A stretch of 64,000 nt of DNA from assembly GCA_973895155.1 (NCBI GenBank), contig OZ316899.1, forward strand, positions 4,095,241 to 4,159,240. The letters run 5' to 3'. Below the pieces are notes generated by a model, which worked only from the letters and a program-made list of their open reading frames with translations, was not told the origin of the DNA and ran no database searches. Positions 1 through 64,000 of this stretch are shown piece after piece; position 1 is the first letter of the stretch; each line of letters opens with the position of its first letter. This stretch comes from Marsupella aquatica (Eukaryota; Plantae; Marchantiophyta). A program made the position numbers and the translations under genes.

Positions 1-81
1 CTGGATCTCAACCGTTGGATCCTTTTCTTTATTATCTACACGTAGAAATCGGCATCGGTCTTTATTGTTACCTTATACTCT

Positions 82-1941
82 CTATCTATCCTTATTTAGC
101 CATTTTTTAGGCTTAGTTATTACTTCGTGATCCTGGCAAGGCATCACAACCTGATACTTCTCTACTCGCCTCTTGGCTTCAGCCTGGGCATGACCTGCCT
201 TTACCGCTGCCACCAGTTCTTGACTGAAGAAGTAAGTCACCTTGCGGGCCATAAACTCCCCTAGATCCCGACCAACTTCCAAAGAGAAGTTTTTGAGCAA
301 CCCGGTCATAAACATACCTGGACTGAAGAATTTTGGGTTTACTAGACTATGCTCACAGGGGTTTAGACATGGCCCTACATCCAATTGGTTGAGGGTGGGG
401 TGGATAGGTCCACCGTAGGGGTGAGGTGGACGGGGGGTGGTGTGTCTATTGAGGAAGAGGGACCTATCAAGGCCGGTGCAGGGGATACTAGGGCTTATTT
501 GTAGTAGGGGCCTCCGGCACAAGATCAACTAAAAGGGGGTTGTCTGAAATGTTTGCCCAAGCCTGGTTTTGCACCTCCAAGGCTACAATAATCGCGGTGT
601 CTGGCAATAGAGATGAGACCTCACTAATCGGCCTTGGGCTGGGGGTAGGGGCAATGGGTGCCGGACTCCGGGCTTTGGATTGAGCCCGTCTCTCTCCATT
701 AGGAAGACCCATTTGGATTGGATGATGTCCAATTTGTTGCAACAGGAAATCGTCTGGCAATCAAAACGGGCATACCACTCCAAGATAATCTTGATGTGAC
801 TGGCCAGGTAAGCCTAAGTCCCTCCGATGAACAATGTCTTCCTACGCCATTCCATCTCCTTGTAAAGTTTCTTGACAAAGAAAGATGCCCACTTCCTTGG
901 CCGGTAATTCTCCACCTGAATTACCTTGCCCACAAATATCTCTCCCCGTGGCTCCATTATGTGGAGAGCATACTGCTGAAACTCTAGCCACTTTGCTATC
1001 TCCGTCTTGATACACGTCCGCAAGAGAAAGTCATTGTCTACCGACCCGCCAGGGACAAGTGGTACTTGGCTCCCTTGCCCCCTGGTGCTCGCAATTCCAC
1101 CCCATCCCTTCCTTTGGGTAGGCCAAAGATGAGCTTGAGTCATGCTTCGGACAAGGACATCACTTGTCCTTGGGCACAAGTTTCCTGGCAGGCCTCATCA
1201 AAGTTTTAAATTAACTCCGTCATGTCCTCCCCATAGTACCACTAGGTGTTCTAGGGAAGGGCTAAGAGGTGCTCAAACCCTTGGGTCTTCAAGTAGCACG
1301 TATGCTTTGGATGGAGGATGTTTTTATGGACATTTTCCCCCATCGGATGCATGGTGAGTTTGGTCACTGTGACGGTGGCCATAGGCAAGCTGGTTGCCAA
1401 GGTTGGCTCCTTTCTCTTCCTACCCCGGTAATGGCTCCCGGGATGAATTGCCAAGGGTGATAACTGTCCTTGCTCTCTTTCTAGTGGTGACGGTATTGCT
1501 ACTGCCATCAGTCCAAACGTCAAAGCTGCAACCATGACCGTAGTGTCTGCCGGGGTTGCCTATCAGGTTTGTGCTTGTTGGGGTTTGGGGTGGTACCCGC
1601 CGTGGGTCGTTGGGTAGCCGGTGGGTTGCGGATGAGGGGATGATCTCCTCATCTTTTGAGCTTAAGTTTACCGCATTCACCACAGACCGCACCCAAACGA
1701 GTGGTGGGGTTGGTGGTGGGGAGGAGCTTGAGGGGGCCCAAGGTGGCGTCTAAGTTTTCCCAAGGAGGTTTGATGTTGGGGCCATTGAAGGAGTAGCCAT
1801 GGGAACTATGGGTCTTGGTGCCAAGCCAAGGGCTGGTGGAGCCTGCGGATGTGCTGCTTGGTGAGTTGGGGCCGTGCCAAACCCACAGTCAACAAATGAC
1901 TGTACCTTGGTGGGTATGTCATCAAAATGGTGTTGTTGCAA
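82..1941 (-). pseudogene. Fragmented accessory ORF of family B (Gypsy-type accessory protein, no RT/IN motifs)
   Basis: ORF pieces 1750-1941, 1420-1692, 1251-1535, 814-1179, 488-783 and 82-528 match in order the pieces at 60644-62954; multiple frameshifts. Confidence 0.65.
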
Positions 1942-2377
1942 GTCTACGGTGCCAAGGATCCCAAAGACTTCTTTCGAGAGTCAAAGGAGGGCTTCTTCAA
2001 AGCCAAGGTACTTGGTTCCTTCAAAGTCCTTCAAAGAATGAATTGGAGATCTCCGCGTCTCTGCAGTGCTTGCTCTCAAATGGGAGGTTGAGCTTGTTAT
2101 TGTAATGAGGATGCCCGTTCATGCAAATAACCCATTGTAATGTCTTTTGGCTTTGTACTTGCGTGGGTTGTGTTGAGCGAGTGAGACCGCAAGATGACTA
2201 TCGATGGAGAGGAATTGATACCAGAAATGGATAGCAGAACTGGACATAATAGTGATAGATATGTGGTGGGCTATCTAAGGCTGGCTAAATTGCTAAGTGC
2301 AAAGTGGAGGAACGGGGAGTGATCAGCTCAAAGCTTGCCCAAGGAGTGAACTAGTGAGATAGAGGGAGGAGAGCTTG

Positions 2378-2387
2378 CCTTTTATAC
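2378..2387 (-). promoter_or_regulatory. TATA box of family B unit (GTATAAAAGG on minus strand)
   Basis: Identical 10-mer at the equivalent position in copy 2 (63352-63361), upstream of the minus-strand ORF. Confidence 0.5.
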
Positions 2388-2693
2388 CTCTGAGCGCACA
2401 TCAAACAAATGGCTCCCCTTGCTTGTGATTGGCTGGGCTCATCACTCCCAAAACTTATCGCTTACTCTTCCAATCCCAATCCAAGTGTCCCTCAGATTTG
2501 ATTATTGATTGGTTATACAAACCCGAGACTGACAACTATAATGTACTCCTAATCCGGCGGTAGGTTAGGTGATGCGCCATCAGCCTGGGGGTGAACATTA
2601 ATCATTACTAAGTCTAGTCTAATCATCATGACTAACTAATCTAGTGTTGTTATGCTAATAACTATGGCCTTTTATGTCTACTTCATGCGTACA

Positions 2694-2730
2694 TAATACG
2701 GTTTAAATTAGACATTTCACTAATTCTGGA
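2694..2730 (+). repeat. Left TIR of the 17-kb element
   Basis: taatacggtttaaattagacatttcactaattctgga; reverse complement of 19804-19840 with 3 transitions. Confidence 0.9.
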
Positions 2731-4171
2731 AAATTCTCCCAAAAATGGAATATTGAAAAGTGCTTTTTGGAAATTTAGAGAAGGGGTTTTGGAATTTCTA
2801 AAATGAGGTTTTGGAATATTTAGTTTAGAGTTGTGGAATTTTCAGATTAGAATTTTGGTATGAACACAAAGGGCACCTTGTCCATTGAAACTGTCAATTT
2901 TCTCGTTCATCCTATCGAGTGCTCGTTTTATATAGTGCAAATCTTTGTGGAGCTTGTCCTTATTATCGACAGATGCAAAGATGAAGGAATTTAAAATCAA
3001 ATGTGCTAGAGCCCTTTTTATATTGAACTTTTCTTCCATAATATAAATTCCTTGATTTGATGGGTCAACGGTCTAACTATCAAAGATATCGCGGATCTTT
3101 CCGCGTATGACAAGGGACTTTCTATAGAGCCCTTACTTTCTGTAAAATTCTGGATATCTTCCCCCCAAAGCCTGAAACTCCAAGGCCTGGGATACCAACC
3201 GGGGGGCAGGTTCGCTGTCAGATGTTTTTTCGTCAAACACTTTTGACCTTTCACCTTCACCCATTTTAATTTTCACGACCTAGGACGGGCTATGCCTTTC
3301 CAATTCTGATATTCTACGCTCAAGAGTGTCAACTCTCTGAGTGAGGAGCGACAGAGACCAATTCTGTGAATCACTGATCTCTCTCATCACCCCATAGATG
3401 ATTCACAATGTTAACAAAATCTCAAGAGGAAGGCCTCTGGGTCAGAAGCTTGGCCCAAAGGGGGGGACTTCCAGAGCCCAAGGATTAGACAGCCGTCAGA
3501 CAAGGAATCTGCGCTAAGCTGAGCTCTATTGGGTAACTTGATAATCGTGTCCTCCAAAGTTTTAGGAAAGAGGTGACACAAAAAAACGAGATACATCAGA
3601 GCTGAAGATACCATGCAAGTGATTGACAAAGTGCACACGATTTTGAAAAGGAAAACTTTTCATTATTCACAAAAATATTGAGGTTGGAAGAGGCATCCCT
3701 CAAACCAATGCCATCGATGCCAAAACTGAATTCAAAATCTGTTGGGAAGATGACTCCAACCAAACTACCCAAGGAAGCTGGCACCGAGATGTGGGTAAGA
3801 CAATCGCTGAGGAATAGAAGGACCTCAACGCTCTACGCGAGACCAGCGCAAAAAGAGATTTGGGTTTAGGGTTGATCTACAATCTCACAGTTGCAAGAGG
3901 CATTCCTCCAACCCTCGTCTAGGTTCCTAAGCACCTTTCAGATGAGAAAATCTCCTTTACCAGCTTAAAGTAGAAACAAAAGTGAGCCAACACAATCTAA
4001 ATTTTCCGGAGTCGAATATCTACGCGAGACTCGTGTTATCCTCAAAATGCTTCAAAAACTTAAGACTCTCCCAAATGGCTTCAAATCTTAATCGTTCCAC
4101 GAGGATGGCATCCACTCATCCGAGTTTGGAGTGGATTTGCGGCAGTCAAGGAATGCTTCCTTTGCCCAAGC

Positions 4172-4618
4172 TCAATGGTCCATCAGAGCCCCCTGCTGCT
4201 TCTTTCCCTTCCCATAGTAGACATTGACGTTTTCCTTCATGCATCTTTTGTTCACAGTCTCCCTGGGCATCTTTCCGGCTTTCTTCGCACCCGATGCCTC
4301 CTGCCCCTCCATACGCGACACGGAATTTCCTCGGCTAATCTTTGAATCGTCCATTTTTGATTCTCCAGGTGTCTTACAATCGGGAAAGCCACAGGTATCT
4401 CCATCAAGTTCTGACAAGAAAAACCTTTTACATTGAGCACACTCTCTTAAAAAAGATCCTTCTTTGTCAGAATTGCAATTACGGTCAAACCCATCCGCAG
4501 GCGTGTAAATCTTGGATGACCTCCTTGGGGCGTTCCCCTCCTTTGAGCTATGAGGCGGGGACACCTCTGTTGAGTTGTTGGTCACGCCAAGGTCCTTGGA
4601 CGTCACTAGTGGATTCAT
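4172..4618 (-). CDS. Hypothetical 148-aa cargo protein with Cys cluster (CAQC..CGFPDC), possible Zn ribbon
   Basis: Open ORF downstream of the transposase with a CxxC-x13-CxxxxC arrangement; no family recognised. Confidence 0.35.
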   Translation of the reverse strand: MNPLVTSKDLGVTNNSTEVSPPHSSKEGNAPRRSSKIYTPADGFDRNCNSDKEGSFLRECAQCKRFFLSELDGDTCGFPDCKTPGESKMDDSKISRGNSVSRMEGQEASGAKKAGKMPRETVNKRCMKENVNVYYGKGKKQQGALMDH

Positions 4619-4869
4619 CGAGAGAACTCAAGAGATCCTCTCAAAATCAGATTAAGAAATATGAAAACTAACACAAATCAAATGACGACAGAAACTAACA
4701 TCAACAATAGATTGAAAGTGAATCAGAAACCACAGAATGGGAAAAGAGAGTGAGAAGTTCCCTATTTGGACAAGACCAAGAAACGGCCATGTCGCTTTCA
4801 GTAGACCCTAGCCTAGATACCAGAGCAAGGCCGCTCTACACGACCCTCGTGCAGATCCAAATGGTCTAC

Positions 4870-7800
4870 CTAAACCTTCCTTGGTAAGGCAAAAGGAGGA
4901 GGCCCTACGCGAGCCTCGTGCAGAAACAAACACTCCGTTAAGAAGTTCTCGGAAATGTATGCATTCACGCTTTCAAGAATATGAACTGGAACTTTCACTT
5001 TACCCTTTGCCTTTGAATTCCAGCCATTGATTGTAGACATTGCGAGGAGCCAGTCGTGTCGGATTGTAGGACTTTGGTAATTTGGATCAACTTCCCAGGA
5101 CTGTTTAGAATTGAAGCAATCCCGATATCGTTCAGAGTCTGGGACATACGACTTTTGATGGATAGGTCTCCACCATTCCACCTCAAACTCCCCAGCATGA
5201 GCATCATCCGGAACCCGCACAACGCGATCCATGGCTCTTCCTAGCCAGAATCGAAGGGGAGTTGTTTGTTCGAATTCATCTATTGGACGAAGAATAACAA
5301 ACGTATCCTTTTTAATATCCTCAAGTGGGGAGAATCTTGATCTTTCTCGCTCCGAGCGATGGCCAACAAATATTGTCTGTCTCTCATTTTTGATCTTCCT
5401 GAAGTTCACGCTCAAGGCTGCTCATGACATCATTGACAGAGCCAATGTTATTCTCAGAAATCCCAACCTCAGCTCGATATCTGGTTCCATGGTTAGTTCT
5501 TGGCCAAAACCCATCGAGTAGCAGATAGTCCCTCTCCAGATTAGGCGCAGAGCATAGGGAACCTTTGAAGACCCTGATGACATTTTCCCAATACTCAATT
5601 TCCGGGGATCAAAAATGATATCCCTCTGATGTGACATCTTTCCAGGCGGCTCTTAGCCATGAAACGTAATGAACGAGGTATTCGAGAATATCACTCGCTC
5701 GCTTATGAGTCGACTCCATTTGTTTTGAAAGAGGATTTCCGGAGGGAAACACAGAGTCCTTTCCAGTAGTTTTCCAAGTGGAGTGACCTTTTGCAGGTAG
5801 CCATGGCAAATCAATTTTCTCCCGATATTGATAAACAGGTGTATTTTCTTTCATTGAAAACAAGAACTGCACAGGGGCTGACTGACCTTGGATCTTCTTC
5901 ACATAAGAAGAAACATAAGCTTTGTATCCGGTAACCTCCCGGATGAATCTTGGGACTGGATGCTTCTTCTCACACTCCCAAACTTCAGCCATCAAACTAA
6001 AGAAAGTGTTAACTCACGATTATAAATCCGAATTCCTACTCGTGAAAAGAATGCGTCAACGTCCTCATGAGTATGACCAACCATCAGGAAGGAGAGGGTA
6101 ACGGACTCAAACACTCCTCAAAGAACAAGCTCACTACAATATGCGATCACGGTTTGATTCTTATTGTCCTTCCCTGAATTGTCAAGTTGGAGGTGCAAAT
6201 GGCGTGGAAGTGGTCGAAAAGAATCGGAGGACGAGGGTTCCACGCGAGGCTCACGCGGAGCTTCATTTTCAAGTCCTTTAAAATGGTCGAAATCCACATT
6301 CTTCCTTTCTAGATAGCCAATCTCAAAAGCCCGACGATCTAAAAGCGCAACAAAAATAGGATTAGACACGTCTGTGCTCCACAGCGATAAGTCTCCAGTC
6401 TTATCCCCAGAGAATGACTCAAGATCCCTGAACAACTTTGAAAGAGATGAGACTGTGAAATCAGGATCACTCGCCCACAATCCACCAAGTGCAAAATGGG
6501 CATAGATTCTGGGATCCCGTCCATGCGTGAGCATTCCAGTCAACGTCATCGGTAACGAAATTGATTACCCGCTTGACTTTTAAGAGTTGAAGTCATTTTT
6601 GGTATCCCTGTTTTGGCTTGATCCATTTTGTCATGAATCACCGAGAGATACTTCTCTGGCTCTTGATCTGCTGCCAGTTTGGCTGCATAATACATGCTTT
6701 GCCAGGACTGTTGTTCCAGCATGTGACGTTCTCTTTTGGCCTTGATTTCAAGAACAACATCTTGTCTCTTCTTGCCTCGAAGAGTCTCTTTGATTGTAGT
6801 ACAAAGATCGCATTTTGAAAAATTGCTTCGATCAGGAAACTGAAAATTGGGAAACTTTTTCTCGAATATCTTGTAGAAAGTAGCGATGACAGGAGAAGAA
6901 GCTCCAAGATTCTTGTTAAGCTCGCAAACCTCTTCATAAACATCTTTCCTCTCGTAGCTTATGGGAACCCTATACACGACCTCCTGCTTTCCAGACTCTC
7001 CAATTTTATGGAGATGAGGCATAGGCTTTGCACATTTCTGGAATACACTTCGTATAGACTCCACAAACAGCGTGACGTAGTCTTTGGTTTTCATTGATCC
7101 TTGGTTGCCATCAACGCCAACTTTTGCCCCATTCCGATAGTGACTATAGATTGAATAGAAGGTTCCTCTGGAGAAACCATGGATGGTCCAAAACCCTTCT
7201 TTACAGACATGTGTCCCACAAAAAATAATCATCCCGGCCTCTATAGTTTCCGTATCCCTCCCGTGTAGATGGTTCAAAACGTACGTCTGTTGATCGGCGT
7301 GAGAGAGACCATAAAATTCATCCCTAATCTGATTGACCACTTCCCACTATTGTCTCCTACAACAATTCTTTGTGCAGCACTCAACCTAGAAGACAACATC
7401 AACAGATTCTCGAGTCTTCTTTCTGTTATGCCTTCTATGAATCTTCTTCCTTTCCTTCTCCTCAGGAGCCTGCGGGTTGCGACATTGATTATTATAGCCT
7501 CGCTTTGGTTTAACATATGATACAATTGCTCGCTCAGGATTCAGGAATTCGTTCTGATCCAATAGATCGCTTAGCAATTGCATTCCAGGCTCGATCTGAG
7601 TTCTCCGCAAAGGCCATTTGATTGTGCAAGGCATTCCCTCAACAAAATAAGGGAACGTCATCTTTGAGATGTTGTTGTCGGCGGCCAGCACTTGTGAATA
7701 TATTGATCCCGACATGATCATCTCCAACTCTCTCATTGTTAATCGATGCTTGAGGGTGCGGATTCGTGATACACCCTCGAGCCAGTAGTGTCTCATCATC

Positions 7801-8289
7801 GTCTCCATAAAGCAAAGCAAACTTCTTGAACCACCTACTTTGATAGCTCAGGTCCTCGCTCAAGAGAACATTGTCCTGACTATGGACAGTGTCTCCCGTG
7901 GCATCTTGCTCCCCAAAACCTGCTTCCCGTTCTAGAGGAAGCTCCTCTTGGTTGTCACCTGGATAAATCGGGCGATGGCTTTCCGCAAACCTGACGCTGG
8001 ACCGATCCCACAGAATTACTGAATTTAAGCTTTCACCGACCAGGTCCGCCCCTGCGTTTGGATAAGGTAACTCAGCAAGGTGGAAGAATGCATCCTCAAT
8101 AGAAACACTGATTCTATGCTCGCCAATCAGAATGTTGTGACAAGAGTCCGAGGGAGTAATGCTGAAAACCGTCCCACCCGCAACCGGTTCATCGTTCAAT
8201 AAGAGATTAACTCGATCCCCAAGGGAAAACATATTCTTGACCGATTCGAGGTTAACAGTAACTTTGACACGACTCTCATGTGGACACAA
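4870..8289 (-). pseudogene. Sola-like (DUF7869-type) RNase H-fold DDD/E transposase with N-terminal En/Spm TnpA-like modules
   Basis: Motifs VCKEGFWTIHGFS, FSKCDLC, IHDKMDQAK (D1), LQLDNSGKDNKN (D2) and FLMVGHTHEDVD (read manually at 6055-6090). In-frame TGA at 6118-6120 and frameshifts near 6546, 6000 and 5420. Superfamily label from motif resemblance. Confidence 0.8.
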
Positions 8290-8590
8290 GACGAGAATTA
8301 TTCACCGGCAGGAAAAGACCTGGTTAACCAGAATAAAACATGCACGTTAGTATCCATCAACACGAGGCTCGTGTAGAATTATTAATGCATACAGCTAGTG
8401 GAAGGAAACACAAGGAGGTTCGATGGCTAGGCGAGCCTCGTGTAGAGCATCAGCTTAGGTCTAAACATCTCCCAAAAGTAACCGAATAACACAATCATAT
8501 GCATTTATGACAAAAAGTCCCACAAGAAGTAAGGAAAGGACCCACTATTATTCGATGCTTCACTCTAAGAGAGAAGGAAAGTCCAACAAG

Positions 8591-8669
8591 GTACAAATTC
8601 CAACAGGGTAAAAGGTCCACCAGTGTACAAATTCCATTAGGGTACAAATTCCAACAGGGTACAAATCCC
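8591..8669 (+). repeat. Four copies of gtacaaat(t/c)cc upstream of the transposase
   Basis: Copies at 8591, 8625, 8642 and 8659. Confidence 0.8.
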
Positions 8670-8951
8670 CAATCCATGTAATATCACATTAAAGAACCAC
8701 CCAACTGATAAATTGTGTTACAATTGAAGTCCAATTCATCAAGACCAAGACATAACCCATGTCAGGACCCTCAATCGTCCTCAATTAAGAAGAAATGAAG
8801 TCTAATTCTAAAATTAGGGCAGTTATGGAAGAAATGAGGTCTAATTCCTCTTTGAAATCCTAAATATCCTATTACAGTACCCCTATTTAGTAGAACTTTT
8901 GAAAGAAATGAGGTACAAATAATTGTCCTAAAAAAACATTCTCCAAGAGTG

Positions 8952-9011
8952 ACAGGAATGAGACAGTCATAGGAATGAGACAATCACAGGAATGAGACAG
9001 TCACAGGAATG
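8952..9011 (+). repeat. 17-bp tandem repeat x3.5 (acaggaatgagacagtc)
   Basis: Read directly; lies in the divergent intergenic region. Confidence 0.85.
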
Positions 9012-9618
9012 GAATCCCAGAAGGGATGTACCGATTGGGCACCCAGAAGCAGTCCTTGGACTCAAACCCATGCCAAGACCTGTCCTCAGAACCACCCGTG
9101 CCAGAACTTGTCCTCAGAACCATTCACGTCTGGCGAGAGAATGACTAGAGAATCAGGACGACTAATCGATAAATACCATTCCCAGATAGAAATCCCGAAT
9201 ATAATGGACAAAAATGATAGGGTGGCCGCTCTCCTAGATCGTCGTGTGGTCCGATTTTCCGATATTTTGGTGGCGCAATTAATCATGTCAGATAATGACA
9301 ACAGATATAATGACAAAAGAATAAGCACATATGCTCGAATGTGACAGGCTGATAGCTCTGCATGATTGTCGTCTGGTAAGATTCATCAATATTTTTGGCA
9401 GTGCTCTTAATGATGTCTTCACGCTTCACGCTGGCCCATTTTCACGCTGGCCCATTCCTCGTGTCAGGTATATATTTCAAGGAGATTCGCTCATTCACTC
9501 ATTCCTTCATCCTTGCCCTCTCGCTCATTCTCCGCCCTTTCACTCATTCGTCTCTCCCTCTGAGTTCTGCTCAATTCCGTCCATATTTTGCAAATTCTCA
9601 CACGTGCGAAGAGGTTTC

Positions 9619-10450
9619 ATGGCGAATCTATCCGAATCGGAGGTCCAGGAGATGTCGGTCGCAGCTTTCACCAGAGTTGAAGGTATTTCCACACGACAAT
9701 CGTGTAGATCTTTAGTTTTTCTTTTCGTTGTTTGTTTTTATTTCAAATTTCAGCGGTTCCTTCCACACGAGTCTCATGTAGACATTATCCTATTAAATTT
9801 ATTTGTGTTCTGCGATACCTAGTACTAAGTTTTCTACACGAGACTCGTGTAGATGAGCTCCAATAATATGCCGTGAATGCACAGATCATGCTTGAAGGTA
9901 ACCCCCAGTCTTTTTCTCCGAATCAGTTTTAGACGTTTTTTATCTCTAGCTTAACGCGACTCTCGTGTAGATCCCGGACGATCCTCATCCCATCAGTTCT
10001 TCCGTATGAAAATGCGTTGGAGTAAATATCATTTCCATTTGCTTTCACGTGACTCTTGTGTAGAGCATGTTACTCACCTGAGGCTCATTTGTTACCTTGA
10101 AGGCCAAATCGACAATGCCTTGAAATATTTGAAGTCGATCAAAGATAAACATGAGAAGGAGTCCCAAATGACTGAGGATGTCCTCGAGGAACTTGAGACC
10201 CTACGAGAAATTGTGAAGGAGAAAGATGAAGAGATTTGTTCGATTAGAAAGGATTATGCTGGAAGATATTTTCGAGCTCGCGGAACCATCTTCAGACATG
10301 TCAGGAGTTGTGCCTAGTGATGAAGGAGGCCGCCAAGCTTGATGAGCTCCGTGAGAGTCAGATACAGATGCTCACAAAGAAGCTGATTATCATGACGGCC
10401 CAGGAGGAAGGACACCTCCAGACTATCAAAAGGCTGAAGAAGGAAGCAGC
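9619..10450 (+). pseudogene. Probable spliced small coiled-coil cargo gene
   Basis: ATG at 9619 (MANLSESEVQEMS..), donor-like gaag|gtattt at 9683 and gaag|gtaacc at 9898, and a Glu/Lys-rich heptad ORF at 10080-10317. Exon structure uncertain. Confidence 0.4.
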
Positions 10451-12239
10451 CTAGAAGACATTTCCCTAGAACTCATCTGTCAAGACTTAGTACTAGACGA
10501 GTTGTTTAGTTGGAGATCGAGGCACCCAGATGAATATGTGCCCCAACTTTAGAAGATGGTAGTCGAGCGGGAAAAGTCCATTTTGGTCGAATGAGTTGTT
10601 TTCTGGATGGATTGTCCATTTTTGTGAATAATAAAATCTCGGCATTTGTTTTGACATCTTGGACTCTGTTCTAAATCTTCCGTATTGGTTCTTTCCTAGG
10701 ATTCCCGTATGTTTGTTTCAGCCACCCGTGCCTACCGCAGCCGCTAAGTCGAAGCATTGTTAGCCACCAAAATCCAATCGTCAATTCATGGTCTTTTGAA
10801 ATGCGTCTGGAGGGTGACGCTTGGAGGTGTTGGTTGCGGGGGATCATTATTGCCAAGCCCAAGAGGTTTTGGAAGTACTTGGGTGTGCTTGCCGATTGTA
10901 GGATTTCAAAAGCACCAGAGCACCAGAAGGGGAAGGTCTTTCTGATAGTGACAGTGGAGGACCGCGTTAATTCTGGATATAGAGAGTTCTCTCTTCCCGT
11001 TGAACAATATTGTTGCGCACATTGTCTTGAGCCAAATGATGCGACAATGAACATAACGTCCTTTAGGATTTTTTGATCCATCCACTCATCGTTTCATGGA
11101 TCCAGATAATATTCTCACTGCTGAGGATATTGTTTCAGGGCTGGGAAGGGTTAGTTTTTTGTTCTTCAAAGATTATTAATCTCACCTTTCTGCAACCAGG
11201 CATGTTGTTTGTCATGTCTCTATCTTTACCGGAAGATGAACTTCGGCAGGAGATCAAGATCATTCTGGAAATTGCTTTCCCAGATCCAGTTGACGAGGAA
11301 AGGATTAAATGTTAGGTTGCGATCCATCCTGTAGTGAAGGCCTTCAATTTGAATCAGAAAAGGCACGGACGTCATGGTGGTGGCCCAAATCTCAAAGCAA
11401 GCAAAGTTGTACAGGAACCTGGATCGTCGTCGAGTTCAGATTCAGGATCATCAAGTTCACAGGGTACATCAGATGAACCGAGCATTGTTCCCAGTGACTC
11501 TTTGAGTCCTGAGTTGGTTGGAACAGAGGAGATCTTTGAAGATGAGATCCAAGCCGTGGATGAAGAACTCGCGGAAGTGGGAGGCTCAGAGGAAAAGGAC
11601 TCTGAGACTGAGATGGAGGTGCAGAAGAAAAAGAAAAGAAAGCGAATGGAAGAAGACGCTCCTTCCAAGAAGAAGAGATTGTCTTCAAAGATTGCTCTTC
11701 CAGAGAAGGTTGGGAAAGCTAATGTCCCTCAGGCAAAAATCTGCACTAGCTCTACTGAGGTGAAAGGGCCACAGATCGCAAAGTCCAAACAACCACAGAA
11801 GAAGATTAAAGTGGCCGAAATGCCAGAACAGAAGAAGGCTGTCAGGAAGAAGACTCAAAAGAAGCAGGCAGTTGTGGAAGAGATAGCAAAACCCGTATCA
11901 AAAGGTGTCGTTAAGAAGGATTTGTCTCGTAAGGCTTCCACTGCAACACCTTCTGCTGTCGTGAAACAGAAGGTGCCCTCAAAATCTCAAAAGGTCAATA
12001 CTCAAGTGCAAGACGTATCCACAGACCATGGGGGGACAAGATCAGAGAAGTCCAAGCGTGGAAGGGGCCGCAAAAGAGAGACTGAGGGAATGGAAGAGGC
12101 ACCGGAAACTGGTGTCCCAATCCCAAAGAAACAACGTAAGAAAGTGGAGATGATTGAGATGGATGTCGTGGATGACATGGGAGAGATGAATGCTGACTCG
12201 AGTTCTAAAGTAATCGTTGATCGAGCCAGACTTGAGAGG

Positions 12240-12720
12240 GCAGAAAAGACTTTGCAGCAAAACCGATGCTGGTATTCTTTTGGGCTGTCAAAATTTTTCC
12301 TCGTTCCTTTGATGAATATCTATCCTCCGCCGGCAAAAATGAATGAGCGGTTACTCAATGAAGACCATGTCAACCATCTTGTTCAGTTGATGATTTCAAA
12401 TGCCGATCAGGAACCTTTGCCTGCAGATCTGGTGCCTTACAAGATGATTAATGGTGTTTACAGTCTTATCAATCTTTCCGTCAAAGATTTTGATTCTAAA
12501 CAATTATCCGAGTATCAATATTTTGCAATAAGTGGTCAACACTCGATTATGGCCGCAAGGAAAATCATTCGGAGTTCTCGAACACAGCCATCTCTGGTTG
12601 AAACTGCCAACCTCCTCAAATTCCATCGTGCAAGAATTCTCAAGGGGTCGACACCTGTTAAGGTGTTGGTTGAGATTTCACATGCAAACAACTTGCAAGC
12701 TGAAGCACGTCGTTTCTCGT
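12240..12720 (+). other. ParB/Srx-like domain (element 1)
   Basis: NERLLNEDHVNHLVQLM...YFAISGQHSIMAARK resembles the ParB/DGQHR core (SGQH at 12531-12542); the Arg of GxxR is Ser. Confidence 0.6.
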
Positions 12721-12821
12721 CACCATTCATCGACCAGGTCAGGCATGCAAGAATGCAAAATTCGGAAATGAATCGACCAGTGCGGCCAGTGCCGTCAGGG
12801 CAAAAATCCCAGGAATTCCAG

Positions 12822-12957
12822 GTCCGTTCTTGTTGACACCATAATTTCTTTTGTGGTCCACACGAGCCTCGTGTAGAATCCGAGGCTTGGCCCTAAGATA
12901 CCTTCTCCAAAGGTTTGGTTTACTGTGTTGTTCTTACCATTTGTTGTTGGGTTTCAG
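12822..12957 (+). other. GT-AG intron (136 bp, phase 0) containing one palindrome copy
   Basis: cag|GTccgt ... tttcAG|aat; splicing fuses ORF 11334 in frame with ORF 12925. Confidence 0.8.
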
Positions 12958-13646
12958 AATTACGAAGGGTTGGCCAAAGTCACACTGAAAGTGAGTAGCA
13001 TCAACAAATACAATTGGATCCTTTGTGCATCGGAGAGCCTCTATAAGTTGTGGATGTCGGTCTGCAATAGTTGGTTGTCCGGTAGTTTACCTGACAACAA
13101 TGGAGAGATGACTGGGAAGAAGAGGGAAGCAAAGCAGCTTACTGGGACGACATTCAGGGTATTTGAGGGGGCGCAAGAATCTGACATTACCTCTATCTTG
13201 AATAAAGTTCAATCGGGAGAGGTTCTCTTGATGAAGAGAAGACATGCAAGGACATATATACCTTCAAGGTTCGATCTTGCCATGAAAGCCAAGTATACTG
13301 AAAAGTTGAAAGGTGCAATCTTGTGGTTCTACCGCAAGACCTATGAAAGTGTTTTCAATGTTGGGCCGTTTGGTCGGACGTGGTCCGCGAGTTTAATTTC
13401 ACGAATGAAGAATTGGATCGATGTTGCTCAATGGTCGACAATGCTTATTTCAAGAGTTTAGTCAATGTCTCTGCAAAATCCGATATGCCGGAACCTTTGA
13501 AGAATAGGTTACAGAATATTTACCAAAAGAAATTTGGGGGAACTGTCCGCGAGAGAATGGATCCATATCGAATATTTTACTCTGGGAATCTTCTTGCTTC
13601 CGCGGAGCCTCCTTTTGATTCAACGAGTTGTAGGGAGAGGATTAAT

Positions 13647-14310
13647 ATGTCACTTGCTATTGTCGATATGACACACTCAATTCAAAATACTTGGACACAA
13701 TCGGAGCTGCTGAATTTCTTGAAGATTGTCGTGAATGTCCCCGCCAACGACTTGGTGACTGTCGTGTTTTTTGTGCACCCAGGTCTCTTGCTGGCCAGAA
13801 TTATTGAAGCTATCACTGATCTACCTTCCAGTTATAATGCTCATCTGGAGTATGGAAGCTATTGGAAGAGTGCGAAAGAAGTCCGCTCATCGTATTTCAT
13901 GCCGGGTATTATTGAGTCCATTGTTTTTCTTGGAGTTTCCCAGGAACGAGAACCGGATTGGGAAAAATATTTCAGAGGGTTTCAAGGTCATTTCTTGGCG
14001 GAATCCATGGATCAACTTGAACTATCAAGACCAGCCAAAGAAGATTATGCTGGCCTTTCCAAGGAAGAGGTTGCAGCAAAGCGAAAATCCGTTCTTGGAG
14101 ATCGCTTGTATAGACTCATTCCTTTTCGGACCCCCGGTGGCAGAACATTTACATCAAACATTAAGCCCAGCAGAATTATCAAGGCAATCATTCTTTGATT
14201 TTCCAAGAAGGAGGAAATTGTGTTGGACTTTTTTACTGGTGGGCAAGTTTTAAAGAATGCCCTTCTTCTGGAAAGGGAATGTTTCTCTTTTTGTTCGGAA
14301 AGGGGGGATG
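13647..14310 (+). other. Beta-class amino-methyltransferase-like domain (element 1)
   Basis: KPSRIIKAIIL*FSKKEEIVLDFFTGGQVLKNALLLERECFSF matches N6_N4_Mtase motifs X and I. The predicted motif IV position reads SLAIVDMTH instead of DPPY/SPPY. Confidence 0.65.
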
Positions 14311-14989
14311 TGATGGACCTCACGGCTTATGCGGAGAATCTCAAGTCGTTGGAGGGTGTCACACAATTCGCGAAAATCCTTATGGAAACTTCCAGGAGGG
14401 GAGGGCAGCTCAACACAAAACTTGAAGGGAGTGGCACAAAGGAAGGGAGGCACTATCATGTCACTGGAACTGTCTCCCATCAAGACGATAACAGATTTTC
14501 TGATCCTTGTGTTGGAATGATTAATGATGGGGAACAGATTCGCCGTCCATGGGAATTTGGTGAGGCGCAAAGACCGATCCACCACTTAGTGAGTTCCGAA
14601 GGACCTCTTGTGGAGGAAGAACACAATGACGGTGGGATACCTCTATCTCTATGCGAGCCTCGTGTGGGGTCGTTTGGCGAGGTGGACTCAATTGTAAATG
14701 ATATTGCACCGGTTGTGTCTGAGGATCCTTCCAATTACCTTCGGGTTGTCACTGGAGTTCAAGAGGCCGTTAACATCGTCAATCCATCCCCTCCCCACAC
14801 TTGGGCAGAAAATCAGGGTCCATGCGAGGTCGAGCCCGTCATCGGACATGTCGATAATGTTGCCATGGAACTTGCAGTGGAGCCTGCGAATGAGGCAGGT
14901 GCCAATCCACTCTTTCCCACTTCTCTCAACCTGAACGATGATGTGGCGATAGACTTTTGCCTCAACCCTCACTTTGATCAAGATTTAGT

Positions 14990-15611
14990 TTTGTCGACAA
15001 TTAGTGGATGCGTAATAACTCATCGCGAGATGGCATGTCTAGGTCCCGAGCGATGGATAACTTCTGAAATTTTGAATGCTTATTTTGGTCTGATTGCTTC
15101 GAGAGCAGAATCTGCGGGTACCGACCTTCCGTAGGTTCATATTTTTGATACTTGGTTCTATTCAGAACTTGCTCGAGGTGGATATAAGTATGACGATGTT
15201 CAAACTTAGACCTCAAAGTTGGAGTACTTTTTAACTGATGTAGAGATGGTCATGGTCCCTATTCATGAGGGACATAACCATTGGGCACTGGTCGTCATCG
15301 ACATGGGTCTTAGGAAACTGGACTATTTGGATTCTTTGCACGGAGATAACCTTGAAGTTCTTGAGAACCTAGCAAGATATCTAGATGATGAAGCCATGTT
15401 CAGAACTCATAAGGAACTGAATGCTTTGTCATGGCCGAGAAACTATTGTAAAGACATCCCTCTTCAAACCGATGACTACAACTGCGGAGTGTTTGTCATG
15501 AAATTTGCCGATTACCGGAGTAGGGAGAAGCCTATTGATTTCAAAGCCGAGGACATGGATGCTGAAAGGAGGAAAATTGTTCTAAGCCTTTATCGTCACC
15601 ATTTGAGTTAG
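14990..15611 (+). pseudogene. Ulp1/SENP-like C48 cysteine protease domain
   Basis: WITSEILNAYF, VPIHEGHNHWALVVID, YLDSL and QTDDYNCGVF give an intact His-Asp-Cys triad and oxyanion Gln; two in-frame TAGs upstream. Confidence 0.92.
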
Positions 15612-15807
15612 ATCTACGCGATTCTCGTGTGGAATAGGTTATCGTCAGATTTCCATACGCTGCAATGCATCGTAATTGATGTTACGCTCTTGCATTGACT
15701 TTATGATATTGATGTTCATTTATTGTTTCGTCACTCTGCAGATATTGTAACATACGATATGGCAACTATTATACAAAACACCATTCCTCGTAAACTGCTC
15801 GTACTTG

Positions 15808-18029
15808 TGTCACGCGATTGACATGGGTCTTAACACCAAAGACGTCACTATGGGTGCCAAAACCATCTCCTTGTACCTGAGGATCACGAAGGGATGTTGT
15901 GAAGGCCGGTAAACACCAATTTATGCCCTTAACACCAGACTATCATAGCAAAGCTCTATCACACATCACCCAAGCTCAATCCCAAGGAACCAAGGTTGGG
16001 GATCAGATCTGCGCTCATGATAGTTCTGGTGAGAAGGGGTCTTCATATCGGGCCCGTACACACAGGGCCTAGCGCTACGGTGCGCATAGGTCTATACGTA
16101 TGCTTACTGTCATAGGTATGTTTCTATTCCGCCGCCGGAATGTACCCATAAACCAGTGACTCCTGACTGATTCCCAGCTTAGGGACTTCTAAGCCATTGC
16201 CCCACCACTCTGCCATTCCACTCTCAGCAATCAGAGCTGTGACAGCCCTCACCCAACCCACTTCAATGCACCCGGTACACCTCTCAGTGGCGCTGCTAGT
16301 CTCATCATACACTCAGATTGCCTCACACACACACACATCCATGAGAGAAATGAGGCCTGAAAGGAAAACTCAATTGGATTCAAAGATGTGCACAATAGTT
16401 CACTGAGAACACTTGATCCGAACACTAGGCCCGAAGGCTGTCTCCTCCAGATTGCGACGTGCTTGCCCTGCAAGCCCCGTGCTTGCCATGCAAGCTCAAT
16501 CCTGAACTCAACCTCCTTCACTGCACTTCATTCTTGGGGGCACATACAGATCTCACACCTCCAATTCAGAACGTCAAGTTACGCATGCATAGTTGACTCG
16601 ACTTCAAAGCTGGTACCAGGCCTAACGGCGATCTACCCCAGACTGCAATGAGGCCCGGCCTCACGCTTGCCCTGCAAGCTCAGCTCTGGCCATAGATCCC
16701 TTAGTGCTCTCCACCAGACAAAGGCCGGGACTCCCCATGGGTCACGTAGCCTTGCCAGACTGAACTGTAAATGCTCCTCCTGCTGCCCCTTACTCAGTAC
16801 CTCAGCCTCCCTAATGTGCCCACCGCAAATCGAATTGAAATCCTCCCCACAGTTTATAATCACCAATACATCACCTATCACCAAGGCTCTGTATCGGGGG
16901 AAAAGAACCCAGTTGTGCTGCCCACTAGAAAGAGCCACAATCCAGCTCGCAAACCTAGCAACCCGTTGTTGTGAAGCTTGGCTGATTACTCCCTGAGTAA
17001 TAGCACAACCAAGCTCTCCCCAACACGCAGCGTCCAAGTCCAGCCTTGCTTGCACAGAGCTCCTCCCCGCTGCTCAGTCTAAGTGAGATCACACAACTGA
17101 AGTCCCCCCCCATCTCTACCGGGGGGGGCTGCTCTATATACTCTCATACTGAGCCCAAATGGCTGGGTACTACGCTGCTGGAGCCCCATCCCAGCCCTAA
17201 CAGAGCCGCCACTATCTCTAACTACTGAACCCTAACTCGCCGCTTTATTTATATCTCGAATTGGCTATGTACTTCGGATTTGGCCCTCCTCCATGGTTTT
17301 CGCGAGCTTACGCCTCCTCTCCCGATTTCTGTATTCAACCATTTGCTGCGTGGATAGCAGCGTTGGAAGCGGCTTGAGCTCCTCTTTCCAATGAGGTCAA
17401 TTATAGCCGATTTGGTCAAATACACAGAGAGTTATGCCCCCGCAACCGAGAGAGGGTACTCACTGCTGCGCTAACCCGAGTTACATAGCTAACCCGAGTT
17501 CGGCTAACCTAGCTATCCTATCTAACCCGAGTAGAGCTAACCCGTGGTCTCGGGTTAGGCCGCTACCCGCTATCCGCTAACCTAGCCTAAGCTGAGCCCG
17601 AACCCGAGCTTACCTATGCTAACCTGAGCCCGAGTTTAGGCTAACCCGAGTTCAATCTAATCCGAACCTAGGTTAAGCCTAAGCTGAAGCTGTGCTGACC
17701 TGAGCTAAGCTGAAGCCGTGCTCACCTGAGCTAAGCTGAAGCCGTGCTTACCTGAGCTAAGCTGAAGCCGTGCTCACATAAGCTAAGCCGTGGTCGAGCT
17801 TGGGTTAACCCGAAACTGAAGCCGAATCCGCTAATTCCGGCCATAAGTTAACCCGTCACACTAATCAGGCCGTATCTCTCTTAATACACCTCCGTTTCCC
17901 GAGTGTTTTATATCGATTTTACTCGCCTTGACCAGATCTTTCCAATGCTCTTTACAGATCCGGATTTGGTGACATATTGAAAGAAATATGGTCGTCGACC
18001 ACCCGCGACATAGTTTTTATTTCCCTACT
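15808..18029 (+). mobile_element. Solo LTR, family A copy 1 (2.2 kb)
   Basis: Begins TGTCAC and ends ccctact (ccctaaca in copy 2). Flanks cttg/ctta are a possible 4-bp TSD with one mismatch. Homologous over its length to 20612-34371 (minus) and 48871-51010. Confidence 0.85.
17679..17782 (+). repeat. 26-bp minisatellite x4 (ctaagctgaagccgtgctcacctgag) within a ctaacccgag-rich tract
   Basis: Units at 17679, 17705, 17731 and 17757. Confidence 0.9.
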
Positions 18030-18139
18030 CTTAACGCCATGATTGCCCTTATTCTTGCCATCTTGCTAATTGTTATGTAATATCAATAGCTACTCCTTGC
18101 ATACAGCAACCTACTTAATCAGATTACAAAATAAGGACC

Positions 18140-18781
18140 ATGTCATTGGCGTCACAACTTGACATGAATGTCGTCTTACATATTGTGCAAATATCGGGAG
18201 TGCGAGCAAAGTCTCTTAGGGATATAAATACTGAAAACGGGGAGACATTGTTTCTAAAGAATAGAATCATCTATGTAAGACCGGGAATGCGGCGCTTTGT
18301 TGAATGGTGTCTTCAGACATTTGATGTGGGGATATGGGTCTGTGGTGTATATCAGAATGTGCATGAGATTTTGGAGAAAGTGTTTCCCAACGAGAAGCAT
18401 TGATTTGTCTTTGTGAGAACTGAAGCAGAAGCCTTGTCGATTGGGATATTTTATGGGGCTGGAAGAAACAAAGGGAAAATTTGCTTTGTGAAATTACTGA
18501 AAAACATTTGGGATGACCTCGTTTTAAATGGAGATCGGACAAGCGCACCTTATAATGACAGCAACACCATCCTTCTTGATGATTTACCTCATAGAAGTTT
18601 CTTTAACCCCGAATACTCGACGCTGTTTTGTGATTGCTTCAACGACAATAATAATGGTTTCCTTGCAGATACGTTTATAAGCAACAAACTTCAACCAGTG
18701 TTGCAGGAGTTGGCCTTGGCAAGAGATGTGCGTGTGTATTTGTGGCGAAACACTCCAAAATGGTCCAGTCTGAATAGCTGA
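18140..18781 (+). pseudogene. NIF/FCP1-homology (CTD small phosphatase-like, HAD) cargo gene
   Basis: LDMNVVL, VRPGMRRFVEWCLQTFDVGIW, KLLKNIWDDL and YNDSNTILLDDLPHRSFFNP match the NIF domain; one in-frame TGA at 18401; DxDxT not canonical. Confidence 0.75.
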
Positions 18782-19331
18782 AGACCGGAAACAGTATCAA
18801 CAGATATACACTCAACTGCAGGGGTTTGGGGAATCTAATTCACTTTTTGCGTCGTGGCCAGTGCACAAATATGATGTTCTCCAACTGACAACTTCAGAAC
18901 TTACTCCTCGGCACATAGAGATCATATTGTGGATGTCTCGTAAGGAAGACTTCACTGAGCATGAAACTAATCAATGCGCAAAAGGCCTAGGAGCTGCTCA
19001 TGGGCTATTCGCCACAAATTTTAGGGAGTTTGTGAAAGTAGTCAGCGAAGTTCACAGACAAACGTCAAAATTCTGTAGAATAAACATAGGAGTAAAGAGT
19101 AGGCAGGACTTAGTACTTCAGATTATGGATAGAATTTAGTGAATATGTTTCATAGAGATTAGAATTATCCCCATTTGGAGGGAGGGGTAAAGGGCAATGC
19201 GCAACCCTGGAATCATTCCTTTCGGTTTGGCCCAATAGCAGAGGAGAGGAGAAGAGGAGTCATTTTGGCTTGAAGGCGTACACAATTGGACTATGGCGGA
19301 ACGCAGAGGGGAGAGGGGAGGCTTTGGCAGC

Positions 19332-19438
19332 GGTTTTGGAAGATGGACAGAGTTTAGGAAGGAGGAGAAATGGGTGTCTGTGATGAGGTTTTGGAAGATG
19401 GACAGAGTTTAGGAAGGAGGAGAAATAGGTGTCTGTGA
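19332..19438 (+). repeat. 52-bp direct duplication (period 55)
   Basis: ggttttggaagatggacagagtttaggaagg..gtctgtga at 19332 and 19387. Confidence 0.85.
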
Positions 19439-19803
19439 CAAAGCTATCCTTCATTTGTTAGTTCATAGATATTCTTGATATGATTAGTGTAGCTGTCTAG
19501 TCAAATATGTGTAGTTGTCTAGTCAACTTTGTAGTCACTTTAGCGGAAGACGATGTTGTAGTTAGCAAAAAACCCAACAATGAAGTCCCATGAAGGGATA
19601 TCAAAATATATGTACGGCACCACCGTTAGTGCCCCATTTATTATAAAGAGTAATTTCAGTCATTCATTTGGAGTACTTTTTTCATTGCCTTTGAATTTGT
19701 AATTCATCCAATGGACTAGGTTTTGGAAATTTCAGATCACGTTTTTGGATTTTTGAAATGAATGTTTTGGAAATTTCATTCTTCAACTTTGGACAAAAGA
19801 ATC

Positions 19804-19840
19804 TCCAGAGTTAGTGAAATGTCTGATTTAAGCCGTATTA
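19804..19840 (-). repeat. Right TIR of the 17-kb element
   Basis: tccagagttagtgaaatgtctgatttaagccgtatta; inverted copy of 2694-2730. Confidence 0.9.
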
Positions 19841-19870
19841 CTGATTTTATCCATTGTGTTGGCGGCGTCA
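19841..19870 (-). mobile_element. Displaced terminus of family B copy 1
   Basis: Ends ttggcggcgtca, as does copy 2 at 63716. Confidence 0.75.
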
Positions 19871-20970
19871 CACTAGTTTCACAACAAACCCAAACATTTG
19901 TATCTCCCCGTGAGCATCAACCTGGGTGTACGTGAAACAAGATGGCATATTAGGCTAGCGATCTTGCTAGTATTAATGGTGGTACTTAAGATACCTTGAG
20001 TCTGGAAAATTGTAGTAATAATTCAAATAACATAGCTGCATCCATCACCCAACCTTTATTATAGATAGAATGAGGGTAAACATGGTTGCAACAAGGTCTT
20101 TACTGGGAGGGCCCTAGTATGCCAAAAGTATCCACTGTGACCTACAAATCCAAAAAGAATAAATGTGACGCTGATGACATGGTCCTTATTTAGTAATACG
20201 ATGGAATTGGTATGTTGTATGCAATAAGTAATTGTGAGATTCCATAACGGTCAGCAAGATGGCAAGAATAAGGGTAATCATGGCATTTAGAGCAGGACTA
20301 GGGCAGGTGAGCCTGAAGAGTGCAGAGCCAAGGCAGACATAATGGAGACAATCATTGTCAAGGCCACCAACAAGCAGCTAGGGGAAGAGAGGAGTCACCT
20401 CCTCTACCATACTACTGTGTTGGCAAGCAATATGGAGCATGGGGGCTCTCCAAGATACAGGGGCAGATGTGGTAATTTGGGGAAGCAAGTCTCCACGATT
20501 GAGAAAACGACTATGTGGTATGGTGGTTGTTCTCATAATGAAATCTGAATGTCTTTTGTGTGCATCTTCATTCCATGTGTTAGGTTAGTGATCCATAGTC
20601 TAGTCTTAGAATGTTAGGGAAATAAAAAGCTATGTTGAGGGTGGTAGGTGACCATATCTCTTTCAATACATCACCAAATCCGGATCGATAAAGAGCATTG
20701 GAAAGATCTGGTCAAGGCGAGTAAAATTGATATAAAACACTTGGGAAACAAAGGTGTATTAAGAAAGATATGACCTTATTAGTGTGACAGGTTAATGTGT
20801 AACCCGAGGTAGCGGATATGGATAGCGGATAGCGGATAGCGGATACAGATGGAGGTTAGTGGACACGAATAGCGGACACGGGTAGAAGTTAGCGGATACG
20901 GATAGAGGTTAGCGGATATGGATATGGATAGCGGATAGTGGCTAGCGGATTCAGATTTGAGTCAGAATAG

Positions 20971-21263
20971 TGTTAGGAATTGACTCGAGTTCCCGACTTA
21001 GTTAGTTTGGCCTTACTAGGATTAGTTAACCCTAGATTACATTAGGATAAGATCCGCTTATTTTAGGCCCACTCATCTTGGCCCCCTTGGGGGGTATAGG
21101 TTGGAGGGAGAGAACTCTCTCCCTCATTCTTCACATGTACTCTCATTTGCTATGGAGTCTTCAAGAGTTTCTCCACTCGGGGTGTCTCGTCGGTGTAGCG
21201 TCTGATTGAGTGTCTCTCATGTTTCCGCATTGCTGTCTAGTTCGGAGCCGACGGTTTCTTACA
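20971..21263 (+). repeat. Copia 5' LTR
   Basis: tgttaggaattgactc...ggtttcttaca. Confidence 0.95.
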
Positions 21264-21265
21264 AG

Positions 21266-21277
21266 TGGTATCAGAGC
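21266..21277 (+). promoter_or_regulatory. Primer-binding site (tRNA-iMet type)
   Basis: TGGTATCAGAGC immediately after the 5' LTR. Confidence 0.95.
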
Positions 21278-21914
21278 CTCGTGTTTGTGGTTCGGTGGCC
21301 TGGGCAGTGGTGAGAGCGTTTCGTTGTGTTGGATCATGGTGGAAGATTGAATCGTCGTTGATGATTGCGTGATTGTTTCACTGGTCATTTCGCGTTGAAG
21401 GTTTCGTGCTTGAATACGGTGACGGTTTCCCAATTGAAACTTCAGCTTGGAGTGTCGGATGTGTCTCTGTTGTTTGAAGTACTATCAAGAGGACAGTCTA
21501 GCGATCTCTTATGCGCGTCAGCGGGACTACGTTTTGGTGAAGGTTTCAGTGCTTTTCATCATTGGTGTGCCGAGTAATCTTGTATATTGAGGTTGTTGTT
21601 TAGAGCTTTATGCTCTTGGTTATGGCTTATGTAAGGTTTGACTTTCTCTCGTGTGGGGCCAAAGGAGTCTCTTTCTCTTCGTGAAAAGTCATGAATTGTG
21701 GGGCCAATGTTGCATTATTTTTGCAAATTTTTAGTTCATCCTTAAATCGTCGTATCGCAACGTTATACGGCGCTGCGGACGGGCTTGAGTCCAGCCGGTG
21801 TATTATCTTTGGGCACGAGGCCCTATGTTCCCCGTTGGCATTGAGGGAGAGCCCGAGGTCTAAGAAAGTACATCTGTACCTGCAGGTACAGTACTTGAAA
21901 GTACTGTATTGAGT

Positions 21915-22300
21915 GGGGAGGGGGAGTTCGTAGCTCCCTCCTCTCAAGAGCTCTTGAAGAGGGCACGAGGCCCTGTGCAGGTACATTTGTACTTGTTGGT
22001 ACAATTTTATTTTATTTTAAGTGTGGGGAAGGGAAATTCGTATCTCCCTTCTCTCAGGAGCTTTAATGGGGCCCATTGCCCTATGCTGAAAGAGCAAAGG
22101 GGAGGGGAGAGAGCCTCAATTGCTCCCTCCTTTGAGGAGCACTTAATAAACAGGGGCTCAAAGCCCTATGGAAGTGTGCAGGAGCCAGGAGGGGCATTAA
22201 GCTCCCTTTTTTCAGGAGCTAGGAGGGGAGTTAATGGTCCCTCTTTCCAGGAGCTTTGAAGGAGGGCTCGAAGCCCTATGATCAAGCCAGGAGGGCTCGA
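21915..22300 (+). repeat. Degenerate array of GGAGGG..CTCCCT stem-loop units in the Copia leader
   Basis: Five or six related units with gg(a)gggg / ctccct / ggagct / gccct(a/g)tg blocks. Confidence 0.55.
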
Positions 22301-22977
22301 GTGAATTTTGAGGGGTACAAGGGGGGCATTAATGGCCCCTGTACCTGGTGCACAGCAAGACGGAGGGCGAGAGTGGAGGGTCGACGCGCGACCCTATGCG
22401 CGGAGGGGCAAGGCACGATTCTTTTTTAAAAGAAATTTTGAGGTCGGGAGTGACGATTGTTCGTCCTCAGTTCTCATTATTTTTAAGAGTTTTGGTCTTT
22501 GATCTTTCCGCTATTTCTTTTTCCTTCCAAGGCAAACAGGTGTCAGCTCCACGTTCCTTCTGCTGTACATTGCGACTGTACTTTGATTCCCTGGAAAATA
22601 TACTTTTCCAGAGAGCTATTTTTTGGCCAAAAATTCCAATTTTGGCAGTTGTCGAGGAAGAATTTTTCCGTAAGACTTTGCAAGGGGATGCTCAAGGGAG
22701 TTGAGCATGGGTTTGTGAAATTGATTTGCAGTTAACTATTGCGGAATTTTTTCGGGACCTAAGATACCCGACAGGGGTCAAAACCCCCTCCGGATCGGGT
22801 TGAATAAGTTTTTGCAGGAGAAGTATTTTGCCAAATCATTTTCAGATCTTGGCAGTGTACCTTGCAGGCTATGCGGCGGTGCATTCCATTTCCACCTTCA
22901 CCAACTTTCATTTTTTGGTGCCTTTTTGGGTGGAGATATTTTGGTTGTGTATTTCCTGTGTGTTTGTGGCAGCATCA

Positions 22978-23817
22978 ATGACTTCAAGAAATCTTGCGGC
23001 GCCAAAGTTTGAGGTGGAGAAGTTTGACGGGAAGGTCAGCTTCAACCTCTGGACTCGGAAGGTGACAAATGTGTTGATCCAGCAGGGTCTTGAGAAGACC
23101 CTCACTGGAGTGAAACCCTCGAATCTAGGGCCAGAAGAGGAGTCGGTGCAGGCGTGTAGCACAATTGAGTTGTTCTTGGCAAACAACATTCTCAAGAACG
23201 TGTCGGGGATGGATCGGAATGCCAAGAAGATCTGGGATATGCTTACTCAGCTCTACCAGAGTACTTCGTTGACTACTCGCATTTATCACTTGGAGCGGCT
23301 GTTCAGGTTGAAGTTGAAGGATGGTGGCAACATGCGTGATCACCTCAGTCTCTTCGATGAGATTGTGCACGAGGTGACCACGGCGGGAGACAAGTTGACC
23401 GATGAGTATCTTGCGATGCATTTGTTGATGTCACTTCCTCAGACCTATTCGACATTGGTGACGGTCATCACACATGACAAGTCTACGTTGAAGTTGGATG
23501 AGGTGAAGGCTACCGTTCTTGCAGAATGGGGCAAGCAACAACTTTCTGGCCGTGAAAATGAGTCTGCTGCCTTAGTGGTTAGAGGCAGATCGACGGAGCG
23601 TACTACGGATCAGTCTAGATCTAAATCATATAGTAGATCTAAATCTAAGTCCCGTAGTAAGAAAGTTTGGTGTTGGCATTGCCATGAGAAGGGCCACACC
23701 AAGTGGAATTGTCCTTCTCTATCAAAGCAGAAGCGTCCTGCTTCCAATGGTGCGTCCTCATCGTCAGCTGGTATTGTGATTACTGATAATGAGGATGCTG
23801 CTGAAGTGCTATGTATT
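22978..23817 (+). pseudogene. gag: Copia gag (UBN2-type, CCHC knuckle), cut by LINE insertion
   Basis: KFEVEKFDGKVSFNLW, LLMSLPQTY and CWHCHEKGHTKWNC; the frame continues at 29325 once the LINE and one TSD are removed (EVLCI|GVVNS). Confidence 0.93.
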
Positions 23818-24400
23818 TTTAATTTTTTAATTTTTTTATAAATTTTATTCTGCGTGAACCCCACGGATGGGGAAAAACAAGCAGGCCAAAAGGCGGCAAG
23901 CCATCGAGGGTAGAAAAGAGCAAAGACCCCGAAGCAACCATAGAGGGTGTAGTCAGAGCAGGAGGGCTCCCTTCAGAGGGGACATAGTCCAAAGTACAAC
24001 ACGCTGATCAGGCCATAAAAACAGCAATGTGGATCCTAATAGTGTTCACCCTAGTCAGCCACTATTATGAGTACTGTAGAGCCTGGCTAATCGTGGACTT
24101 CAAAGTAATAGCATAATGTTTGCCTGGTTATACCTATGAGAGACAGCCTCAACCAAGATTTAACACAAGTTAGTGTGTAACAGTGCGGTGTACACTACTA
24201 CCAAGGATCCTAAGTTGCTCCGCAGTTAGAAGTGAGATGGCTTGAGTGAGCCGGTGGTGTTTCCTACCCAGGGCAGAAGCCGCAACAACAGCAGTCAAGT
24301 GATCTAAGGTTTCAGAAAAGATCAATATCTGATCAAAAGTTCTCAGCTTAGAACGGTCAAACGTCTAAGAATTTCTTGCCAGCCAAATGCACCACAGAGA

Positions 24401-27400
24401 TTAATGTAAGAGGAAGAGATGCAAAGTAGTCAAAGGCTCCTTCCCCAAGGTGGATGAGAGCAAGCCAACAATAGACACGGGTCCAATGTCAAGTAGTCCA
24501 TTCATCCAGCTCCTGGCCAAACTCCAACAACAGGTCGGGTGTCTACAAAAAAGGAAAATGTGGGGAATAGTTTCCACAGTGCCGACACACAGAGTACAGG
24601 AGCCGTCAGATTTGTCCATCCTGAGAGCCCTAGAGCCAGAGAAGAGCCCCTGAGCCAAATCCGCCAAAGAAAAGTTTTTGCCTTAGTGGAGAGATCAGCA
24701 CTCCACACCACTACCCAGACCCTGCACCAATCAGCCTCAGTCAGGGTTTCATTCCAGATCCGGTTGAGCCTGCCAAAGTCAGACCCCTTAGGGCAGAGCA
24801 TTTCATACACCCGGTGATTAGAAAGCCTAAAGCAGTGGGGAGCAACATCTTTGTCAAGCCACCGCCATTGCCTGGCTATAGAGTCAAAAGCACGTCCCCT
24901 GAAGGCCGATCCGTGAATAGCCTGGATAAAGGCCAGCGTCCCCAGTTTCGCCTCCCAAGAGAGTCCCCTGAAGCGTGACAGCAAAGCATCCACAGATTTC
25001 CACTCATTGTCCGCATGAGACCACAGGTCAGAAACCGATCGAAAACCCAGACGGCCACAGATCTTAACAATCTCCAAAAGGTGCAACTCAGGAAGGTCAT
25101 AGAAACCGATCATACTCCGTAGCAAATCCTCCATACCCCAGTGGCCAGGGATAGCAAATCCCCTAGGTGAGAAAATAAGATTGGCTCGCACTAGATCCCA
25201 AGCAGCCCATAGTTGACCAGTGTAGATGAATCTCCCAAAAGAGCGTGGGGTGCTGAGTAGCATCTTGTCCGACATCGAGTACCTGTTCCTGCGTACTGTC
25301 TTATAGTTCCTCCATTTGATAAGGGTGAGATTCTCTGCATACAATAAAGCCCATTCAGAAGTTGGATGATCGAGGGCTCCGGTGAACCACTTACTCAACA
25401 GTGCATTAGAGTGGCTTCGAAAATCCTTCAAATCGAGGCCACCATCTCCCTTGGGCCGAGTAAGCTTCTCCTATGCCACCAGTGGAACACGCTTGCCCCC
25501 CAGCTCATTAGTGCCCCATAAAAAGATTTTGCTCAGAGCAATCAATTTCTTGGTCAATGCATGAGGTGACCGCAGGAACATCATGTGGTACACCGGAATG
25601 GCCTGCAACACATGCTTCACAAGTAGCAATCTGCCAATAAAAGATAAAAAGCATGTTGACCAAGAGGAAAGCCTAGATCCAATACGATCTAGACAGAAGC
25701 AGTGCAACTGACTCTCCGATAATCTACTCCCAAAAGGGGCACCCAGATACTTCTGGACGGTATCAGGTTCACTGATGACGCACCCGGAGTCCTTCAGCCA
25801 ATCAGGAATCACATCCAAAGAGAGTGGAATAACAATAGATTTTCTCAGGTTTAGCTTGGCTCCCGTTGCAGTCTCATAGCAGTGAATTGCATCACAAGCT
25901 TGATTGAAGGCCACCTCCATAGCAGGGATAAAAATATCTAAGTCGTCAGCAAAAAACGGAAACAGATATTCAGAGACCGAGAAACCTGGATACCTTGTAG
26001 CCTACCAGCATGGATTTCAGCACTGAAAAAGTCCATCAACGGCTATGTGGAGAGGGCAAAAAGTAAGGGTGACAAGGGGCAGCCCTGTCTCACACCCCGA
26101 AGCATCCAAACATTGGATGTCCAGAGTCCATTAACAAGTACCTTGGAGCTTGCATTGCTGAGGAGCGATTTAACTACAAAGATAAAATGAGGGCCAAGCC
26201 CTAGCAGGTGCATTGTTTCCCAGATATACGAGTGGTCTACCCGATCAAAAGCTTTTTTGAAATCCAATTTGAGGAAGAGAGCAGGGGTCTCTGTGTAGCT
26301 GAGCCAGTCATTCATTAGCCAGGTTAGAGAGATGTTTTCTAAGATGTGACGACCAGGGATAAAGCCAGTTTGCTGAGGATTGATCAGCTTAGGGAGAAGC
26401 ACCTTCAATCTCAGAGCCAACAACTTAGCCAGAATTTTGTATGTGGTTGTCAGCATAGTTAAAGGTCGCCAGTCACTTAGTTTCCTTTTATCAGTTTTCT
26501 TGGGGATGAATCGAATCACCCCATCTTTGATGCATTGTGCAAGCTCTCCCGTCCTCCAAAACTCACAGACCATGCAGTGAAAGTCTACTTTCATAAACTC
26601 CCAGCAGGCCTTGAACACCTCCGTAGTCATTCCGTCCACCCCTGGAGCTTTGTCAGCAGGCAGCAACAACAATGAATTGTGTAATTCCTGTAAGGATGGA
26701 AGCTCTGCAAGTCTCCGGATTTCACCGGCAAAAGGGGCAAAGTGCGTGTGACTGCTCAACATCCTGCGGGCAACTGATCTCTCTCTTAGGAGCACCGGGC
26801 TCATCTCGGGTGGTGAATATAGTTCCTCACAGTATCTATGCACTTCCTCCACAATAAGTGTTTCATCCTGGATCACCCTGCCTCCTTCAACTAATAAAAT
26901 TTCCATTTTTTCCCTCAGACGTTTAGCCTTTACTAAGGAGAAATAGAATTTAGATGGTTTGTCTCCCTGGCCAAGCCATTTGATCCGAGAGAGCCTGCGA
27001 TTGTGATGTGCTTCTTCAAGATCCATCGCGCGAACACTGTCCGCCGTGGAGGAGAAGTCTTTGATGCTATCCAATGAGTAGTCATCCATGATAGTGATTT
27101 TTAAAAGACATAGCTTCTCTTTAAGTCGAGACAGTTCAGCGTCCCTGGGTAACTTCAGGGACTGGAGCTCCATGTAGCAACTACGAAGCCTTTGAAATGC
27201 CCGGTCAAATTTCAAGTGGGGGGGAGCCGGATCTTCAGCACCAGCATCCCAAGCCAATTTAAGTCGTTCCAGATTCCTGATGTCTCAGAGCACGGCCGGA
27301 TTGGCCTTAAAGTAAGTGCCTCTGTGCATCAGTGATTCCACTAGGGTAATTGGTCCCAGACGGAAAGAAACAATCACAGGATCATGATCGGACAAGGCAG

Positions 27401-28088
27401 AAGTTCCGTCATGAGTGAGATCAACAAGCTCATCAGTCCATCTTCCTTTCTCGCTGAAGTAGAACCTATCAAGGTGGGATTGAATAAGTACACCATTGCG
27501 CACCCTGCGCCAAGTAAACCTGGAACCTGCCACCTCGTCCAGAATGGTAAGCGCGTCTTGCAAATTGAGGCAAGTTTTTAGAAACCTCCAAAACTCCAAC
27601 TCTCGACCAGAAATCAGAGGGGACAGGCCGGTAGAATCGCAGCAAAGTTCAGTCATATTAAAATCCCCACAGAGGATCCAGCGGTCACTAGGAAGTTCAT
27701 TTCAAAGGTCGTTCCACAGCAAGATCCGCTCACCCGTAGTATTCGGTGCATATATTGATATCAGGCCAAAATTTCCCTCTGCATGCGCCAACCGGGCCCA
27801 TACAGCACGTCCCTTATCTAACAAACCGGTAGAAAGAACGGTAAAGGAGGGGTGGAGGAGAATAGCCGATCCTCCCCTACCCTCATCTGGGGCAGAGTAG
27901 AGGTGGTGGTAAGTAGGTAAAATAGTTCTGAGTGCAATGTCCAGACGAAAGCTGTCAGCTTTAACCTCTTGCAGGGCCAGGGCATCCAGAGGAGTACGTA
28001 GGGAAGAAATCCATTTGGCCACTACCAATTTTCGGTCAGGATCGCATAGGCCACACACATTCCATGAGGCAAAACGAAAAATCTTCAT
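24401..28088 (-). pseudogene. LINE ORF2: AP endonuclease, reverse transcriptase, C-terminal zf-RVT-like region
   Basis: SWNVCGL, LQEVK, SHLDRFY, SDHDPV, KAPGVDG, WRPLTML, KLDFKKAFDRV, RQGCPLSPLLF, FADD and KYLGAPF; several frameshifts. Confidence 0.95.
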
Positions 28089-28420
28089 CAGCCTCCCTCT
28101 CCACCCTAAACCTTCATATTCGGATAACTCCATGTCAGAGGGGATATCCGATGCAGAGAGCTCCTCATCGCCTTCATCCATTTCTTCAGAAACCCCCTGG
28201 ATATGCTCAAGACGCGTCTCAGTTGGTAACACAAGGGCCAGAGCCAAAGGGTCCGCTTCAGACTCCTCGGGAGCCTCCAAACGTGCGAGGGGAGCAATAG
28301 TGTTCAGTTGTTGTAATTCATGGAGGACTCTGGGCATTTCTTCTTGATCCGATAGCAATTGGGTAGCTGTGACTTCTAAACTGAGGGTTACAGCAGACTC
28401 ATCAATAGCCTGAGCAATCA

Positions 28421-29310
28421 CTACGGGGGGCCGGGGCTATCATCTAAAGGAACATTCCCGAACAGCACGATTTCGTTATCAAGCGGTTCACCAGGATCGA
28501 GAAGTGGTATGGCCAACTCGCCAATGGGTGTAAGCTCTGTGTGTGCAGCTTCAGAGCGTCGACAGTCACTAGAGGTCGGCGGGGGTACCCTCATGACCAG
28601 ATTAGGAGGGTCAGACGCAGGAGGAGGGGGTGGGATCAGCACATCCTCCTCAACAGAGGCTGCAGGTGCCTCGTGAAGTTGGCAGTCCCGTGCAAGATGT
28701 CCCTTCTTTTGACATTGATAGCAGTGAAAGGGGATGTTCTTAAAAATCACAGGCTGCCAAATGGAAAGGCCCACCTTAATCTGCACCTCAACACTCCATG
28801 GCACCTCTCGTTGAGTATCCCATAGTATACAAGCCCGGTCGTGCGGGTAGGAGCTTAACATATCACCCTGGATGTAGTGTAAAATATCCCCAAGGGAAGA
28901 AGCCAACCTCCTGCGGCAAGGCTCCAACACAAGAGCACGGAAAGGAATGTTGATCCACACTGGCAGCATCATGTAAGATTCATTTCGCACATCAAACAAA
29001 GGGTCCCAAGGAAAAGAGAAAACAAATTTTCGATCTAGAAACCATGGGGCACTAGCCAGCGCCAGATCCCGGTGTTCTGGATGCTGGAATACCACCATAT
29101 AGAAAATTTTCCCCACAAATTTCACTTGGGTAACAGGCCACTGCTGCTCCTTCACAAAGGTATTAGTCACCCAGAATTTGAAGGTGGGTAACATAGGAGT
29201 CCTATCAGTAAAATAACACATCATTGTACAATTAAAGAGCTCCTTCACTGTATCCGCAGCTTCTTCTAGTGACCAGGAGATAGTGGTATGCAGTTTAGAA
29301 GGCCAGTCTA
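28421..29310 (-). pseudogene. LINE ORF1 (DUF4283-like with zinc knuckle)
   Basis: PWFLDRK..FPWDP, PVWINIP and CYQCQKKGHLARDC. Confidence 0.85.
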
Positions 29311-29324
29311 AAGTGCTATGTATT

Positions 29325-31940
29325 GGTGTTGTGAATTCAGTGTATGACAACAAATGGATGTTGGATTCGGGTTCCTCCTATCACGTGTGTCCAACGCAAT
29401 TGTATTTCTCCACTTACCAACCTTGTACCGGTACTGTGGAAATCGGAAATGGAGTCCGATGCGCGATTGTTGGCATGGGGACTATCAAATTTTGGATGTT
29501 TGATGGTATTGTGCGAGCACTGACGTTTGTAGATGATTACTCTCGAATGTGTTGGCTATACTACATGAAGGAGAAGTCTTAAGTCTTTGAGATCTTCAAG
29601 GAGTGGAAAGCCATGGTGGAGCTACAAACTGGGAAGGAGTTGAAGTGTGTTCGGTCCGATAACGGTGGCGAGTATAAGTCCAATGAGTTTGATCAATTTG
29701 GTCGGGACCTTGGCCTCAAGCGTCATTACACTGTACCGGAGACCCCGCAGCAGAATGGAGTTGCAGAACGGTTGAATCGGACAATACTGGAGAAAGCATG
29801 CAGCATGCTTTGTAAGTCTAAGTTGCCCAACAACTTTTGGGCTGAAGCTGTCAACCAAGCTGCATATGTCTACAATCTATCACCGCACAGTAATAAGTTG
29901 ATGCAAACTCCATTTGAGTTGTGGTATAAGAGACCTGCTGATTACTCTAGACTTCGAGTTTTTGGTTGTGCTGCCTATGTTCACATTGAGCAGACACACA
30001 GGTCTAAGTTGGATCCCAAGTCTAAGAAATGTATTTTTCTAGGCTTTAGTCCTGGGCAGAAGGGCTATAAATTGTGGGATCCTGTCGATTGCAAGGCAGT
30101 TGTGAGCAGAAATGTTGTTTTTGACGAAGAATGGTTGTCAAGACCCCGGGATATTCAGGAGGAACAGGTGGAGGAACCCACTACGGTGGAGCTTGGTGGT
30201 GATGAGGAAACTGCTGGTCCCTCTGGTAGAGGTGCAGTTCCTCAACCAAGGCGCTCCACCAGGGCCAATTTTGGCCAACCCCCTGATAGATTTGGTTTTG
30301 CAGATCCTCGTGTTCACGTTGTTGAACATGACGATGATCCCGGTGTTGTTTTGCTTACTGAAGATGGAGACCCCTCTAGCTATGAAGAAGCTATGGCCTC
30401 TCCAGAAGGATAAGTGGTTGGAGGCGATGTTGAAGGAGATGAATTCTTTGAAGAAGAATTCAACTTGGCGCTTAACTGACATGCCTCGCGGGAAAACACT
30501 GGTTCCGTGTAGATGGTTGTACAAGAAGAAGCAGGATGGCACTTACAAGGCACGCCTTGTGGCCAAAGGGTACACCTAGAAGGAGGGCTTGGACTACACG
30601 AAGATTTTCTCACCAGTTGTCAAACTCGCTACTATCCATGTTTTACTTGCGATTGTGGCATTCTATGATCTTGAGTTAGATCAGATGGATGTAATTACTA
30701 CTTTCCTGCATGGATTGCTTGATGTAGAGATTTATATGACTCAGCCTCCAGGTTTTATTGACGAGAAGACCAGACACTTGGTGTGTAAGCTCTTGCGCTC
30801 GTTATACGGATTGAAGCAAAGTCCCAAACAGTGGAATAAGCATTTTGATTCCTTCATGTTATCTCAGGGGTTCACACAAAGTGAACATGATTGTTGTATT
30901 TACATGAAAGAGGTGGAGAATTACTCACGCTTTGGTTACATTGTGCTGGCATTGTATGTGGATGACATGCTGATCCTGGCTGAGAATAAGTCTGATGTTG
31001 CTCATCTCAAAGCAATGCTAAGTAAGGAGTTTTCAATGAAGGACTTGGGTCAGGCCAAGAAGATACTAGGGATGGAGATTCATCGTGACAGGGAGCTGAG
31101 GCAATTATGGTTGTCTCAAAGGCAATATTTGGAGAAGGTACTTGCCAAGTATGGAATGGAGAATGCAAAACCAGTTGGTACTCCATTGGCTTCCCACTTT
31201 AAACTCTCAAAGAATGATTGCCCTTCTAGTGAGAGTGATAGATTGGCGATGAAACATGTTCCCTATGATAGTGTTGTGGGTAGTTTGATGTATGCAATGA
31301 CATGCACTAGACCTGACATTGCCCATGCTGTTAGCATTTTGAGCAGATTTATGGCAAATCCTAGTAAGCTTCACTGGGAAGCAGTGAAGTGGGTTTTGCG
31401 GTATCTGAAAGGTACCTTAGATTGTGGGATCTTATTTGACGGTAAAGCAGACTCTACATTAGAGTTGGAAGGTTTTGTAGATTCAGATTATGCTGGTAAC
31501 TTGGATAACAGGAAGTCTATTATAGGCTATGTGTTCATGCTGGGTAGAGGTTGTATCAGCTGGAAGTCAGCAACTCAATCCTGTGTTGCGTTGTCTACAT
31601 TGAGGCTGAGTACATGGCTGCCTGTGAGGCAACCAAGGAGCTAATCTGGCTACGAAGATTGGTGAGTGATTTGGGTCTTTCACCTGAAAGACCGGTGCTG
31701 CTATGTGACAGTCAAAGTGCTTTGCATTTGGCTAAGAACCCTGTGTTCCATGCTAGGACAAAGCACATTGATATTTGTTATCACTTCATCCGTGAGGTGA
31801 TTGAGACAAAGCAAATGTATCTGGAGAAGGTGGCTTCAGAGGAGAATGCGGCAGACATGCTTACCAAAGTTTTACCTACCAGTAACTTTAGTCATTGTGT
31901 GGATATTATTAATGTTAGGGCCAAACCGGAGACTATGTAG
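29325..31940 (+). pseudogene. pol: Copia pol (PR, IN, RT, RNase H) with internal deletion, stops and frameshifts
   Basis: WMLDSG; RSDNGGEY and PQQNGVAER; YKARLVAKGY, LYGLKQSP and LYVDDML; DSDYAG, CDSQSA, TKHID and ADMLTK. PR is fused directly to FVDDYSR, so the GAG-pre-integrase/Zn finger region is deleted. Confidence 0.95.
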
Positions 31941-31998
31941 ATATGTTACTTAGTTACATATTGTATATATCACCTGACTCATTGTGTGAACTGGAGTC

Positions 31999-32009
31999 AA
32001 GGTGGAGAT
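31999..32009 (+). promoter_or_regulatory. Copia polypurine tract
   Basis: aaggtggagat directly before the 3' LTR. Confidence 0.85.
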
Positions 32010-32302
32010 TGTTAGGAATTGACTCGAGTTCCCGACTTAGTTAGTTTGGCCTTACTAAGGTTAGTTAACCCTAGAGTACATTAGGATAAGATCCACTTAT
32101 TTTAGGCCCACTCATCTTGGCCCCCTTGGGGGGTATAGGTTGGAGGGAGAGAACTCTCTCCCTCATTCTTCACATGTACTCTCATTTGCTATGGAGCCTT
32201 CAGGAGTTTTTGCACTCGGGGTGTCTCGTCGGTGTAGCGTCTGATTGAGTGTCTCTCATGTTTCCGCATTGCCATCTAGTTTGGAGCTGACGGTTTCTTA
32301 CA
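32010..32302 (+). repeat. Copia 3' LTR
   Basis: Direct repeat of 20971-21263. Confidence 0.95.
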
Positions 32303-32955
32303 AATAGAACATGGGACAACGGAAACGGATAGCAAACAACAGCCACAGACACGGACACCGGACACGGATAGCGGACATGGACAACGGACATGGACACCAT
32401 ACAAGGATAGCAGATAGTGGACAACAGCCACAGATAATGGCTACGGATAGCGAACACGGACAACGGACACGGACATTGGACACGGACAGCGACCACGGAT
32501 AGCAGACAATAGACAGTGGACACGAATAGCAACTTAGCCCAAGGCCACGGGTTAGCTATGTAACTCAGGTTAGCCTAGTAGTTTATACCCCTTCTCAATT
32601 GCGGGGGCATAACTTTCTCTATATTTGCCCAAATTGGAAAGAGGATCTCAAGCCGCTTCCAACGTTGCTATCCACATGGCAGATGGTTGAATAGAGAAAT
32701 CATGAGAGGAGGTGCAAGCTCGCAAAAACTGTGAAGGAGGACCAAATCTGAAATACATAGTCAATTTGAGATAGAAATAAAGCTACGAGTTAGGGTTCAG
32801 TAGTTAGAGATAGTGACGACTCTGTTAGGGCTGGGATGGGGGTCCAATATCCACCCATTTGGGCTCAATATGAGAGTATATAGAGCAGCCCCCTGGTAGA
32901 GGCAAGGGGGGGGGACTTCACTTGTGTGATCTCAAGTAAACTAAGCAGTAGGGAG

Positions 32956-33299
32956 GAGGTATTTACAAAAGACAGCAAAATAGGAAACATGAGTTAATAA
33001 AAAAAACTGGTAACAGGAAAATGGGCGAGAACAAAATTTGAATTTTTTTTGCAATTTTTTTTTGCAATTTTTTTTTTGGTCGACCAGTTTCTTTTGCTAG
33101 CGCTCGGCCCTACTAATAGTAGCGTCCAAAGCTAGCCAAAAATGTTGCATAGTTAATTTTTTCTAAAAATGATATGTTTTAGGAGACATTTTTAAATCGT
33201 CATTTGTACTGGTAACAATGATTTTTTGCTAGTAACAACATATTAAAAACAAGAAAAAAAGTTCTTATTTACCTGTTTCCTGTCTCCGTCACTATACCC
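32956..33299. mobile_element. MITE of the GGGG-terminal Mutator-like family (no TSD; adjacent ~270-bp deletion of LTR A)
   Basis: Ends gaggtatttacaaa / tataccc are homologous to MITE 51963-52293 in inverted orientation; internal tagcgc-tcg-gcccta at 33098. Confidence 0.75.
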
Positions 33300-34699
33300 A
33301 TTGAGGGGCAACAGGAGGAGCATTTACAGTTTAGTCTGGCAAGGCTACGTGATCCATGGGGAGTCCTGGCCTTTGTCTGGTAGAGAGCACTAAGGGATTT
33401 ACGGTCAGAGCTAAGCTTGTAGGGCAAGCATGAGGCCAGGCCTCATTGCAGTCTGGGGTAGATCGCCATTAGGCCTGGCACCAGCTTTGAAGTTGAGTCA
33501 ACTGTGCATGTGTAACTTGACATTTTGAAAAGGAGGTGTGAGATCTGTATGTCCCCCAAGAATGAATTGCAATGAAAGAGGTTGAGTTCAGGATTGAGTT
33601 TGCAAGGCAAGTACGGGGTTGGTTTGAGTCCAATCTGCCATTGCAATCTAGAGTGAGCTGGGCTTAGGTTTGGGATTGAGCTTGCATGGCAAGCACGGGA
33701 TTGAGCAAGCATGGCAAGCACGTCACAATCTGGAGTAGACACCCTTTGGGCCTATTGTTTGGATCAAGTGTTCTCAATGAACTATTGTGCACATCTTTGA
33801 ATCTAATTGAGTTTTCCTCTCAGACCTCATTAATTTCTCTCCTAGATGTGTGTGTGTGAGGCAATTTGAGTGTATGATGGGACTAGTAGCGCCACTAAGA
33901 GGTGTACCACATGCATTGAAGTGGGTTGGGTGAGGGCTGTCATAGCTCTGATTGCTGAAAGTGGAATGGCAAAGTAGTGGAGCAATGGCTTAGAAGTCAC
34001 TAAGCCAGGAATCAGTACTCCTGGTTTATGGGTACATTCCAGCGGCAAAATAGAAACATACCTATGGCAGTAAGCATACGTATAGACATATGCGCACCGT
34101 AGCGCTAGGCTCTGTGTGTATGGGACCGATATGAAGGCCCCTTTTCACCAGAACTGTCATGAGCGCAGGATCTGATCCCAAACCTTGGTTCCTTGGGATT
34201 GAGCTTGGGTGATGTGTGATAGAGTCTTGCTATGATAGTCTGGCATTAAGGGCATAAACTGGTGTTTACCAGCCTTCATAGCATCCCTTTGTGATCCTTA
34301 GGTACCAGGAGATGGTTTTGGCACCCAATAGTGATGTTTTCGGTGTTAAGACCCAAGTCAATTGCGTGACAATAAACAACTAAAGAAGACTCAATTTCTT
34401 CATGAAGATGCTCCCTTGTAAGCATTATAGTTGCAATTAGACTCTATGTTGTACTCTGAGGATGCAAAGCAATCCTCTACCCAATATATGTGATTCTCCC
34501 TATCAATCCAATTGGCCCAATCCTCTTTGAGTCTCTTGCGCTTGGAGATGGTCATGCACTGATTCTACTTGGTTTGGTCAGGAGCTTTGGCTAAACCCTA
34601 AACCCTCAACCTTAGTATCAGAAAGCACAACAGAAGGAGTTTGCACCAACATGGAGGATGAGCCAACTGATGGCTCACCAAGAACTCTCATTCTTGCCC

Positions 34700-36400
34700 T
34701 AGAGTCCTCTCACTCTAGGACCAATGTATAGGTAGAGTCAGCCTTCTATCGCAAGGGCAGAACCAAGATAATGATGACTTGGATGCCAACGTCCCTAAAA
34801 TGACTTATGCATTAAAAGACTTTATCATGGATTGTGATCACGCAAACGTTGTGGCAAACACATTTGAATGAACTTTAGGTTTAGTGATATGTAATCACCT
34901 GCCTTGAGGTGGAATAGTTGGGATTGCTTACCTAGAACCACATTGAAGTCACAAGAGGGAAGAGTGTGATTGGACTAGCAATTTTCCTACCCTATTGTAG
35001 GTGTCTATTTCAACATGAAATTTTTGTACGCATCTAAGATGATCGAGGAATGATGGGTGTTTAAGTGAGGCTTTAAAGACTTGACAATAAGTGACTAGTA
35101 AGTCTATAATCGCTTGCCTTGTGTAAGAATATTTGAGATTGGGTACCTTTAACCATGTTTTACTCACTAGAGGGAGAATTGTGATTTCACAGGCATAATG
35201 TGGCATGTTGTACTTGGTATGCATTTGATGTCATAAAAAATGGAAGAATGGTTAAGGCAGGCTTGTAAGAAGTTACAAGCTAGGAGAGTCCTACTAGAGT
35301 CTGAGGTGGGTGTTTGGGCTAGCAAGGCATAAGCAAGGTGGGAAGTATAGTCACTTTGAGAGGAAAATTTTGCTTGTGCGAGGATTTTTCTTTATTGTTT
35401 GCTCATATGTTACAATAACTCGATTTACTAGGATACGCCACAACAAACTCATCCTTTTGCATCAAAACTACTCCAAGTCTTACTCCACTCCAATCAGTTT
35501 GTAGCTAAAATGGTCTTTCTGAAATGGGTCTTCTCAAAACAAGGGATAACACCAAACTTTCCTTCAACTCCTAAAAGGTATGCTCATGGCGGAATTTTTT
35601 GAATGTTTGCTTGCACGTTACAATAACTCGATCTACTAGCATACGTCACAACAAACTCATTCCCCTCACTCATCATTTTGCATTAGCACTATTCCAAGTC
35701 CTACTCCACTCCAATCAATGTGTAGCTGAAATGGTCTTCAAGCTCAAAGTAGGGGGTGACACAAAACTTTCCTTCAACTCCTAAAAGGCATGCTCCTGGT
35801 TATCACCCCAAATCCACTCCTGATTCAACTTAGTGAGTATGGTTAAAGGTTTAGCAAGCTGGCTAAATCCCTTAACGTACCTCTTGTAGTAGCTCCCCAA
35901 TCCCAAGAATGCATGAAATCTACTTTTGGTCTTGGAAGAACTTACACTTGCCAAGATGGAGTTTCAACCCATGTTCTCTTAATCACTCCAACATGATTTG
36001 TAAGTAGAGGTATAGACCAGAATATCATCAATATAGCATCTAAGAAAGTCCAAACTTGCAAGAATTTGATCCATAACTCTCTGGAATTCAGCTGATGCAC
36101 TCTTTAAGCAAAATGGTAAGAACAACCACTGATACAAATAATCTTTGTCATACCAATCAATTCCCTAGAATGATGTCTTGGATCTATGAGAATGCCTAAC
36201 TGGCAACTAATGGTATCTTGCTCTAAGGTCCAATGAACTAAAACCTTTGCATGTCCCATAGCATCAAAGATCTCCTTTGGTGTGGGCGTGATATTTTGAT
36301 TAGATTTTTTTTGACAATTAATAGGTCGGTTATCACCACACATTCACCTATCTGTGTAATTGCCATGCACATCCTTCTTAGTTGGCATAACTATGGTAGA
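34700..36400 (-). pseudogene. pol: Degenerate Ty3/Gypsy pol (RT, RNase H, integrase remnants)
   Basis: MCGDNRPIN..IFDAMGHAK, YIDDILVY at ~36015-36040, and PFQLHIDWSGVGLG..YASRS; RT-RH-IN order. Confidence 0.85.
35405..35795. repeat. ~200-bp tandem duplication of the RNase H segment
   Basis: gttacaataactcgat..acaacaaactcat..ccactccaatca..aaatggtc..acacaaaactttccttcaactcctaaaagg occurs twice. Confidence 0.8.
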
Positions 36401-36859
36401 TGCATACTCCCCTTATGAGATCTCCATCAAATTAACCAGCCTCCAACAAATCTTGAGTTTTTCTCTGGATGAAGGCCCTCTCCATATCACTATATCAATA
36501 TGGTCTACAAAAGATTGACGCATCACTAGTCAATTCAATCTTTATCTTATCCAAATCCTTCATGCTAAATGCATAACAATTCTAGTAACTCTTCAAAAAT
36601 TGATGCATGCAATGTCTCTCATGTCGTGTCAACTTAGGACCAATCTGTGATGCCCTTACCTGGATTTGAAGAGATAGCTAATGATTGTTATTTAGTAAAA
36701 GTTTGAGCGGTTCCTACCTGCTCAACAATTTGTCCAGCCTAGCTTGGCCAATCCTGCCATAGGTCCATGGACTGTCTTCTTGCCCCCAATTGTGGTTGAT
36801 ACTATCTTAGTAGGCCACAAAATCACCAATGGACAATCAATAACACCAGTAGAGCACAT

Positions 36860-37700
36860 CCGCATTTGTTAAGCTAATCCCAAGCTGATAATCCAACTCA
36901 AACAATTCAAATCCATCATTACTTGATCAAGGACCTGGCGACATGAGCTCTTTGACATAGGGGCAACTACATTGGTGCCTGTCAAAAATCTCATAGCACG
37001 CTCCCTTTCATTAACAATAGGCTCCACTAACTACTGTAGAGCTATGTCCCACACAAGTCCTGGGCCACCTGCTCCAAATGCATATGCGGTAGAATGGCTA
37101 ACAAAAGTGGGTAATGCACAACTTGGGCACCCAACTACATTAACCATTGCCACTGGAGGTTTTTCAGGTTGCGTCAAATCTTGTGCATGATACCAAGGCT
37201 GTTGAGCAAGGGATGCTACCAAATGCGTGCTTCAACACCTCACATGGTAAAAACATTGTCCACCATAAGCGTGGATGATGTGCACAAGAACCCACACGTG
37301 TAACATCCAATAACATAGCAAGTCCAATCCATGACCTGACTTGATGAACACTAGCAACAATTTGATGACGATCATCATCCAACAATGGCACATTCTCCAA
37401 AATATAGGCATCTAGGAGAATGTGTCTGATGCAAAACCCATAACATCTCCCAAAATAATGCAGATCATGAAGTCTATGTCCCACTCTAGCTCTAGATTGT
37501 CCCTGACATGGCCAACCAGCAATCACCAAATCAATGGGGCCAACATGATGCAAAAGATCGACCCCCAATAATAAAATATCAGTAGGTAGTGCATGTTGAT
37601 AGCCATGAACAACATCCATTGGCAACAACTATGGATAACAATCCACCAACATAGCCACATGATGCAATGAGACCCTCCGTGGTATCGCATCTCTCTCCAC
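36860..37700 (-). pseudogene. C5-cytosine DNA methyltransferase domain upstream of Gypsy RT
   Basis: IDLVIAGWPCQGQS (motif IV, catalytic PC), YILENV (VI), AHHPRLWW (VIII), EP..NERERAM (IX) and RQVLDQVMMDLNCL (X); motif I lost at a junction near 37705. Confidence 0.88.
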
Positions 37701-37759
37701 TAATGTCATTCATGGTAGTAGGGTTTTACCTTACAAACGCACTGAGGCTGAAACAACTG

Positions 37760-38947
37760 AAGAGACAAAAGATCATGGGTTCTCTGGGATGTGGTGGATG
37801 TCCAAAGTAGAAACAGTTGCTCAAAGAAGGATGTGGGTGGACGATATTGTAATGGAACGGAGTTTTGTTGTAATGTCTTTGTCAGCTAAAGTTTCTAAAA
37901 CTACTTTAACTATGTCCAACGGTCAAACTAAATGACAAAGTTGGTCAAACTATACATTGGTTCAAATCAAACCAATATGGTTGCCACTGGGACTACCACT
38001 ATGCCTCAAGCAAAGGTAGTGATTGATAATAAAACCCTTAGCAAGGACCATGTAGGGATTGATGTGAAAGATGATGTGGAATCCCCTTACTTTCCCAGCA
38101 TCCACAAGGGAGTAATTACTTTGGTTTGGTGACAAATTGATTAAAAAAAAACTAGTTGCAAATGAGAAATTTATGTCGGACATTTTGGTGGAAGGTTCAA
38201 AGAGGATGGATTTAGTGGATAGGGTTGATCTCTATCCAAATGTACATGATTGGGGAATACTGTGCACAAGGCCATACAATTTCAACAAGAGGAGTCAAGT
38301 ACATCCAATTGAAAAGAAGAGGTGGTTAATTGTCGAAAACCAAGGCAATTTCAACAAGAATGAAAGCTTCAATTAATGACATTGAAAACAAATGTTGCAA
38401 GCAGAAATATTGTCTAACTATGCCAACGAGATGACATAGAAGATATCAGGATAGAATTTCATGGGATGTCTAGCGAGTCAAAAACATATTTTCAACCTCT
38501 TTCACTATAGAGAAGATGATGTTTGTGATAAGGGAGTCCACCATGTTCTCAAGGGTATGGTTGTATGTAGACATGCATTTGCAATCATCCATGGTTTTAA
38601 CCACACAAAATATTATGATTACAAAATGAGACATGTGAGGGGTTGCAAAATTGGGTTCCATGGGAACATAGGCTCAATGAAAATAGGGGCAAATGCCTTG
38701 CATGTGCAAGGTTTGTTGGAAGACCTTTGACTCAAAATGTGGAGCCCATGCCTCATACGCCTTATGCAAGGGCTCATGGGATAAACTATATTAAGTATCA
38801 CCTTCTGGCGTGTTACAAGAAACTTGAGATTTTGGAAGATGTCAGAATAAAGATGAAGAAAGAAGGGTTTCCTCCAGTCACAGAGAATACTCTATACAAG
38901 ATTTGGAGCAAATCACTCACAAACTCTAATTTTTTATAAAGATGGCA
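37760..38947 (+). pseudogene. Sola-like transposase copy 2, fragment 1 (N-terminal)
   Basis: KDHVGIDV, VCRHAFAIIHGF..GCKIGFHGNIGSMK and EPMPH..NTLYKIWSK align with the 6546-8289 peptides. Confidence 0.85.
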
Positions 38948-39431
38948 TGTGAGATAAGGATGTTTATGAAAGAAGGGTTAACTAACCATAAATTTTAGAA
39001 TTTTTACGTTTAAGATCTCAAATGAGGCTGAAGAGGGACCTGAAGACTACTTTGAAGTGGTATGAGACTTTCAAGCCCATCTGAGGTCAACCCGGATTGA
39101 TATTAGAGAAGGAGGATCGACCCGGAACTTTTTACTATAAGCCGTGATGAGATATAAAAGCTTATACCGCGACTCTACTGAACAACAGCTGTCCATTGCC
39201 AAAGTTTTTAAAACCATAAGTCAAACACAAGCACGACCACAGCAGAATCCGGATATAAGGAAGTAGAGTCGATCCGGCCTCTCACACCTCTCAAAGCCAA
39301 ACTTAGTAGGTTTTGAGCTCTCGAGCGCATTAGGCTGTTTCAGCAGTAGAGTGAGGAAGCTCTACCCTTTTGGTAGAGGATCTTGGGTCCGGATTATAGG
39401 ACCAATCTTGCATTGCATGATGAGAGCCTGG

Positions 39432-40410
39432 TGTGGTAAGTGTTTTAGATGAAACTTATCTAAAATGTATCTTAGAAACTCAAATTCGTTCCCGTAGGGA
39501 ATAAAGGAAATCAATTTATGATGGTATTAAGGTCTTTGAGATCTTTAGGAGTCTCTTTCCTTACACAACTACTATGTATCACTCAAAATATTTATGATCA
39601 ATCGTTTTAATATGGAAACTCTCAGACTATCGCTCCTTCTCAAGAGAAGTTTGATTTTCGCTCCATTCCTAAATTCCTTATACTCAACAGAGATCGGCTT
39701 TACATTAGGGATTTCACTACAATTCTCTAAACTCTAGATTTCAGAACTTCACTCATATTTTTCCATACAAAACCAAAGAAATATTTTCTCAAAATGTATT
39801 CATTCATTCCAAGGTTTGCAAGAAATGCACGAGGAAATCATGAATAACAATGGAATTTGGGTGGTGCATTTTCTCATTTCTGCGATTCTTCCTCCTAAAG
39901 CCCAACTTGGCATGAGGAAAAGACCCATACTGGTCACAAATCGTTTCCAGAGAAAATGACAAGGCAATTTTGCATGGGAGTTCAATTGTAATACTCCCTC
40001 ACAGATCAAAGAGATCTGAAAAGGTTACTTAACTACCTAAAAACTAACTATTGATGGAAGATCTGAAGAGGTGAGTAGTTCTAACTACTTTCCTAAGCTA
40101 AGATTCCTAATGATGGCTAAACTAGTTTAGCTAAGCTAAATTCTATCTAATGAGCTCAATTTAGGAAAAGGGATAGAAAATGGTTTAAGAAAAGTTGAAT
40201 CAAAATCCAACTTAAAACGCCTGAATGATTCTTTCGATGTAAAAGCAATTGTCGATTAAAAAGGATCCTTCAATGTGAAAGCAGTTTTAGAGCTTTAACT
40301 CCTTCATCTTCTGTAAATAACTTCATTTGTGGCTTAAAAGGTTTCAAAAGTTTTGAAAAATATAAATTGAATACTCCTTTAGAACACTTCCTCAGAAAAG
40401 GCTTTCCACA
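39432..40410 (-). repeat. Athila-like 3' LTR
   Basis: TG..CA, preceded on the minus strand by the PPT at 40411-40425. Confidence 0.95.
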
Positions 40411-40511
40411 TAATCCCCTCCTTAAATGTGAAGCGACCTCGCGAACAATAAGTTTTGGAAAAGTTTCTTCTTTGGAAAGGATGTACCAGGTCATGATCTC
40501 CTCTAGCACCA

Positions 40512-42011
40512 TCATCTTCTAGGGCGGCGTCTTCTGATGTTTTGGATGAAATAATCGTTTTTTGGTAATTTTGAATGAAGTGATTCTTTGTCTCTTAAAG
40601 GCTGAGGGAATTCCTTCTTGAGCTTCCAAAATTGGAGCAAGTGGGATGAGCGTTTAAGCTTCTTGAGAGAAACCGGTGTTGGGCTCAGGGTGTCTAGATG
40701 GGAGCGCTTCAGTGTCTTCTTTCTGGGAACCAGTGGCTCTGATAAGTTTTGAACAGCTTCCATCTGAATAACCTCTGTACTTGGCTCCTCCTCTTTTTTT
40801 GGTTACTCTTCCGAGCTGATGCCACAATCGCTCGTTCCAATTTCTCGATGCTGAACCCAAAATTGCCTCCAATCTGCTGAATTCTCTCAAAGACTGTAGG
40901 TGCAGGCAACTTACAAAAATTAACAAGATTTAGCTGCAAGTCACCTAAGAGTACCTTACTCTCTGCAAGAACAATTGCTTGTCGTGCATGTGCCCGCAAA
41001 TCAAAGTTGATCGACGTGGTTGGGTTGGCTGGAACAAACTGAACTGGAATGCTGACATCAATCTCAATGTCTCCAGCCAACAGATGGGAAAGGTGTCCAT
41101 CTAGGGCATCTAAATAAACTTTAGAAAGACTCTTCTCCTCACTCCGCCAACCTTCCGAAGTCAAGGCGACCAACTGAAGACGATCTTCTGCAAAAAGCAA
41201 AATTTGGTCCGCCATTTTTGCCAAAGTCTCGAGCGATTGCTGAATAGTAGGCAGGACTGAGCTCTGAACCGCTTCTCTGAGCTTTTTCTCAAGCTCTTTC
41301 TTTTTTGTCTCCATGTTCATCTTGATTCGCTATGCATCAGCTTGTTTGGTCTTCATTGATTCTATCTCATTGAGGTCTTCTTTTTAACAATGAAAATTCT
41401 GCATGAGCTCCTCAATCAGGCTAGTGTTTAGAGCATTAGCTCTACAAAAATCGTCCATGGCTCCTTGCAACTTAATTGTGACCAACTGATGGCGTAGCAC
41501 TCGTTTCAAAATTCCTTCCTTCTCAGCAATCGCCTCAGATGTCTCTTCATCAGAATCAGTTGCTTCATCACTAGAAGGCTGATCTTCAATGAGTGAACGG
41601 TTTTTCACCTTAGCAATCCGTACCTTAGTTTGAATTTTGGCCCTTAAGCCTCTTAAATTGTTTTCCCTCTTTTTGAGAGAGTTCATGTCCTCTTTAATTT
41701 GAGCTTTTCATATTCTAGACCTACTGAGACTAGATTGGGGAACTAAAAAAATTCAAAATTTCTATAACTATTCTTATTCTAACATTAAAATATAGTCATG
41801 TTCATCCGCTATCAAATACTCTTAATTGACTTGACCAACAAATTGGACCAACTGGTACATTGGTCTTCCTCTCAATTTCCAGCTTCTCCATCTCCCTTTC
41901 CATCTTTTCTCTCATTGATTTGACTAAGGCAGATGGGGCACTATTAATTAGAAAATGAATAACCATAAATGTCAAGGGTGAGCCAAACTGTGGTGAGTCC
42001 TCCATACTCAC
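40512..42011 (-). CDS. Internal ORFs of the Athila-like element (coiled-coil rich, unknown function)
   Basis: ORFs 41802-42011, 41384-41686, 40709-41320 and 40512-40763; no gag or pol motif recognised. Confidence 0.45.
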
Positions 42012-43037
42012 AAGGTCAATTACTCAAGGGGAATTGATCAGATTCCCTTGAACAATGAGTCCTCTTCTCCTTCAAATTGGATTTTCCAATCAGATTGGTG
42101 CCCTTACCAAATTGATGTCTCCTTATTGAAATCAAATTTCTGCCCAATCCAATACTTGGGCTTTTCTTTCTTCTCCTTCAAATTGAATTTGCCAATTGGA
42201 ATTGTCCACTTATCAAATCAATTTTTATCTTTTTTGTTGTGAAAATGATTTACAACCCACTCCGGTTGCTTGGCCTTGAAGGCGTTTCTTCTCTTCTCTA
42301 TTTTGATAGCGTATCTCTCTCTCTAGGGTTAGTACCGTCTGTACTCATGGAGATCCATCTTTACTTCATAATTCTAATTATTCTTTCATGAATGTGCTCC
42401 ATTCATCAAAAATAGGAAATACTTATCAGACTTCCTCCATAGATCCTGACTTCCAAACCACATCGTTACCTTAATTTGGATCAAATTTATAATCCCCAAA
42501 TTTTTGTAACTGTTTTTGTTTATTGGCTCCTACGGCAATTTAAATTGAAGTTGTCAGGATTCAAATTCCTTCTACCGCACAACACCAAATCCTTGAGCAC
42601 TATCTTAAATCAGAAACATTGGCTTACATATGATAACAGACAATCTTAATTACCATTGAATTGATACGTCTATCAATTCATTTTGTCAAGACGATTGGCA
42701 TCATTTGCAATCCATTTGCGCCCCATTCATGACGATTCTTTCTTGGCACCAATGGTCGGGCGTTCTGTCTCCTGGCTCTTGTTACTATCTTCCTCCTTGA
42801 GGATTTGATGGTGCACCTTCCTCATCCTTTTGACATACATTTTGGGTGCATTCTTGATGGTGAATGGTTGTACATCAAACTTAAACACCAAGGGCGGTAT
42901 CCACAAATCATCCTCCATCACGAACAATTTGTTAAGCTTTGGCGCAACCTTCAGGCTTCAATTTGTTCTCAATTTCCAATCTCTTGGCGAAACTTCAGTC
43001 CGCTGTCTTCATAACTTGATTTCTTGATTTATTCCTC

Positions 43038-43050
43038 GGCAGCGGCGCCA
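43038..43050 (-). promoter_or_regulatory. Athila-type primer-binding site
   Basis: TGGCGCCGCTGCC, 9 nt inside the 5' LTR end; resembles the Athila consensus TGGCGCCGTTGCC. Confidence 0.85.
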
Positions 43051-43059
43051 AAAAGAATA

Positions 43060-44038
43060 TGTGGTAAGTGTTTTAGATGAAACTTATCTAAAATGTATCT
43101 TAGAAACTCAAATTCGTTCCCGTAGGGAATAAAGGAAATCAATTTATGATGGTATTAAGGTCTTTGAGATCTTTAGGAGTCTCTTTCCTTACACAACTAC
43201 TATGTATCACTCAAAATATTTATGATCAATCGTTTTAATATGGAAACTCTCAGACTATCGCTCCTTCTCAATAGAAGTTTGATTTTCGCTCCATTCCTAA
43301 ATTCCTTATACTCAACAGAGATCGGCTTTACATTAGGGATTTCACTACAATTCTCTAAACTCTAGATTTCAGAACTTCACTCATATTTTTCCATACAAAA
43401 CCAAAGAAATGTTTTCTCAAAATGTATTCATTCATTCCAAGGTTTGCAAGAAATGCACGAGGAAATCATGAATAACAATGGAATTTGGGTGGTGCATTTT
43501 CTCATTTCTGTGATTCTTCCTCCTAAAGCCCAACTTGGCATGAGGAAAAGACCCATACTGGTCACAAATCGTTTCCAGAGAAAATGACAAGGCAATTTTG
43601 CATGGGAGTTCAATTGTAATACTCCCTCACAGATCAAAGAGATCTGAAAAGGTTACTTAACTACCTAAAAACTAACTATTGATGGAAGATCTGAAGAGGT
43701 GAGTAGTTCTAACTACTTTCCTAAGCTAAGATTCCTAATGATGGCTAAACTAGTTTAGCTAAGCTAAATTCTATCTAATGAGCTCAATTTAGGAAAAGGG
43801 ATAGAAAATGGTTTAAGAAAAGTTGAATCAAAATCCAACTTAAAACGCCTGAACGATTCTTTCGATGTAAAAGCAATTGTCGATTAAAAAGGATCCTTCA
43901 ATGTGAAAGCAGTTTTAGAGCTTTAACTCCTTCATCTTCTGTAAATAACTTCATTTGTGGCTTAAAAGGTTTCAAAAGTTTTGAAAAATATAAATTGAAT
44001 ACTCCTTTAGAACACTTCCTCAGAAAAGGCTTTCCACA
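43060..44038 (-). repeat. Athila-like 5' LTR
   Basis: Near-identical to 39432-40410. Confidence 0.95.
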
Positions 44039-44284
44039 CCTGGATATGAGGGTACTGACTGATTCGTTGTGAGGGGAATGCCTACTCCACCGCTGGAAGT
44101 GAAGGCAGGAAGTTTAAGATCCTGATTGTGGATACATCGGTTGTGAGAAGGGAGGCCAGGTCCACTCGGACATCACCATTGCAGGCCCGATTGAGTCTAG
44201 CTTTTCCCCAAGTTCGATGCACCTGTATTTTGGTTGACGGAATCTTGATATAGTCCTCTAGAAAAGCTCGTCAGTTGATCAGAA

Positions 44285-45874
44285 ATGTTGCGGCCAGGTC
44301 GACCCGGACATTTCTACCAGTGGTCGACACCAAAGAGATTGAACATTTTGAAGCCGCATCATTGTAGAGCTCGCCGTAGAGGAGGCATACCATTTACCAA
44401 AAATCAATTTGCTACTTCCAGAAATCCTATGGAGCAAGGGGCGGATCCAGCCGGAATGTCCACTTCTCGCGTTTCTAAGGGGCATTCAACCTCAACATCA
44501 CCTGCACCCACTCCGGTTAAAGCCCTTGTGAGACGATCAAAGAGAAAGGAGGTCCCCATTGCCATGAAAATTCTGAGGCCAGCTATTCCGGACAATGAAG
44601 CTGAGAAGGTCAAATTGAGGGAGTCTTTGCTTAGGATGGGCTGTGAGTCTCTGATGGAGCTACCCTGGAGTTATCAGAGCAAAGATATGATCAGAGAGAT
44701 CCGATCCAAGGAGTGTCCGGCTGGGTTTAAGGATACCTCCAGAGGCCGACCTGAGCGATGGACTCAGATGATGGTTGCAGGAGCTTTTGTATTGGAAGAT
44801 GAAGGAGAAGGTCCAGTGGGGAGAGTTGTCAATCTAATCCTTCCTTACTTCAAAGGAGCCATCAACAGTAAGGACGGGTTCAATGTTTCTAAGTGTTTGG
44901 ATCCTGATTTGAAACGAGTCTTCAGCTTCCTGCTACCCCTGCTATATCCTGAGAAGCCACAAAGAGTTACTGTTGGAGTTGGCTCTACCATTGTTGCTGC
45001 TTACAAGGGAGAAAGAAAAGTCAACTGGGCTAAACTTATCTTTGATTTGATAAGGAAGTTGGTACAGAACCTGTCCAATAAGAGTCCTACTCCCCTCTCC
45101 TGCTACCTGGTACATCTATATAGCTTTGAAGGAGTCTTGTTCAGAGAGGAGAAGAAATTACTATTGGCCAAGTTCAACTTCATAAAGTATGGAGAGGCAG
45201 ATCCAGATATCACCCAGGCCACCTCTGATGACAGTGAGGATGAGGAACCAGCAGAGACAAATCCTCAAAAGACCCGGTCTGTTGCTCGGAACCTCGACCC
45301 GGACTTCGCCGACCTGGCCTTCGTCGACCCGGCTGAATTTCTGGATGCACCCGACCATGCCTTCCTAGACACCCTAGCTGATTTCCAGATCATCTCAAAC
45401 ACATTCCAGAAGGTGAAGAGGAAGACCACTGTGATGGAGAAGGCCATCACTGACATTTCTCAGAAGTTAGGAGTGAAACCAGGGCAGATTCTTGAAAAGA
45501 TCTCCACCATGAGTGATGCCACAGATAAGAGGAAGTTGGAGAAGGAGAATGAGTTCCTCAAGAAGAAGGTATCTGAACTCAAACAACAGTTGGAAAGGAG
45601 TAAGAAGAAGAATGAGCTTGAGCATACTCTCCAACTCAGTATCACTCAATCTTTGGATCTGATTGAGCCTTTGACTAAGATAGCTTCTCTGGATCTTCTT
45701 AAGGCCCAAATTTATGATGAGTATTTGGCCAAGAACACCACACCCATCCTTTTCTCCAAGATTAACCATTTAGTGGTAGATGTGAGTGCCAAGGTGGATG
45801 ATGCACTTACGGGTCTCTCAAAGACCTGTGAAGCCTTAAGGGAGATGAGTGACTTGACTACAGAGGAGCTATAA
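44285..45874 (+). CDS. Intact Gypsy-type accessory protein (globular domain plus coiled coil); likely ATG at 44429
   Basis: Uninterrupted 529-codon frame; FLLPLLYPEKPQRVTV..KVNWAKLI..LSCYLVHLY followed by a heptad-rich C-terminus. Confidence 0.75.
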   Translation: MLRPGRPGHFYQWSTPKRLNILKPHHCRARRRGGIPFTKNQFATSRNPMEQGADPAGMSTSRVSKGHSTSTSPAPTPVKALVRRSKRKEVPIAMKILRPAIPDNEAEKVKLRESLLRMGCESLMELPWSYQSKDMIREIRSKECPAGFKDTSRGRPERWTQMMVAGAFVLEDEGEGPVGRVVNLILPYFKGAINSKDGFNVSKCLDPDLKRVFSFLLPLLYPEKPQRVTVGVGSTIVAAYKGERKVNWAKLIFDLIRKLVQNLSNKSPTPLSCYLVHLYSFEGVLFREEKKLLLAKFNFIKYGEADPDITQATSDDSEDEEPAETNPQKTRSVARNLDPDFADLAFVDPAEFLDAPDHAFLDTLADFQIISNTFQKVKRKTTVMEKAITDISQKLGVKPGQILEKISTMSDATDKRKLEKENEFLKKKVSELKQQLERSKKKNELEHTLQLSITQSLDLIEPLTKIASLDLLKAQIYDEYLAKNTTPILFSKINHLVVDVSAKVDDALTGLSKTCEALREMSDLTTEEL

Positions 45875-47162
45875 GCTGATACTGAGATTCCTGCCTTTAC
45901 TACCAGATCTTTCTCTCCTAGTCCTCATGAAGGAGTCTATTCCACTGGCCCCTCATCACCCCTCAACCCTCCTGGTTTCCCCACTCCCAGTACACACTTC
46001 CACTCCAATTCTTACACTTATTCTCATGACCCAAGTGCCCATAAGGAGAACATGGATATTGACCCGTCCATCCCTTTTACCACTGGCCAGCAGGGAGTTT
46101 TCCTTCGACCAGAACCCCTTGCCATGGCTAACCCTGAGGAGGTTCCTTCCCAAAAGCTAGGACCATAATAGAGTTATATTTAGAGAGTTAGAGCCACATT
46201 AGTTTAGACTTAGAAATAGCTATATAGACTAGTATATGAGTAAGTAGACTCAAGTATTTTGTTGGTGTATCCATTGGAGACTCTACTCCATTTTTGACTA
46301 GGATAGTTCACTTTTATTTACATATTTCTTTAGACTTGGGTTTTGAAGAGGCATGTCTTTTCATAATCTCCACTTTTAGTACAAAAGGAGGAGAACCCAA
46401 AGTCAACCCCGGGAGAGAGAGATGCATTTGATTTCCCCATTTTGATTTTGGAGAAATCTATGTATTTTCTTCCCTTCTTTTTACCATGGTTAAGTAAAGA
46501 GAAGTTTCAAGATTAGCAACCCTTTGAGTTGTTGTGCAATATTCAATGAATACTAGCGTGTGCCTATGATGATATTGGAAGATCGGCAAGGTCTGTGACC
46601 AATTCATATAGAAGATTCACCAAAGAGAAATTGGAATTTACGTGAAACTCAAATAAGCAATCTTAAGGATAGTAGGAGAAGTAAACCAATTCGAGTATCC
46701 TAGTACCGTCTTAAGCAAGACCAGAAAAGTGTCCCGGGTTGATTTACATTGTTGTCTTCTAAATTCAAGAGATGGAGAAGAGTTGCTATGAGAAATCAAA
46801 AAGCATATACAATGTTGATTTCCGAATCTTAAATTAGGCCATAATCCTTATTGAAGGAGTGGTGATGGTCGGAATTCAATTTCCTTGCGCTTTGAAACCT
46901 CCTACCTACTCTCTCTAGTTTTTGATCTTTGTTAATTCTAGCGTTTATTTCCGCACTGTGAATCCTGTGGATTACCCACTTGAGTTTGTGGTTAAACACT
47001 TATGTTAAGGAGATCATTAGAAATCTCTCCAACCTAAGAATGTTGGTGTAAACTTCTCAAATTGTGTTAATTCAGTCTTTTCGATCTTATCCACTCCTAA
47101 TGGGAACGAAATCGAGTTATTAAGGAGTAAATAGTCATTTATCTCTTTATCACCTTGCTACA

Positions 47163-47549
47163 TGGCACATTTGTCAAGTGTACTCTTTATTGTGAATACA
47201 AAGATAGTTTGATGTCAAAAAGAAGGAAAACAGAACATGCTGAAATTGAAGACAAATAAGGGCAACATCTCTTTGAGCAAATGTCACATAGATATGTTTA
47301 CTATGCTCATCAAGTGATGGCCAAGCAACATTGAGGAGAATATTTTTGCATTATTCACAACAAGATGGATCAAGCCAAGAGATGAATTCTAAAAATGATC
47401 AGTACTTAAATTGATTTTGGGTCATGGAATGCTGCTACCTACTGCTATCGCAAGGATGTTGATCCGCTACCTACTGCTATCGCAAGGATGTTGATCCACA
47501 AGAGAGATCCAAAAGTTTATGCACACTTCAGTGTCATTGGCCTTTGGCC
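47163..47549 (+). pseudogene. Sola-like transposase copy 2, fragment 2
   Basis: Manual translation FVKCTLYC...IIHNKMDQAK...RDPKVYAHF matches FSKCDLC...IHDKMDQAK...RDPRIYAHF of element 1. Confidence 0.88.
47434..47497 (+). repeat. Perfect 32-bp tandem duplication
   Basis: gctacctactgctatcgcaaggatgttgatcc x2. Confidence 0.95.
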
Positions 47550-49496
47550 AGGGTATGACCATCGTGACAACATATAGTTAATAAATTTGCTGTTACAAGC
47601 AAAATTTGTGCTCGTAACAATAAAAATCTGCTCATACGAGTAATTCATTTACTAATAACAGTAAATCTGTTTACTCATACAAGAAACTATTTACTTGTAT
47701 GAGTTTTCCTTGTTGTTCAAAGTGTTCAAAAAGAGCTCCATGTTTTTATACAACAACCACATTAACATTCACTGGAATGCTAACATAATGGGGCCCACCA
47801 TTCCATCATAAATATCAGACAATATGTAGGTCATTATAAGAAGACGCGTTTATTAAAATGAGAAGAGGTATCCAAGCTTTAGCCCATTTTAGCTAGCGCC
47901 AAGCGCTAGCCATAGGACCTACATATTTTTGGAGAAGAAACGGGTACGTCTTTTGCCCGTTAGAAAAGACAAATTCAATTTAGAGCTGTTCAACATCACC
48001 AAATTGGCTAAATGTCCGTTTCATATTGTCAATTGAGTAGGTAACGGATTTCGCCCAATGTCAGAACTAGTTGACTAGATAATGTAGAATTGTGAAGACT
48101 CAACTTCAACACAGTCCTGAATACCCAATATAGATGTTTGCAAGGCATGTAAGGTTTTGTGTAAATGTGCCGACGGTAAAAATCCTCACATGAACAACAA
48201 GGGAAACAAAAAATCTACACCCAATAAGAGGCTACAGTCCTCTCATGTTCATGTGTTCTAATACAATACTGCTTTCCCCACACATTCCCACTCGTGACAT
48301 CTCTCTGGCATATGAGTCTCATTACTTTTGTTTCAGAAGCTTCAATCTTCTTGTAATGTGTTTGAGTTAGATTCACTCTTTGCAAGCACTTCCTTCCATT
48401 TCTCAAGGGACATCTCAAAATTGGGTCCGCTAAATTGATCCTCTCTTGGAACAAATTCACATCGATGCGTAAGTTGGATGGGGATGACTCCTAAGGAATC
48501 TCCCCTCTCTCCTATCCCAGTTAGTCCTTGTTCTCTCAAGAATTGGATCTTGCCCTTCCTGGAGACTGGTCCCTCTCACAATTGGAAGAACGGGTGGTAC
48601 ATTGGGAATGTTTGAAACCTCTTTGTGGATGACTTTTGTGACATTTATTGTTTGGGAAAAACCATATCTGGTCCGGATGTGGTTCTCCTCTAAAAAATCT
48701 ACATCCTCTCATAGATATTGCGACAACTAGTTCTGGATTTGGAAACCCAATCTTCTTTACTCAATTTTGACATTCATCGCGGCTCCCTCTCCAACCGAGT
48801 GTTCCATTGCAAGCAGGATCAACACCACGTTTTGAAGTTTGTTGAAGCTGCCACACACCTGGATCTATGTCCTCACCCAACCCACTTCAATGCACCCGGT
48901 ACACCTCTTAGTGGCGCTGCTAGTCCCATCATACACTCAGATTGCCTCACACACACACACACACACATCCATGAGAGAAATGAGGTCTGAGAGAAAAACT
49001 CAATTAGATTCAAAGATGTGCACAAAAGTTCACTGAGAACACTTGATCCAAACAATAGGCCGGAAGGCTATCTACTTTAGATTGCAACGTGCTTGCCCTA
49101 CAAGCCCCTGCTCGCCATGCAAGCTCAATCTTGAACCTGAGCCCGACTCACTCCAGATTGCAACGGCAGATTGGACTTGAACCAATCCCGTACTTGCCTT
49201 ACAAACTCAATCCTAAACTCAACCTCCTTCATTGCACTTCATTCTTGGGGGCACATACAGATCTCACACCTCCATTTCAGAATGTCAAGTTACGCATGCA
49301 CACTTGACTCAACTTCAAAGCTGGTACCAGGCCTAACGACGATCTACCCCAGACTGCAATGAGGCCTGGCCTCATGCTTGCCCTGCAAGCTCAGCTCTAG
49401 CCATAAATCCCTTAGTGCTCTCTATCGGACAAAGGCCGGGACTCCCCATGGATCACGTAGCCTTGCCAGACTAAACTGTAAATGCTCCTCTTGCTG

Positions 49497-49823
49497 GAGG
49501 GTTTTCACCGTGACAGCAAATAGATTTACTGTTATGAGCAAAAAAAATCCTGTTTCGAGCAAACATTTACTATTACGAGCAAACTAGACAATCTAAAAAT
49601 GTGTCATTAAAAGTCACAATTTTCAAAATAATTCAAAATACAACAATTTTTTGCTAGTGTAAGGCAATACCACTACTAGCTCTGGGCGCTAGCCAAAAAA
49701 TATTGACTCACAAAAAAAATTTAATATTTTTTTCCCCAAAAACAATTCCCCAAAAAATTTCAAAACTTTTACCACCCGTTTGTTGTTACAAGTAACTGTT
49801 TGCTGTCACGATGGTTATGCCCC
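49497..49823. mobile_element. MITE (327 bp) of the Mutator-like family
   Basis: 8-bp TSD tcttgctg/tcctgttg (2 transitions); ends match the TIRs of 47550-59489; internal tagctc-tgg-gcgcta. Confidence 0.85.
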
Positions 49824-50569
49824 TCCTGTTGCCCCTCAATCAGTATATGAGCTTCCCTAATGTGCTCACCGCAAATCAAATTGAAATTCTCCCCACAGTT
49901 TACAATCACCAACACATCACCTATCACCAAGGCTCTATATCGAGGGAAAAGAACCCAGTTGTGTTGCCTACTAGAAAGAGCCACAATCCAGCTTGCAAAC
50001 CTGGCCAACAGTTGTTGTGAAGCGTGGCTGATTACTCCCTGAGTAATAGCACAACCAAGCTCTCCCCAACACACAACTTCCAAGCCCAGTCTTCCTTGCA
50101 CAGAGCTCCTCCTTGTTGCTCAGTCTACGTGAGATCACACAACTGAAGTCCCCCCCTTGCCTCTACTAGGGGGCTGCTCTATATACTCTCATACTGAGCC
50201 CAAATGGGTGGATACTATGCTGTCGGAGCCCTATCCCAGCCCTAACAGAACCTTCACTATCTCTAACTATTGAACCCTAACTAGCAGCTTTATTTCTATC
50301 TCGAATTGGCTATGTATTTCGGATTTGGCTCTCCTTCACAATTTTTGTGAGCTTGCGCCTCCTCTCACAATTTTTCTATTCAACCATCTTTTGCGTGGAT
50401 AGCAGCGTTGGAAGCGGCTTGAGCTCCTCTTTCCAACGAGGTCAATAATAGCCAATTTGGGCAAATACAGAGAAAATTATGCCCCCTCAACCGAGAAGGG
50501 GTATACACTTCTACGCTAACTCGAGTTACATAGCTAATCCGAGTAGAGCTTACCCGTGGCCTCGGGCTA

Positions 50570-51006
50570 AGTCGCTATCTGTGTCTGTTGTCCATTGTTT
50601 GCTATCCGTGTTTGCTATCCATGTCTGTTGTCCATGTCCGCTATTCGTGTCCGTTGTCCATGTCCACTATCCGTGTCCGCTATCCGTAGCCATTATCCGT
50701 GGCCATTGTCCGCTATCCGCTATCCGTGTCCGGTGTCCGTGTCCGCTATCCGTGGCCATTGTTTGCTATCCGTTATCCGTGTCCGGTGTCCGTGTTTGCT
50801 ATCTGTGGCCGTTGTCCGTGTCCGCTATCCGTGGCCATTGACCGCTATCCGTGTTCGGTGTCCGTGTCCGTGGCCATTGTTCGCTATCCGTGTCCGGTGT
50901 CCGTGTCTGGTGTCCGTGTCCGGTGTCCGTGTTTGCTATCCGTGGCCATTGTCTATGTCCGCTATCTGTGGCCGTTGTCCGCAATCCGTGTTTGTTGTCC
51001 GTGTCC
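50570..51006 (+). repeat. Compound simple repeat (ctatccg / tgtccg / tggccat units)
   Basis: Read directly; related tracts at 20800-20950 and 32310-32530 in copy 2. Confidence 0.9.
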
Positions 51007-51962
51007 AAACAAAGGCACACTTTTGCGGGGTAGCAACAACCATGAGGGACTCCCATATCTCCTTCTTTTCTTCCAAAGACATTTCCTCAATTGAATCCTC
51101 ATAGAGGGCATTGGTTAAAGAGTCGGTCGCTGCATTCTTTATCCCTGTTGGCGTAGCTCATGGATTTGCTTGGCATTCCTTTGCTAGGTGAGTCTTTGCT
51201 ACCTTTTCAACTTCTTTGGACCACACCCGATGACTAGGATGGTTATGAAATCCCATGTGCACAGCCAGCCAAGACATGTGCGCCAAATGTGTTGCATCCA
51301 CTTTGGCTGAAGGATACATATAGAACATCATTGTCGGACACGACCTCGTACACATCCGAGGTTCAGAGCAATGGTGACAGACAATACCACCTTGTGGGAT
51401 AAGTTCTCCAACTCAAAATGGTCCTGAGAGTTTAGGTGTTCTTGCCCAAACCTGGTTGTTCCTAGTCTTCTTGTCTCTCTAGAAATGACAAGAGTTGTTC
51501 AAGCAAACCCGTACACTGAACCTTTCCAAAATCCCACATCTTCTTTGGCAAAACATTCAAAGATGTTTTGACAATGCATGTCCAATAATAGCAATCCTTC
51601 CCGCGGTCCATGTCTTTAAGCTATTCTTTCAAGTTCACGCAATTGACAGGAGACACCTCAAACACAATGTTGTCCTTGTACGTCATCGGTAGCCTTGGAA
51701 CAATCTCATGCGTGAAATCCTTGTCCCTAATGAAACAAGATAACTTGTTGTATCCTTTCAATTTTAGGATAGTGTCCATAGCACTTTGCCGATACACAAC
51801 TGGACCTTCGCAAACCTCCATCTTCATGACCAAGGGATACGCCGGAACCCTTTCAGGGGCCTCTGTTGGAAGGGGTGAATTTCTCCCCTCGCCTTTCGAA
51901 GTGTCCGAGATGTTGACAACATCAACATTACCAAAACCGGCCATGGATCTGCCGATGCTTGA

Positions 51963-52293
51963 GGGGTATGGCGCGCGTGACAGTAAACAGGAAATAGGTT
52001 TATTGGTACCAGGAAAATTTTTCCTGTTACCAGCATAAAGTTACTGTTACCAGGAAAAATAACCATGTCAAAATATTTTCTAAAAAGTCTCATTTTCCAA
52101 AAAAATCTAAGTTATAACATTTGTTGGCTGGCTTTGGGTGCTAGCAAACATAAATAAAATTTTGAAAAAAAACTTTTTTATCTCCCAAAATTATTTTTTT
52201 AAAATTTTTATAAAAAAATTACCACTCACTTTCCTGTTACCAGTTTCTGTTTTCTATTACTATTTGCTGTTTTCTATCGTTTGTAAATACCCC
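51963..52293. mobile_element. MITE (331 bp) inserted in the MULE's own minus-strand gene
   Basis: GGGGTAT..ATACCCC termini; perfect 8-bp TSD ATGCTTGA (51955-51962, 52294-52301). Confidence 0.92.
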
Positions 52294-53238
52294 ATGCTTG
52301 AGTATCTTCCAAAACAAAGACCTCATATACTTTATCTGGGTACATCATCCAAAATCTAAGACCATCAACAACATCGTAGAATATCTCACTTCCCTTCAAA
52401 TTCTTAGGGACAAGAGACACTGAGAGAATAGACTCTTTTACAACATCAAATCTTATCCCCAAGTATTCATTGAAAACCCTTTTTGACTGAGATTTTGTGG
52501 AAACGGTAATTGTGATGATATCCCGCATGTACTTGCGTGTGACAATGATTGCTTGACCCATGTCACCGAAAGAGAATATATAATGGATGCCAAACTCCCC
52601 CTCAATCTATTTATGGCCATTTTGCTCTACCGGGTTGATAACAACATTATAAACGTTAATGATAAAGTAAGATACGTTAAGTGTTTGGACGATGTGTATC
52701 AATTGAGTTTTGTCATTTGTCAACAGCTGGATTGAAGCAACCGGCTGGTCTGAAGTTTAATAGCGCCAGACGCTACTTTTATAGAAGTAGAACAAGTGAA
52801 CAAGGGAAGCGTGAATGTGGACCCCATATAATAGCGCCTGACGCTACTTTAACGGAGGGGAGGCAAATCTGACCTCGGAATAATAGCGCTTGGCGCTATC
52901 AATTATTATCCATAATTTTTAACTCCAACACCCAACAGGACATCCTGGCATCCGTCCAAATACACACGTGTGCATTAAAATTTCCACGCTCACAAGATCT
53001 GAAAATGCACGAACGCATCTGAGGCGTCTATCACATGATTGGAAAAAATTACATCTAGGATGTCCATCCGGGTTTAAAACGTACACATTTCTCTTGCCAA
53101 AACAACGCTGGCAAGATTGCTTGCCTTCATTTGTCATTCTTCACTCTCAGTGATTTTCTTGCGCTCCCGCCTCCGGTTTTTGTCTCAAAAGTGTTCCATT
53201 CTTCACTTGATATTCCAAAGTTCCTTGTTGAAGTTGTC

Positions 53239-56200
53239 ATGGCTCTACCTTAAGCCAAGGGGAAGGAGCAGGTTGTAGTCCTCAGTGACAACGATGGAGA
53301 GACTGTCATAGTGAAGTCTCAAGCTAGGCCTCCCACCCAATCCTCTCAACAATTGTCAGTCCCGATATCGACAAAGTCTCAAGCTAGGCCTCCCACTCAA
53401 TCTTCTCGACAGTTGTTAGTCCCATTATGGGCCAAGGGGAAAGTGATCTCAAAGAGCCAATCTAGTGGAGTCCCACCAGAGGGACCTCTTCACTCAAAAG
53501 TAGCAGTTCAACCCGCCTCCCATAAATCTTTGGTCTCGTCGGCAAAGCTTTCTACTTCGCATCTATCACCTGGACCGCCGACCAGTTCTTCAAGTAAGAG
53601 CAAAGGCAACGACAATGCCTCGGGGACCAATGACAACTTGTTTGCAGTCAAGGAGGGCTTCGCTGGGGTGTTGGTTCAAGCAACTCCAACCACGACTCTG
53701 ACGCTTACAAGCCAAGTTGGTGGGAAGATTGAATGAACACAACGACATCTGTGCCTGCATCAAGCAACCAAATGAAGTAGTCTGTTGTAGACATCCACCA
53801 CCATTTTCTTGCAGTAGCCACTCATTGTAATCGTCACTCTTTTGGTAGTAAGGTAGTGATGGAATGTAGAGGGAGATTTCTCCCCAATTTTTGACAAAGC
53901 TTCAGGTGGACGCTGGGCTGTTTATGTTCTCATTGGAATAACTTATGTCTAATGAATTGGAGTTCAGTGTCGTTTGTTCATCCCTTTTACAAAGTTTGTA
54001 TGAATTAGTGCAGGTTATTGTAAGTTGTATATTATGAGAATTTGTCTCTCACAGGCGCAAAACTGTCAGAAGTCTTCAAAAGGCTTCCAACGATGGCTGT
54101 CGGTGTAAACTCAAACCCTAAACAAGTTTCATAATAGCGCTTGATGCTAGCATTGAAATGCTCAAAAATTATCCTTCCCGTACCCGATTCATTCTCAAAA
54201 TATTATTGGATATGCATGAATTTGGGTGATGCTTGAGTGATGTTTGAGTGAATTTGGGTGATGTTTGAGTGAATTTATGATAGCGTCAAGCGCAAGTATA
54301 ATTTTAAGGATAAATTGTTGCAAATACTATGATTTGCGTCCTCCTTGAGCAAAATCCCTCGTGATTTTGTAAAAACTCATGAGTGATGGATTTGTTAGCG
54401 CTCGGCGCTATTCAAATCACAAGTTTAATTTGATTGATATACAATTCTTTTTTATAGCGCTTGACACTATTAATGAGGTCCAACCGGTCAATGGTCATAT
54501 TTTTAATGGTAACATTCAAGATTATTGGATACGTTGCCAAAATTTGGCGCAATCAATTGTCCAATGAGAATCTGCCAAGTGTTTTGCTCCGTTGGTGTTA
54601 TGGTTAAACACTATTATGGGGTCCTTGGGACTACATCTCTTAACCCTTTGCTGGGACTTTGCGCTTGTGGGAGATATGTAATTTGGCATACCTGCCCCTT
54701 GCAGCAGCCCGTTTGACCGTGACATTCTGTACTTGAGTTTGTTACTCCGCACTGACTCAAGGGCTCAGGGCAAGGCTCAGGAGCGTATGACATTGTCTGA
54801 CGTTCTGATCAACGTCGCCACCATCTCTCTATTGGGTAATACAAGGATGGGAGATAATCATGCCGGTCATTCCGAGTCCTCACAACCCTCTTTTTTAGGC
54901 TCTGTGTACACCCATTGCAAGACTCGATCGGCTGCATCTCAGCCATATTCAGACTTTGGCTCAACTCTTCCAACCGCGCAATCAAGAAGGGGAAGAATGG
55001 ACATAGCAAAGGATGTCGCAGGGTTGATTTCAGTGTTGTTGGACTTTTGATGGACGATTACATCTAGAAGCATGTTTTATCCGTTGGGAAAGATTTCCGG
55101 GGATTGGAGAAGGAGCCTCCATAAATTCCTCTTTGTCAATTGCTTCCTATGGAAATTGTGCGGACATTGTAGAAGTAGAGCGCCTCCATCGACAAGTTGA
55201 AGGAGTCATTCCGGATTTTTGGATACAATTCACAAATGGGAATGCCATTCTACGTTCAGCCAACAAATGTAGATGGGGTTCCACAAATTTGTACTAATGA
55301 GATTCAAGCCTCTTGGGATCCAATCTGGGTGGCCAAGAATGATAAGTTTGAGGAAGAGTGTGACGCTAATCCGGATTTCAAGGTTTTGAAGGACAAGATG
55401 TTTTGTATCTTTGATGGAAATCACCATTTGTATTTGTGGTAGATGTGACAGTAGAGTACCCTAACAACATTAAGTACCACCCTCGTGTGACTTGCATTAT
55501 AATTTCCAATGGAGATAAGGGTTCCTGTGGAGCTCGAGGCTGCCATGGACGCTATTTACCAGTAAGTCTCATTCATGTATTGTTCAGGACAGTCTCATTT
55601 AATCTGACGTACATGTTCACGTCAAGTTTTGATGTGATATTATCTTTGGCATTTTACTAGCGCCTAATGCTACTAATTTCCATGTTAATTTCCACGTAGG
55701 TTGGGACAAGCTGTCGTGGAGCCCTCTTGGATTCTTGATGCAGACAAAATTTCTCAGCTTTTATCGCACGATCTTGAGCACTACAAACCCCTCATTGATG
55801 CTATGAGTTTTGCAAAGTTTGAAGCATTCGAAAGAAGACTCGTAAGGGTTCTTGGTATACACACAAGATGCCACAAGATGCGCTCATCTACATTTTGTGT
55901 GAGAACAAGATTAAATCTAACTTACACAAACCAGTTCAAAGTGGATATGGATTTTGCAGCTGCCTAGGGGACTCCGTGGTCAGAAGAGGAGACGCAGGAT
56001 AGGCATGAAGCTATGATGAAGGAAGCAACAAAATTCTGGGCAATCAAAGTAACAAAGATCACTCCATTACTCCACCCTGATTTTGGTGACTACTTGGGCA
56101 CATGTGCTGAAATGTTTCCCGCGACAGAGAAGAACAAAAGAGAAAAGAAACTTGATATAGTTGTTTGCACTATGGATTGCGCTTGCCTGTTTACTGCAAT

Positions 56201-58860
56201 GACTTATCTTGATCCAAAGTTAAGGTGCACCCTTCTTGTCGCCCATTGTACTCCTGAGATTCGGAAACAGTTCTTCCATCCGGCTAGTGTGAACGACGAT
56301 CCTATAAAATAGTGGTGCGATGCCTGGCATATCTGGAATTTTGTGGAGGAAATTGCTACTGGATTGATCCTTACCTCTCTAGAGTAGGTTTTGGACCGGA
56401 TGCCAGATGATCATCTCACAAAGTCTGGTTGTGACTCCCTGGATGTTCTCATGACGTCCATTATTGAAGAATTCAAAACATTTGGAGATCTTGTGAAGGC
56501 CAAAATTTTCAATATAATGTGACCGTCAAAATTCGCAGGCAAGGAGGACTACACTGAACGGAACCGGAAACAAGCCAAACGATATGTTACCATTTCTATA
56601 TGTGGATGGAGTTGCAATCTCCAGAGGTTTTGTGGGCTTACCCGGGTGCATTTTAAAAGTGGGTGATGATCAAAGATGGTGACCATCTTGTTTGACATGT
56701 ATTTGATAGACCCGGATGAGGAAAAATTTCCACCACGTGCCTTGTCAGAGTGGGAGAGGCTCCACTGCCCATGGTATTTAGACACCGACAGATGCGATCT
56801 GCCTTTTGACAAGGCGGAGAAAGATGCTTTCATGAAGTTGCAAAGTTGCAAATCCCAGCAAGGTATGTCTCGGAGATGAAGCAGGGTCTTGAGATTGAAG
56901 TGGACTCTTAGACAATGGAGTTGTAGAAGAAGTGCAAGACTATGGTCGTGCATGTTGACCATAGCCAAAAGCCAAGAGTGAAGACCAAGAATGAATCTGC
57001 AGCTCCAAGTGAATCAACTTGGTCTCTTAAAAGAAGCAAGTACCCCCGATAGCCCTTAGTTAGCGATTGGCGTTGTTATTCATATGAGAGATTCAGATCC
57101 CTATTGATACTAGCGCCGAGCGCTATTACTACAACCAATTCAATTACTAACATATCTCTATCTTTCAGGGGGAAGAAAGTCGGATGCCACCACTGATGCA
57201 AAGGATGACGCTACTCCTCAAGCATCTGAAGCTAACACTAGTGCGAAAAATACACCAGATCCGGGAACCCCTGGGGAGAGTGAAAAGGCAATGGTTTGTG
57301 TGGATGCCACAAGTATGAAGAAGAAGAAAAAGAGAGGCCCAATTGATGACAGGCTTGGATCTTCTTCTTGTGATTCAATTGCTTCAACCGGATTGCAGAG
57401 AGATGTAGGGAATTTCAAACAAAAGTGCACTCAACATTGTTTTGTCGAGTTGAGTGTTACAAAATGTTTTGATTCCTTGTTTAACAAGGGAGAAAAACCA
57501 GATTGGGTTTCTACTATTGAAGGTTGTGGGAAAGAGCTTGTGAAGTCTGGTGATCAAGCAAAAGGGGTTGTCCAAGGGGGAAAGGAAAGAGGTGCCAAGA
57601 CAATGGATCCTTTCCTGGTAGATGATGGATTGCTGGCAATTTTGCAGAGGGGCGACTATGACCAAGTATGTGAAGTCATTGCAGCTTGCCAAGATTCAAA
57701 GAAATTTCAGTGTATCTTGACACACAATGTTGTGATGGGCACCCCAATGTACAGGCGTCGCTCGGATATTCAGGTACGATAGAGATGTCTCCTCTTTATA
57801 ATAGCGTCGGGCACTACTAAGAGATTTTGGTTTTGTGTTGTCCTTTTGCGAGTGAAGGGGACGCTAGCACCAAGCGCTAGTATCAACATCCTCTCGATGA
57901 AAGGTTTGTGTATTATCCAAGTAGTGTCTGATGTTATACTGATCAAAATGTAATTTATTGTGCAGATTTTTACGCTTACTCTCAATGTTTTTGGACGTGT
58001 TTCGTCCAAAAGGATCCCAAATTTTGGCCCCTTTCACATATAGAGGATCCTTCAATAACCAATCTCATTGGTTTTCCCATTCCCAAAAATGATCCTCTTC
58101 CGGAGCTAGCGTTTGCTGGTGATTCAAGTCTGCCTATGGTTTCATGCAGTCAATTTTAGAATTAACTACCCTTCCTGGGGATATTGTCATGGACTGGATA
58201 GTTGGGGCCGGGAGTACATATATTTGTTGCTGGAGATCATTGTGGGCGATTTGTAGTTGGGATTGAAAATCAGAAGGAGTTTCTTGACATTGCCACAAAA
58301 GTTTTCTTCGGACATCTAGAGAACAAAGAAGCCTCCACGTCCTTGCCTCTACATAGGCAGGTGGGAAGTAAGAAGCATGACAGACTCCATGTTGTTCTTT
58401 ATTTTGATTTTGACAAGGATAATGATGGAGGCAACGATACTCAATAGTCCAAAGATGATGGGGCCTCAAAGAATGTGGTGCACATTGGATCTTCTGAATC
58501 TGATGATAGTGAAGAGTCTTCTGAGTAATGATCTTCAACTTCCCTGTCTATCTTTTAACCTTTTAAGTGTTATGTTAGTGTCTCCAGAATTCCACCATTT
58601 TCCAGGATCCGACTAAAGAAATTGGATTCAACTTGCCAGGTCTGAGTGGAATCTTTGGAAGCACTTTCAATTGCGAAGGAAAGTTGCTAGGAATGTAATA
58701 GAAACCCCGGAGAAGCCATTTGTCCTGCCTTCTTATGTTGAAAAGGCGGCTCAAAAGGCAGATTCTGTTAGAATATTGACTTGGGAAAGTAAAGGCCTCA
58801 GGCTCAAAAGGGGCCCGGATAGACATTGCGCAGAGCAAGTATGTAGACGACAAAGCTAAG
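53239..58860 (+). pseudogene. Multi-exon cargo gene: low-complexity N-terminus, ParB-like domain, beta-class amino-methyltransferase-like domain
   Basis: ATG 53239. VRTL..DKLKESFRIFGY..KMFCIFDGNHH (55413-55427). FMQSILELTTLPGDIVMDWIVGAGST/FVAGDHCGRFVVGIENQKEF (58141-58285, one frameshift). GT-AG introns at 55562-55699, 57040-57168 (tactaac branch) and 57774-57965. Confidence 0.75.
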
Positions 58861-59497
58861 TCTACTGATAGATCACAAAGTAGTGAAGAAGAATAAGAAC
58901 TAGATACAAGTGATTCAAAATCTGATGTCTAGCTATACTTTTAAAATAGTTATTGGATATATGTTATGGCTATTTTACAAATTAGCGCCTGGCGCTATTG
59001 TGAGCACATGTAATTTTGATGGGTGTTTATAATGGGAGACATGTCATGTCCATATTTTTTGTTCAACTCTAACTTCCTTTGGGAAGAGGAGAATCTCAAC
59101 TTGGAACGCATTGTAATTTGGTGATATTTGAATGCGGATGCCCCCCTTCACTATTTTTCATAAATTGACATCACATAGTCTGTAATTGAAGTCTGTTATT
59201 TTAGCTATGTTGTTGAGTTGTATACTAGCACCAGGCGCTAGTATACAAATCTTCTTCGACATACATTGTGCATAGAGATGGGTCGATTTAGATTCTGCTT
59301 TTTGTAGGGCTGTTTAACTACTGTAGTGTTGGGTGCTAGTATCACGACGTGTTTTAAGATATGGGATATTAGAGGTTTCAATGTTATTTTGTGAAAGATG
59401 GAGGTGACCTAGAGGATTGTTTAGAGCATACATTAATTTGCTGTTATGAGCTTTACTGTTTGCTATTTTGCTGTCATGGTGAAAAGCCTCTTTGGCC

Positions 59498-60156
59498 AAG
59501 GGATGCAAATTTTAGGGTGACATCCTTGGCTAAGTGTCTTCAAGATCTTGAAAATTTTAATGGCGACAAGACAAGTGACATGTTGGATGTCATTTCTTGG
59601 ACACCTAATAGACCTTTTTTTCAAGCCCTTCTTAAAAGGATATTTGGAACCAATGAGTATTCCAATGAACAGGTATATTGGTTCTGAAGATACAATTGAG
59701 AATTAGACAGAGATCATCTCCATGCAATGTGATGAGGATCATGGAGGGGACATGCATGGGGAACAAGGCAGTCCATCTTTCAAGCCCTTGCCAATGCACC
59801 TAAATTGCAAATGAATAATTCAGCAAATGATAACAAAATCTAGATTGTCATGGGATTTTGTAGTGAGCTTGTGAGTAGAGGAGTATTTGAAATTGTTCAA
59901 ATGTCTTTTCTAATGGTTGGTCATACGCAAAAAGATGTTGATGAATTGTTTTGAAAGATATCATATCAAGCTCAACACAAGGAAGTTGCAACTCTCCATG
60001 CTCTTATGGTAGAGGTTTGGGAATGTGAGAGCATTCATCCAATTCAAGATCCAATTCCCAAATACAAGAAGTTGCATCTTAAAAATAATATCTTTAAACT
60101 TTCAAGGTGATATTCAAGGTCACTCAAAACCCGTATCATTTTTTTCTCTATGAGAC
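59498..60156 (+). pseudogene. Sola-like transposase copy 2, fragment 3 (catalytic D2 and third acidic residue region)
   Basis: QDLENFNGDKT, LQMNNSANDNK, FCSELVSRGVFEIVQMSFLMVGHTQKDVD and EVWECE match element 1. Confidence 0.88.
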
Positions 60157-63100
60157 TGTCACGTCGTCAGCTTGGGCCTTAACCCGAGCTTTGGCTTAGA
60201 CAGGTACATCCTTTGTTAGTATGAGGATTCGGGCAGGGAGGGATGCGCGGAATGCACCTAACTCCCATAATCTAGCACTAAGTGCGTCTACTGTTACTTA
60301 TGTACACTTCCTATGTATGATTTGTGTTTTTAGCCGCCGGAACATACCTTAGTCAATAGCAGGATTGACCCCGACTTACGGGCTTCTACTGCGAATGTCC
60401 AACTCTGAGACTAAAAATCCCACTGCCTCTACCGAGGGGTGCACTAAATACTAAGGGCTGAGGACCGGAGTGGCCTTGTGCCCGAATATTCACTAACTAA
60501 GATCCTAACTAAGCTGGCTGTCAGGCCATAAAATGGCTTGTCTTATTAGAAGATTCTAATCTACGCAGGCTGGACAGTATGGCAGCGCCGCCTTAACTAG
60601 GGCAGGTGCTTGTCCCTATAGCCTGATTTAGCTACTCCTAACTCTATTTTAATCCTACTCTGCCGCTAATGCATGGCACGCTTGCCAGAGCTGCCCGAGT
60701 GGGAGCGGCTATCCCGCTGCCTCCTGAGTTTGTCGGCGTCCTACTTGAGTGTTGGACCTGGTCCAGCAGAGATTCATTCTCTTGCTTTGCCGCGTCCGTC
60801 TCCTCCGCGGCTTCTTGGCATGCCTCCTCCAGTTGCTGGGCGTCGCTTGTCAGCTTATCTACCAATTGGGCCTGCTTTGTGGCTTCTCCTTGAAGCCGCG
60901 TCACTTCCGCCTTCAGGGCATCAATCTCGGTTGTGTCCCGCTGGGCCTGAGCATTGGCCTCCTCTACATCCTTTTGCCAGCTGACGGCTTGCCCCTTCAA
61001 ACCGTCAATTTGGGTCCGGAGCCGTGCAATCTTGACATCCTTTCCGAACCCGGTCTGCTCTGCTAAGGATGCCCGGGCCCTAGCTTCGGCAACCTGATCC
61101 TCCGTGGCCGTTACCTGAGGTCGCAGTTGTTGGAGTTCAGTCTCAAGGGCCACCACTTAGTCCTTCAAGTGGGCAGACTCAACCTGATACCGCTCTATTC
61201 TCTGCCTAGCCTCAGCCTGCGCATGTCGTGCTTTCATGACCGCAACCAACTCCTGGTTGAAGAAGTAGGCCACCTTTCGGGCCATGTACTCCCTGGTATC
61301 CCTGGCAATTTGTTGAGAGAATCTCCCAACAACCCATACAAAAATGTGCCTAGTGCAAAGAGTTTTGGGTGGTCTAGACTATGCCCCTCTGGATTCGGGC
61401 AAGGACAGACCTCAGCCCGTGCCGGAGTTGGAGTGGAGACATCCAGCCCTTGAGGTCAGTCGGTCAAGGGGGCTGGGTCCACTGGGGCTGGGCGGTTCTC
61501 CTGCACAGCCGTGGGGGGTGGTGGGATCTCCTCGGCCACCGTAGTCTCGGGTTCGGGTCTGGCCTCTGCCAGCCCGACTTCAATCGGTTGACCCGGTTGA
61601 TTGCGTCCAGGGTCACGATAACCGCATCTACGGGTACGCTTGGTGGGGCGGCAGCGGCTGGTTGCGGGGCCGGGGTAGCAGGGCTTGCGGCTGCCAGACT
61701 TTGGGCCTTGGGTTGTGGTTGCCTCTCCTGAGCCGGGAATATCCACTTTGATGGGGTCAGCTCGGGCTCGTTGATACGTGGGAGGCTTTGGTGGTCAAAA
61801 TGGGCGTACCACTCGATGATGATCTTGATGTGGCTGGCAAAGTACGCCTTTCCCCCCAGGTATAAAGTCCTCCTTCTCCACTCCATCTCCTCGTGGAACT
61901 TCTTGACAAAGAAGGACGCTCACTTCCTAGGCCGGTAGTTCTCAACTCGTATGACCTGGGCGGCGGATATTTTGCCCCGTGGTTCCATCATGTGGAGGGC
62001 ATAACGCTGGAACTCCGGGATGAGGCATGTCCTCATCAAGAATCCGTTGTCCACTGCCCCCTTGGCCGAGAAGATAGAGGACTGATATTTGGCTCCCTTG
62101 CCCCTAGGAGCCCGCAACTCTACCCAGTTTATTCCTTTGGGTAGGCCGAAAATCATCTTTAGACGTGCCTCATTGAGACACATCACTCTCCCGTGCGCTC
62201 GGGTTTGTTGGCGGGCTTTTTCAAAGTTCTAAATAAACTCCGTCATATCTTGCCCGTAGTACCTGCTTCCATTCCAAGGGAGAGAGGCGAGGTGCTCAAA
62301 CCCTTGGGTCTTAAGGTAGCATGCATGCTTGGGGTGGAGGATGTTCTTGTGGACATTCTCCCCCATGCGATGCATGGTCAGCTTGGCCACCGCAACTGTG
62401 GCCAAAGGTAGCCCGGATATAGTTGCAGGTTCCTTTCTCTTCCTACCCCGAGACTGATTCCCGGGGTGACTTGAAGAGGGGGACATTTCCCCATCCTCCC
62501 TATCGGGTGCCGGTAGCGCTACCGCCGTAAGTATTGGTGCGGGGGCTGCTACAGTCACCGTGTTATCCCCTTGGGCTTGTTGTATTGGCGCCGGGTTGCT
62601 TGGCGCATGCTGATTTGCACCCGGCGGCCACCGGTTTAGGGGAGGGTGAGCCTCCTCGTCTTCAGAACTAATGTTCAACGCGTTTACCATGGATCGCACT
62701 CGGAGGGGTGGTGCAACCGGTGGTGGAGATCAGCCTGGCTGAGGCCGAGGTGGTGTTGGCGTGGATACTGATGAGTTGGCGCCGGTTGTAGCTGGAGGAG
62801 GCGCCATCAGATTCAGGAAGGTTGCGGGGAGGCCGAGTGAGGTCAAGATAGGTGATCCACCTGTGGATGCGGTACCAAACTGGTAGTCTATGGAGGCCTG
62901 GACTTTGGCGGGGATGTGATTGAAGTGGTGTTGTTGTAAGTCGATCGTGCTCAAGAGTGTGAAGACTTTATCCAGAAGCCAAAGGAGTGCCTCCTGGAAA
63001 CCAACGTACTTTGGACCGTCAAAGAAGTATTTGGATATCTTGTCGGGACGACAGAGGTTGCTCTAGAACGGGAGGCTGAAATCTCCGTTATAGTGAGAGC

Positions 63101-63716
63101 GCCCGGCGAGACGGATGAGTCATTCGTAATGCCTTTCGGTTTTGTATCGATGCGGATTGACCTTGGCTAGTGTCTTCGCTAAATGATTCCCAATGGATAG
63201 AAATTGAAGCCAAAACCAAAGGGCAGAATTGGACATAATAGTGACAGACATATAGGGGAAAGGCGGTGGATGACTAAAGAACAGATGAGTGAGCTGGGAT
63301 TGGAGCTGGCACAACGGGTGAAGTGCTGGTGCTTTGCGAGAGAATGGCCCGCCTTTTATACCCAGGGAGCTCGTCAGCCAAATGGCCCCCTCCTCCTTCT
63401 GATAGGCCGATCCTTTCACGCTTGCAATGTACCAGCCACTCCGCAAGTCCGGGTCAAAGCGTGTCAACGAGCCGCCCCTTTGACTCTTTATACGGACCCA
63501 AGGGGACATCCCTACACGCCCGAAACCCGGAGTCACAAATGGCGCTCTGCCGCCAGCCTGAGCGTAAATGCCCCTTATTAACTAATGATTCCCTAGTCAT
63601 AAGTACTACCTACTTAGTGTCGTTATGCTAATAACTATGGCCTATGGTGCCCCTAATGTGCGTGCTAAGCACGGGCTAGGCCAAATCAGTCATTAACCAT
63701 CATGTTGGCGGCGTCA
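60157..63716 (-). mobile_element. Family B TG..CA unit, copy 2 (3.56 kb), solo-LTR-like with internal ORF
   Basis: Ends tgtcacg / ggcgtca; interrupts the Sola-like frame (FSMR|..NVSIF); no internal LTR duplication; no clean TSD. Confidence 0.8.
60644..62954 (-). pseudogene. Family B accessory ORF (globular domain, Pro-rich linker, coiled coil)
   Basis: Pieces 62730-62954, 62229-62699, 61920-62186, 61464-61886 and 60644-61156; homologous to 82-1941. Confidence 0.7.
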
Positions 63717-64000
63717 TAGAGATATAATGTATCAATATTTTAGTATAAGTCTCATGTAAAGCAAGCTTGGGCTCCAGTTGGTGGAAAGTACATTGGGCAG
63801 CTGATCTGACAACAAATTCTCTCCTTTTGCCTAGTGGAGAGCTCTTAGCTAGATCCATTGGAGAGATTCACAAAAATCTAAAGAGATTATCCAATTTCTT
63901 AACCAATACCTTGATTTTTTTAGAAAGAGTTACACTAATGAGACATCAATAGCATATAAGGAAAGATTTCCTCTTGTGAGATATTGGGCAAGAATTGTGG
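63717..64000 (+). pseudogene. Sola-like transposase copy 2, fragment 4 (continues beyond the window)
   Basis: YKSHVKQAWAP..LLLPSGELLARSI aligns with YREKIDLPWLP..VFPSGNPLSKQM of ORF 5609-5995. Confidence 0.75.

Follow-up and report, generated by a model that had tools for sequence, protein, structure and literature searches.

The window, i.e., the whole 64,000-nucleotide stretch of DNA analyzed here, holds two large transposon-like elements that each contain multiple copies of a short palindrome of their own, and it raises the question of whether an element-encoded protein recognizes these sites and to what effect. A preliminary description had proposed two unrelated DNA transposons, each pairing a ParB-like plus amino-methyltransferase (MTase)-like gene with a private palindrome, the encoded protein binding, spreading along, and methylating its own element. 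Part of this picture held up, namely, the palindromes, the folds encoded by element 1, and MTase motifs X-I in element 2; the ParB-like part of element 2 and the difference in transposase were not confirmed. Element 1 contains the following features:

2694-19840: element 1, a decayed giant plant DNA transposon with terminal inverted repeats (TIRs)
2694-2730: left TIR, 37 nt, 92% complementary to 19804-19840
4019-4924: three copies of palindrome 1 (4019, 4835, 4904), toward the 3' end of the transposase gene, off the conserved coding blocks
4172-8289, minus strand: transposase-like gene in several exons/ORFs (PF25273, DUF7869), from Pfam and the ORFs of relatives
8357-9971: six copies of palindrome 1 (8357, 8426, 9688, 9762, 9833, 9951), in the divergent intergenic region
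11334-12836, plus strand: accessory gene exon 1, low-complexity N terminus and ParB/Srx-like domain (AlphaFold2 and Foldseek)
12186-12797, plus strand: ParB/Srx-like domain, invariant AISGQHS at 12525-12545
12857-12877: intron copy of palindrome 1, directly 3' of the ParB-like exon
12925-13380, plus strand: second exon of the accessory gene, encoding a conserved helical linker domain (family HMM, E 3.8e-34; alignments to relatives)
13380-14195, plus strand: beta-class amino-MTase-like domain, N-part (profile and fold)
13653-13679, plus strand: motif IV position, reading LAIVDMTHS
14157-14195, plus strand: motif X-like stretch
14196-14198, plus strand: in-frame TGA splitting the gene between motifs X and I; relatives align collinearly through it
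14199-15611, plus strand (family HMM, E 5.6e-14): VLDFFTGGQ resembling motif I (14220-14246), joined through a linker to a Ulp1/C48 protease domain
15219-15611, plus strand: C-terminal part of Ulp1/C48 (Pfam Peptidase_C48, E 3e-24)
15613-15633: copy of palindrome 1 immediately past the accessory gene stop codon
15808-17499: nested repeat R3, unrelated and outside the system, 89-93% identical to 32314-34371 (inverted) and 48871-50544
18158-18775, plus strand: remnant of an NIF/FCP1-type phosphatase gene, the third gene (tblastn)
19804-19840: right TIR, pairing with 2694-2730

The TIRs of element 1 were present as claimed, the left one being similar to the TAAG... termini of element L001 from Calypogeia, but inspection of the flanks for a 4-bp target site duplication (TSD) yielded no clean one. 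Within the transposase-like gene, the DUF7869 match (Pfam, 6118-6549) has an E value of 1.8e-11, and the gene is 29-53% identical to the minus-strand ORFs at 1534-5290 of L001 and to ORFs of L028. Similarly, the phosphatase remnant matches the NIF genes of L002, L021, L022, and L023 (tblastn, E 4e-23 to 3e-18). The order transposase (minus), accessory gene (plus), NIF (plus) is common to the window, L001, and L028, and the accessory-NIF pair, with NIF 3' of the accessory gene, is additionally found in L002 and L021 to L024. Element 1 is, in summary, a decayed member of a family of three-gene giant DNA transposons of liverwort-type plants, encoding a DUF7869 transposase, a bacterial-type ParB/Srx-like plus MTase-like accessory protein, and an NIF phosphatase.

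Comparison of the accessory protein with ParB/Srx and N6_N4_Mtase recovered both folds in element 1. For the ParB/Srx-like domain, all support comes from the fold search, since Pfam, NCBIfam, and PDB sequence profiles did not detect ParB in this gene. The AlphaFold2 model (pLDDT, 79.5) retrieved exclusively ParB, Noc, sulfiredoxin, and PadC structures as its best 25 Foldseek matches in the PDB, with KorB and SbnI further down; the best match had an E value of 2.9e-3 and a probability of 1.0, at moderate TM scores of 0.3-0.6. The region is kept in P0028, L024, L021, and L001, and the invariance of its polar residues (SGQHS, R, D, and HAR) despite an overall identity of approximately 33% points to a selected function. 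No DNA-binding helix-turn-helix (HTH) was identified in the accessory protein. In place of the ParB box II sequence GERRxR, the protein carries SGQHS, so that the box II arginines are absent, which argues against the proposed spreading along the element.

The MTase-like domain, for which phmmer returned 25 relatives, is supported by both profile and fold: its family profile matches M.RsrI (1eg2) with an E value of 6.9e-8, six of nine relatives match PF01555, and the structure model of one relative (P0007) matches CcrM, RsrI, PvuII, and N4CMT with E values of 7e-9 to 5e-7. METTL14 chains are also among the fold matches of this domain. Inactive METTL14 is known to support METTL3. In the MTase domain of the DIRS1 retrotransposon, likewise, the fold is kept and catalytic and substrate residues are substituted, and binding rather than catalysis has been proposed (PMC4738411). 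The domain described here resembles both in retaining the fold with replaced catalytic residues, but it belongs to the beta-class N6_N4 clade and has another partner domain. Specifically, relatives have VDF[SA]R and the window has VDMTH where a canonical motif IV would read (D/S)PP(Y/F), and PP(Y/F) is absent from the window as well as from all 20 relatives aligned there. This replacement makes writing of 4mC or 6mA unlikely for the element-1 family. The model of the preliminary description, in which an active amino-MTase is loaded by ParB at the palindromes, spreads, and deposits 4mC/6mA over its own element, is consistent with a complete beta-class fold with recognizable motifs X and I and with the annotation of algal relatives as predicted 4mC/6mA methyltransferases (PMC12477816); given the lost motif IV and the missing box II arginines, we nevertheless consider it very improbable. 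As the AdoMet loop of the family (DFF[ST]GG) is only partly degenerate, the accessory protein may have a noncanonical enzymatic activity. For the element-1 family, a protein that binds specific sequences and thereby regulates or protects its element is the more convincing interpretation.

The putative binding sites were found in a scan for TACACGA-N3-TCGTGTA with at most two mismatches. Palindrome 1, in full the 21-bp TCTACRCGAG-N-CTCGYGTAGA, occurs 11 times (0.04 expected), with all 11 matches lying between 4021 and 15631; it is confined to element 1 within the window and is nearly always noncoding. An unbiased palindrome count singled out this palindrome and its counterpart in element 2 (see below), and since, for both, individual copies have flanks that bear no relation to each other, they are dispersed short sites rather than pieces of a longer repeat. 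Alternatively, the palindromes might be transposase-binding sites serving as internal enhancers of synapsis or transposition, with the ParB/MTase-like protein acting otherwise, e.g., by countering host defense or modifying DNA elsewhere. We judge this unlikely. The copies closest to the ends of element 1 lie 1.3 kb and 4.2 kb away, none being subterminal, and clustering at promoters, first intron, and gene ends is a regulatory layout.

The same arrangement recurs in the four related elements with a common gene order (L001 and L028, from the liverwort Calypogeia fissa, L021, and L029). Counting element 1, all five lineages with sufficient noncoding DNA have an odd-spaced palindrome of their own: 15 matches in L001 (0.6 expected), 11 in L028 (0.15 expected), 15 in L029 (0.04 expected), and 4 copies arrayed 5' of the ParB exon in L021. 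Upstream arrays are found in all five. In the window, L001, and L028, palindromes also occupy the intron that follows the ParB exon as well as the 3' ends of genes; in L029, they occupy the intron only. Sites equivalent to 12857-12877 lie at 9727 in L001, 9813 in L028, and 6797-6949 in L029. Tabulating motifs against elements gives a diagonal, so the earlier claim that motif and protein differ together was borne out across the five lineages. Closer relatives have related half-sites, a CGCGA-N3-TCGCG core being common to the window, L028, and L021, whereas distant relatives have different half-sites, the pattern expected of a codiverging protein-DNA pair. It could be argued that host factors use the palindromes as cis-regulatory or structural DNA, or that these are inert family-specific sequence, in either case functionally unconnected to the accessory protein; being CpG rich, they might be recognized by methyl-binding or silencing factors of the host. 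Half-sites should in that case not change between sister lineages of one genome, yet they differ between L001 and L028, and the layout persists at approximately 30% protein identity despite unconserved flanks, making such an account distinctly unlikely. Codivergence does not single out the accessory protein, however: transposase and NIF protein are coinherited with the palindromes just as well, which counts against our proposal and would fit recognition by the transposase. On the other side, L029 has three palindrome arrays and no transposase detectable within 6 kb upstream.

Element 2 presents a less complete picture:

47551-59489: element 2, with imperfect TIRs GGGTATGACCATCGTGACA... / ...TGTCATGGTGAAAAGCCT
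47894: palindrome 2 copy near the left end
49497-49822: MITE of 326 bp, derived by deletion from the element-2 family, bearing a single palindrome 2 copy (49675) and bordered by a separate 9-bp TSD
52759-54469: palindrome 2 in two clusters 5' of the element-2 gene (52761, 52832, 52884; 54135, 54281, 54396, 54455)
55179-55439, plus strand: candidate ParB-like exon, FDGNHH at 55410-55427 (motif-level resemblance only)
55656-55674: palindrome 2 copy past this exon, where 55440-55688 form a gap rich in stops
55689-57779, plus strand: decayed long reading frame, in the same frame as 55179-55439, with 11 scattered in-frame stops
57109-59242: further palindrome 2 copies (57111, 57802, 57865, 58983, 59226), in reading-frame gaps and at the 3' end
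58123-58444, plus strand: remnant of beta-class MTase motifs X-I-(II/III), split by a frameshift into 58123-58263 and 58202-58444; DWIVGAGST at 58192-58218

A perfect 9-bp TSD (CTTTGGCCA, 47542-47550 and 59490-59498) borders the element, which has inserted into and split another DUF7869-type transposase reading frame. Searches of element 2 itself turned up no transposase domain, so that the TSD is the sole basis for describing it as Mutator-like, with a transposase different from that of element 1. Palindrome 2 (TAGCGC-N3-GCGCTA, at most two mismatches) has 18 matches in the window (0.5 expected), of which 15 fall within 47894-59240; it is private to element 2. That the 326-bp derivative retains a palindrome would be compatible with a cis role in transposition, too. 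The copies at 47894 and 59226, within 250-350 bp of the ends, agree with transposase binding as well.

Over 55179-57779, the gene frame has 22 stops, versus 48 to 50 in the other plus-strand frames. Profile searches assigned no family to 55689-57779, and the candidate ParB-like core had no significant match in Pfam, NCBIfam, PDB, hhalign, or protein database searches. The remnant at 58123-58444 is the window's best match to the bacterial MTase HMM (E 1.2e-4, with a second collinear match); its top Pfam match is PF01555 (E 0.011), and its only PDB match is M1.HpyAVI (E 0.02). Its near-canonical GAGST loop would suit an active MTase, but the N-terminal half of the domain was undetectable by family and bacterial MTase HMMs. 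Outside motif X-I, element 2 and the element-1 gene share no recognizable homology, and together with the unverified ParB part this leaves the supposed symmetry between the two elements unsupported. Judging from its sequence, element 2 is probably a much more diverged or independently acquired analogue with a private palindrome and an MTase-like remnant, now a pseudogene.

Taken together, the best explanation, with a probability of roughly 0.45, is that the accessory protein binds its element's own palindromes and regulates or protects the element's transcription, with the MTase-like domain not writing. We infer both the identity of the binding protein and the effect of binding. A dimer would bind the 19- to 21-bp odd-spaced sites, which occupy the bidirectional promoter, the first intron, and the stretches separating the genes; having lost its catalytic (D/S)PPY loop, the MTase-like domain would most likely read DNA or act as a scaffold. 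The bound protein might thereby operate an operator-regulator or antisilencing circuit and could recruit with it the Ulp1 SUMO protease to which it is fused, as well as the coencoded CTD-type phosphatase.

Such a circuit would resemble KorB with its OB operators on plasmid RK2, and ParB/parS, in combining a ParB-fold protein with about a dozen dispersed palindromes near promoters on the same mobile element, but there is no GERRxR CTP-binding box, no recognized HTH, and no partition ATPase here, and the setting is eukaryotic chromatin; we do not claim membership. The VANC proteins of Arabidopsis VANDAL MULEs are antisilencing factors whose short cognate motifs, which are not palindromes, are concentrated in the noncoding parts of their own family and diverge with it. 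By description, the likeness lies in a proposed element-encoded factor with family-own motifs in noncoding DNA. Contrary to what had been suggested, the system is not new: the same hypothesis had already appeared for Sola1, Plavaka, and Mutator elements of algae (PMC12477816; bioRxiv 10.1101/2025.02.11.637652). Sola1-1_Ec32, a giant 21.5-kb Sola-type element described in 2025, encodes, opposite its transposase, an accessory protein of approximately 1,100 amino acids with a ParB-like N terminus and an N4C/N6A MTase domain, for which self-binding and self-modification were already proposed (PMC12477816). Compared by description, element 1 shares the giant size, the opposite orientation, and both domains; it differs in its liverwort-type land plant host, its degenerate motif IV, the Ulp1 fusion (in two lineages, the other being L028), the NIF gene always downstream, and the palindrome arrays documented here. 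Plavaka PAG3, a ParB N-domain fused to a 2OG oxygenase, adjoins tandem inverted-repeat arrays, and in red algae, giant elements of the Plavaka and Mutator types carry homologues (bioRxiv 10.1101/2025.02.11.637652). The combination of a ParB-domain accessory protein with family-specific inverted-repeat arrays across unrelated transposon superfamilies is alike; here, the effector is MTase-like, and the repeats are not limited to adjacent tandem arrays but extend to introns and gene ends as well. That the Plavaka arrays adjoin the ParB gene also speaks against transposase sites and for binding by the accessory protein. Since both copies in the window are pseudogenes, broken in element 1 by the TGA at 14196 and in element 2 by many in-frame stops and a frameshift, nothing at this locus is functional; element 1 represents a new, decayed land-plant member of an idea already described in algae in 2025.

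The first DNA transposon, element 1 (2694-19840), has genuine terminal inverted repeats (TIRs) of 37 nt and carries the following genes:

4172-8289, minus strand: multi-exon transposase-like gene, PF25273/DUF7869 (Pfam)
11334-15611, plus strand: long accessory gene, with a Ulp1/C48 protease at its C terminus (Pfam, E = 3e-24)
18158-18775: NIF/FCP1-type phosphatase gene (E = 4e-23, by comparison with the NIF genes of relatives)

Apart from the C-terminal Ulp1/C48 match, a Pfam search of the accessory-gene ORFs returned nothing. The placement of the transposase gene, upstream of the accessory gene and on the opposite strand, is repeated in two loci (L001 and L028) of the liverwort Calypogeia fissa, the source of the nearest named relatives of the accessory gene. 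Wherever a locus extends far enough downstream, as seven do besides the window, a NIF/FCP1-type phosphatase gene (RNA polymerase II CTD-like) follows 3' of the accessory gene:

L001: 13132-14028
L028: 13417-14358
L021: 4520-5605
L022: 4374-5483
L023: 3273-4184
L002: 3572-4510
L024: 3703-4428

Because of this constant position, we regard the element-1 family as a three-gene transposon. The Ulp1 end of the accessory gene is shared with L028 only, and the interval between the accessory and NIF genes in the window (15808-18156) represents a later insertion. As to the superfamily, PF25273 (DUF7869) was the sole transposase-type detection, the gene layout resembles that of a published Sola1 element (PMC12477816), and no clean 4-bp target site duplication (TSD) was found at 2694/19840. 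At the two ends of the L001 element (926-935 and 19902-19911), TIRs of ~80 nt start at ...GCC, each beside a TTAA that may represent a target duplication. An inverted pair of ~310-bp segments (17848-18156 and 20164-20795; 81-89% identical) lies on either side of the right TIR of element 1. We rejected this pair as a rival boundary: since the NIF gene, starting at 18158, belongs to element 1 by synteny, the segments are more probably oppositely oriented copies of some other repeat.

Word-indexed protein searches returned nothing, while phmmer, run exhaustively from ORF 13380-14198, recovered 25 relatives at ~30% identity. Searched directly against Pfam, PDB, and NCBIfam, the window's own ORFs matched neither ParB nor a methyltransferase, so both assignments came via relatives only. 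Six of nine relatives match PF01555 (N6_N4_Mtase), weakly, with one relative protein, P0007, above the gathering cut-off (29-30 bits; cut-off, 26.7); a profile built from the nine matches the beta-class adenine methylase M.RsrI across motifs X and I (E = 6.9e-8); and an AlphaFold2 model of P0007 (pLDDT 72) matches, by fold comparison, CcrM, M.RsrI, M.PvuII, M.MboIIA, and rotifer N4CMT over ~300 columns, with E values down to 7e-9. With E values of 1e-46, 4e-34, and 6e-14 against the family HMM, the window's own pieces are members of this family. The domain is of the PF01555 class, with a Rossmann-type methyltransferase fold that is circularly permuted, motif IV preceding X-I. Motif X-I of element 1 (...NIKPSRIIKAIIL / VLDFFTGGQ, 14157-14246) had been read correctly in the preliminary description, as the family profile against M.RsrI and the fold match attest, and it is broken by an in-frame TGA at 14196.

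The position of motif IV is occupied, in 20 of 20 aligned relatives, by a strand ending in D with F-[SA]-R next to it (as in LAIVDFSR) and, in the window, by VDMTH (within 13653-13679); the catalytic (D/N/S)PP(Y/F/W) is absent from all of them. AdoMet motif I (canonically DPFxGSGTT) reads DFF[ST]GGQVL in the family, with one glycine position shifted. The domain has the fold of a methylase and lacks its catalytic loop. That the accessory protein is an active writer of methyl marks, as had been proposed, is therefore, with motif IV arguing against it in the element-1 family, a very improbable reading. A metagenome scan yielded one true relative and 17 further loci matching motif X-I alone, at least 10 of which are canonical bacterial methylases with an intact motif IV of the DPPY/DPPF type; these ten beta-class enzymes served as the reference profile for element 2. 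On one metagenome contig (L020, 214-465), a microsatellite-like leader and another degenerate motif X-I ("GDTVLDFFGGTLTS") hint at further eukaryotic methyltransferase-like relics. A phage or plasmid origin was unsupported: there was no phage match, and plasmid methylases match weakly at motif X-I, the one inspected being without a ParB domain.

Upstream in the same gene, the region 12186-12797 is conserved in the relative protein P0028 and in L024, L021, and L001, with A[IV]SGQHS, R..L...TP, and S.F.D...HAR invariant. ParB went undetected when Pfam, NCBIfam, and PDB sequences were searched with this region, and a profile of it compared with PDB gave fimbrial matches only, which we judged to be spurious. 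The top 25 Foldseek matches to an AlphaFold2 model of the region (pLDDT 79.5) are all of the ParB/Srx fold, including Noc, three ParBs, sulfiredoxin, and PadC (probability, 0.91-1.0; best E = 2.9e-3), with KorB and SbnI further down the same list. On the basis of this model, we assign a ParB/Srx-like fold to the region with moderate confidence. In the model, helices follow the core, and alignments with ParBs span 160-180 columns at an rmsd of 8-12 Å; HTH families gave no match in this region. ParB requires its CTP-binding box II, GERRxRA, for clamp closing and spreading. This box is missing from element 1, and the invariant A[IV]SGQHS stands in its place. Of the two folds expected of the gene, the N6_N4_Mtase type is thus recovered by both profile and fold, and ParB/Srx by fold and not by profile.

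The private site of element 1, TACACGA-N3-TCGTGTA, occurs 11 times in the window when up to two mismatches are allowed (0.04 expected), always within 4021-15631, and extends to a full site of TCTACRCGAG-N-CTCGYGTAGA. The copies are distributed as follows:

3' portion of the transposase gene, clear of conserved coding blocks: three copies
Divergent intergenic region: six copies
12857, intron immediately 3' of the ParB exon: one copy
15613, just past the stop codon of the accessory gene: one copy

Coding DNA holds one weak copy. We rejected the possibility that the palindromes are parts of a longer repeat unit, because the flanks of the copies are unrelated. Each related locus with noncoding DNA has a palindrome of its own:

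L001: GCCTCGAGA-YNR-TCTCGAGGC, 15 copies (0.6 expected)
L028: CTCGCGA-N3-TCGCGAG, 11 copies (0.15 expected)
L029: GCTCGACA-YNR-TGTCGAGC, 15 copies (0.04 expected)
L021: GGCTCGCRAA-A-TTYGCGAGCC, four copies arrayed 5' of the ParB exon

A site in the intron after the ParB exon is common to the window, L001, L028, and L029, the last of which has three arrays, one of them in this intron. A table of motifs by elements is diagonal, with cross-matches limited to half-sites one base apart, and a CGCGA-N3-TCGCG core is shared by the window, L028 (the closest relative of the window element), and L021. Lineage-specific sites of this sort are what one would predict if a protein and its DNA target diverged together, and the accessory protein is one candidate binder among the co-inherited proteins. 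The opposite reading, in which the palindromes have no link to the accessory protein, is hard to reconcile with half-sites that differ between two sister families of one genome, and we think it quite unlikely.

The second transposon, element 2 (47551-59489), is flanked by a perfect 9-bp TSD, and its insertion splits the frame of a second DUF7869-type transposase gene; a 326-bp derivative of its family (49497-49822) has a 9-bp TSD of its own. Two independent insertions, each with 9 bp, thus fall within the 9-11 bp of the Mutator type. ORFs within 47551-59489 matched neither MULE/MuDR nor any other transposase family, so the Mutator-like transposase implied by the earlier assignment of this element was not borne out, and that assignment is based on the 9-bp TSD; the copy may be nonautonomous, or its transposase gene may have decayed. 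The palindrome of element 2, TAGCGC-N3-GCGCTA, occurs 15 times inside the element, against 0.5 expected across the whole window, in a layout similar to element 1, with a pair of clusters upstream, a single site within the stop-rich gap that follows the candidate ParB exon, and further copies at the 3' end. The three matches outside the element are weak and lie in copies of R3, an unrelated and unclassified GC-rich repeat, where they represent two sites (16063/34100 and 33098). The three R3 copies are 78-93% identical over aligned segments:

15808-17499: nested in element 1
32314-34371: inverted
48871-50544: nested in element 2 and split by the 326-bp derivative

Adjoining the last of these is a degenerate tandem array (50574-51006) in which CPCPLSVSAIRV-like units are repeated in several frames.

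In a six-frame translation of the window, the top match to the ten-methylase profile was 58123-58263 (E = 1.2e-4), and its frameshifted continuation, 58202-58444, gave a second, collinear match. This remnant also matched PF01555 in Pfam (E = 0.011) and, as its sole PDB match, M1.HpyAVI (E = 0.02); its motif I, DWIVGAGST, is near canonical but frameshifted. The methyltransferase-like part attributed to element 2 therefore survives as a motif X-I remnant in a frameshifted gene. The ParB-like core that had been attributed to both elements is supported by fold in element 1 and by neither profiles nor libraries in element 2: its candidate region there (55179-55439, "FDGNHH") gave no ParB/Srx similarity, whether searched against Pfam, NCBIfam, and PDB or compared by the family HMM and by hhalign (probability, 0.4%), and a search for homologues found none. 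Stops number 22 in the decayed frame and 48-50 in each of the others, and the remainder of the decayed frame gave no matches. Homology of this gene to the element-1 family was unsupported by tblastn, family HMMs, and hhalign on three regions. For element 2, the palindrome and the methyltransferase-like remnant stand; its ParB part and its "Mutator" transposase are candidates only.

The surrounding DNA is plant-type and repeat-rich, with several DNA transposons nested within one another. Other features are as follows:

20971-32303, plus strand: Copia LTR retrotransposon (gag, integrase, RT), with 294-bp LTRs (20971-21264 and 32010-32303) that are 96% identical
24502-29353, minus strand: LINE nested in the Copia element (RVT_1, endonuclease, and a plant-typical ORF with DUF4283 and zf-CCHC [zinc knuckle])
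37932-38933, 47167-47547, and 59475-60044, plus strand: the second DUF7869-type transposase gene, diverged in sequence and interrupted by element 2 and by other insertions of ~8 kb

Within the window, neither a ParB/methyltransferase-like partner nor a palindrome array was found for this second transposase gene. Direct repeats of 979 bp (39432-40410 and 43060-44038), 99.6% identical and 3.6 kb apart, look like a young LTR-like or duplicated structure; an ORF between them (40709-41320, minus strand) has faint similarity to the ZSWIM1-3 helical domain. A diverged direct repeat lies at both ends of the window (761-1450 and 61795-62473; 74-77% identity).

Modules of this kind, also in unrelated superfamilies, have been hypothesized in the literature, so the description of a candidate new system does not hold. 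In Ectocarpus, the 21.5-kb Sola1-1_Ec32 carries a gene for a 1,104-aa ParB-like and DNA methyltransferase protein on the strand opposite the transposase (PMC12477816); in Bostrychia, an accessory gene present across Plavaka families combines ParB with a 2OG-oxygenase, is flanked by tandem arrays of inverted repeats, and has homologues in giant Mutator elements (bioRxiv 10.1101/2025.02.11.637652). Neither paper mentions a NIF-type partner. Compared by description, the window, L001, and L028 likewise join a ParB-like N-terminal domain to a DNA-modifying-type domain opposite the transposase, as in Sola1-1_Ec32, and the element-1 family likewise has family-specific inverted-repeat arrays beside the ParB gene, as in the Plavaka PAG3-type module. 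A literature search found no experimental test of the ParB-accessory self-recognition hypothesis. To our knowledge, the accessory genes with a ParB domain in giant transposons of algae have been described by annotation only, and VANC is so far the sole plant example of a transposon recognizing and protecting itself through its own sequence-specific protein. The preliminary description is thus partly confirmed in its observation and partly supported in its interpretation; our analysis adds members from land plants, five naturally occurring pairs of protein and palindrome, a site conserved in the intron, the finding that motif IV is lost, the fusion to Ulp1, and the constant partnership with NIF.

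Both window copies are pseudogenes. Our preferred reading, to which we give a probability of roughly 0.45, is that the accessory protein would bind the palindromes of its own element sequence specifically, as a dimer, and, once bound, would control or shield the element's transcription, with the Ulp1 and NIF activities as possible effectors. Such dimeric, site-specific binding is favored by the position of the palindromes at a bidirectional promoter, in the first intron, and in gene spacers, at least 1.3 kb from the ends of element 1, together with the lost catalytic loop and polar residues that stay invariant at ~30% identity. The palindromes might instead be binding sites of the transposase, and the 326-bp derivative of element 2 does keep one; with the sites of element 1 placed as they are, we consider this unlikely. 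We also speculate, as a doubtful proposition, that in giant transposons of land plants a ParB/Srx-like domain joined to a catalytically dead methyltransferase of the beta class recognizes a 21-bp palindrome specific to its lineage and, as an anti-silencing device, brings its tethered SUMO protease and a CTD-type phosphatase to the chromatin of its own element, a programmable operator-regulator pair whose half-site and protein would co-evolve. Transcription and SUMO pathways are the targets suggested by the constant NIF partner and by the Ulp1 fusion, which occurs in two lineages.

The window locus and its relatives extend ParB-domain accessory genes to bryophyte-type land plants, and the loss of the methyltransferase catalytic loop makes the reading of DNA, in place of the writing of a mark, the function to be expected of them. 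The five protein/palindrome pairs, whose half-sites are related yet differ, provide material for binding tests of cognate against swapped sites; if half-site and protein do co-evolve, they would constitute a natural set of orthogonal DNA-binding modules.

Follow-up and report, generated by a model that had tools for sequence, protein, structure and literature searches.

In the 64,000-nt stretch of Marsupella aquatica DNA that was analysed (hereafter, the window), a decayed 12-kb DNA transposon with two divergent genes, both broken, carries 16 copies of a palindrome, and each of nine related plant loci carries a palindrome of its own. These ten lineages have differing palindromes in the same kinds of places, namely promoters, a gene gap, coding linkers and gene ends. 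Judging from this pattern, we tentatively propose, with a confidence a little short of even, that the palindromes are the cognate sites of a two-fold symmetric DNA-binding protein encoded by the element, the likeliest binder being its accessory protein, which is predicted to contain a ParB/sulfiredoxin (Srx)-like domain. The transposon, here called element 1, and its parts are located as follows (positions in the window).

3832 to 15633, no strand: element 1, minimum span, given by the outermost palindrome copies (every copy inside, none outside)
4172 to 8289, minus strand: transposase-like gene, DUF7869 family (Pfam DUF7869), broken
11334 to 15611, plus strand: accessory gene, broken, with a low-complexity N terminus, a predicted ParB/Srx-fold domain, a methylase-like domain and a Ulp1 protease
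12201 to 12833, plus strand: predicted ParB/sulfiredoxin-fold domain (AF2 model, Foldseek, 71 homologues)
13347 to 14400 (approximate), plus strand: beta-class DNA-methylase-like region, of which the AdoMet-binding part alone is recognisable
15219 to 15611, plus strand: Ulp1/peptidase C48 catalytic domain (Pfam score 86.4 bits, cutoff 20.7)

The C-terminal part of the transposase, compared with a single-exon relative from Calypogeia, shows two frame changes and three in-frame stops, and the accessory gene, compared with continuous Calypogeia ORFs, shows at least one frame change and at least three in-frame stops. Since both genes are broken, any selection would have acted on the family and not on the window copy, which is dead, so that its palindrome sites are relics. 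Terminal inverted repeats and a target-site duplication of element 1 were searched for and not found; the related locus L007 was also searched for termini, and its arrays swamp the search. No ParB-like gene was found elsewhere in the window, and no ATPase family that could represent a ParA-type partner was found among the ORFs of element 1. A second palindrome of the same habit occurs in a non-coding block of the window, where neither kind of gene is detectable and no coding remnants were found.

The repeat had been described in a sequence-only reading of this DNA as a 19-bp palindrome interrupted by three nucleotides. This 19-mer (the reverse complement of the right arm, N3 and the arm) is in fact enriched: with 3 mismatches allowed it was found 12 times (0.06 expected), always within 4020 to 15632. 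The actual unit, however, is a 21-bp palindrome with a 10-1-10 layout. One copy, at 9833 to 9853, is perfect (TCTACACGAGACTCGTGTAGA) and served as the reference, a copy being defined by at most 6 mismatches to it in the 20 arm positions. With this definition, 16 copies were counted across 3832 to 15633, which bears out the earlier estimate of about 16 over 12 kb. None has an assigned strand, and they are listed here with their mismatches to the reference.

3832 to 3852: 6 mismatches, the left arm alone convincing; past the 3' end of the transposase gene
4019 to 4039: 4 mismatches; past the 3' end of the transposase gene
4835 to 4855: 2 mismatches; inside the transposase gene span, in its 3' part
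4904 to 4924: 3 mismatches; codes for HEARVG in the transposase frame
6239 to 6259: 6 mismatches; codes for EPRVE, in a length-variable transposase linker
8264 to 8284: 5 mismatches; codes for CPHESRV, where the transposase ORF begins
8357 to 8377: 1 mismatch; immediately upstream of the transposase ORF
8426 to 8446: 3 mismatches; 5' of the transposase ORF and 69 bp away from the 8357 copy
9688 to 9708: 3 mismatches; intergenic cluster
9762 to 9782: 2 mismatches; intergenic cluster
9833 to 9853: 0 mismatches (reference); intergenic cluster
9951 to 9971: 4 mismatches; intergenic cluster
10044 to 10064: 6 mismatches; intergenic cluster
12857 to 12877: 1 mismatch; in the gap (intron or internal spacer) directly 3' of the ParB-domain exon
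14648 to 14668: 4 mismatches; codes for CEPRVG, within an accessory-protein linker that is not conserved
15613 to 15633: 3 mismatches; begins 2 nt 3' of the last stop codon

The placement of the copies agrees largely with what had been read from the letters: the two clusters are present (three copies in 8264 to 8446, five in 9688 to 10064), the copy just past the last stop starts at 15613, 2 nt after it, and all four of the reported peptides (CPHESRV, EPRVE, HEARVG and CEPRVG) occur in the ORF translations. The copy said to sit in an intron, at 12858, does lie in the gap after the ParB exon, but this gap may be either an intron or an internal spacer.

Enrichment over background had been set beforehand as a test of the palindrome. 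Against 200 dinucleotide shuffles of element 1 alone, 12 copies with at most 4 mismatches were observed and 0.0 expected; at up to 6 mismatches the figures are 17 and 0.21, the 17th match being probably due to chance, and for half-sites they are 19 and 0.49. Of the right arm, TCGTGTAG, the window contains 9 occurrences where 0.67 would be expected, and eight of the nine lie within 4836 to 12876; the remaining 52 kb of the window holds no match at up to 4 mismatches, two at up to 6 and no half-sites. Chance or composition as the cause of the copies is thus rejected by shuffling, whether of the whole window or of element 1 by itself. No known RNA families were found in the window.

Copies in element 1 are 69 to 3450 bp apart, a spacing to which slippage as an origin is not applicable. 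Around them, no target-site-like duplications were found and the flanks are not conserved, which rules out inserted mini-elements. The earlier statement that the copies are not tandem and not explained by slippage holds for the window copy, but not for the relatives L005, L006 and L007, in which the unit forms tandem arrays, repeated every 26 to 36 bp; array growth by slippage does occur in the family. The deviations from the perfect copy consist of 38 transitions and 15 transversions. It had been claimed that many deviations in the right arm are transitions at CG, which is partly right: transitions do dominate, but only 5 of the 22 right-arm deviations fall on the CG of the arm. Moreover, the idea that all variable arm positions are decayed CG dinucleotides of a CG-richer ancestor is unsupported, since one of the positions that it requires is an invariant A in 16 of 16 copies. 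The centres of the half-sites lie about one helical turn apart, a spacing that would suit dimers on one face of the DNA.

The comparison was extended to nine related plant loci, L001 plus five reached via the ParB-like protein and three via the transposase, which stem from the liverworts Calypogeia and Riccia and from further contigs. All nine have their own, different palindrome, with about zero copies expected in each: 20 copies were counted in L002, 14 in L003, 13 in L004, 53 in L005, 21 in L006, 30 in L007, 17 in L008 and 8 in L009, and 14 half-sites of a decayed palindrome in L001. Different palindromes coexist even within one genome, as in Riccia (L002, L003 and L008/L009) and in Calypogeia (L001 and L007). 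Shared among the loci are instead the classes of features at which the palindromes lie: they occur in the intergenic region between the divergent genes, in the gap that follows the ParB exon, close to gene ends and in variable coding linkers. In particular, the gap after the ParB exon contains palindromes in seven loci (the window, L001, L002, L004, L005, L006 and L007), divergent intergenic arrays are present in the window, L001, L005, L007 and L008, and the site just past the last stop of element 1 is matched in L001 by a half-site at the corresponding position. Furthermore, the sister copies L008 and L009 of Riccia, which are about 80% identical, have four of seven aligned sites at orthologous positions. 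Positional conservation in sister elements, proposed in the sequence-only reading as a check, was therefore found, with the same feature classes kept and the palindrome sequence differing by lineage. Together with the enrichment, it supports the view put forward there of a selected homodimer site; binding and dimerisation are what we infer from the sequences.

These data can be weighed against the possibility that the palindromes are sites of a host transcription factor, gathered to drive the two divergent genes. Such an origin would explain why copies cluster between the divergent genes and ahead of ORF starts, but copies also lie in coding linkers, after stops and past gene ends, and at the 4-mismatch threshold none is present in the 52 kb of the window outside the element. 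Relatives from the same genome, moreover, differ in their palindrome, so that a switch of host factor would be needed in each lineage; a single host factor would hardly account for two or three palindromes within one genome, and we hold this explanation to be very improbable. An element-encoded, dimeric binder that co-evolves with its sites fits the data well, whereas a host factor or chance fits them poorly.

It could also be hypothesized that the two-fold symmetry itself is what is kept, as a hairpin or cruciform in the DNA or a hairpin in the transcript, or that the units are spread and homogenised by copying, in both cases without a dedicated sequence-specific protein. Symmetric, complementary double changes in the arms are in excess in L002 (7 against 2.5 expected), L008 (18 against 13.7) and L009 (12 against 7.3), one orthologous site of L008 and L009 differs by a symmetric change in both arms, and the tandem arrays of L005, L006 and L007 would be in agreement with such an origin. 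However, no arm covariation was found in the window element and in L003 to L007, the window copies are asymmetric at one mirrored arm position, and the arms are near constant over 12 to 53 copies per element, a constancy that symmetry alone does not need. A 10-bp stem closed by a loop of 1 to 4 nt is a weak structure, and neither target-site duplications nor conserved flanks single the copies out as inserted mini-elements. We consider this explanation improbable.

The element-encoded reader that we favour as the putative binder is the ParB-like accessory protein, with the transposase as its main rival. An exhaustive protein search found 71 homologues of the ParB/Srx domain, while word-indexed protein searches, run with the 500-aa ORF or a transposase piece as query, were blank. 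In the alignment of the domain (A1), G-Q-H-S is near-invariant, together with several Arg and Asn residues. The AF2 model has a mean pLDDT of 89, and the top 39 Foldseek matches in the PDB are all Noc, ParB, sulfiredoxin, PadC, KorB, SbnI or Atu1540, the probability being near 1 for the best match, with modest E values (from 2e-3) and low TM scores (0.3 to 0.58). The model thus assigns to the domain the alpha-beta fold of ParB/Srx, in which the conserved residues would be those of the pocket. The earlier label of a ParB-containing protein is backed by this confident model, the best structural matches being almost without exception ParB, Noc, sulfiredoxin or KorB, but not by any sequence profile: the ParB families of Pfam and NCBIfam gave no match at E values up to 10, PDB sequence and profile searches with the domain were blank, and DndB matched weakly (E 0.04) in 2 of 41 domain members. 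The AF2 model ends after the helices of the N-domain, the next coding segment has no profile match, and neither a helix-turn-helix nor another DNA-reading module was identified in the accessory protein.

Downstream, the accessory gene joins the predicted ParB/Srx fold to a methylase-like domain of bacterial type. A profile built from the ORFs of 14 relatives (A2) matched M.RsrI in the PDB at an E value of 1.1e-5, in the AdoMet-binding region, and the Pfam N6_N4_Mtase profile matched three relatives at about 2e-4 and a fourth at 7e-3, over positions ~135 to 215 of 221 and with scores of 17 to 22 bits, all under the cutoff of 26.7; its positions 1 to 130 were never matched in the relatives. The strand expected to bear the catalytic motif ends in D followed by a non-proline residue in all relatives, and a motif scan of the region, which carries little weight, gave no conserved candidate; the N4 enzymes of Marchantia, by contrast, have the TSPPY motif. 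Among the fetched relatives, the Ulp1 domain is found only in L001.

The transposase-like protein exceeds the Pfam DUF7869 cutoff of 26 bits both in the window (44.4 bits) and in L005 (129.6 bits). It has 101 homologues, dozens of them in Riccia sorocarpa, with D, N, E and D columns that are invariant or near-invariant. Its structure model has a pLDDT of 61 and the Foldseek matches (TnsB, IstA, integrases, RNase H) are not significant, for which reason a fold-based classification was dropped.

That the transposase itself binds the palindromes, as cis sites that recruit or pair many dimers across the element with promoter control as a secondary effect, would follow the model of the subterminal repeats of Ac, Hermes and piggyBac. 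Palindromes occur in every locus reached through the transposase that has enough DNA, and copies lie near both gene ends. In addition, a sea-urchin DUF7869 locus has an array of palindromic units without any ParB-like gene. On the other hand, most copies are central or in the gap of the accessory gene rather than terminal, L007 has no copy past the 3' end of its transposase gene, and L002, L003 and L004, which form a biased sample as they were found through the ParB gene, combine this gene and palindromes with no transposase detected in up to 10 kb on each side. We regard binding by the transposase as rather unlikely, even though piggyBac offers a precedent, its 19-bp palindromic internal repeat being recognised by the cysteine-rich domain of the transposase as a dimer (PMC7351741). 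Both piggyBac and element 1 are eukaryotic DNA transposons with an internal palindrome of about 19 to 21 bp that is read (putatively, in element 1) by a dimer of an element protein, but piggyBac has one or two copies, within terminal repeats, and a transposase of another family.

The preference for the accessory protein is in turn weakened by the lack of sequence-profile matches to its ParB/Srx domain and of an identified DNA-reading module, by the sea-urchin array and by the palindrome of the non-coding block of the window, in which neither gene is detectable. Moreover, a single binder of fixed specificity does not predict the symmetric arm variants seen within single Riccia elements. It also counts against this preference that, where ParB domains are fused to methylases, they are reported to act as non-specific nicking nucleases or as NTPases and not to read sites, a non-specific nicking nuclease being the reported activity of the ParB domain in the bacterial and phage fusions of the Bce_0392 type (PMC5512222); in chlorophytes and chytrids, a ParB-type HTH is fused to Dam-like methylases (PMC4738411). 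Element 1 has in common with the ParB-methylase fusions the order of a ParB/Srx domain followed by an N6/N4-type DNA methylase on a mobile element, but only the AdoMet-binding part is recognisable in it and a Ulp1 protease is added. We know of no described link between these fusion proteins and dispersed palindromes.

Plasmid ParB-family proteins bind dispersed or arrayed palindromes, and the systems of this kind (KorB operators on RK2, SopB/sopC on F, ParB/parS, Noc) have palindromes and proteins specific to the replicon, the palindromes measuring 13 to 16 bp and frequently sitting at divergent promoters. Element 1 is similar in that mobile DNA encodes a protein of predicted ParB/Srx fold and bears a dozen or more dispersed or arrayed palindromes; its several specific palindromic sites are those that a parS- or KorB-type system would be expected to have, and the arrays of L005 to L007 resemble a centromere-like repeat array. 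Different from the plasmids, element 1 is eukaryotic and chromosomal, no ParA partner, recognisable helix-turn-helix or ParB profile match was found in it, and it presents G-Q-H-S as its pocket motif and has the domain fused to a methylase-like one and, in the sub-lineage of the window, also to Ulp1.

If the accessory protein is the binder, its occupation of the intergenic arrays and of the gap after the ParB exon could control the promoters of the element, and its occupation of the scattered sites out to both gene ends could mark or assemble the whole element as "self", a role that might be comparable, by analogy, to that of KorB or ParB on plasmids and of TnpA on En/Spm. Site and protein would diverge together, which would give each lineage its private palindrome, and a plasmid-type self-recognition, with parS- or operator-like sites, would be at work in a plant nucleus. 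It is possible, if somewhat doubtful, that liverwort transposons took over a plasmid- or phage-style module (ParB/Srx fused to a catalytically altered methylase-like domain, with private, co-evolving palindromes) for self-recognition and self-regulation in plant chromatin.

Binding-site repeats for element-encoded proteins are known in transposons and are normally confined to the ends; in En/Spm (CACTA), subterminal repeats within a few hundred bp of each end are bound by the accessory TnpA. Element 1 resembles En/Spm as a two-gene plant DNA transposon with many short element-specific motifs, some of which form inverted pairs; in En/Spm, the binder of the motifs is a non-catalytic protein of the element, and the motifs, which overlap with the promoter, function in regulation as well as in assembly. 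However, the copies of element 1 are mostly central, in the gene gap and in coding linkers, and not end-confined, its genes diverge from the centre, its unit is a true palindrome, and Pfam families of CACTA-type transposases or TnpA gave no match at E values up to 10. With episomal animal DNA viruses that have dimeric origin/enhancer-binding proteins of the EBNA1 or E2 type, whose palindromic sites serve regulation and maintenance of the episome, element 1 shares many private palindromes, arrayed and dispersed and some of them coding, for a self-encoded dimer (putative, in element 1); the comparison is one between viruses and a chromosomal plant transposon. Full-text literature searches returned no description of the element family, of this protein architecture in plants, or of the palindromes. 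If the proposal is true, the ten lineages would make up a natural series in which proteins and their sites have co-evolved in pairs, and shifts in DNA-binding specificity could be studied in it.

The right arm of the palindrome that the sequence-only reading described in element 1, the decayed DNA transposon of the window, was found nine times over the whole window, where 0.67 would be expected, and its 8-N3-8 pattern recurred in 12 matches at three or fewer mismatches against 0.06 expected, all of them in 4020-15632. The palindrome itself held, but the proposed 19-bp length did not, as repeat finding gives a longer unit (10-1-10), a perfect copy of which occurs once, at 9833-9853. Taking actual copies rather than a consensus as reference palindromes for the scans, we recovered 16 copies with no more than 6 mismatches to the perfect copy over its 20 arm positions, all in 3832-15633, in agreement with the earlier count of about 16; at 3832, the left arm alone is convincing. 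Furthermore, enrichment over shuffled element sequence was confirmed at both palindrome thresholds, the background being dinucleotide shuffles of the element alone.

Palindrome matches in element 1, in its shuffles and in the other 52 kb of the window
Copies, at most 4 mismatches: element 1, 12; shuffles, 0.0; other 52 kb, 0
Copies, at most 6 mismatches: element 1, 17; shuffles, 0.21; other 52 kb, 2
Half-sites, at most 1 mismatch: element 1, 19; shuffles, 0.49; other 52 kb, 0

As previously described, copies cluster at the divergent promoter region, one lies inside the gap following the first large exon, and another is located 2 nt downstream of the last stop codon; all four peptides encoded by copies threaded through coding sequence were also recovered, and these copies sit in unconserved linkers of variable length. 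No duplications flank the copies in element 1, and the flanks are not conserved either. Departures from the perfect copy comprise 38 transitions and 15 transversions, but only 5 of the 22 right-arm deviations are on the arm's CG, so that the earlier remark on transitions at CG is only partly right. One mirrored position is asymmetric, with G on the left in 9 of 16 window copies and C on the right in 2 of 16. The divergent intergenic region also holds, between its two palindrome clusters, a pair of short tandem arrays whose period is 17 bp (8578-8681 and 8952-9011).

Genes of element 1
Minus strand: transposase-like gene, Pfam DUF7869 family, recognized by the Pfam profile
Plus strand: accessory gene, in four parts

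The window sequence is eukaryotic and rich in repeats, with a CpG observed/expected ratio of 0.55. DUF7869 transposase relatives conserve D/N and E/D columns in common, and the predicted model was too weak for classification of the family by fold. The accessory protein has an N terminus rich in lysine and serine, followed by a conserved domain with 71 homologues, which none of the sequence profiles searched recognizes and whose model (pLDDT 89) gives structural matches almost all to ParB, Noc, sulfiredoxin, PadC, KorB and SbnI. The methylase-like region shows homology to beta-class DNA methylases over their AdoMet-binding part (profile versus M.RsrI, E 1.1e-5), with subthreshold Pfam matches in four relatives, and the catalytic part of a DNA methylase is not recognizable in the accessory protein or the relatives compared; a Ulp1 protease domain is clear. 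This methylase-like domain (window, about 13347-14400; Calypogeia locus L007:1485-3536, minus strand) is of the broad bacterial N6/N4 type, a likeness, at the level of type, shared with the N4-cytosine methylases reported from Marchantia sperm (bioRxiv 10.1101/2021.02.12.428880). Named homologues occur in Calypogeia fissa and Riccia sorocarpa, both liverworts, and distant relatives of the transposase are present in marine animals; a liverwort or some other bryophyte is therefore the probable host of the window. Compared to the continuous open reading frames of the Calypogeia relatives, both genes are broken: the C-terminal part of the transposase contains two frame changes and three in-frame stops, and the accessory gene at least one frame change and at least three in-frame stops.

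Related loci were fetched through the ParB-like protein (six, L001 to L006) or the transposase (three, L007 to L009), and in each we conducted an unbiased cluster search for imperfect palindromes, followed by a scan with an actual copy and shuffled controls. A private palindrome was found in all nine, with shuffle expectations of 0 to 0.13, the half-sites of L001 being counted without a shuffle control.

Palindromes of the related loci
L002: AAGTAAGGCC-N4-GGCCTTACTT, 20 copies
L003: ACCTCACGC-N4-GCGTGAGGT, 14 copies
L004: AGGCTCGAAC-N4-GTTCGAGCCT, 13 copies
L005: GGATCGAGA-N3-TCTCGATCC, 53 copies
L006: TCGCAACGC-N-GCGTTGTGA, 21 copies
L007: GCCTCGATAC-N-GTATCGAGGC, 30 copies
L008 and L009: variants of GCTTCGCGAC-GC-ATCGCGAAGC, 17 and 8 copies
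L001: decayed ACCTCCCGA...TCGGGAGGT, 14 half-sites

The divergent order of transposase and accessory gene around a central spacer is common to the window, L001, L005, L007 and L008, and this spacer, where palindrome arrays are found, represents a shared class of position. A second class is the gap directly after the exon holding the ParB/sulfiredoxin-fold domain, with palindromes in the window, L001, L002, L004, L005 (nine copies), L006 and L007 (six copies); a third is the site just past the last stop codon, seen in the window and L001, and a fourth comprises copies near or beyond gene ends. In addition to these shared classes, positional conservation was observed between L008 and L009, sister copies of about 80% identity, where 4 of 7 aligned sites are orthologous. 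Three Riccia loci (L002, L008 and L009) contain at least two symmetric palindrome variants within a single element, and at the orthologous site L008:12535/L009:12380 both arms have changed, in a complementary way, between the sister copies. That two-fold symmetry or structure as such is what is maintained appears to us improbable.

Chance, composition and simple slippage all fit poorly with different palindromes held in the same places by related elements of one genome.

Because the palindromes differ between related elements of one genome, yet occupy the same places, as expected of an element-encoded binder co-diverging with its sites, sequence comparison supports such a binder, and with it the earlier proposal of selected sites for a homodimer. 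The element would thus encode a two-fold symmetric DNA binder, and binder and sites would diverge together. Host factors binding the palindromes fit this distribution poorly, and we consider them very improbable.

Plasmid proteins of the ParB/sulfiredoxin family bind private palindromes, dispersed or arrayed, often at divergent promoters. The accessory protein is the putative binder, to which we give slightly less than an even chance: its predicted ParB/sulfiredoxin fold speaks for it, as do the densest palindrome arrays, which flank or lie within its gene, and its methylase-like domain could be a DNA-reading module. L002 to L004 carry the accessory gene and palindromes with no detectable transposase, a sample that is biased, since it was the ParB gene that led to these loci. 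Binding by the transposase, which we regard as rather unlikely, has a precedent in piggyBac, where a transposase domain reads a 19-bp palindrome as a dimer (PMC7351741), and methylase-fused ParB domains are reported as non-specific nickases or NTPases (PMC5512222). Also in its favor, a DUF7869 locus of Strongylocentrotus purpuratus, with no ParB-like gene, has a 36-bp tandem array (L010:14655-15604) about 3 kb downstream of the DUF7869 gene, its unit containing the palindrome TGGTATAA-N3-TTATACCA.

The En/Spm elements, whose subterminal repeats are bound by TnpA, are the closest plant precedent, KorB, ParB and SopB with their palindromic sites the closest mechanistic analogues, and bacterial ParB-methylase the closest protein architecture to the accessory protein; feature by feature, membership is at best partial in each case. 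Literature searches returned no description of the element 1 family or its palindromes. Judged by sequence, the family may be a variant of the known kind of system in which an element-encoded protein acts with cognate repeated sites; only tentatively do we suggest, for the accessory protein as binder, a plasmid-type ParB-site module at work in a plant transposon.

Another dispersed palindrome, TAGCGC-N3-GCGCTA (up to 9-3-9), is unrelated to that of element 1 and gave 18 matches at two or fewer mismatches over the whole window, where 0.5 would be expected. Of these, 15 fall in 47894-59240, a noncoding block of about 12 kb that is located within another element's relic transposase gene and has no detectable ParB-like, methylase-like or DUF7869 remnants. 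A second, distantly related DUF7869 transposase relic (37908-64000, plus strand, running beyond the window edge) shows 27 to 59% amino acid identity to element 1 and to pieces of L005, is interrupted by three large insertions and has no accompanying ParB-like gene within the window. Nested in it, a pair of 300-bp direct repeats (39432-39731 and 43060-43359), with 100% identity and a spacing of 3.6 kb, looks like the long terminal repeats of a very young retroelement. Another repeat family has three copies, 86 to 98% identical, at 15851-17496 (adjoining element 1 on the right), 32314-34327 (inverted) and 48871-50941, with weak matches to the TAGCGC palindrome inside; the first two enclose 17.5-32.3 kb as a long inverted pair and may be the ends of one large element. 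At 50563-51005 there is a minisatellite whose 13-bp unit is TCCGYTATCCGTG-like, with an inverted form at 32314-32508, and a dispersed repeat, 72 to 80% identical, occurs to the left of element 1 (821-1486) and inside the second transposase relic (61852-62509).

Follow-up and report, generated by a model that had tools for sequence, protein, structure and literature searches.

A decayed ParB-methylase gene and a recurrent palindrome in a putative DNA transposon of the liverwort Marsupella aquatica

Results

The window, the 64-kb stretch of Marsupella aquatica DNA analysed here, contains at about 55090-58830 a decayed, spliced pseudogene of a multi-copy family. On balance we consider it probable that it derives from the accessory gene of a DNA transposon of a non-seed land plant, of which it is a dead copy, and that the encoded protein, a ParB-like part joined to a beta-class methyltransferase fold, binds the palindrome of its own element. 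The pseudogene is flanked by the remnant of a SWIM-like gene on one side and by a fragment of a DUF7869 transposase on the other. Many diverged copies of the gene are present in the same organism and also in Riccia, and most metagenome copies of the family are broken.

Structure of the pseudogene

The original prediction had placed a ParB-like and methylase-like protein at 55130..58300. A gene is indeed located there, but these limits were too narrow, as homology is already detectable by 55107 and a weak match to the tail of related proteins extends to 58826. The following features were assigned:

55092..55561, + strand: exon, ParB-like N-terminal domain (family HMM, E 9e-25)
55413-55427, + strand: DGNHH, decayed form of the DGNHR motif of the family; last codon CAT
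55562..55699, + strand: intron 1, inferred GT-AG; palindrome at 55658
55700..57039, + strand: exon, central helical domain (HMM, E 6e-68)
57040..57168, + strand: intron 2, inferred; palindromes at 57061 (3 mismatches) and 57111
57169..57773, + strand: exon, low-complexity linker and N-terminal half of the methylase fold
57774..57965, + strand: intron 3, inferred; palindromes at 57802 and 57865
57966..58480, + strand: exon, C-terminal half of the methylase fold
58186-58218, + strand: motif I, VMDWIVGAGST, followed by a 4-base insertion at 58218 and then by GRFVVGIE
58665..58826, + strand: probable last exon, weak match to the tail of the Riccia relatives (E 0.009)

In addition to its introns, the copy carries stop codons and frameshifts. 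Three stops and a frameshift near 55439 are found in the first exon; the central exon, which contains a conserved W-E-x-x-[HN]-C-P-W-Y block, has stops and frameshifts near 55824, 55921 and 56841. The true start of the gene is somewhere 5' of the first exon.

The pseudogene is collinear with Riccia proteins of 1,200 residues, starting at its ParB part and reaching as far as motif I. These are full-length proteins, and the collinearity places the homology beyond chance. In tblastn comparisons with them, the ParB part gave E values of 1e-13 to 1e-17, the centre 3e-11 to 4e-4 and the motif I region 0.01-0.05. Word-based homologue searches with the central exon and with the methylase-linker exon retrieved nothing, and a first metagenome scan and a viral scan revealed no relatives.

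The ParB-like part

DGNHH, a predicted variant of the ParB signature, is present at 55413-55427 and ends with the codon CAT. The suggested check for the Arg in a consensus gave a positive answer in most relatives: GNHR occurs in 17 of 20 motif instances from protein relatives and DGNHR in 33 of 50 metagenome contig clusters, while the three clusters with DGNHH are read as decay. To judge from these sequences, the Arg is ancestral and the His of the window copy a decayed state. The broader suggestion of an ancestor with a functional nucleotide site and SAM pocket stands only in part: the Arg and the SAM signature (see below) speak for it, but a catalytically complete ancestor has become less credible.

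For the N-terminal domain, a candidate ParB/Srx fold, ESM gave ParB_N with 0.92 at rank 29, and the domain did not fold in the structure model. The sole match in the prokaryote scan was a weak one of 23 columns between this domain and a ParB-like protein of Lysobacter, which sits beside a D12 methylase. The central helical domain weakly resembles DNA-binding domains of the ParB type, and prediction on Riccia relatives lends weak support to such a domain in the intact protein. A Foldseek search of viral and PDB libraries with the central-domain model gave nothing at E 0.001, and tblastn against phages and plasmids with the ParB-central protein gave no meaningful match.

The methylase part

The stretches originally proposed as motifs I and II were confirmed: ELTTLPGDIVMDWIVGAGST ends at 58218 and AGDHCGRFVVGIE comes next, in a different frame. 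They are split by four extra bases at 58218 which are absent from related contigs (two in X1, three in X2). The motif I piece matches PF01555 (N6_N4_Mtase) with E 0.0087, below the cut-off of Pfam, and phrog_3008 (DNA methyltransferase) with E 0.0011. The SAM-pocket signature, GxG and an acidic residue (motif II) after the next strand, is kept (DWIVGAGST, then GRFVVGIE); the Phe of FxGxG is replaced in the SAM loop.

For the Riccia relative P0068, a pLDDT-51 model and a profile alignment indicate a permuted fold of the Rossmann type in which motif IV precedes motif I, and the methylase pieces of the window fall in the same order. The predicted Rossmann fold could be upheld on this relative, where structure prediction and profile alignment provide good support for a beta-class amino-methyltransferase fold like that of CcrM, HpyAVI and N4CMT. 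PDB sequence searches with A2, P0068, A7 and A8 gave nothing significant.

As first reported, a DPPY or SPPY motif is lacking: [DSN]PP[YFW] does not occur within 55130-58300. About 38 codons including motif IV were probably deleted near 57591 in the window copy. The relatives mostly lack the aromatic residue of motif IV, which stacks the flipped base. Their usual form is D-[LMVI]-P-[TSG], with D[LM]P[TS]G in 14 of 15 protein relatives and DLPTH in one; the aromatic residue is found in none of these 15 and in one of 14 contig clusters. In nine of these clusters the position-4 codon is GGA, TCC/TCT, GAA or GCT, from which TGG is separated by at least two substitutions. (T)SPPY is absent from the window gene and from the motif IV readings of the relatives. 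DWVS[TN]IEG, considered as motif IV, was dropped after profile alignment.

These data bear on the possibility that intact copies encode an active N4-cytosine/N6-adenine methyltransferase, steered by its ParB part to the palindromes and marking its own element with a modification other than 5mC. The same idea has been put forward for Ectocarpus (PMC12477816), and it agrees with a window motif I nearer to the canonical form than DFAGGWGAT of Riccia, with the wide retention of Asp/Asn and Pro in motif IV and with D[VI]PW, which one distant lineage may have had. Nevertheless, we regard it as unlikely in view of the non-aromatic position 4 of all protein relatives, the codon distance from TGG and the methylase version of the neighbouring element, which is further eroded (AIVDMTH, DFFTGGQV). 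Judged by its motifs, catalysis by this fold is doubtful. Because the SAM loop and Asp/Asn-x-Pro are retained in most relatives without the aromatic residue, binding of SAM or DNA is a more likely role for the fold than methyl transfer.

Palindromes and neighbouring genes

The element contains 15 copies of TAGCGC-N3-GCGCTA, and the five palindromes within the gene all lie inside inferred introns. The features outside the pseudogene are:

47894..47908: leftmost perfect TAGCGC-N3-GCGCTA, just beyond the end of the head-to-head gene
48110..48870, - strand: head-to-head gene, decayed 3' part; SWIM-like CxC...CxH finger near 48196-48134 (PF04434, E 0.14, weak)
51006..51800, - strand: head-to-head gene, 5' part; matches the N-terminus of protein P0051 (36% over 78 aa, E 3e-8)
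52761..54469: seven palindromes between the two divergent genes (52761, 52832, 52884, 54135, 54281, 54396, 54455)
58983..59338: three palindromes between the ParB-methylase gene and the transposase fragment (58983, 59226, 59324)
59373..60137, + strand: DUF7869 transposase-like fragment, decayed (PF25273, E 3e-24)

At related loci, palindrome arrays are located directly upstream of and within the ParB gene (L007, L022 and L003, the last with 15 upstream sites), and other arrays adjoin related genes elsewhere. The neighbouring element in the window has a different motif. The palindrome of introns and flanks is likely the site through which the ParB-methylase protein binds and recognises the element that encodes it.

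Transposases commonly bind internal repeats, and the palindromes might instead be targets of the transposase or of the head-to-head SWIM-type protein, the ParB-methylase protein aiding transposition otherwise, for example by DNA bridging. Palindromes flanking both the SWIM-like gene and the DUF7869 fragment, together with element ends that were not found, would fit this explanation. The position of the arrays at L003, L007 and L022, as well as red-algal inverted-repeat arrays that adjoin the ParB gene PAG3 (10.1101/2025.02.11.637652), make it quite improbable.

The head-to-head gene, possibly an inferred remnant of a Mutator-type transposase, is separated into its 5' and 3' parts by a 2.1-kb repeat inserted at 48871-51006. 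Beyond the N-terminus that resembles this gene, P0051 consists of the central domain of the ParB-methylase family. DUF7869, which we take to be the core of Sola-type transposases, is represented by a fragment that probably, though not certainly, belongs to the same element as the ParB-methylase gene. Between 46000-53000 and 59900-60600 there is no inverted match of more than 15 bp, other repeats interrupting both sides. No match to DDE transposase families was obtained in 140 of 163 long stop-free frames from 26 loci. CpG o/e, a proxy for 5mC loss, is 0.52 for the gene, 0.66 for the palindrome region, 0.12 for DUF7869 and 0.49 for a copia element. The first ParB-methylase-like gene of the window has no significant similarity to the second, and it could not be placed in the tree (branch 5.6).

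Terminal repeats and a target duplication were not found around the gene, and these negative results, like the introns, would also suit a domesticated host gene similar to DN4MT1, present here as a decayed duplicate outside any mobile element. That origin is very improbable, considering the many diverged copies here and in Riccia, the mostly broken metagenome copies, the transposase-like neighbours and the missing TSPPY motif.

Discussion

In our preferred reading, that of a transposon accessory gene, the intact protein would combine a ParB-like nucleotide-binding domain, a ParB-type DNA-binding domain and a predicted beta-class methyltransferase fold. The central domain would read the palindrome as ParB reads parS, and the DGNHR domain may enable the protein to close on DNA or to spread outwards from the palindrome sites. 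Element promoters could thereby stay active in the face of host silencing, an effect that VANC has for VANDAL. The methylase fold would probably serve in SAM or DNA binding rather than in methyl transfer. By analogy, the best reading is a self-recognising accessory protein, VANC-like in logic.

A more far-reaching version, which we advance with considerable reserve, is that DNA transposons of land plants possess a genuine ParB-parS module. A sliding clamp, gated by a nucleotide, would load at family-specific palindromes and spread over the entire element. The SAM-binding methylase fold attached to it would be a writer in some lineages (D[VI]PW); in others (D[LM]P[TS]G) it would be dead and act as a reader or shield. 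If so, the writer lineages would produce 4mC or 6mA, and a eukaryotic CTP-type clamp would serve self-recognition and anti-silencing.

A ParB-palindrome system across liverworts and other non-seed plants would represent a second, independently built route, testable in Riccia or Marchantia. It would provide pairs of protein and palindrome that look programmable, as well as a further potential source of 4mC/6mA in plant genomes. The window copy is a fossil, and its main contribution is to motif analysis.

The family resembles the beta-class amino-methyltransferases CcrM, M1.HpyAVI, M.MboII, PvuII, rotifer N4CMT and the phage DLPY-type enzymes in fold and motif order, but differs by a motif IV mostly without aromatic residue, a fused ParB-like N-terminus and splicing. 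With bacterial ParB, KorB and SopB it shares a GxxR-type motif followed by a weakly matching DNA-binding domain, and its dispersed palindromes of 15-22 bp resemble parS sites. In contrast to these proteins, the motif has the DGNHR form, a long helical insertion is present and ParA was not seen.

Marchantia DN4MT1a/b are, by description, also prokaryote-type beta-class methylases of a non-seed plant. They are host genes of shown activity with TSPPY, which is seen in no relative here, and we found no ParB partner described for them (10.1101/2021.02.12.428880). Arabidopsis VANC is likewise an accessory protein; the short motif that it binds is family-specific and lies in the introns and intergenic DNA of the VANC element itself. 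For VANC/VANDAL, binding and demethylation were shown by experiment, whereas binding is predicted here; the VANDAL motifs are non-palindromic and tandem, and we found no ParB or methylase fold described for VANC (PMC5735166).

The Plavaka elements of Bostrychia (PAG2/PAG3) carry a ParB-like protein with adjacent inverted-repeat arrays proposed as its targets, and the cassette also includes a PF01555 methylase. These EnSpm-type elements, however, use two separate genes: one joins ParB to a 2OG oxygenase, the other joins the methylase to a SET domain (10.1101/2025.02.11.637652). As far as descriptions can be compared, the accessory gene of Sola1-1_Ec32 from Ectocarpus, a brown alga, is similar: it encodes ParB-like and N4C/N6A methylase domains in 1,104 residues (about 1,200 in Riccia) beside a transposase, and the suggested role of the protein is to bind the element that carries it and to modify it (PMC12477816). 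It lies on the strand opposite to the Sola transposase, whereas the window gene and DUF7869 share a strand and the SWIM-like gene is head-to-head. The main text of that paper does not use the term 'palindrom-', and no motif IV reading was found in it. Our literature search found no such transposon ParB-methylase design for land plants; the self-recognition design as such is, according to these two reports, already in print for Ectocarpus and red algae.

Structure and decay of the ParB-methylase gene

The window is repeat-rich eukaryotic DNA. Its second ParB-like and methylase-like gene (ParB-methylase gene) is a pseudogene with numerous stops and several frameshifts, and lies between two further gene remnants. 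Introns were inferred from GT-AG boundaries and homology.

5' of the ParB-methylase gene: divergent gene, split by a 2.1-kb repeat
About 55090–58830, + strand: ParB-methylase gene
55413–55427: DGNHH, final codon CAT
55562–55699: inferred intron
57040–57168: inferred intron
57774–57965: inferred intron
58186–58218: VMDWIVGAGST
3' of the ParB-methylase gene: DUF7869 fragment, same strand

Both motifs of the original prediction, the ParB-like DGNHH and the SAM-loop (motif I) peptide VMDWIVGAGST, were borne out. The continuation of the latter, AGDHCGRFVVGIE, lies in a different frame because of four extra bases at 58218 which are missing in related contigs. The observation was real and well spotted; its interpretation, an ancestor with a functional ParB nucleotide site and SAM pocket, holds only in part.

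An exhaustive phmmer search with the central exon (E 0.001 or better) matched 58 proteins. Of the ten that were checked, seven come from Riccia sorocarpa gene models; the other three, ENA/Logan fragments, are the closest of the ten (31–54% identity). The C-terminal part of the relative P0067 retrieved 15 further proteins, all from Riccia. The nearest relatives with a name are liverwort proteins. Two full-length relatives, P0067 (1,207 aa) and P0074 (1,244 aa), match the window collinearly from the ParB part through motif I, and the fusion of ParB and methylase parts is therefore real and old. In metagenome contigs, a pattern scan gave 151 related stretches; the 80 loci retained from them fall into 50 clusters. 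Reads of the source organism (run X1) gave 1,250 contigs on 52000–60600, 928 of them less than 95% alike, and the family is therefore multi-copy.

Neighbouring genes

The divergent gene matches the N terminus of the relative P0051, the remainder of which is the central domain of the ParB-methylase family, and also carries a SWIM-like finger, weakly matched (E 0.14). Either this gene or DUF7869 is a candidate for the transposase of the element. CpG is far lower in DUF7869 (0.12) than in the ParB-methylase gene (0.52), and depth is higher over the DUF7869 fragment. DUF7869 was not found near the related metagenome loci, and no terminal repeats of the element were found at the locus.

Palindromes

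TAGCGC-N3-GCGCTA, with at most two mismatches, occurs at 15 sites in 47000–60200 versus three in the remaining 50.8 kb; 200 shuffles gave a mean of 0.055 and a maximum of 1 for that region. Because the pattern came from the tested region itself, the test was redone with a blind picking rule, which gave 13 sites versus one or two in five shuffles. All five intragenic palindromes (one with three mismatches) lie within inferred introns. Among 24 related loci, at least four sites were present in 7 of 37 near-gene tiles versus 0 of 19 far tiles (Mann–Whitney p 0.004, for non-independent tiles). At locus L003, a 22-bp palindrome is repeated 15 times upstream of the gene at a spacing of about 137 bp. 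The separate first element (4000–15700) has a palindrome of its own, TACACGA-N3-TCGTGTA, with 11 sites and none outside it.

Regular arrays adjoin related genes at L003:1756–5840, L007:1435–2455 and L022:8700–12770; L003, with an open ParB exon, looks young. A repeat of about 2 kb with a 13-bp tandem array is present in three copies (15851–17800; 32300–34327, − strand; 48871–51006). Near-matches to the TAGCGC palindrome at 33098, 33120 and 49677 lie in a segment missing from the first copy.

Methylase domain and motif IV

A structural model of the Riccia methylase domain (pLDDT 51) matches CcrM, M1.HpyAVI, M.BceJIV, MboII, rotifer N4CMT and PvuII, and the domain also matches phage N6_N4_Mtase clusters (ESM). 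Using hhalign, Riccia DCLYLDLPTG was placed onto DMVFCDLPYG of a cyanophage methylase, which identifies the catalytic motif IV in Riccia with a different residue at the aromatic position. Among 15 proteins caught with a pattern in which D[LM]P was fixed and the following residue free, 14 have D[LM]P[TS]G and one DLPTH. An HMM seeded with eight loci detected the methylase half after the ParB part in 19 of the 50 contig clusters, many contigs stopping too early. Motif IV was readable in 14 clusters: DIPW occurs in one; in four the codon is a single substitution away from TGG, and in two of the four equally so from GGA; in nine it is GGA, TCC/TCT, GAA or GCT. An active 4mC/6mA writer appears unlikely.

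In the window, the HMM match begins at position 52 of 115, past motif IV, and the methylase stretch falls about 38 residues short of its Riccia counterpart. In a sister contig, 57568 is followed by 138–139 letters; the similarity of the first 30 to the window ends at about 57590. The simplest reading is a deletion near 57591 in the window copy, which would explain why the original prediction found no DPPY; motif IV of the window's own family could then not be read from this copy.

Other features of the window and related domains

In the first element, a DUF7869 gene (− strand) lies head-to-head with a ParB/methylase-like gene which ends in a Ulp1 protease (PF02902, E 2e-24). The methylase motifs of the latter are more eroded than those of the second gene, and similarity between the two genes is not significant. 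An open frame at 37167–37628 (− strand), without a Pfam match at E 0.05, contains IDLVIAGWPCQG, which resembles the C5 cytosine methyltransferase catalytic motif. Decayed frames at 37600–39400 (+ strand), without a Pfam match, resemble by eye the N-terminal half of a further DUF7869-type transposase. The open frame at 40709–41329 (− strand; weak ZSWIM1-3 helical match, E 0.003) is possibly another Mutator-type remnant. At 22800–31700 and 60640–63600 lie a region of Copia-type gag (PF14223) and additional frames of retroelement-like character.

The nearest ESM clusters to the ParB-like domain of the relative P0069 (residues 15–200) are fungal DUF3723, which appears in Starship papers, and unnamed cnidarian proteins. 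This proximity hints at DUF3723 as a ParB-like domain carried by mobile elements. At L082:4638–7149, a Lysobacter ParB-like gene (WDGNRR) and a gene for a D12-class adenine methylase are in convergent orientation.

Possible function and comparison with known systems

We lean towards self-recognition, in which the ParB-type protein would bind the palindrome of its own family and keep the element active, the methylase fold serving more probably to bind SAM or DNA than to write methyl marks. Binding, the use of a nucleotide, expression and a possible influence on silencing are all inferred; the CpG content of this copy gives no sign of protection.

The literature searched, which covers few subscription papers, held no land-plant report of such a system, and the terms sought were absent from 10.64898/2026.08.24.746577. 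Inverted-repeat arrays are reported to adjoin the Bostrychia ParB gene PAG3 (10.1101/2025.02.11.637652), and ParB-fused methylases are mentioned for chlorophytes and chytrids (PMC4738411); further systems for comparison are VANC, of the Arabidopsis anti-silencing system (PMC5735166), and the Marchantia methylase DN4MT1 (10.1101/2021.02.12.428880). The locus represents, in decayed form and in a land plant, a kind of system already described in algae, and adds useful detail on motif IV and the palindromes.
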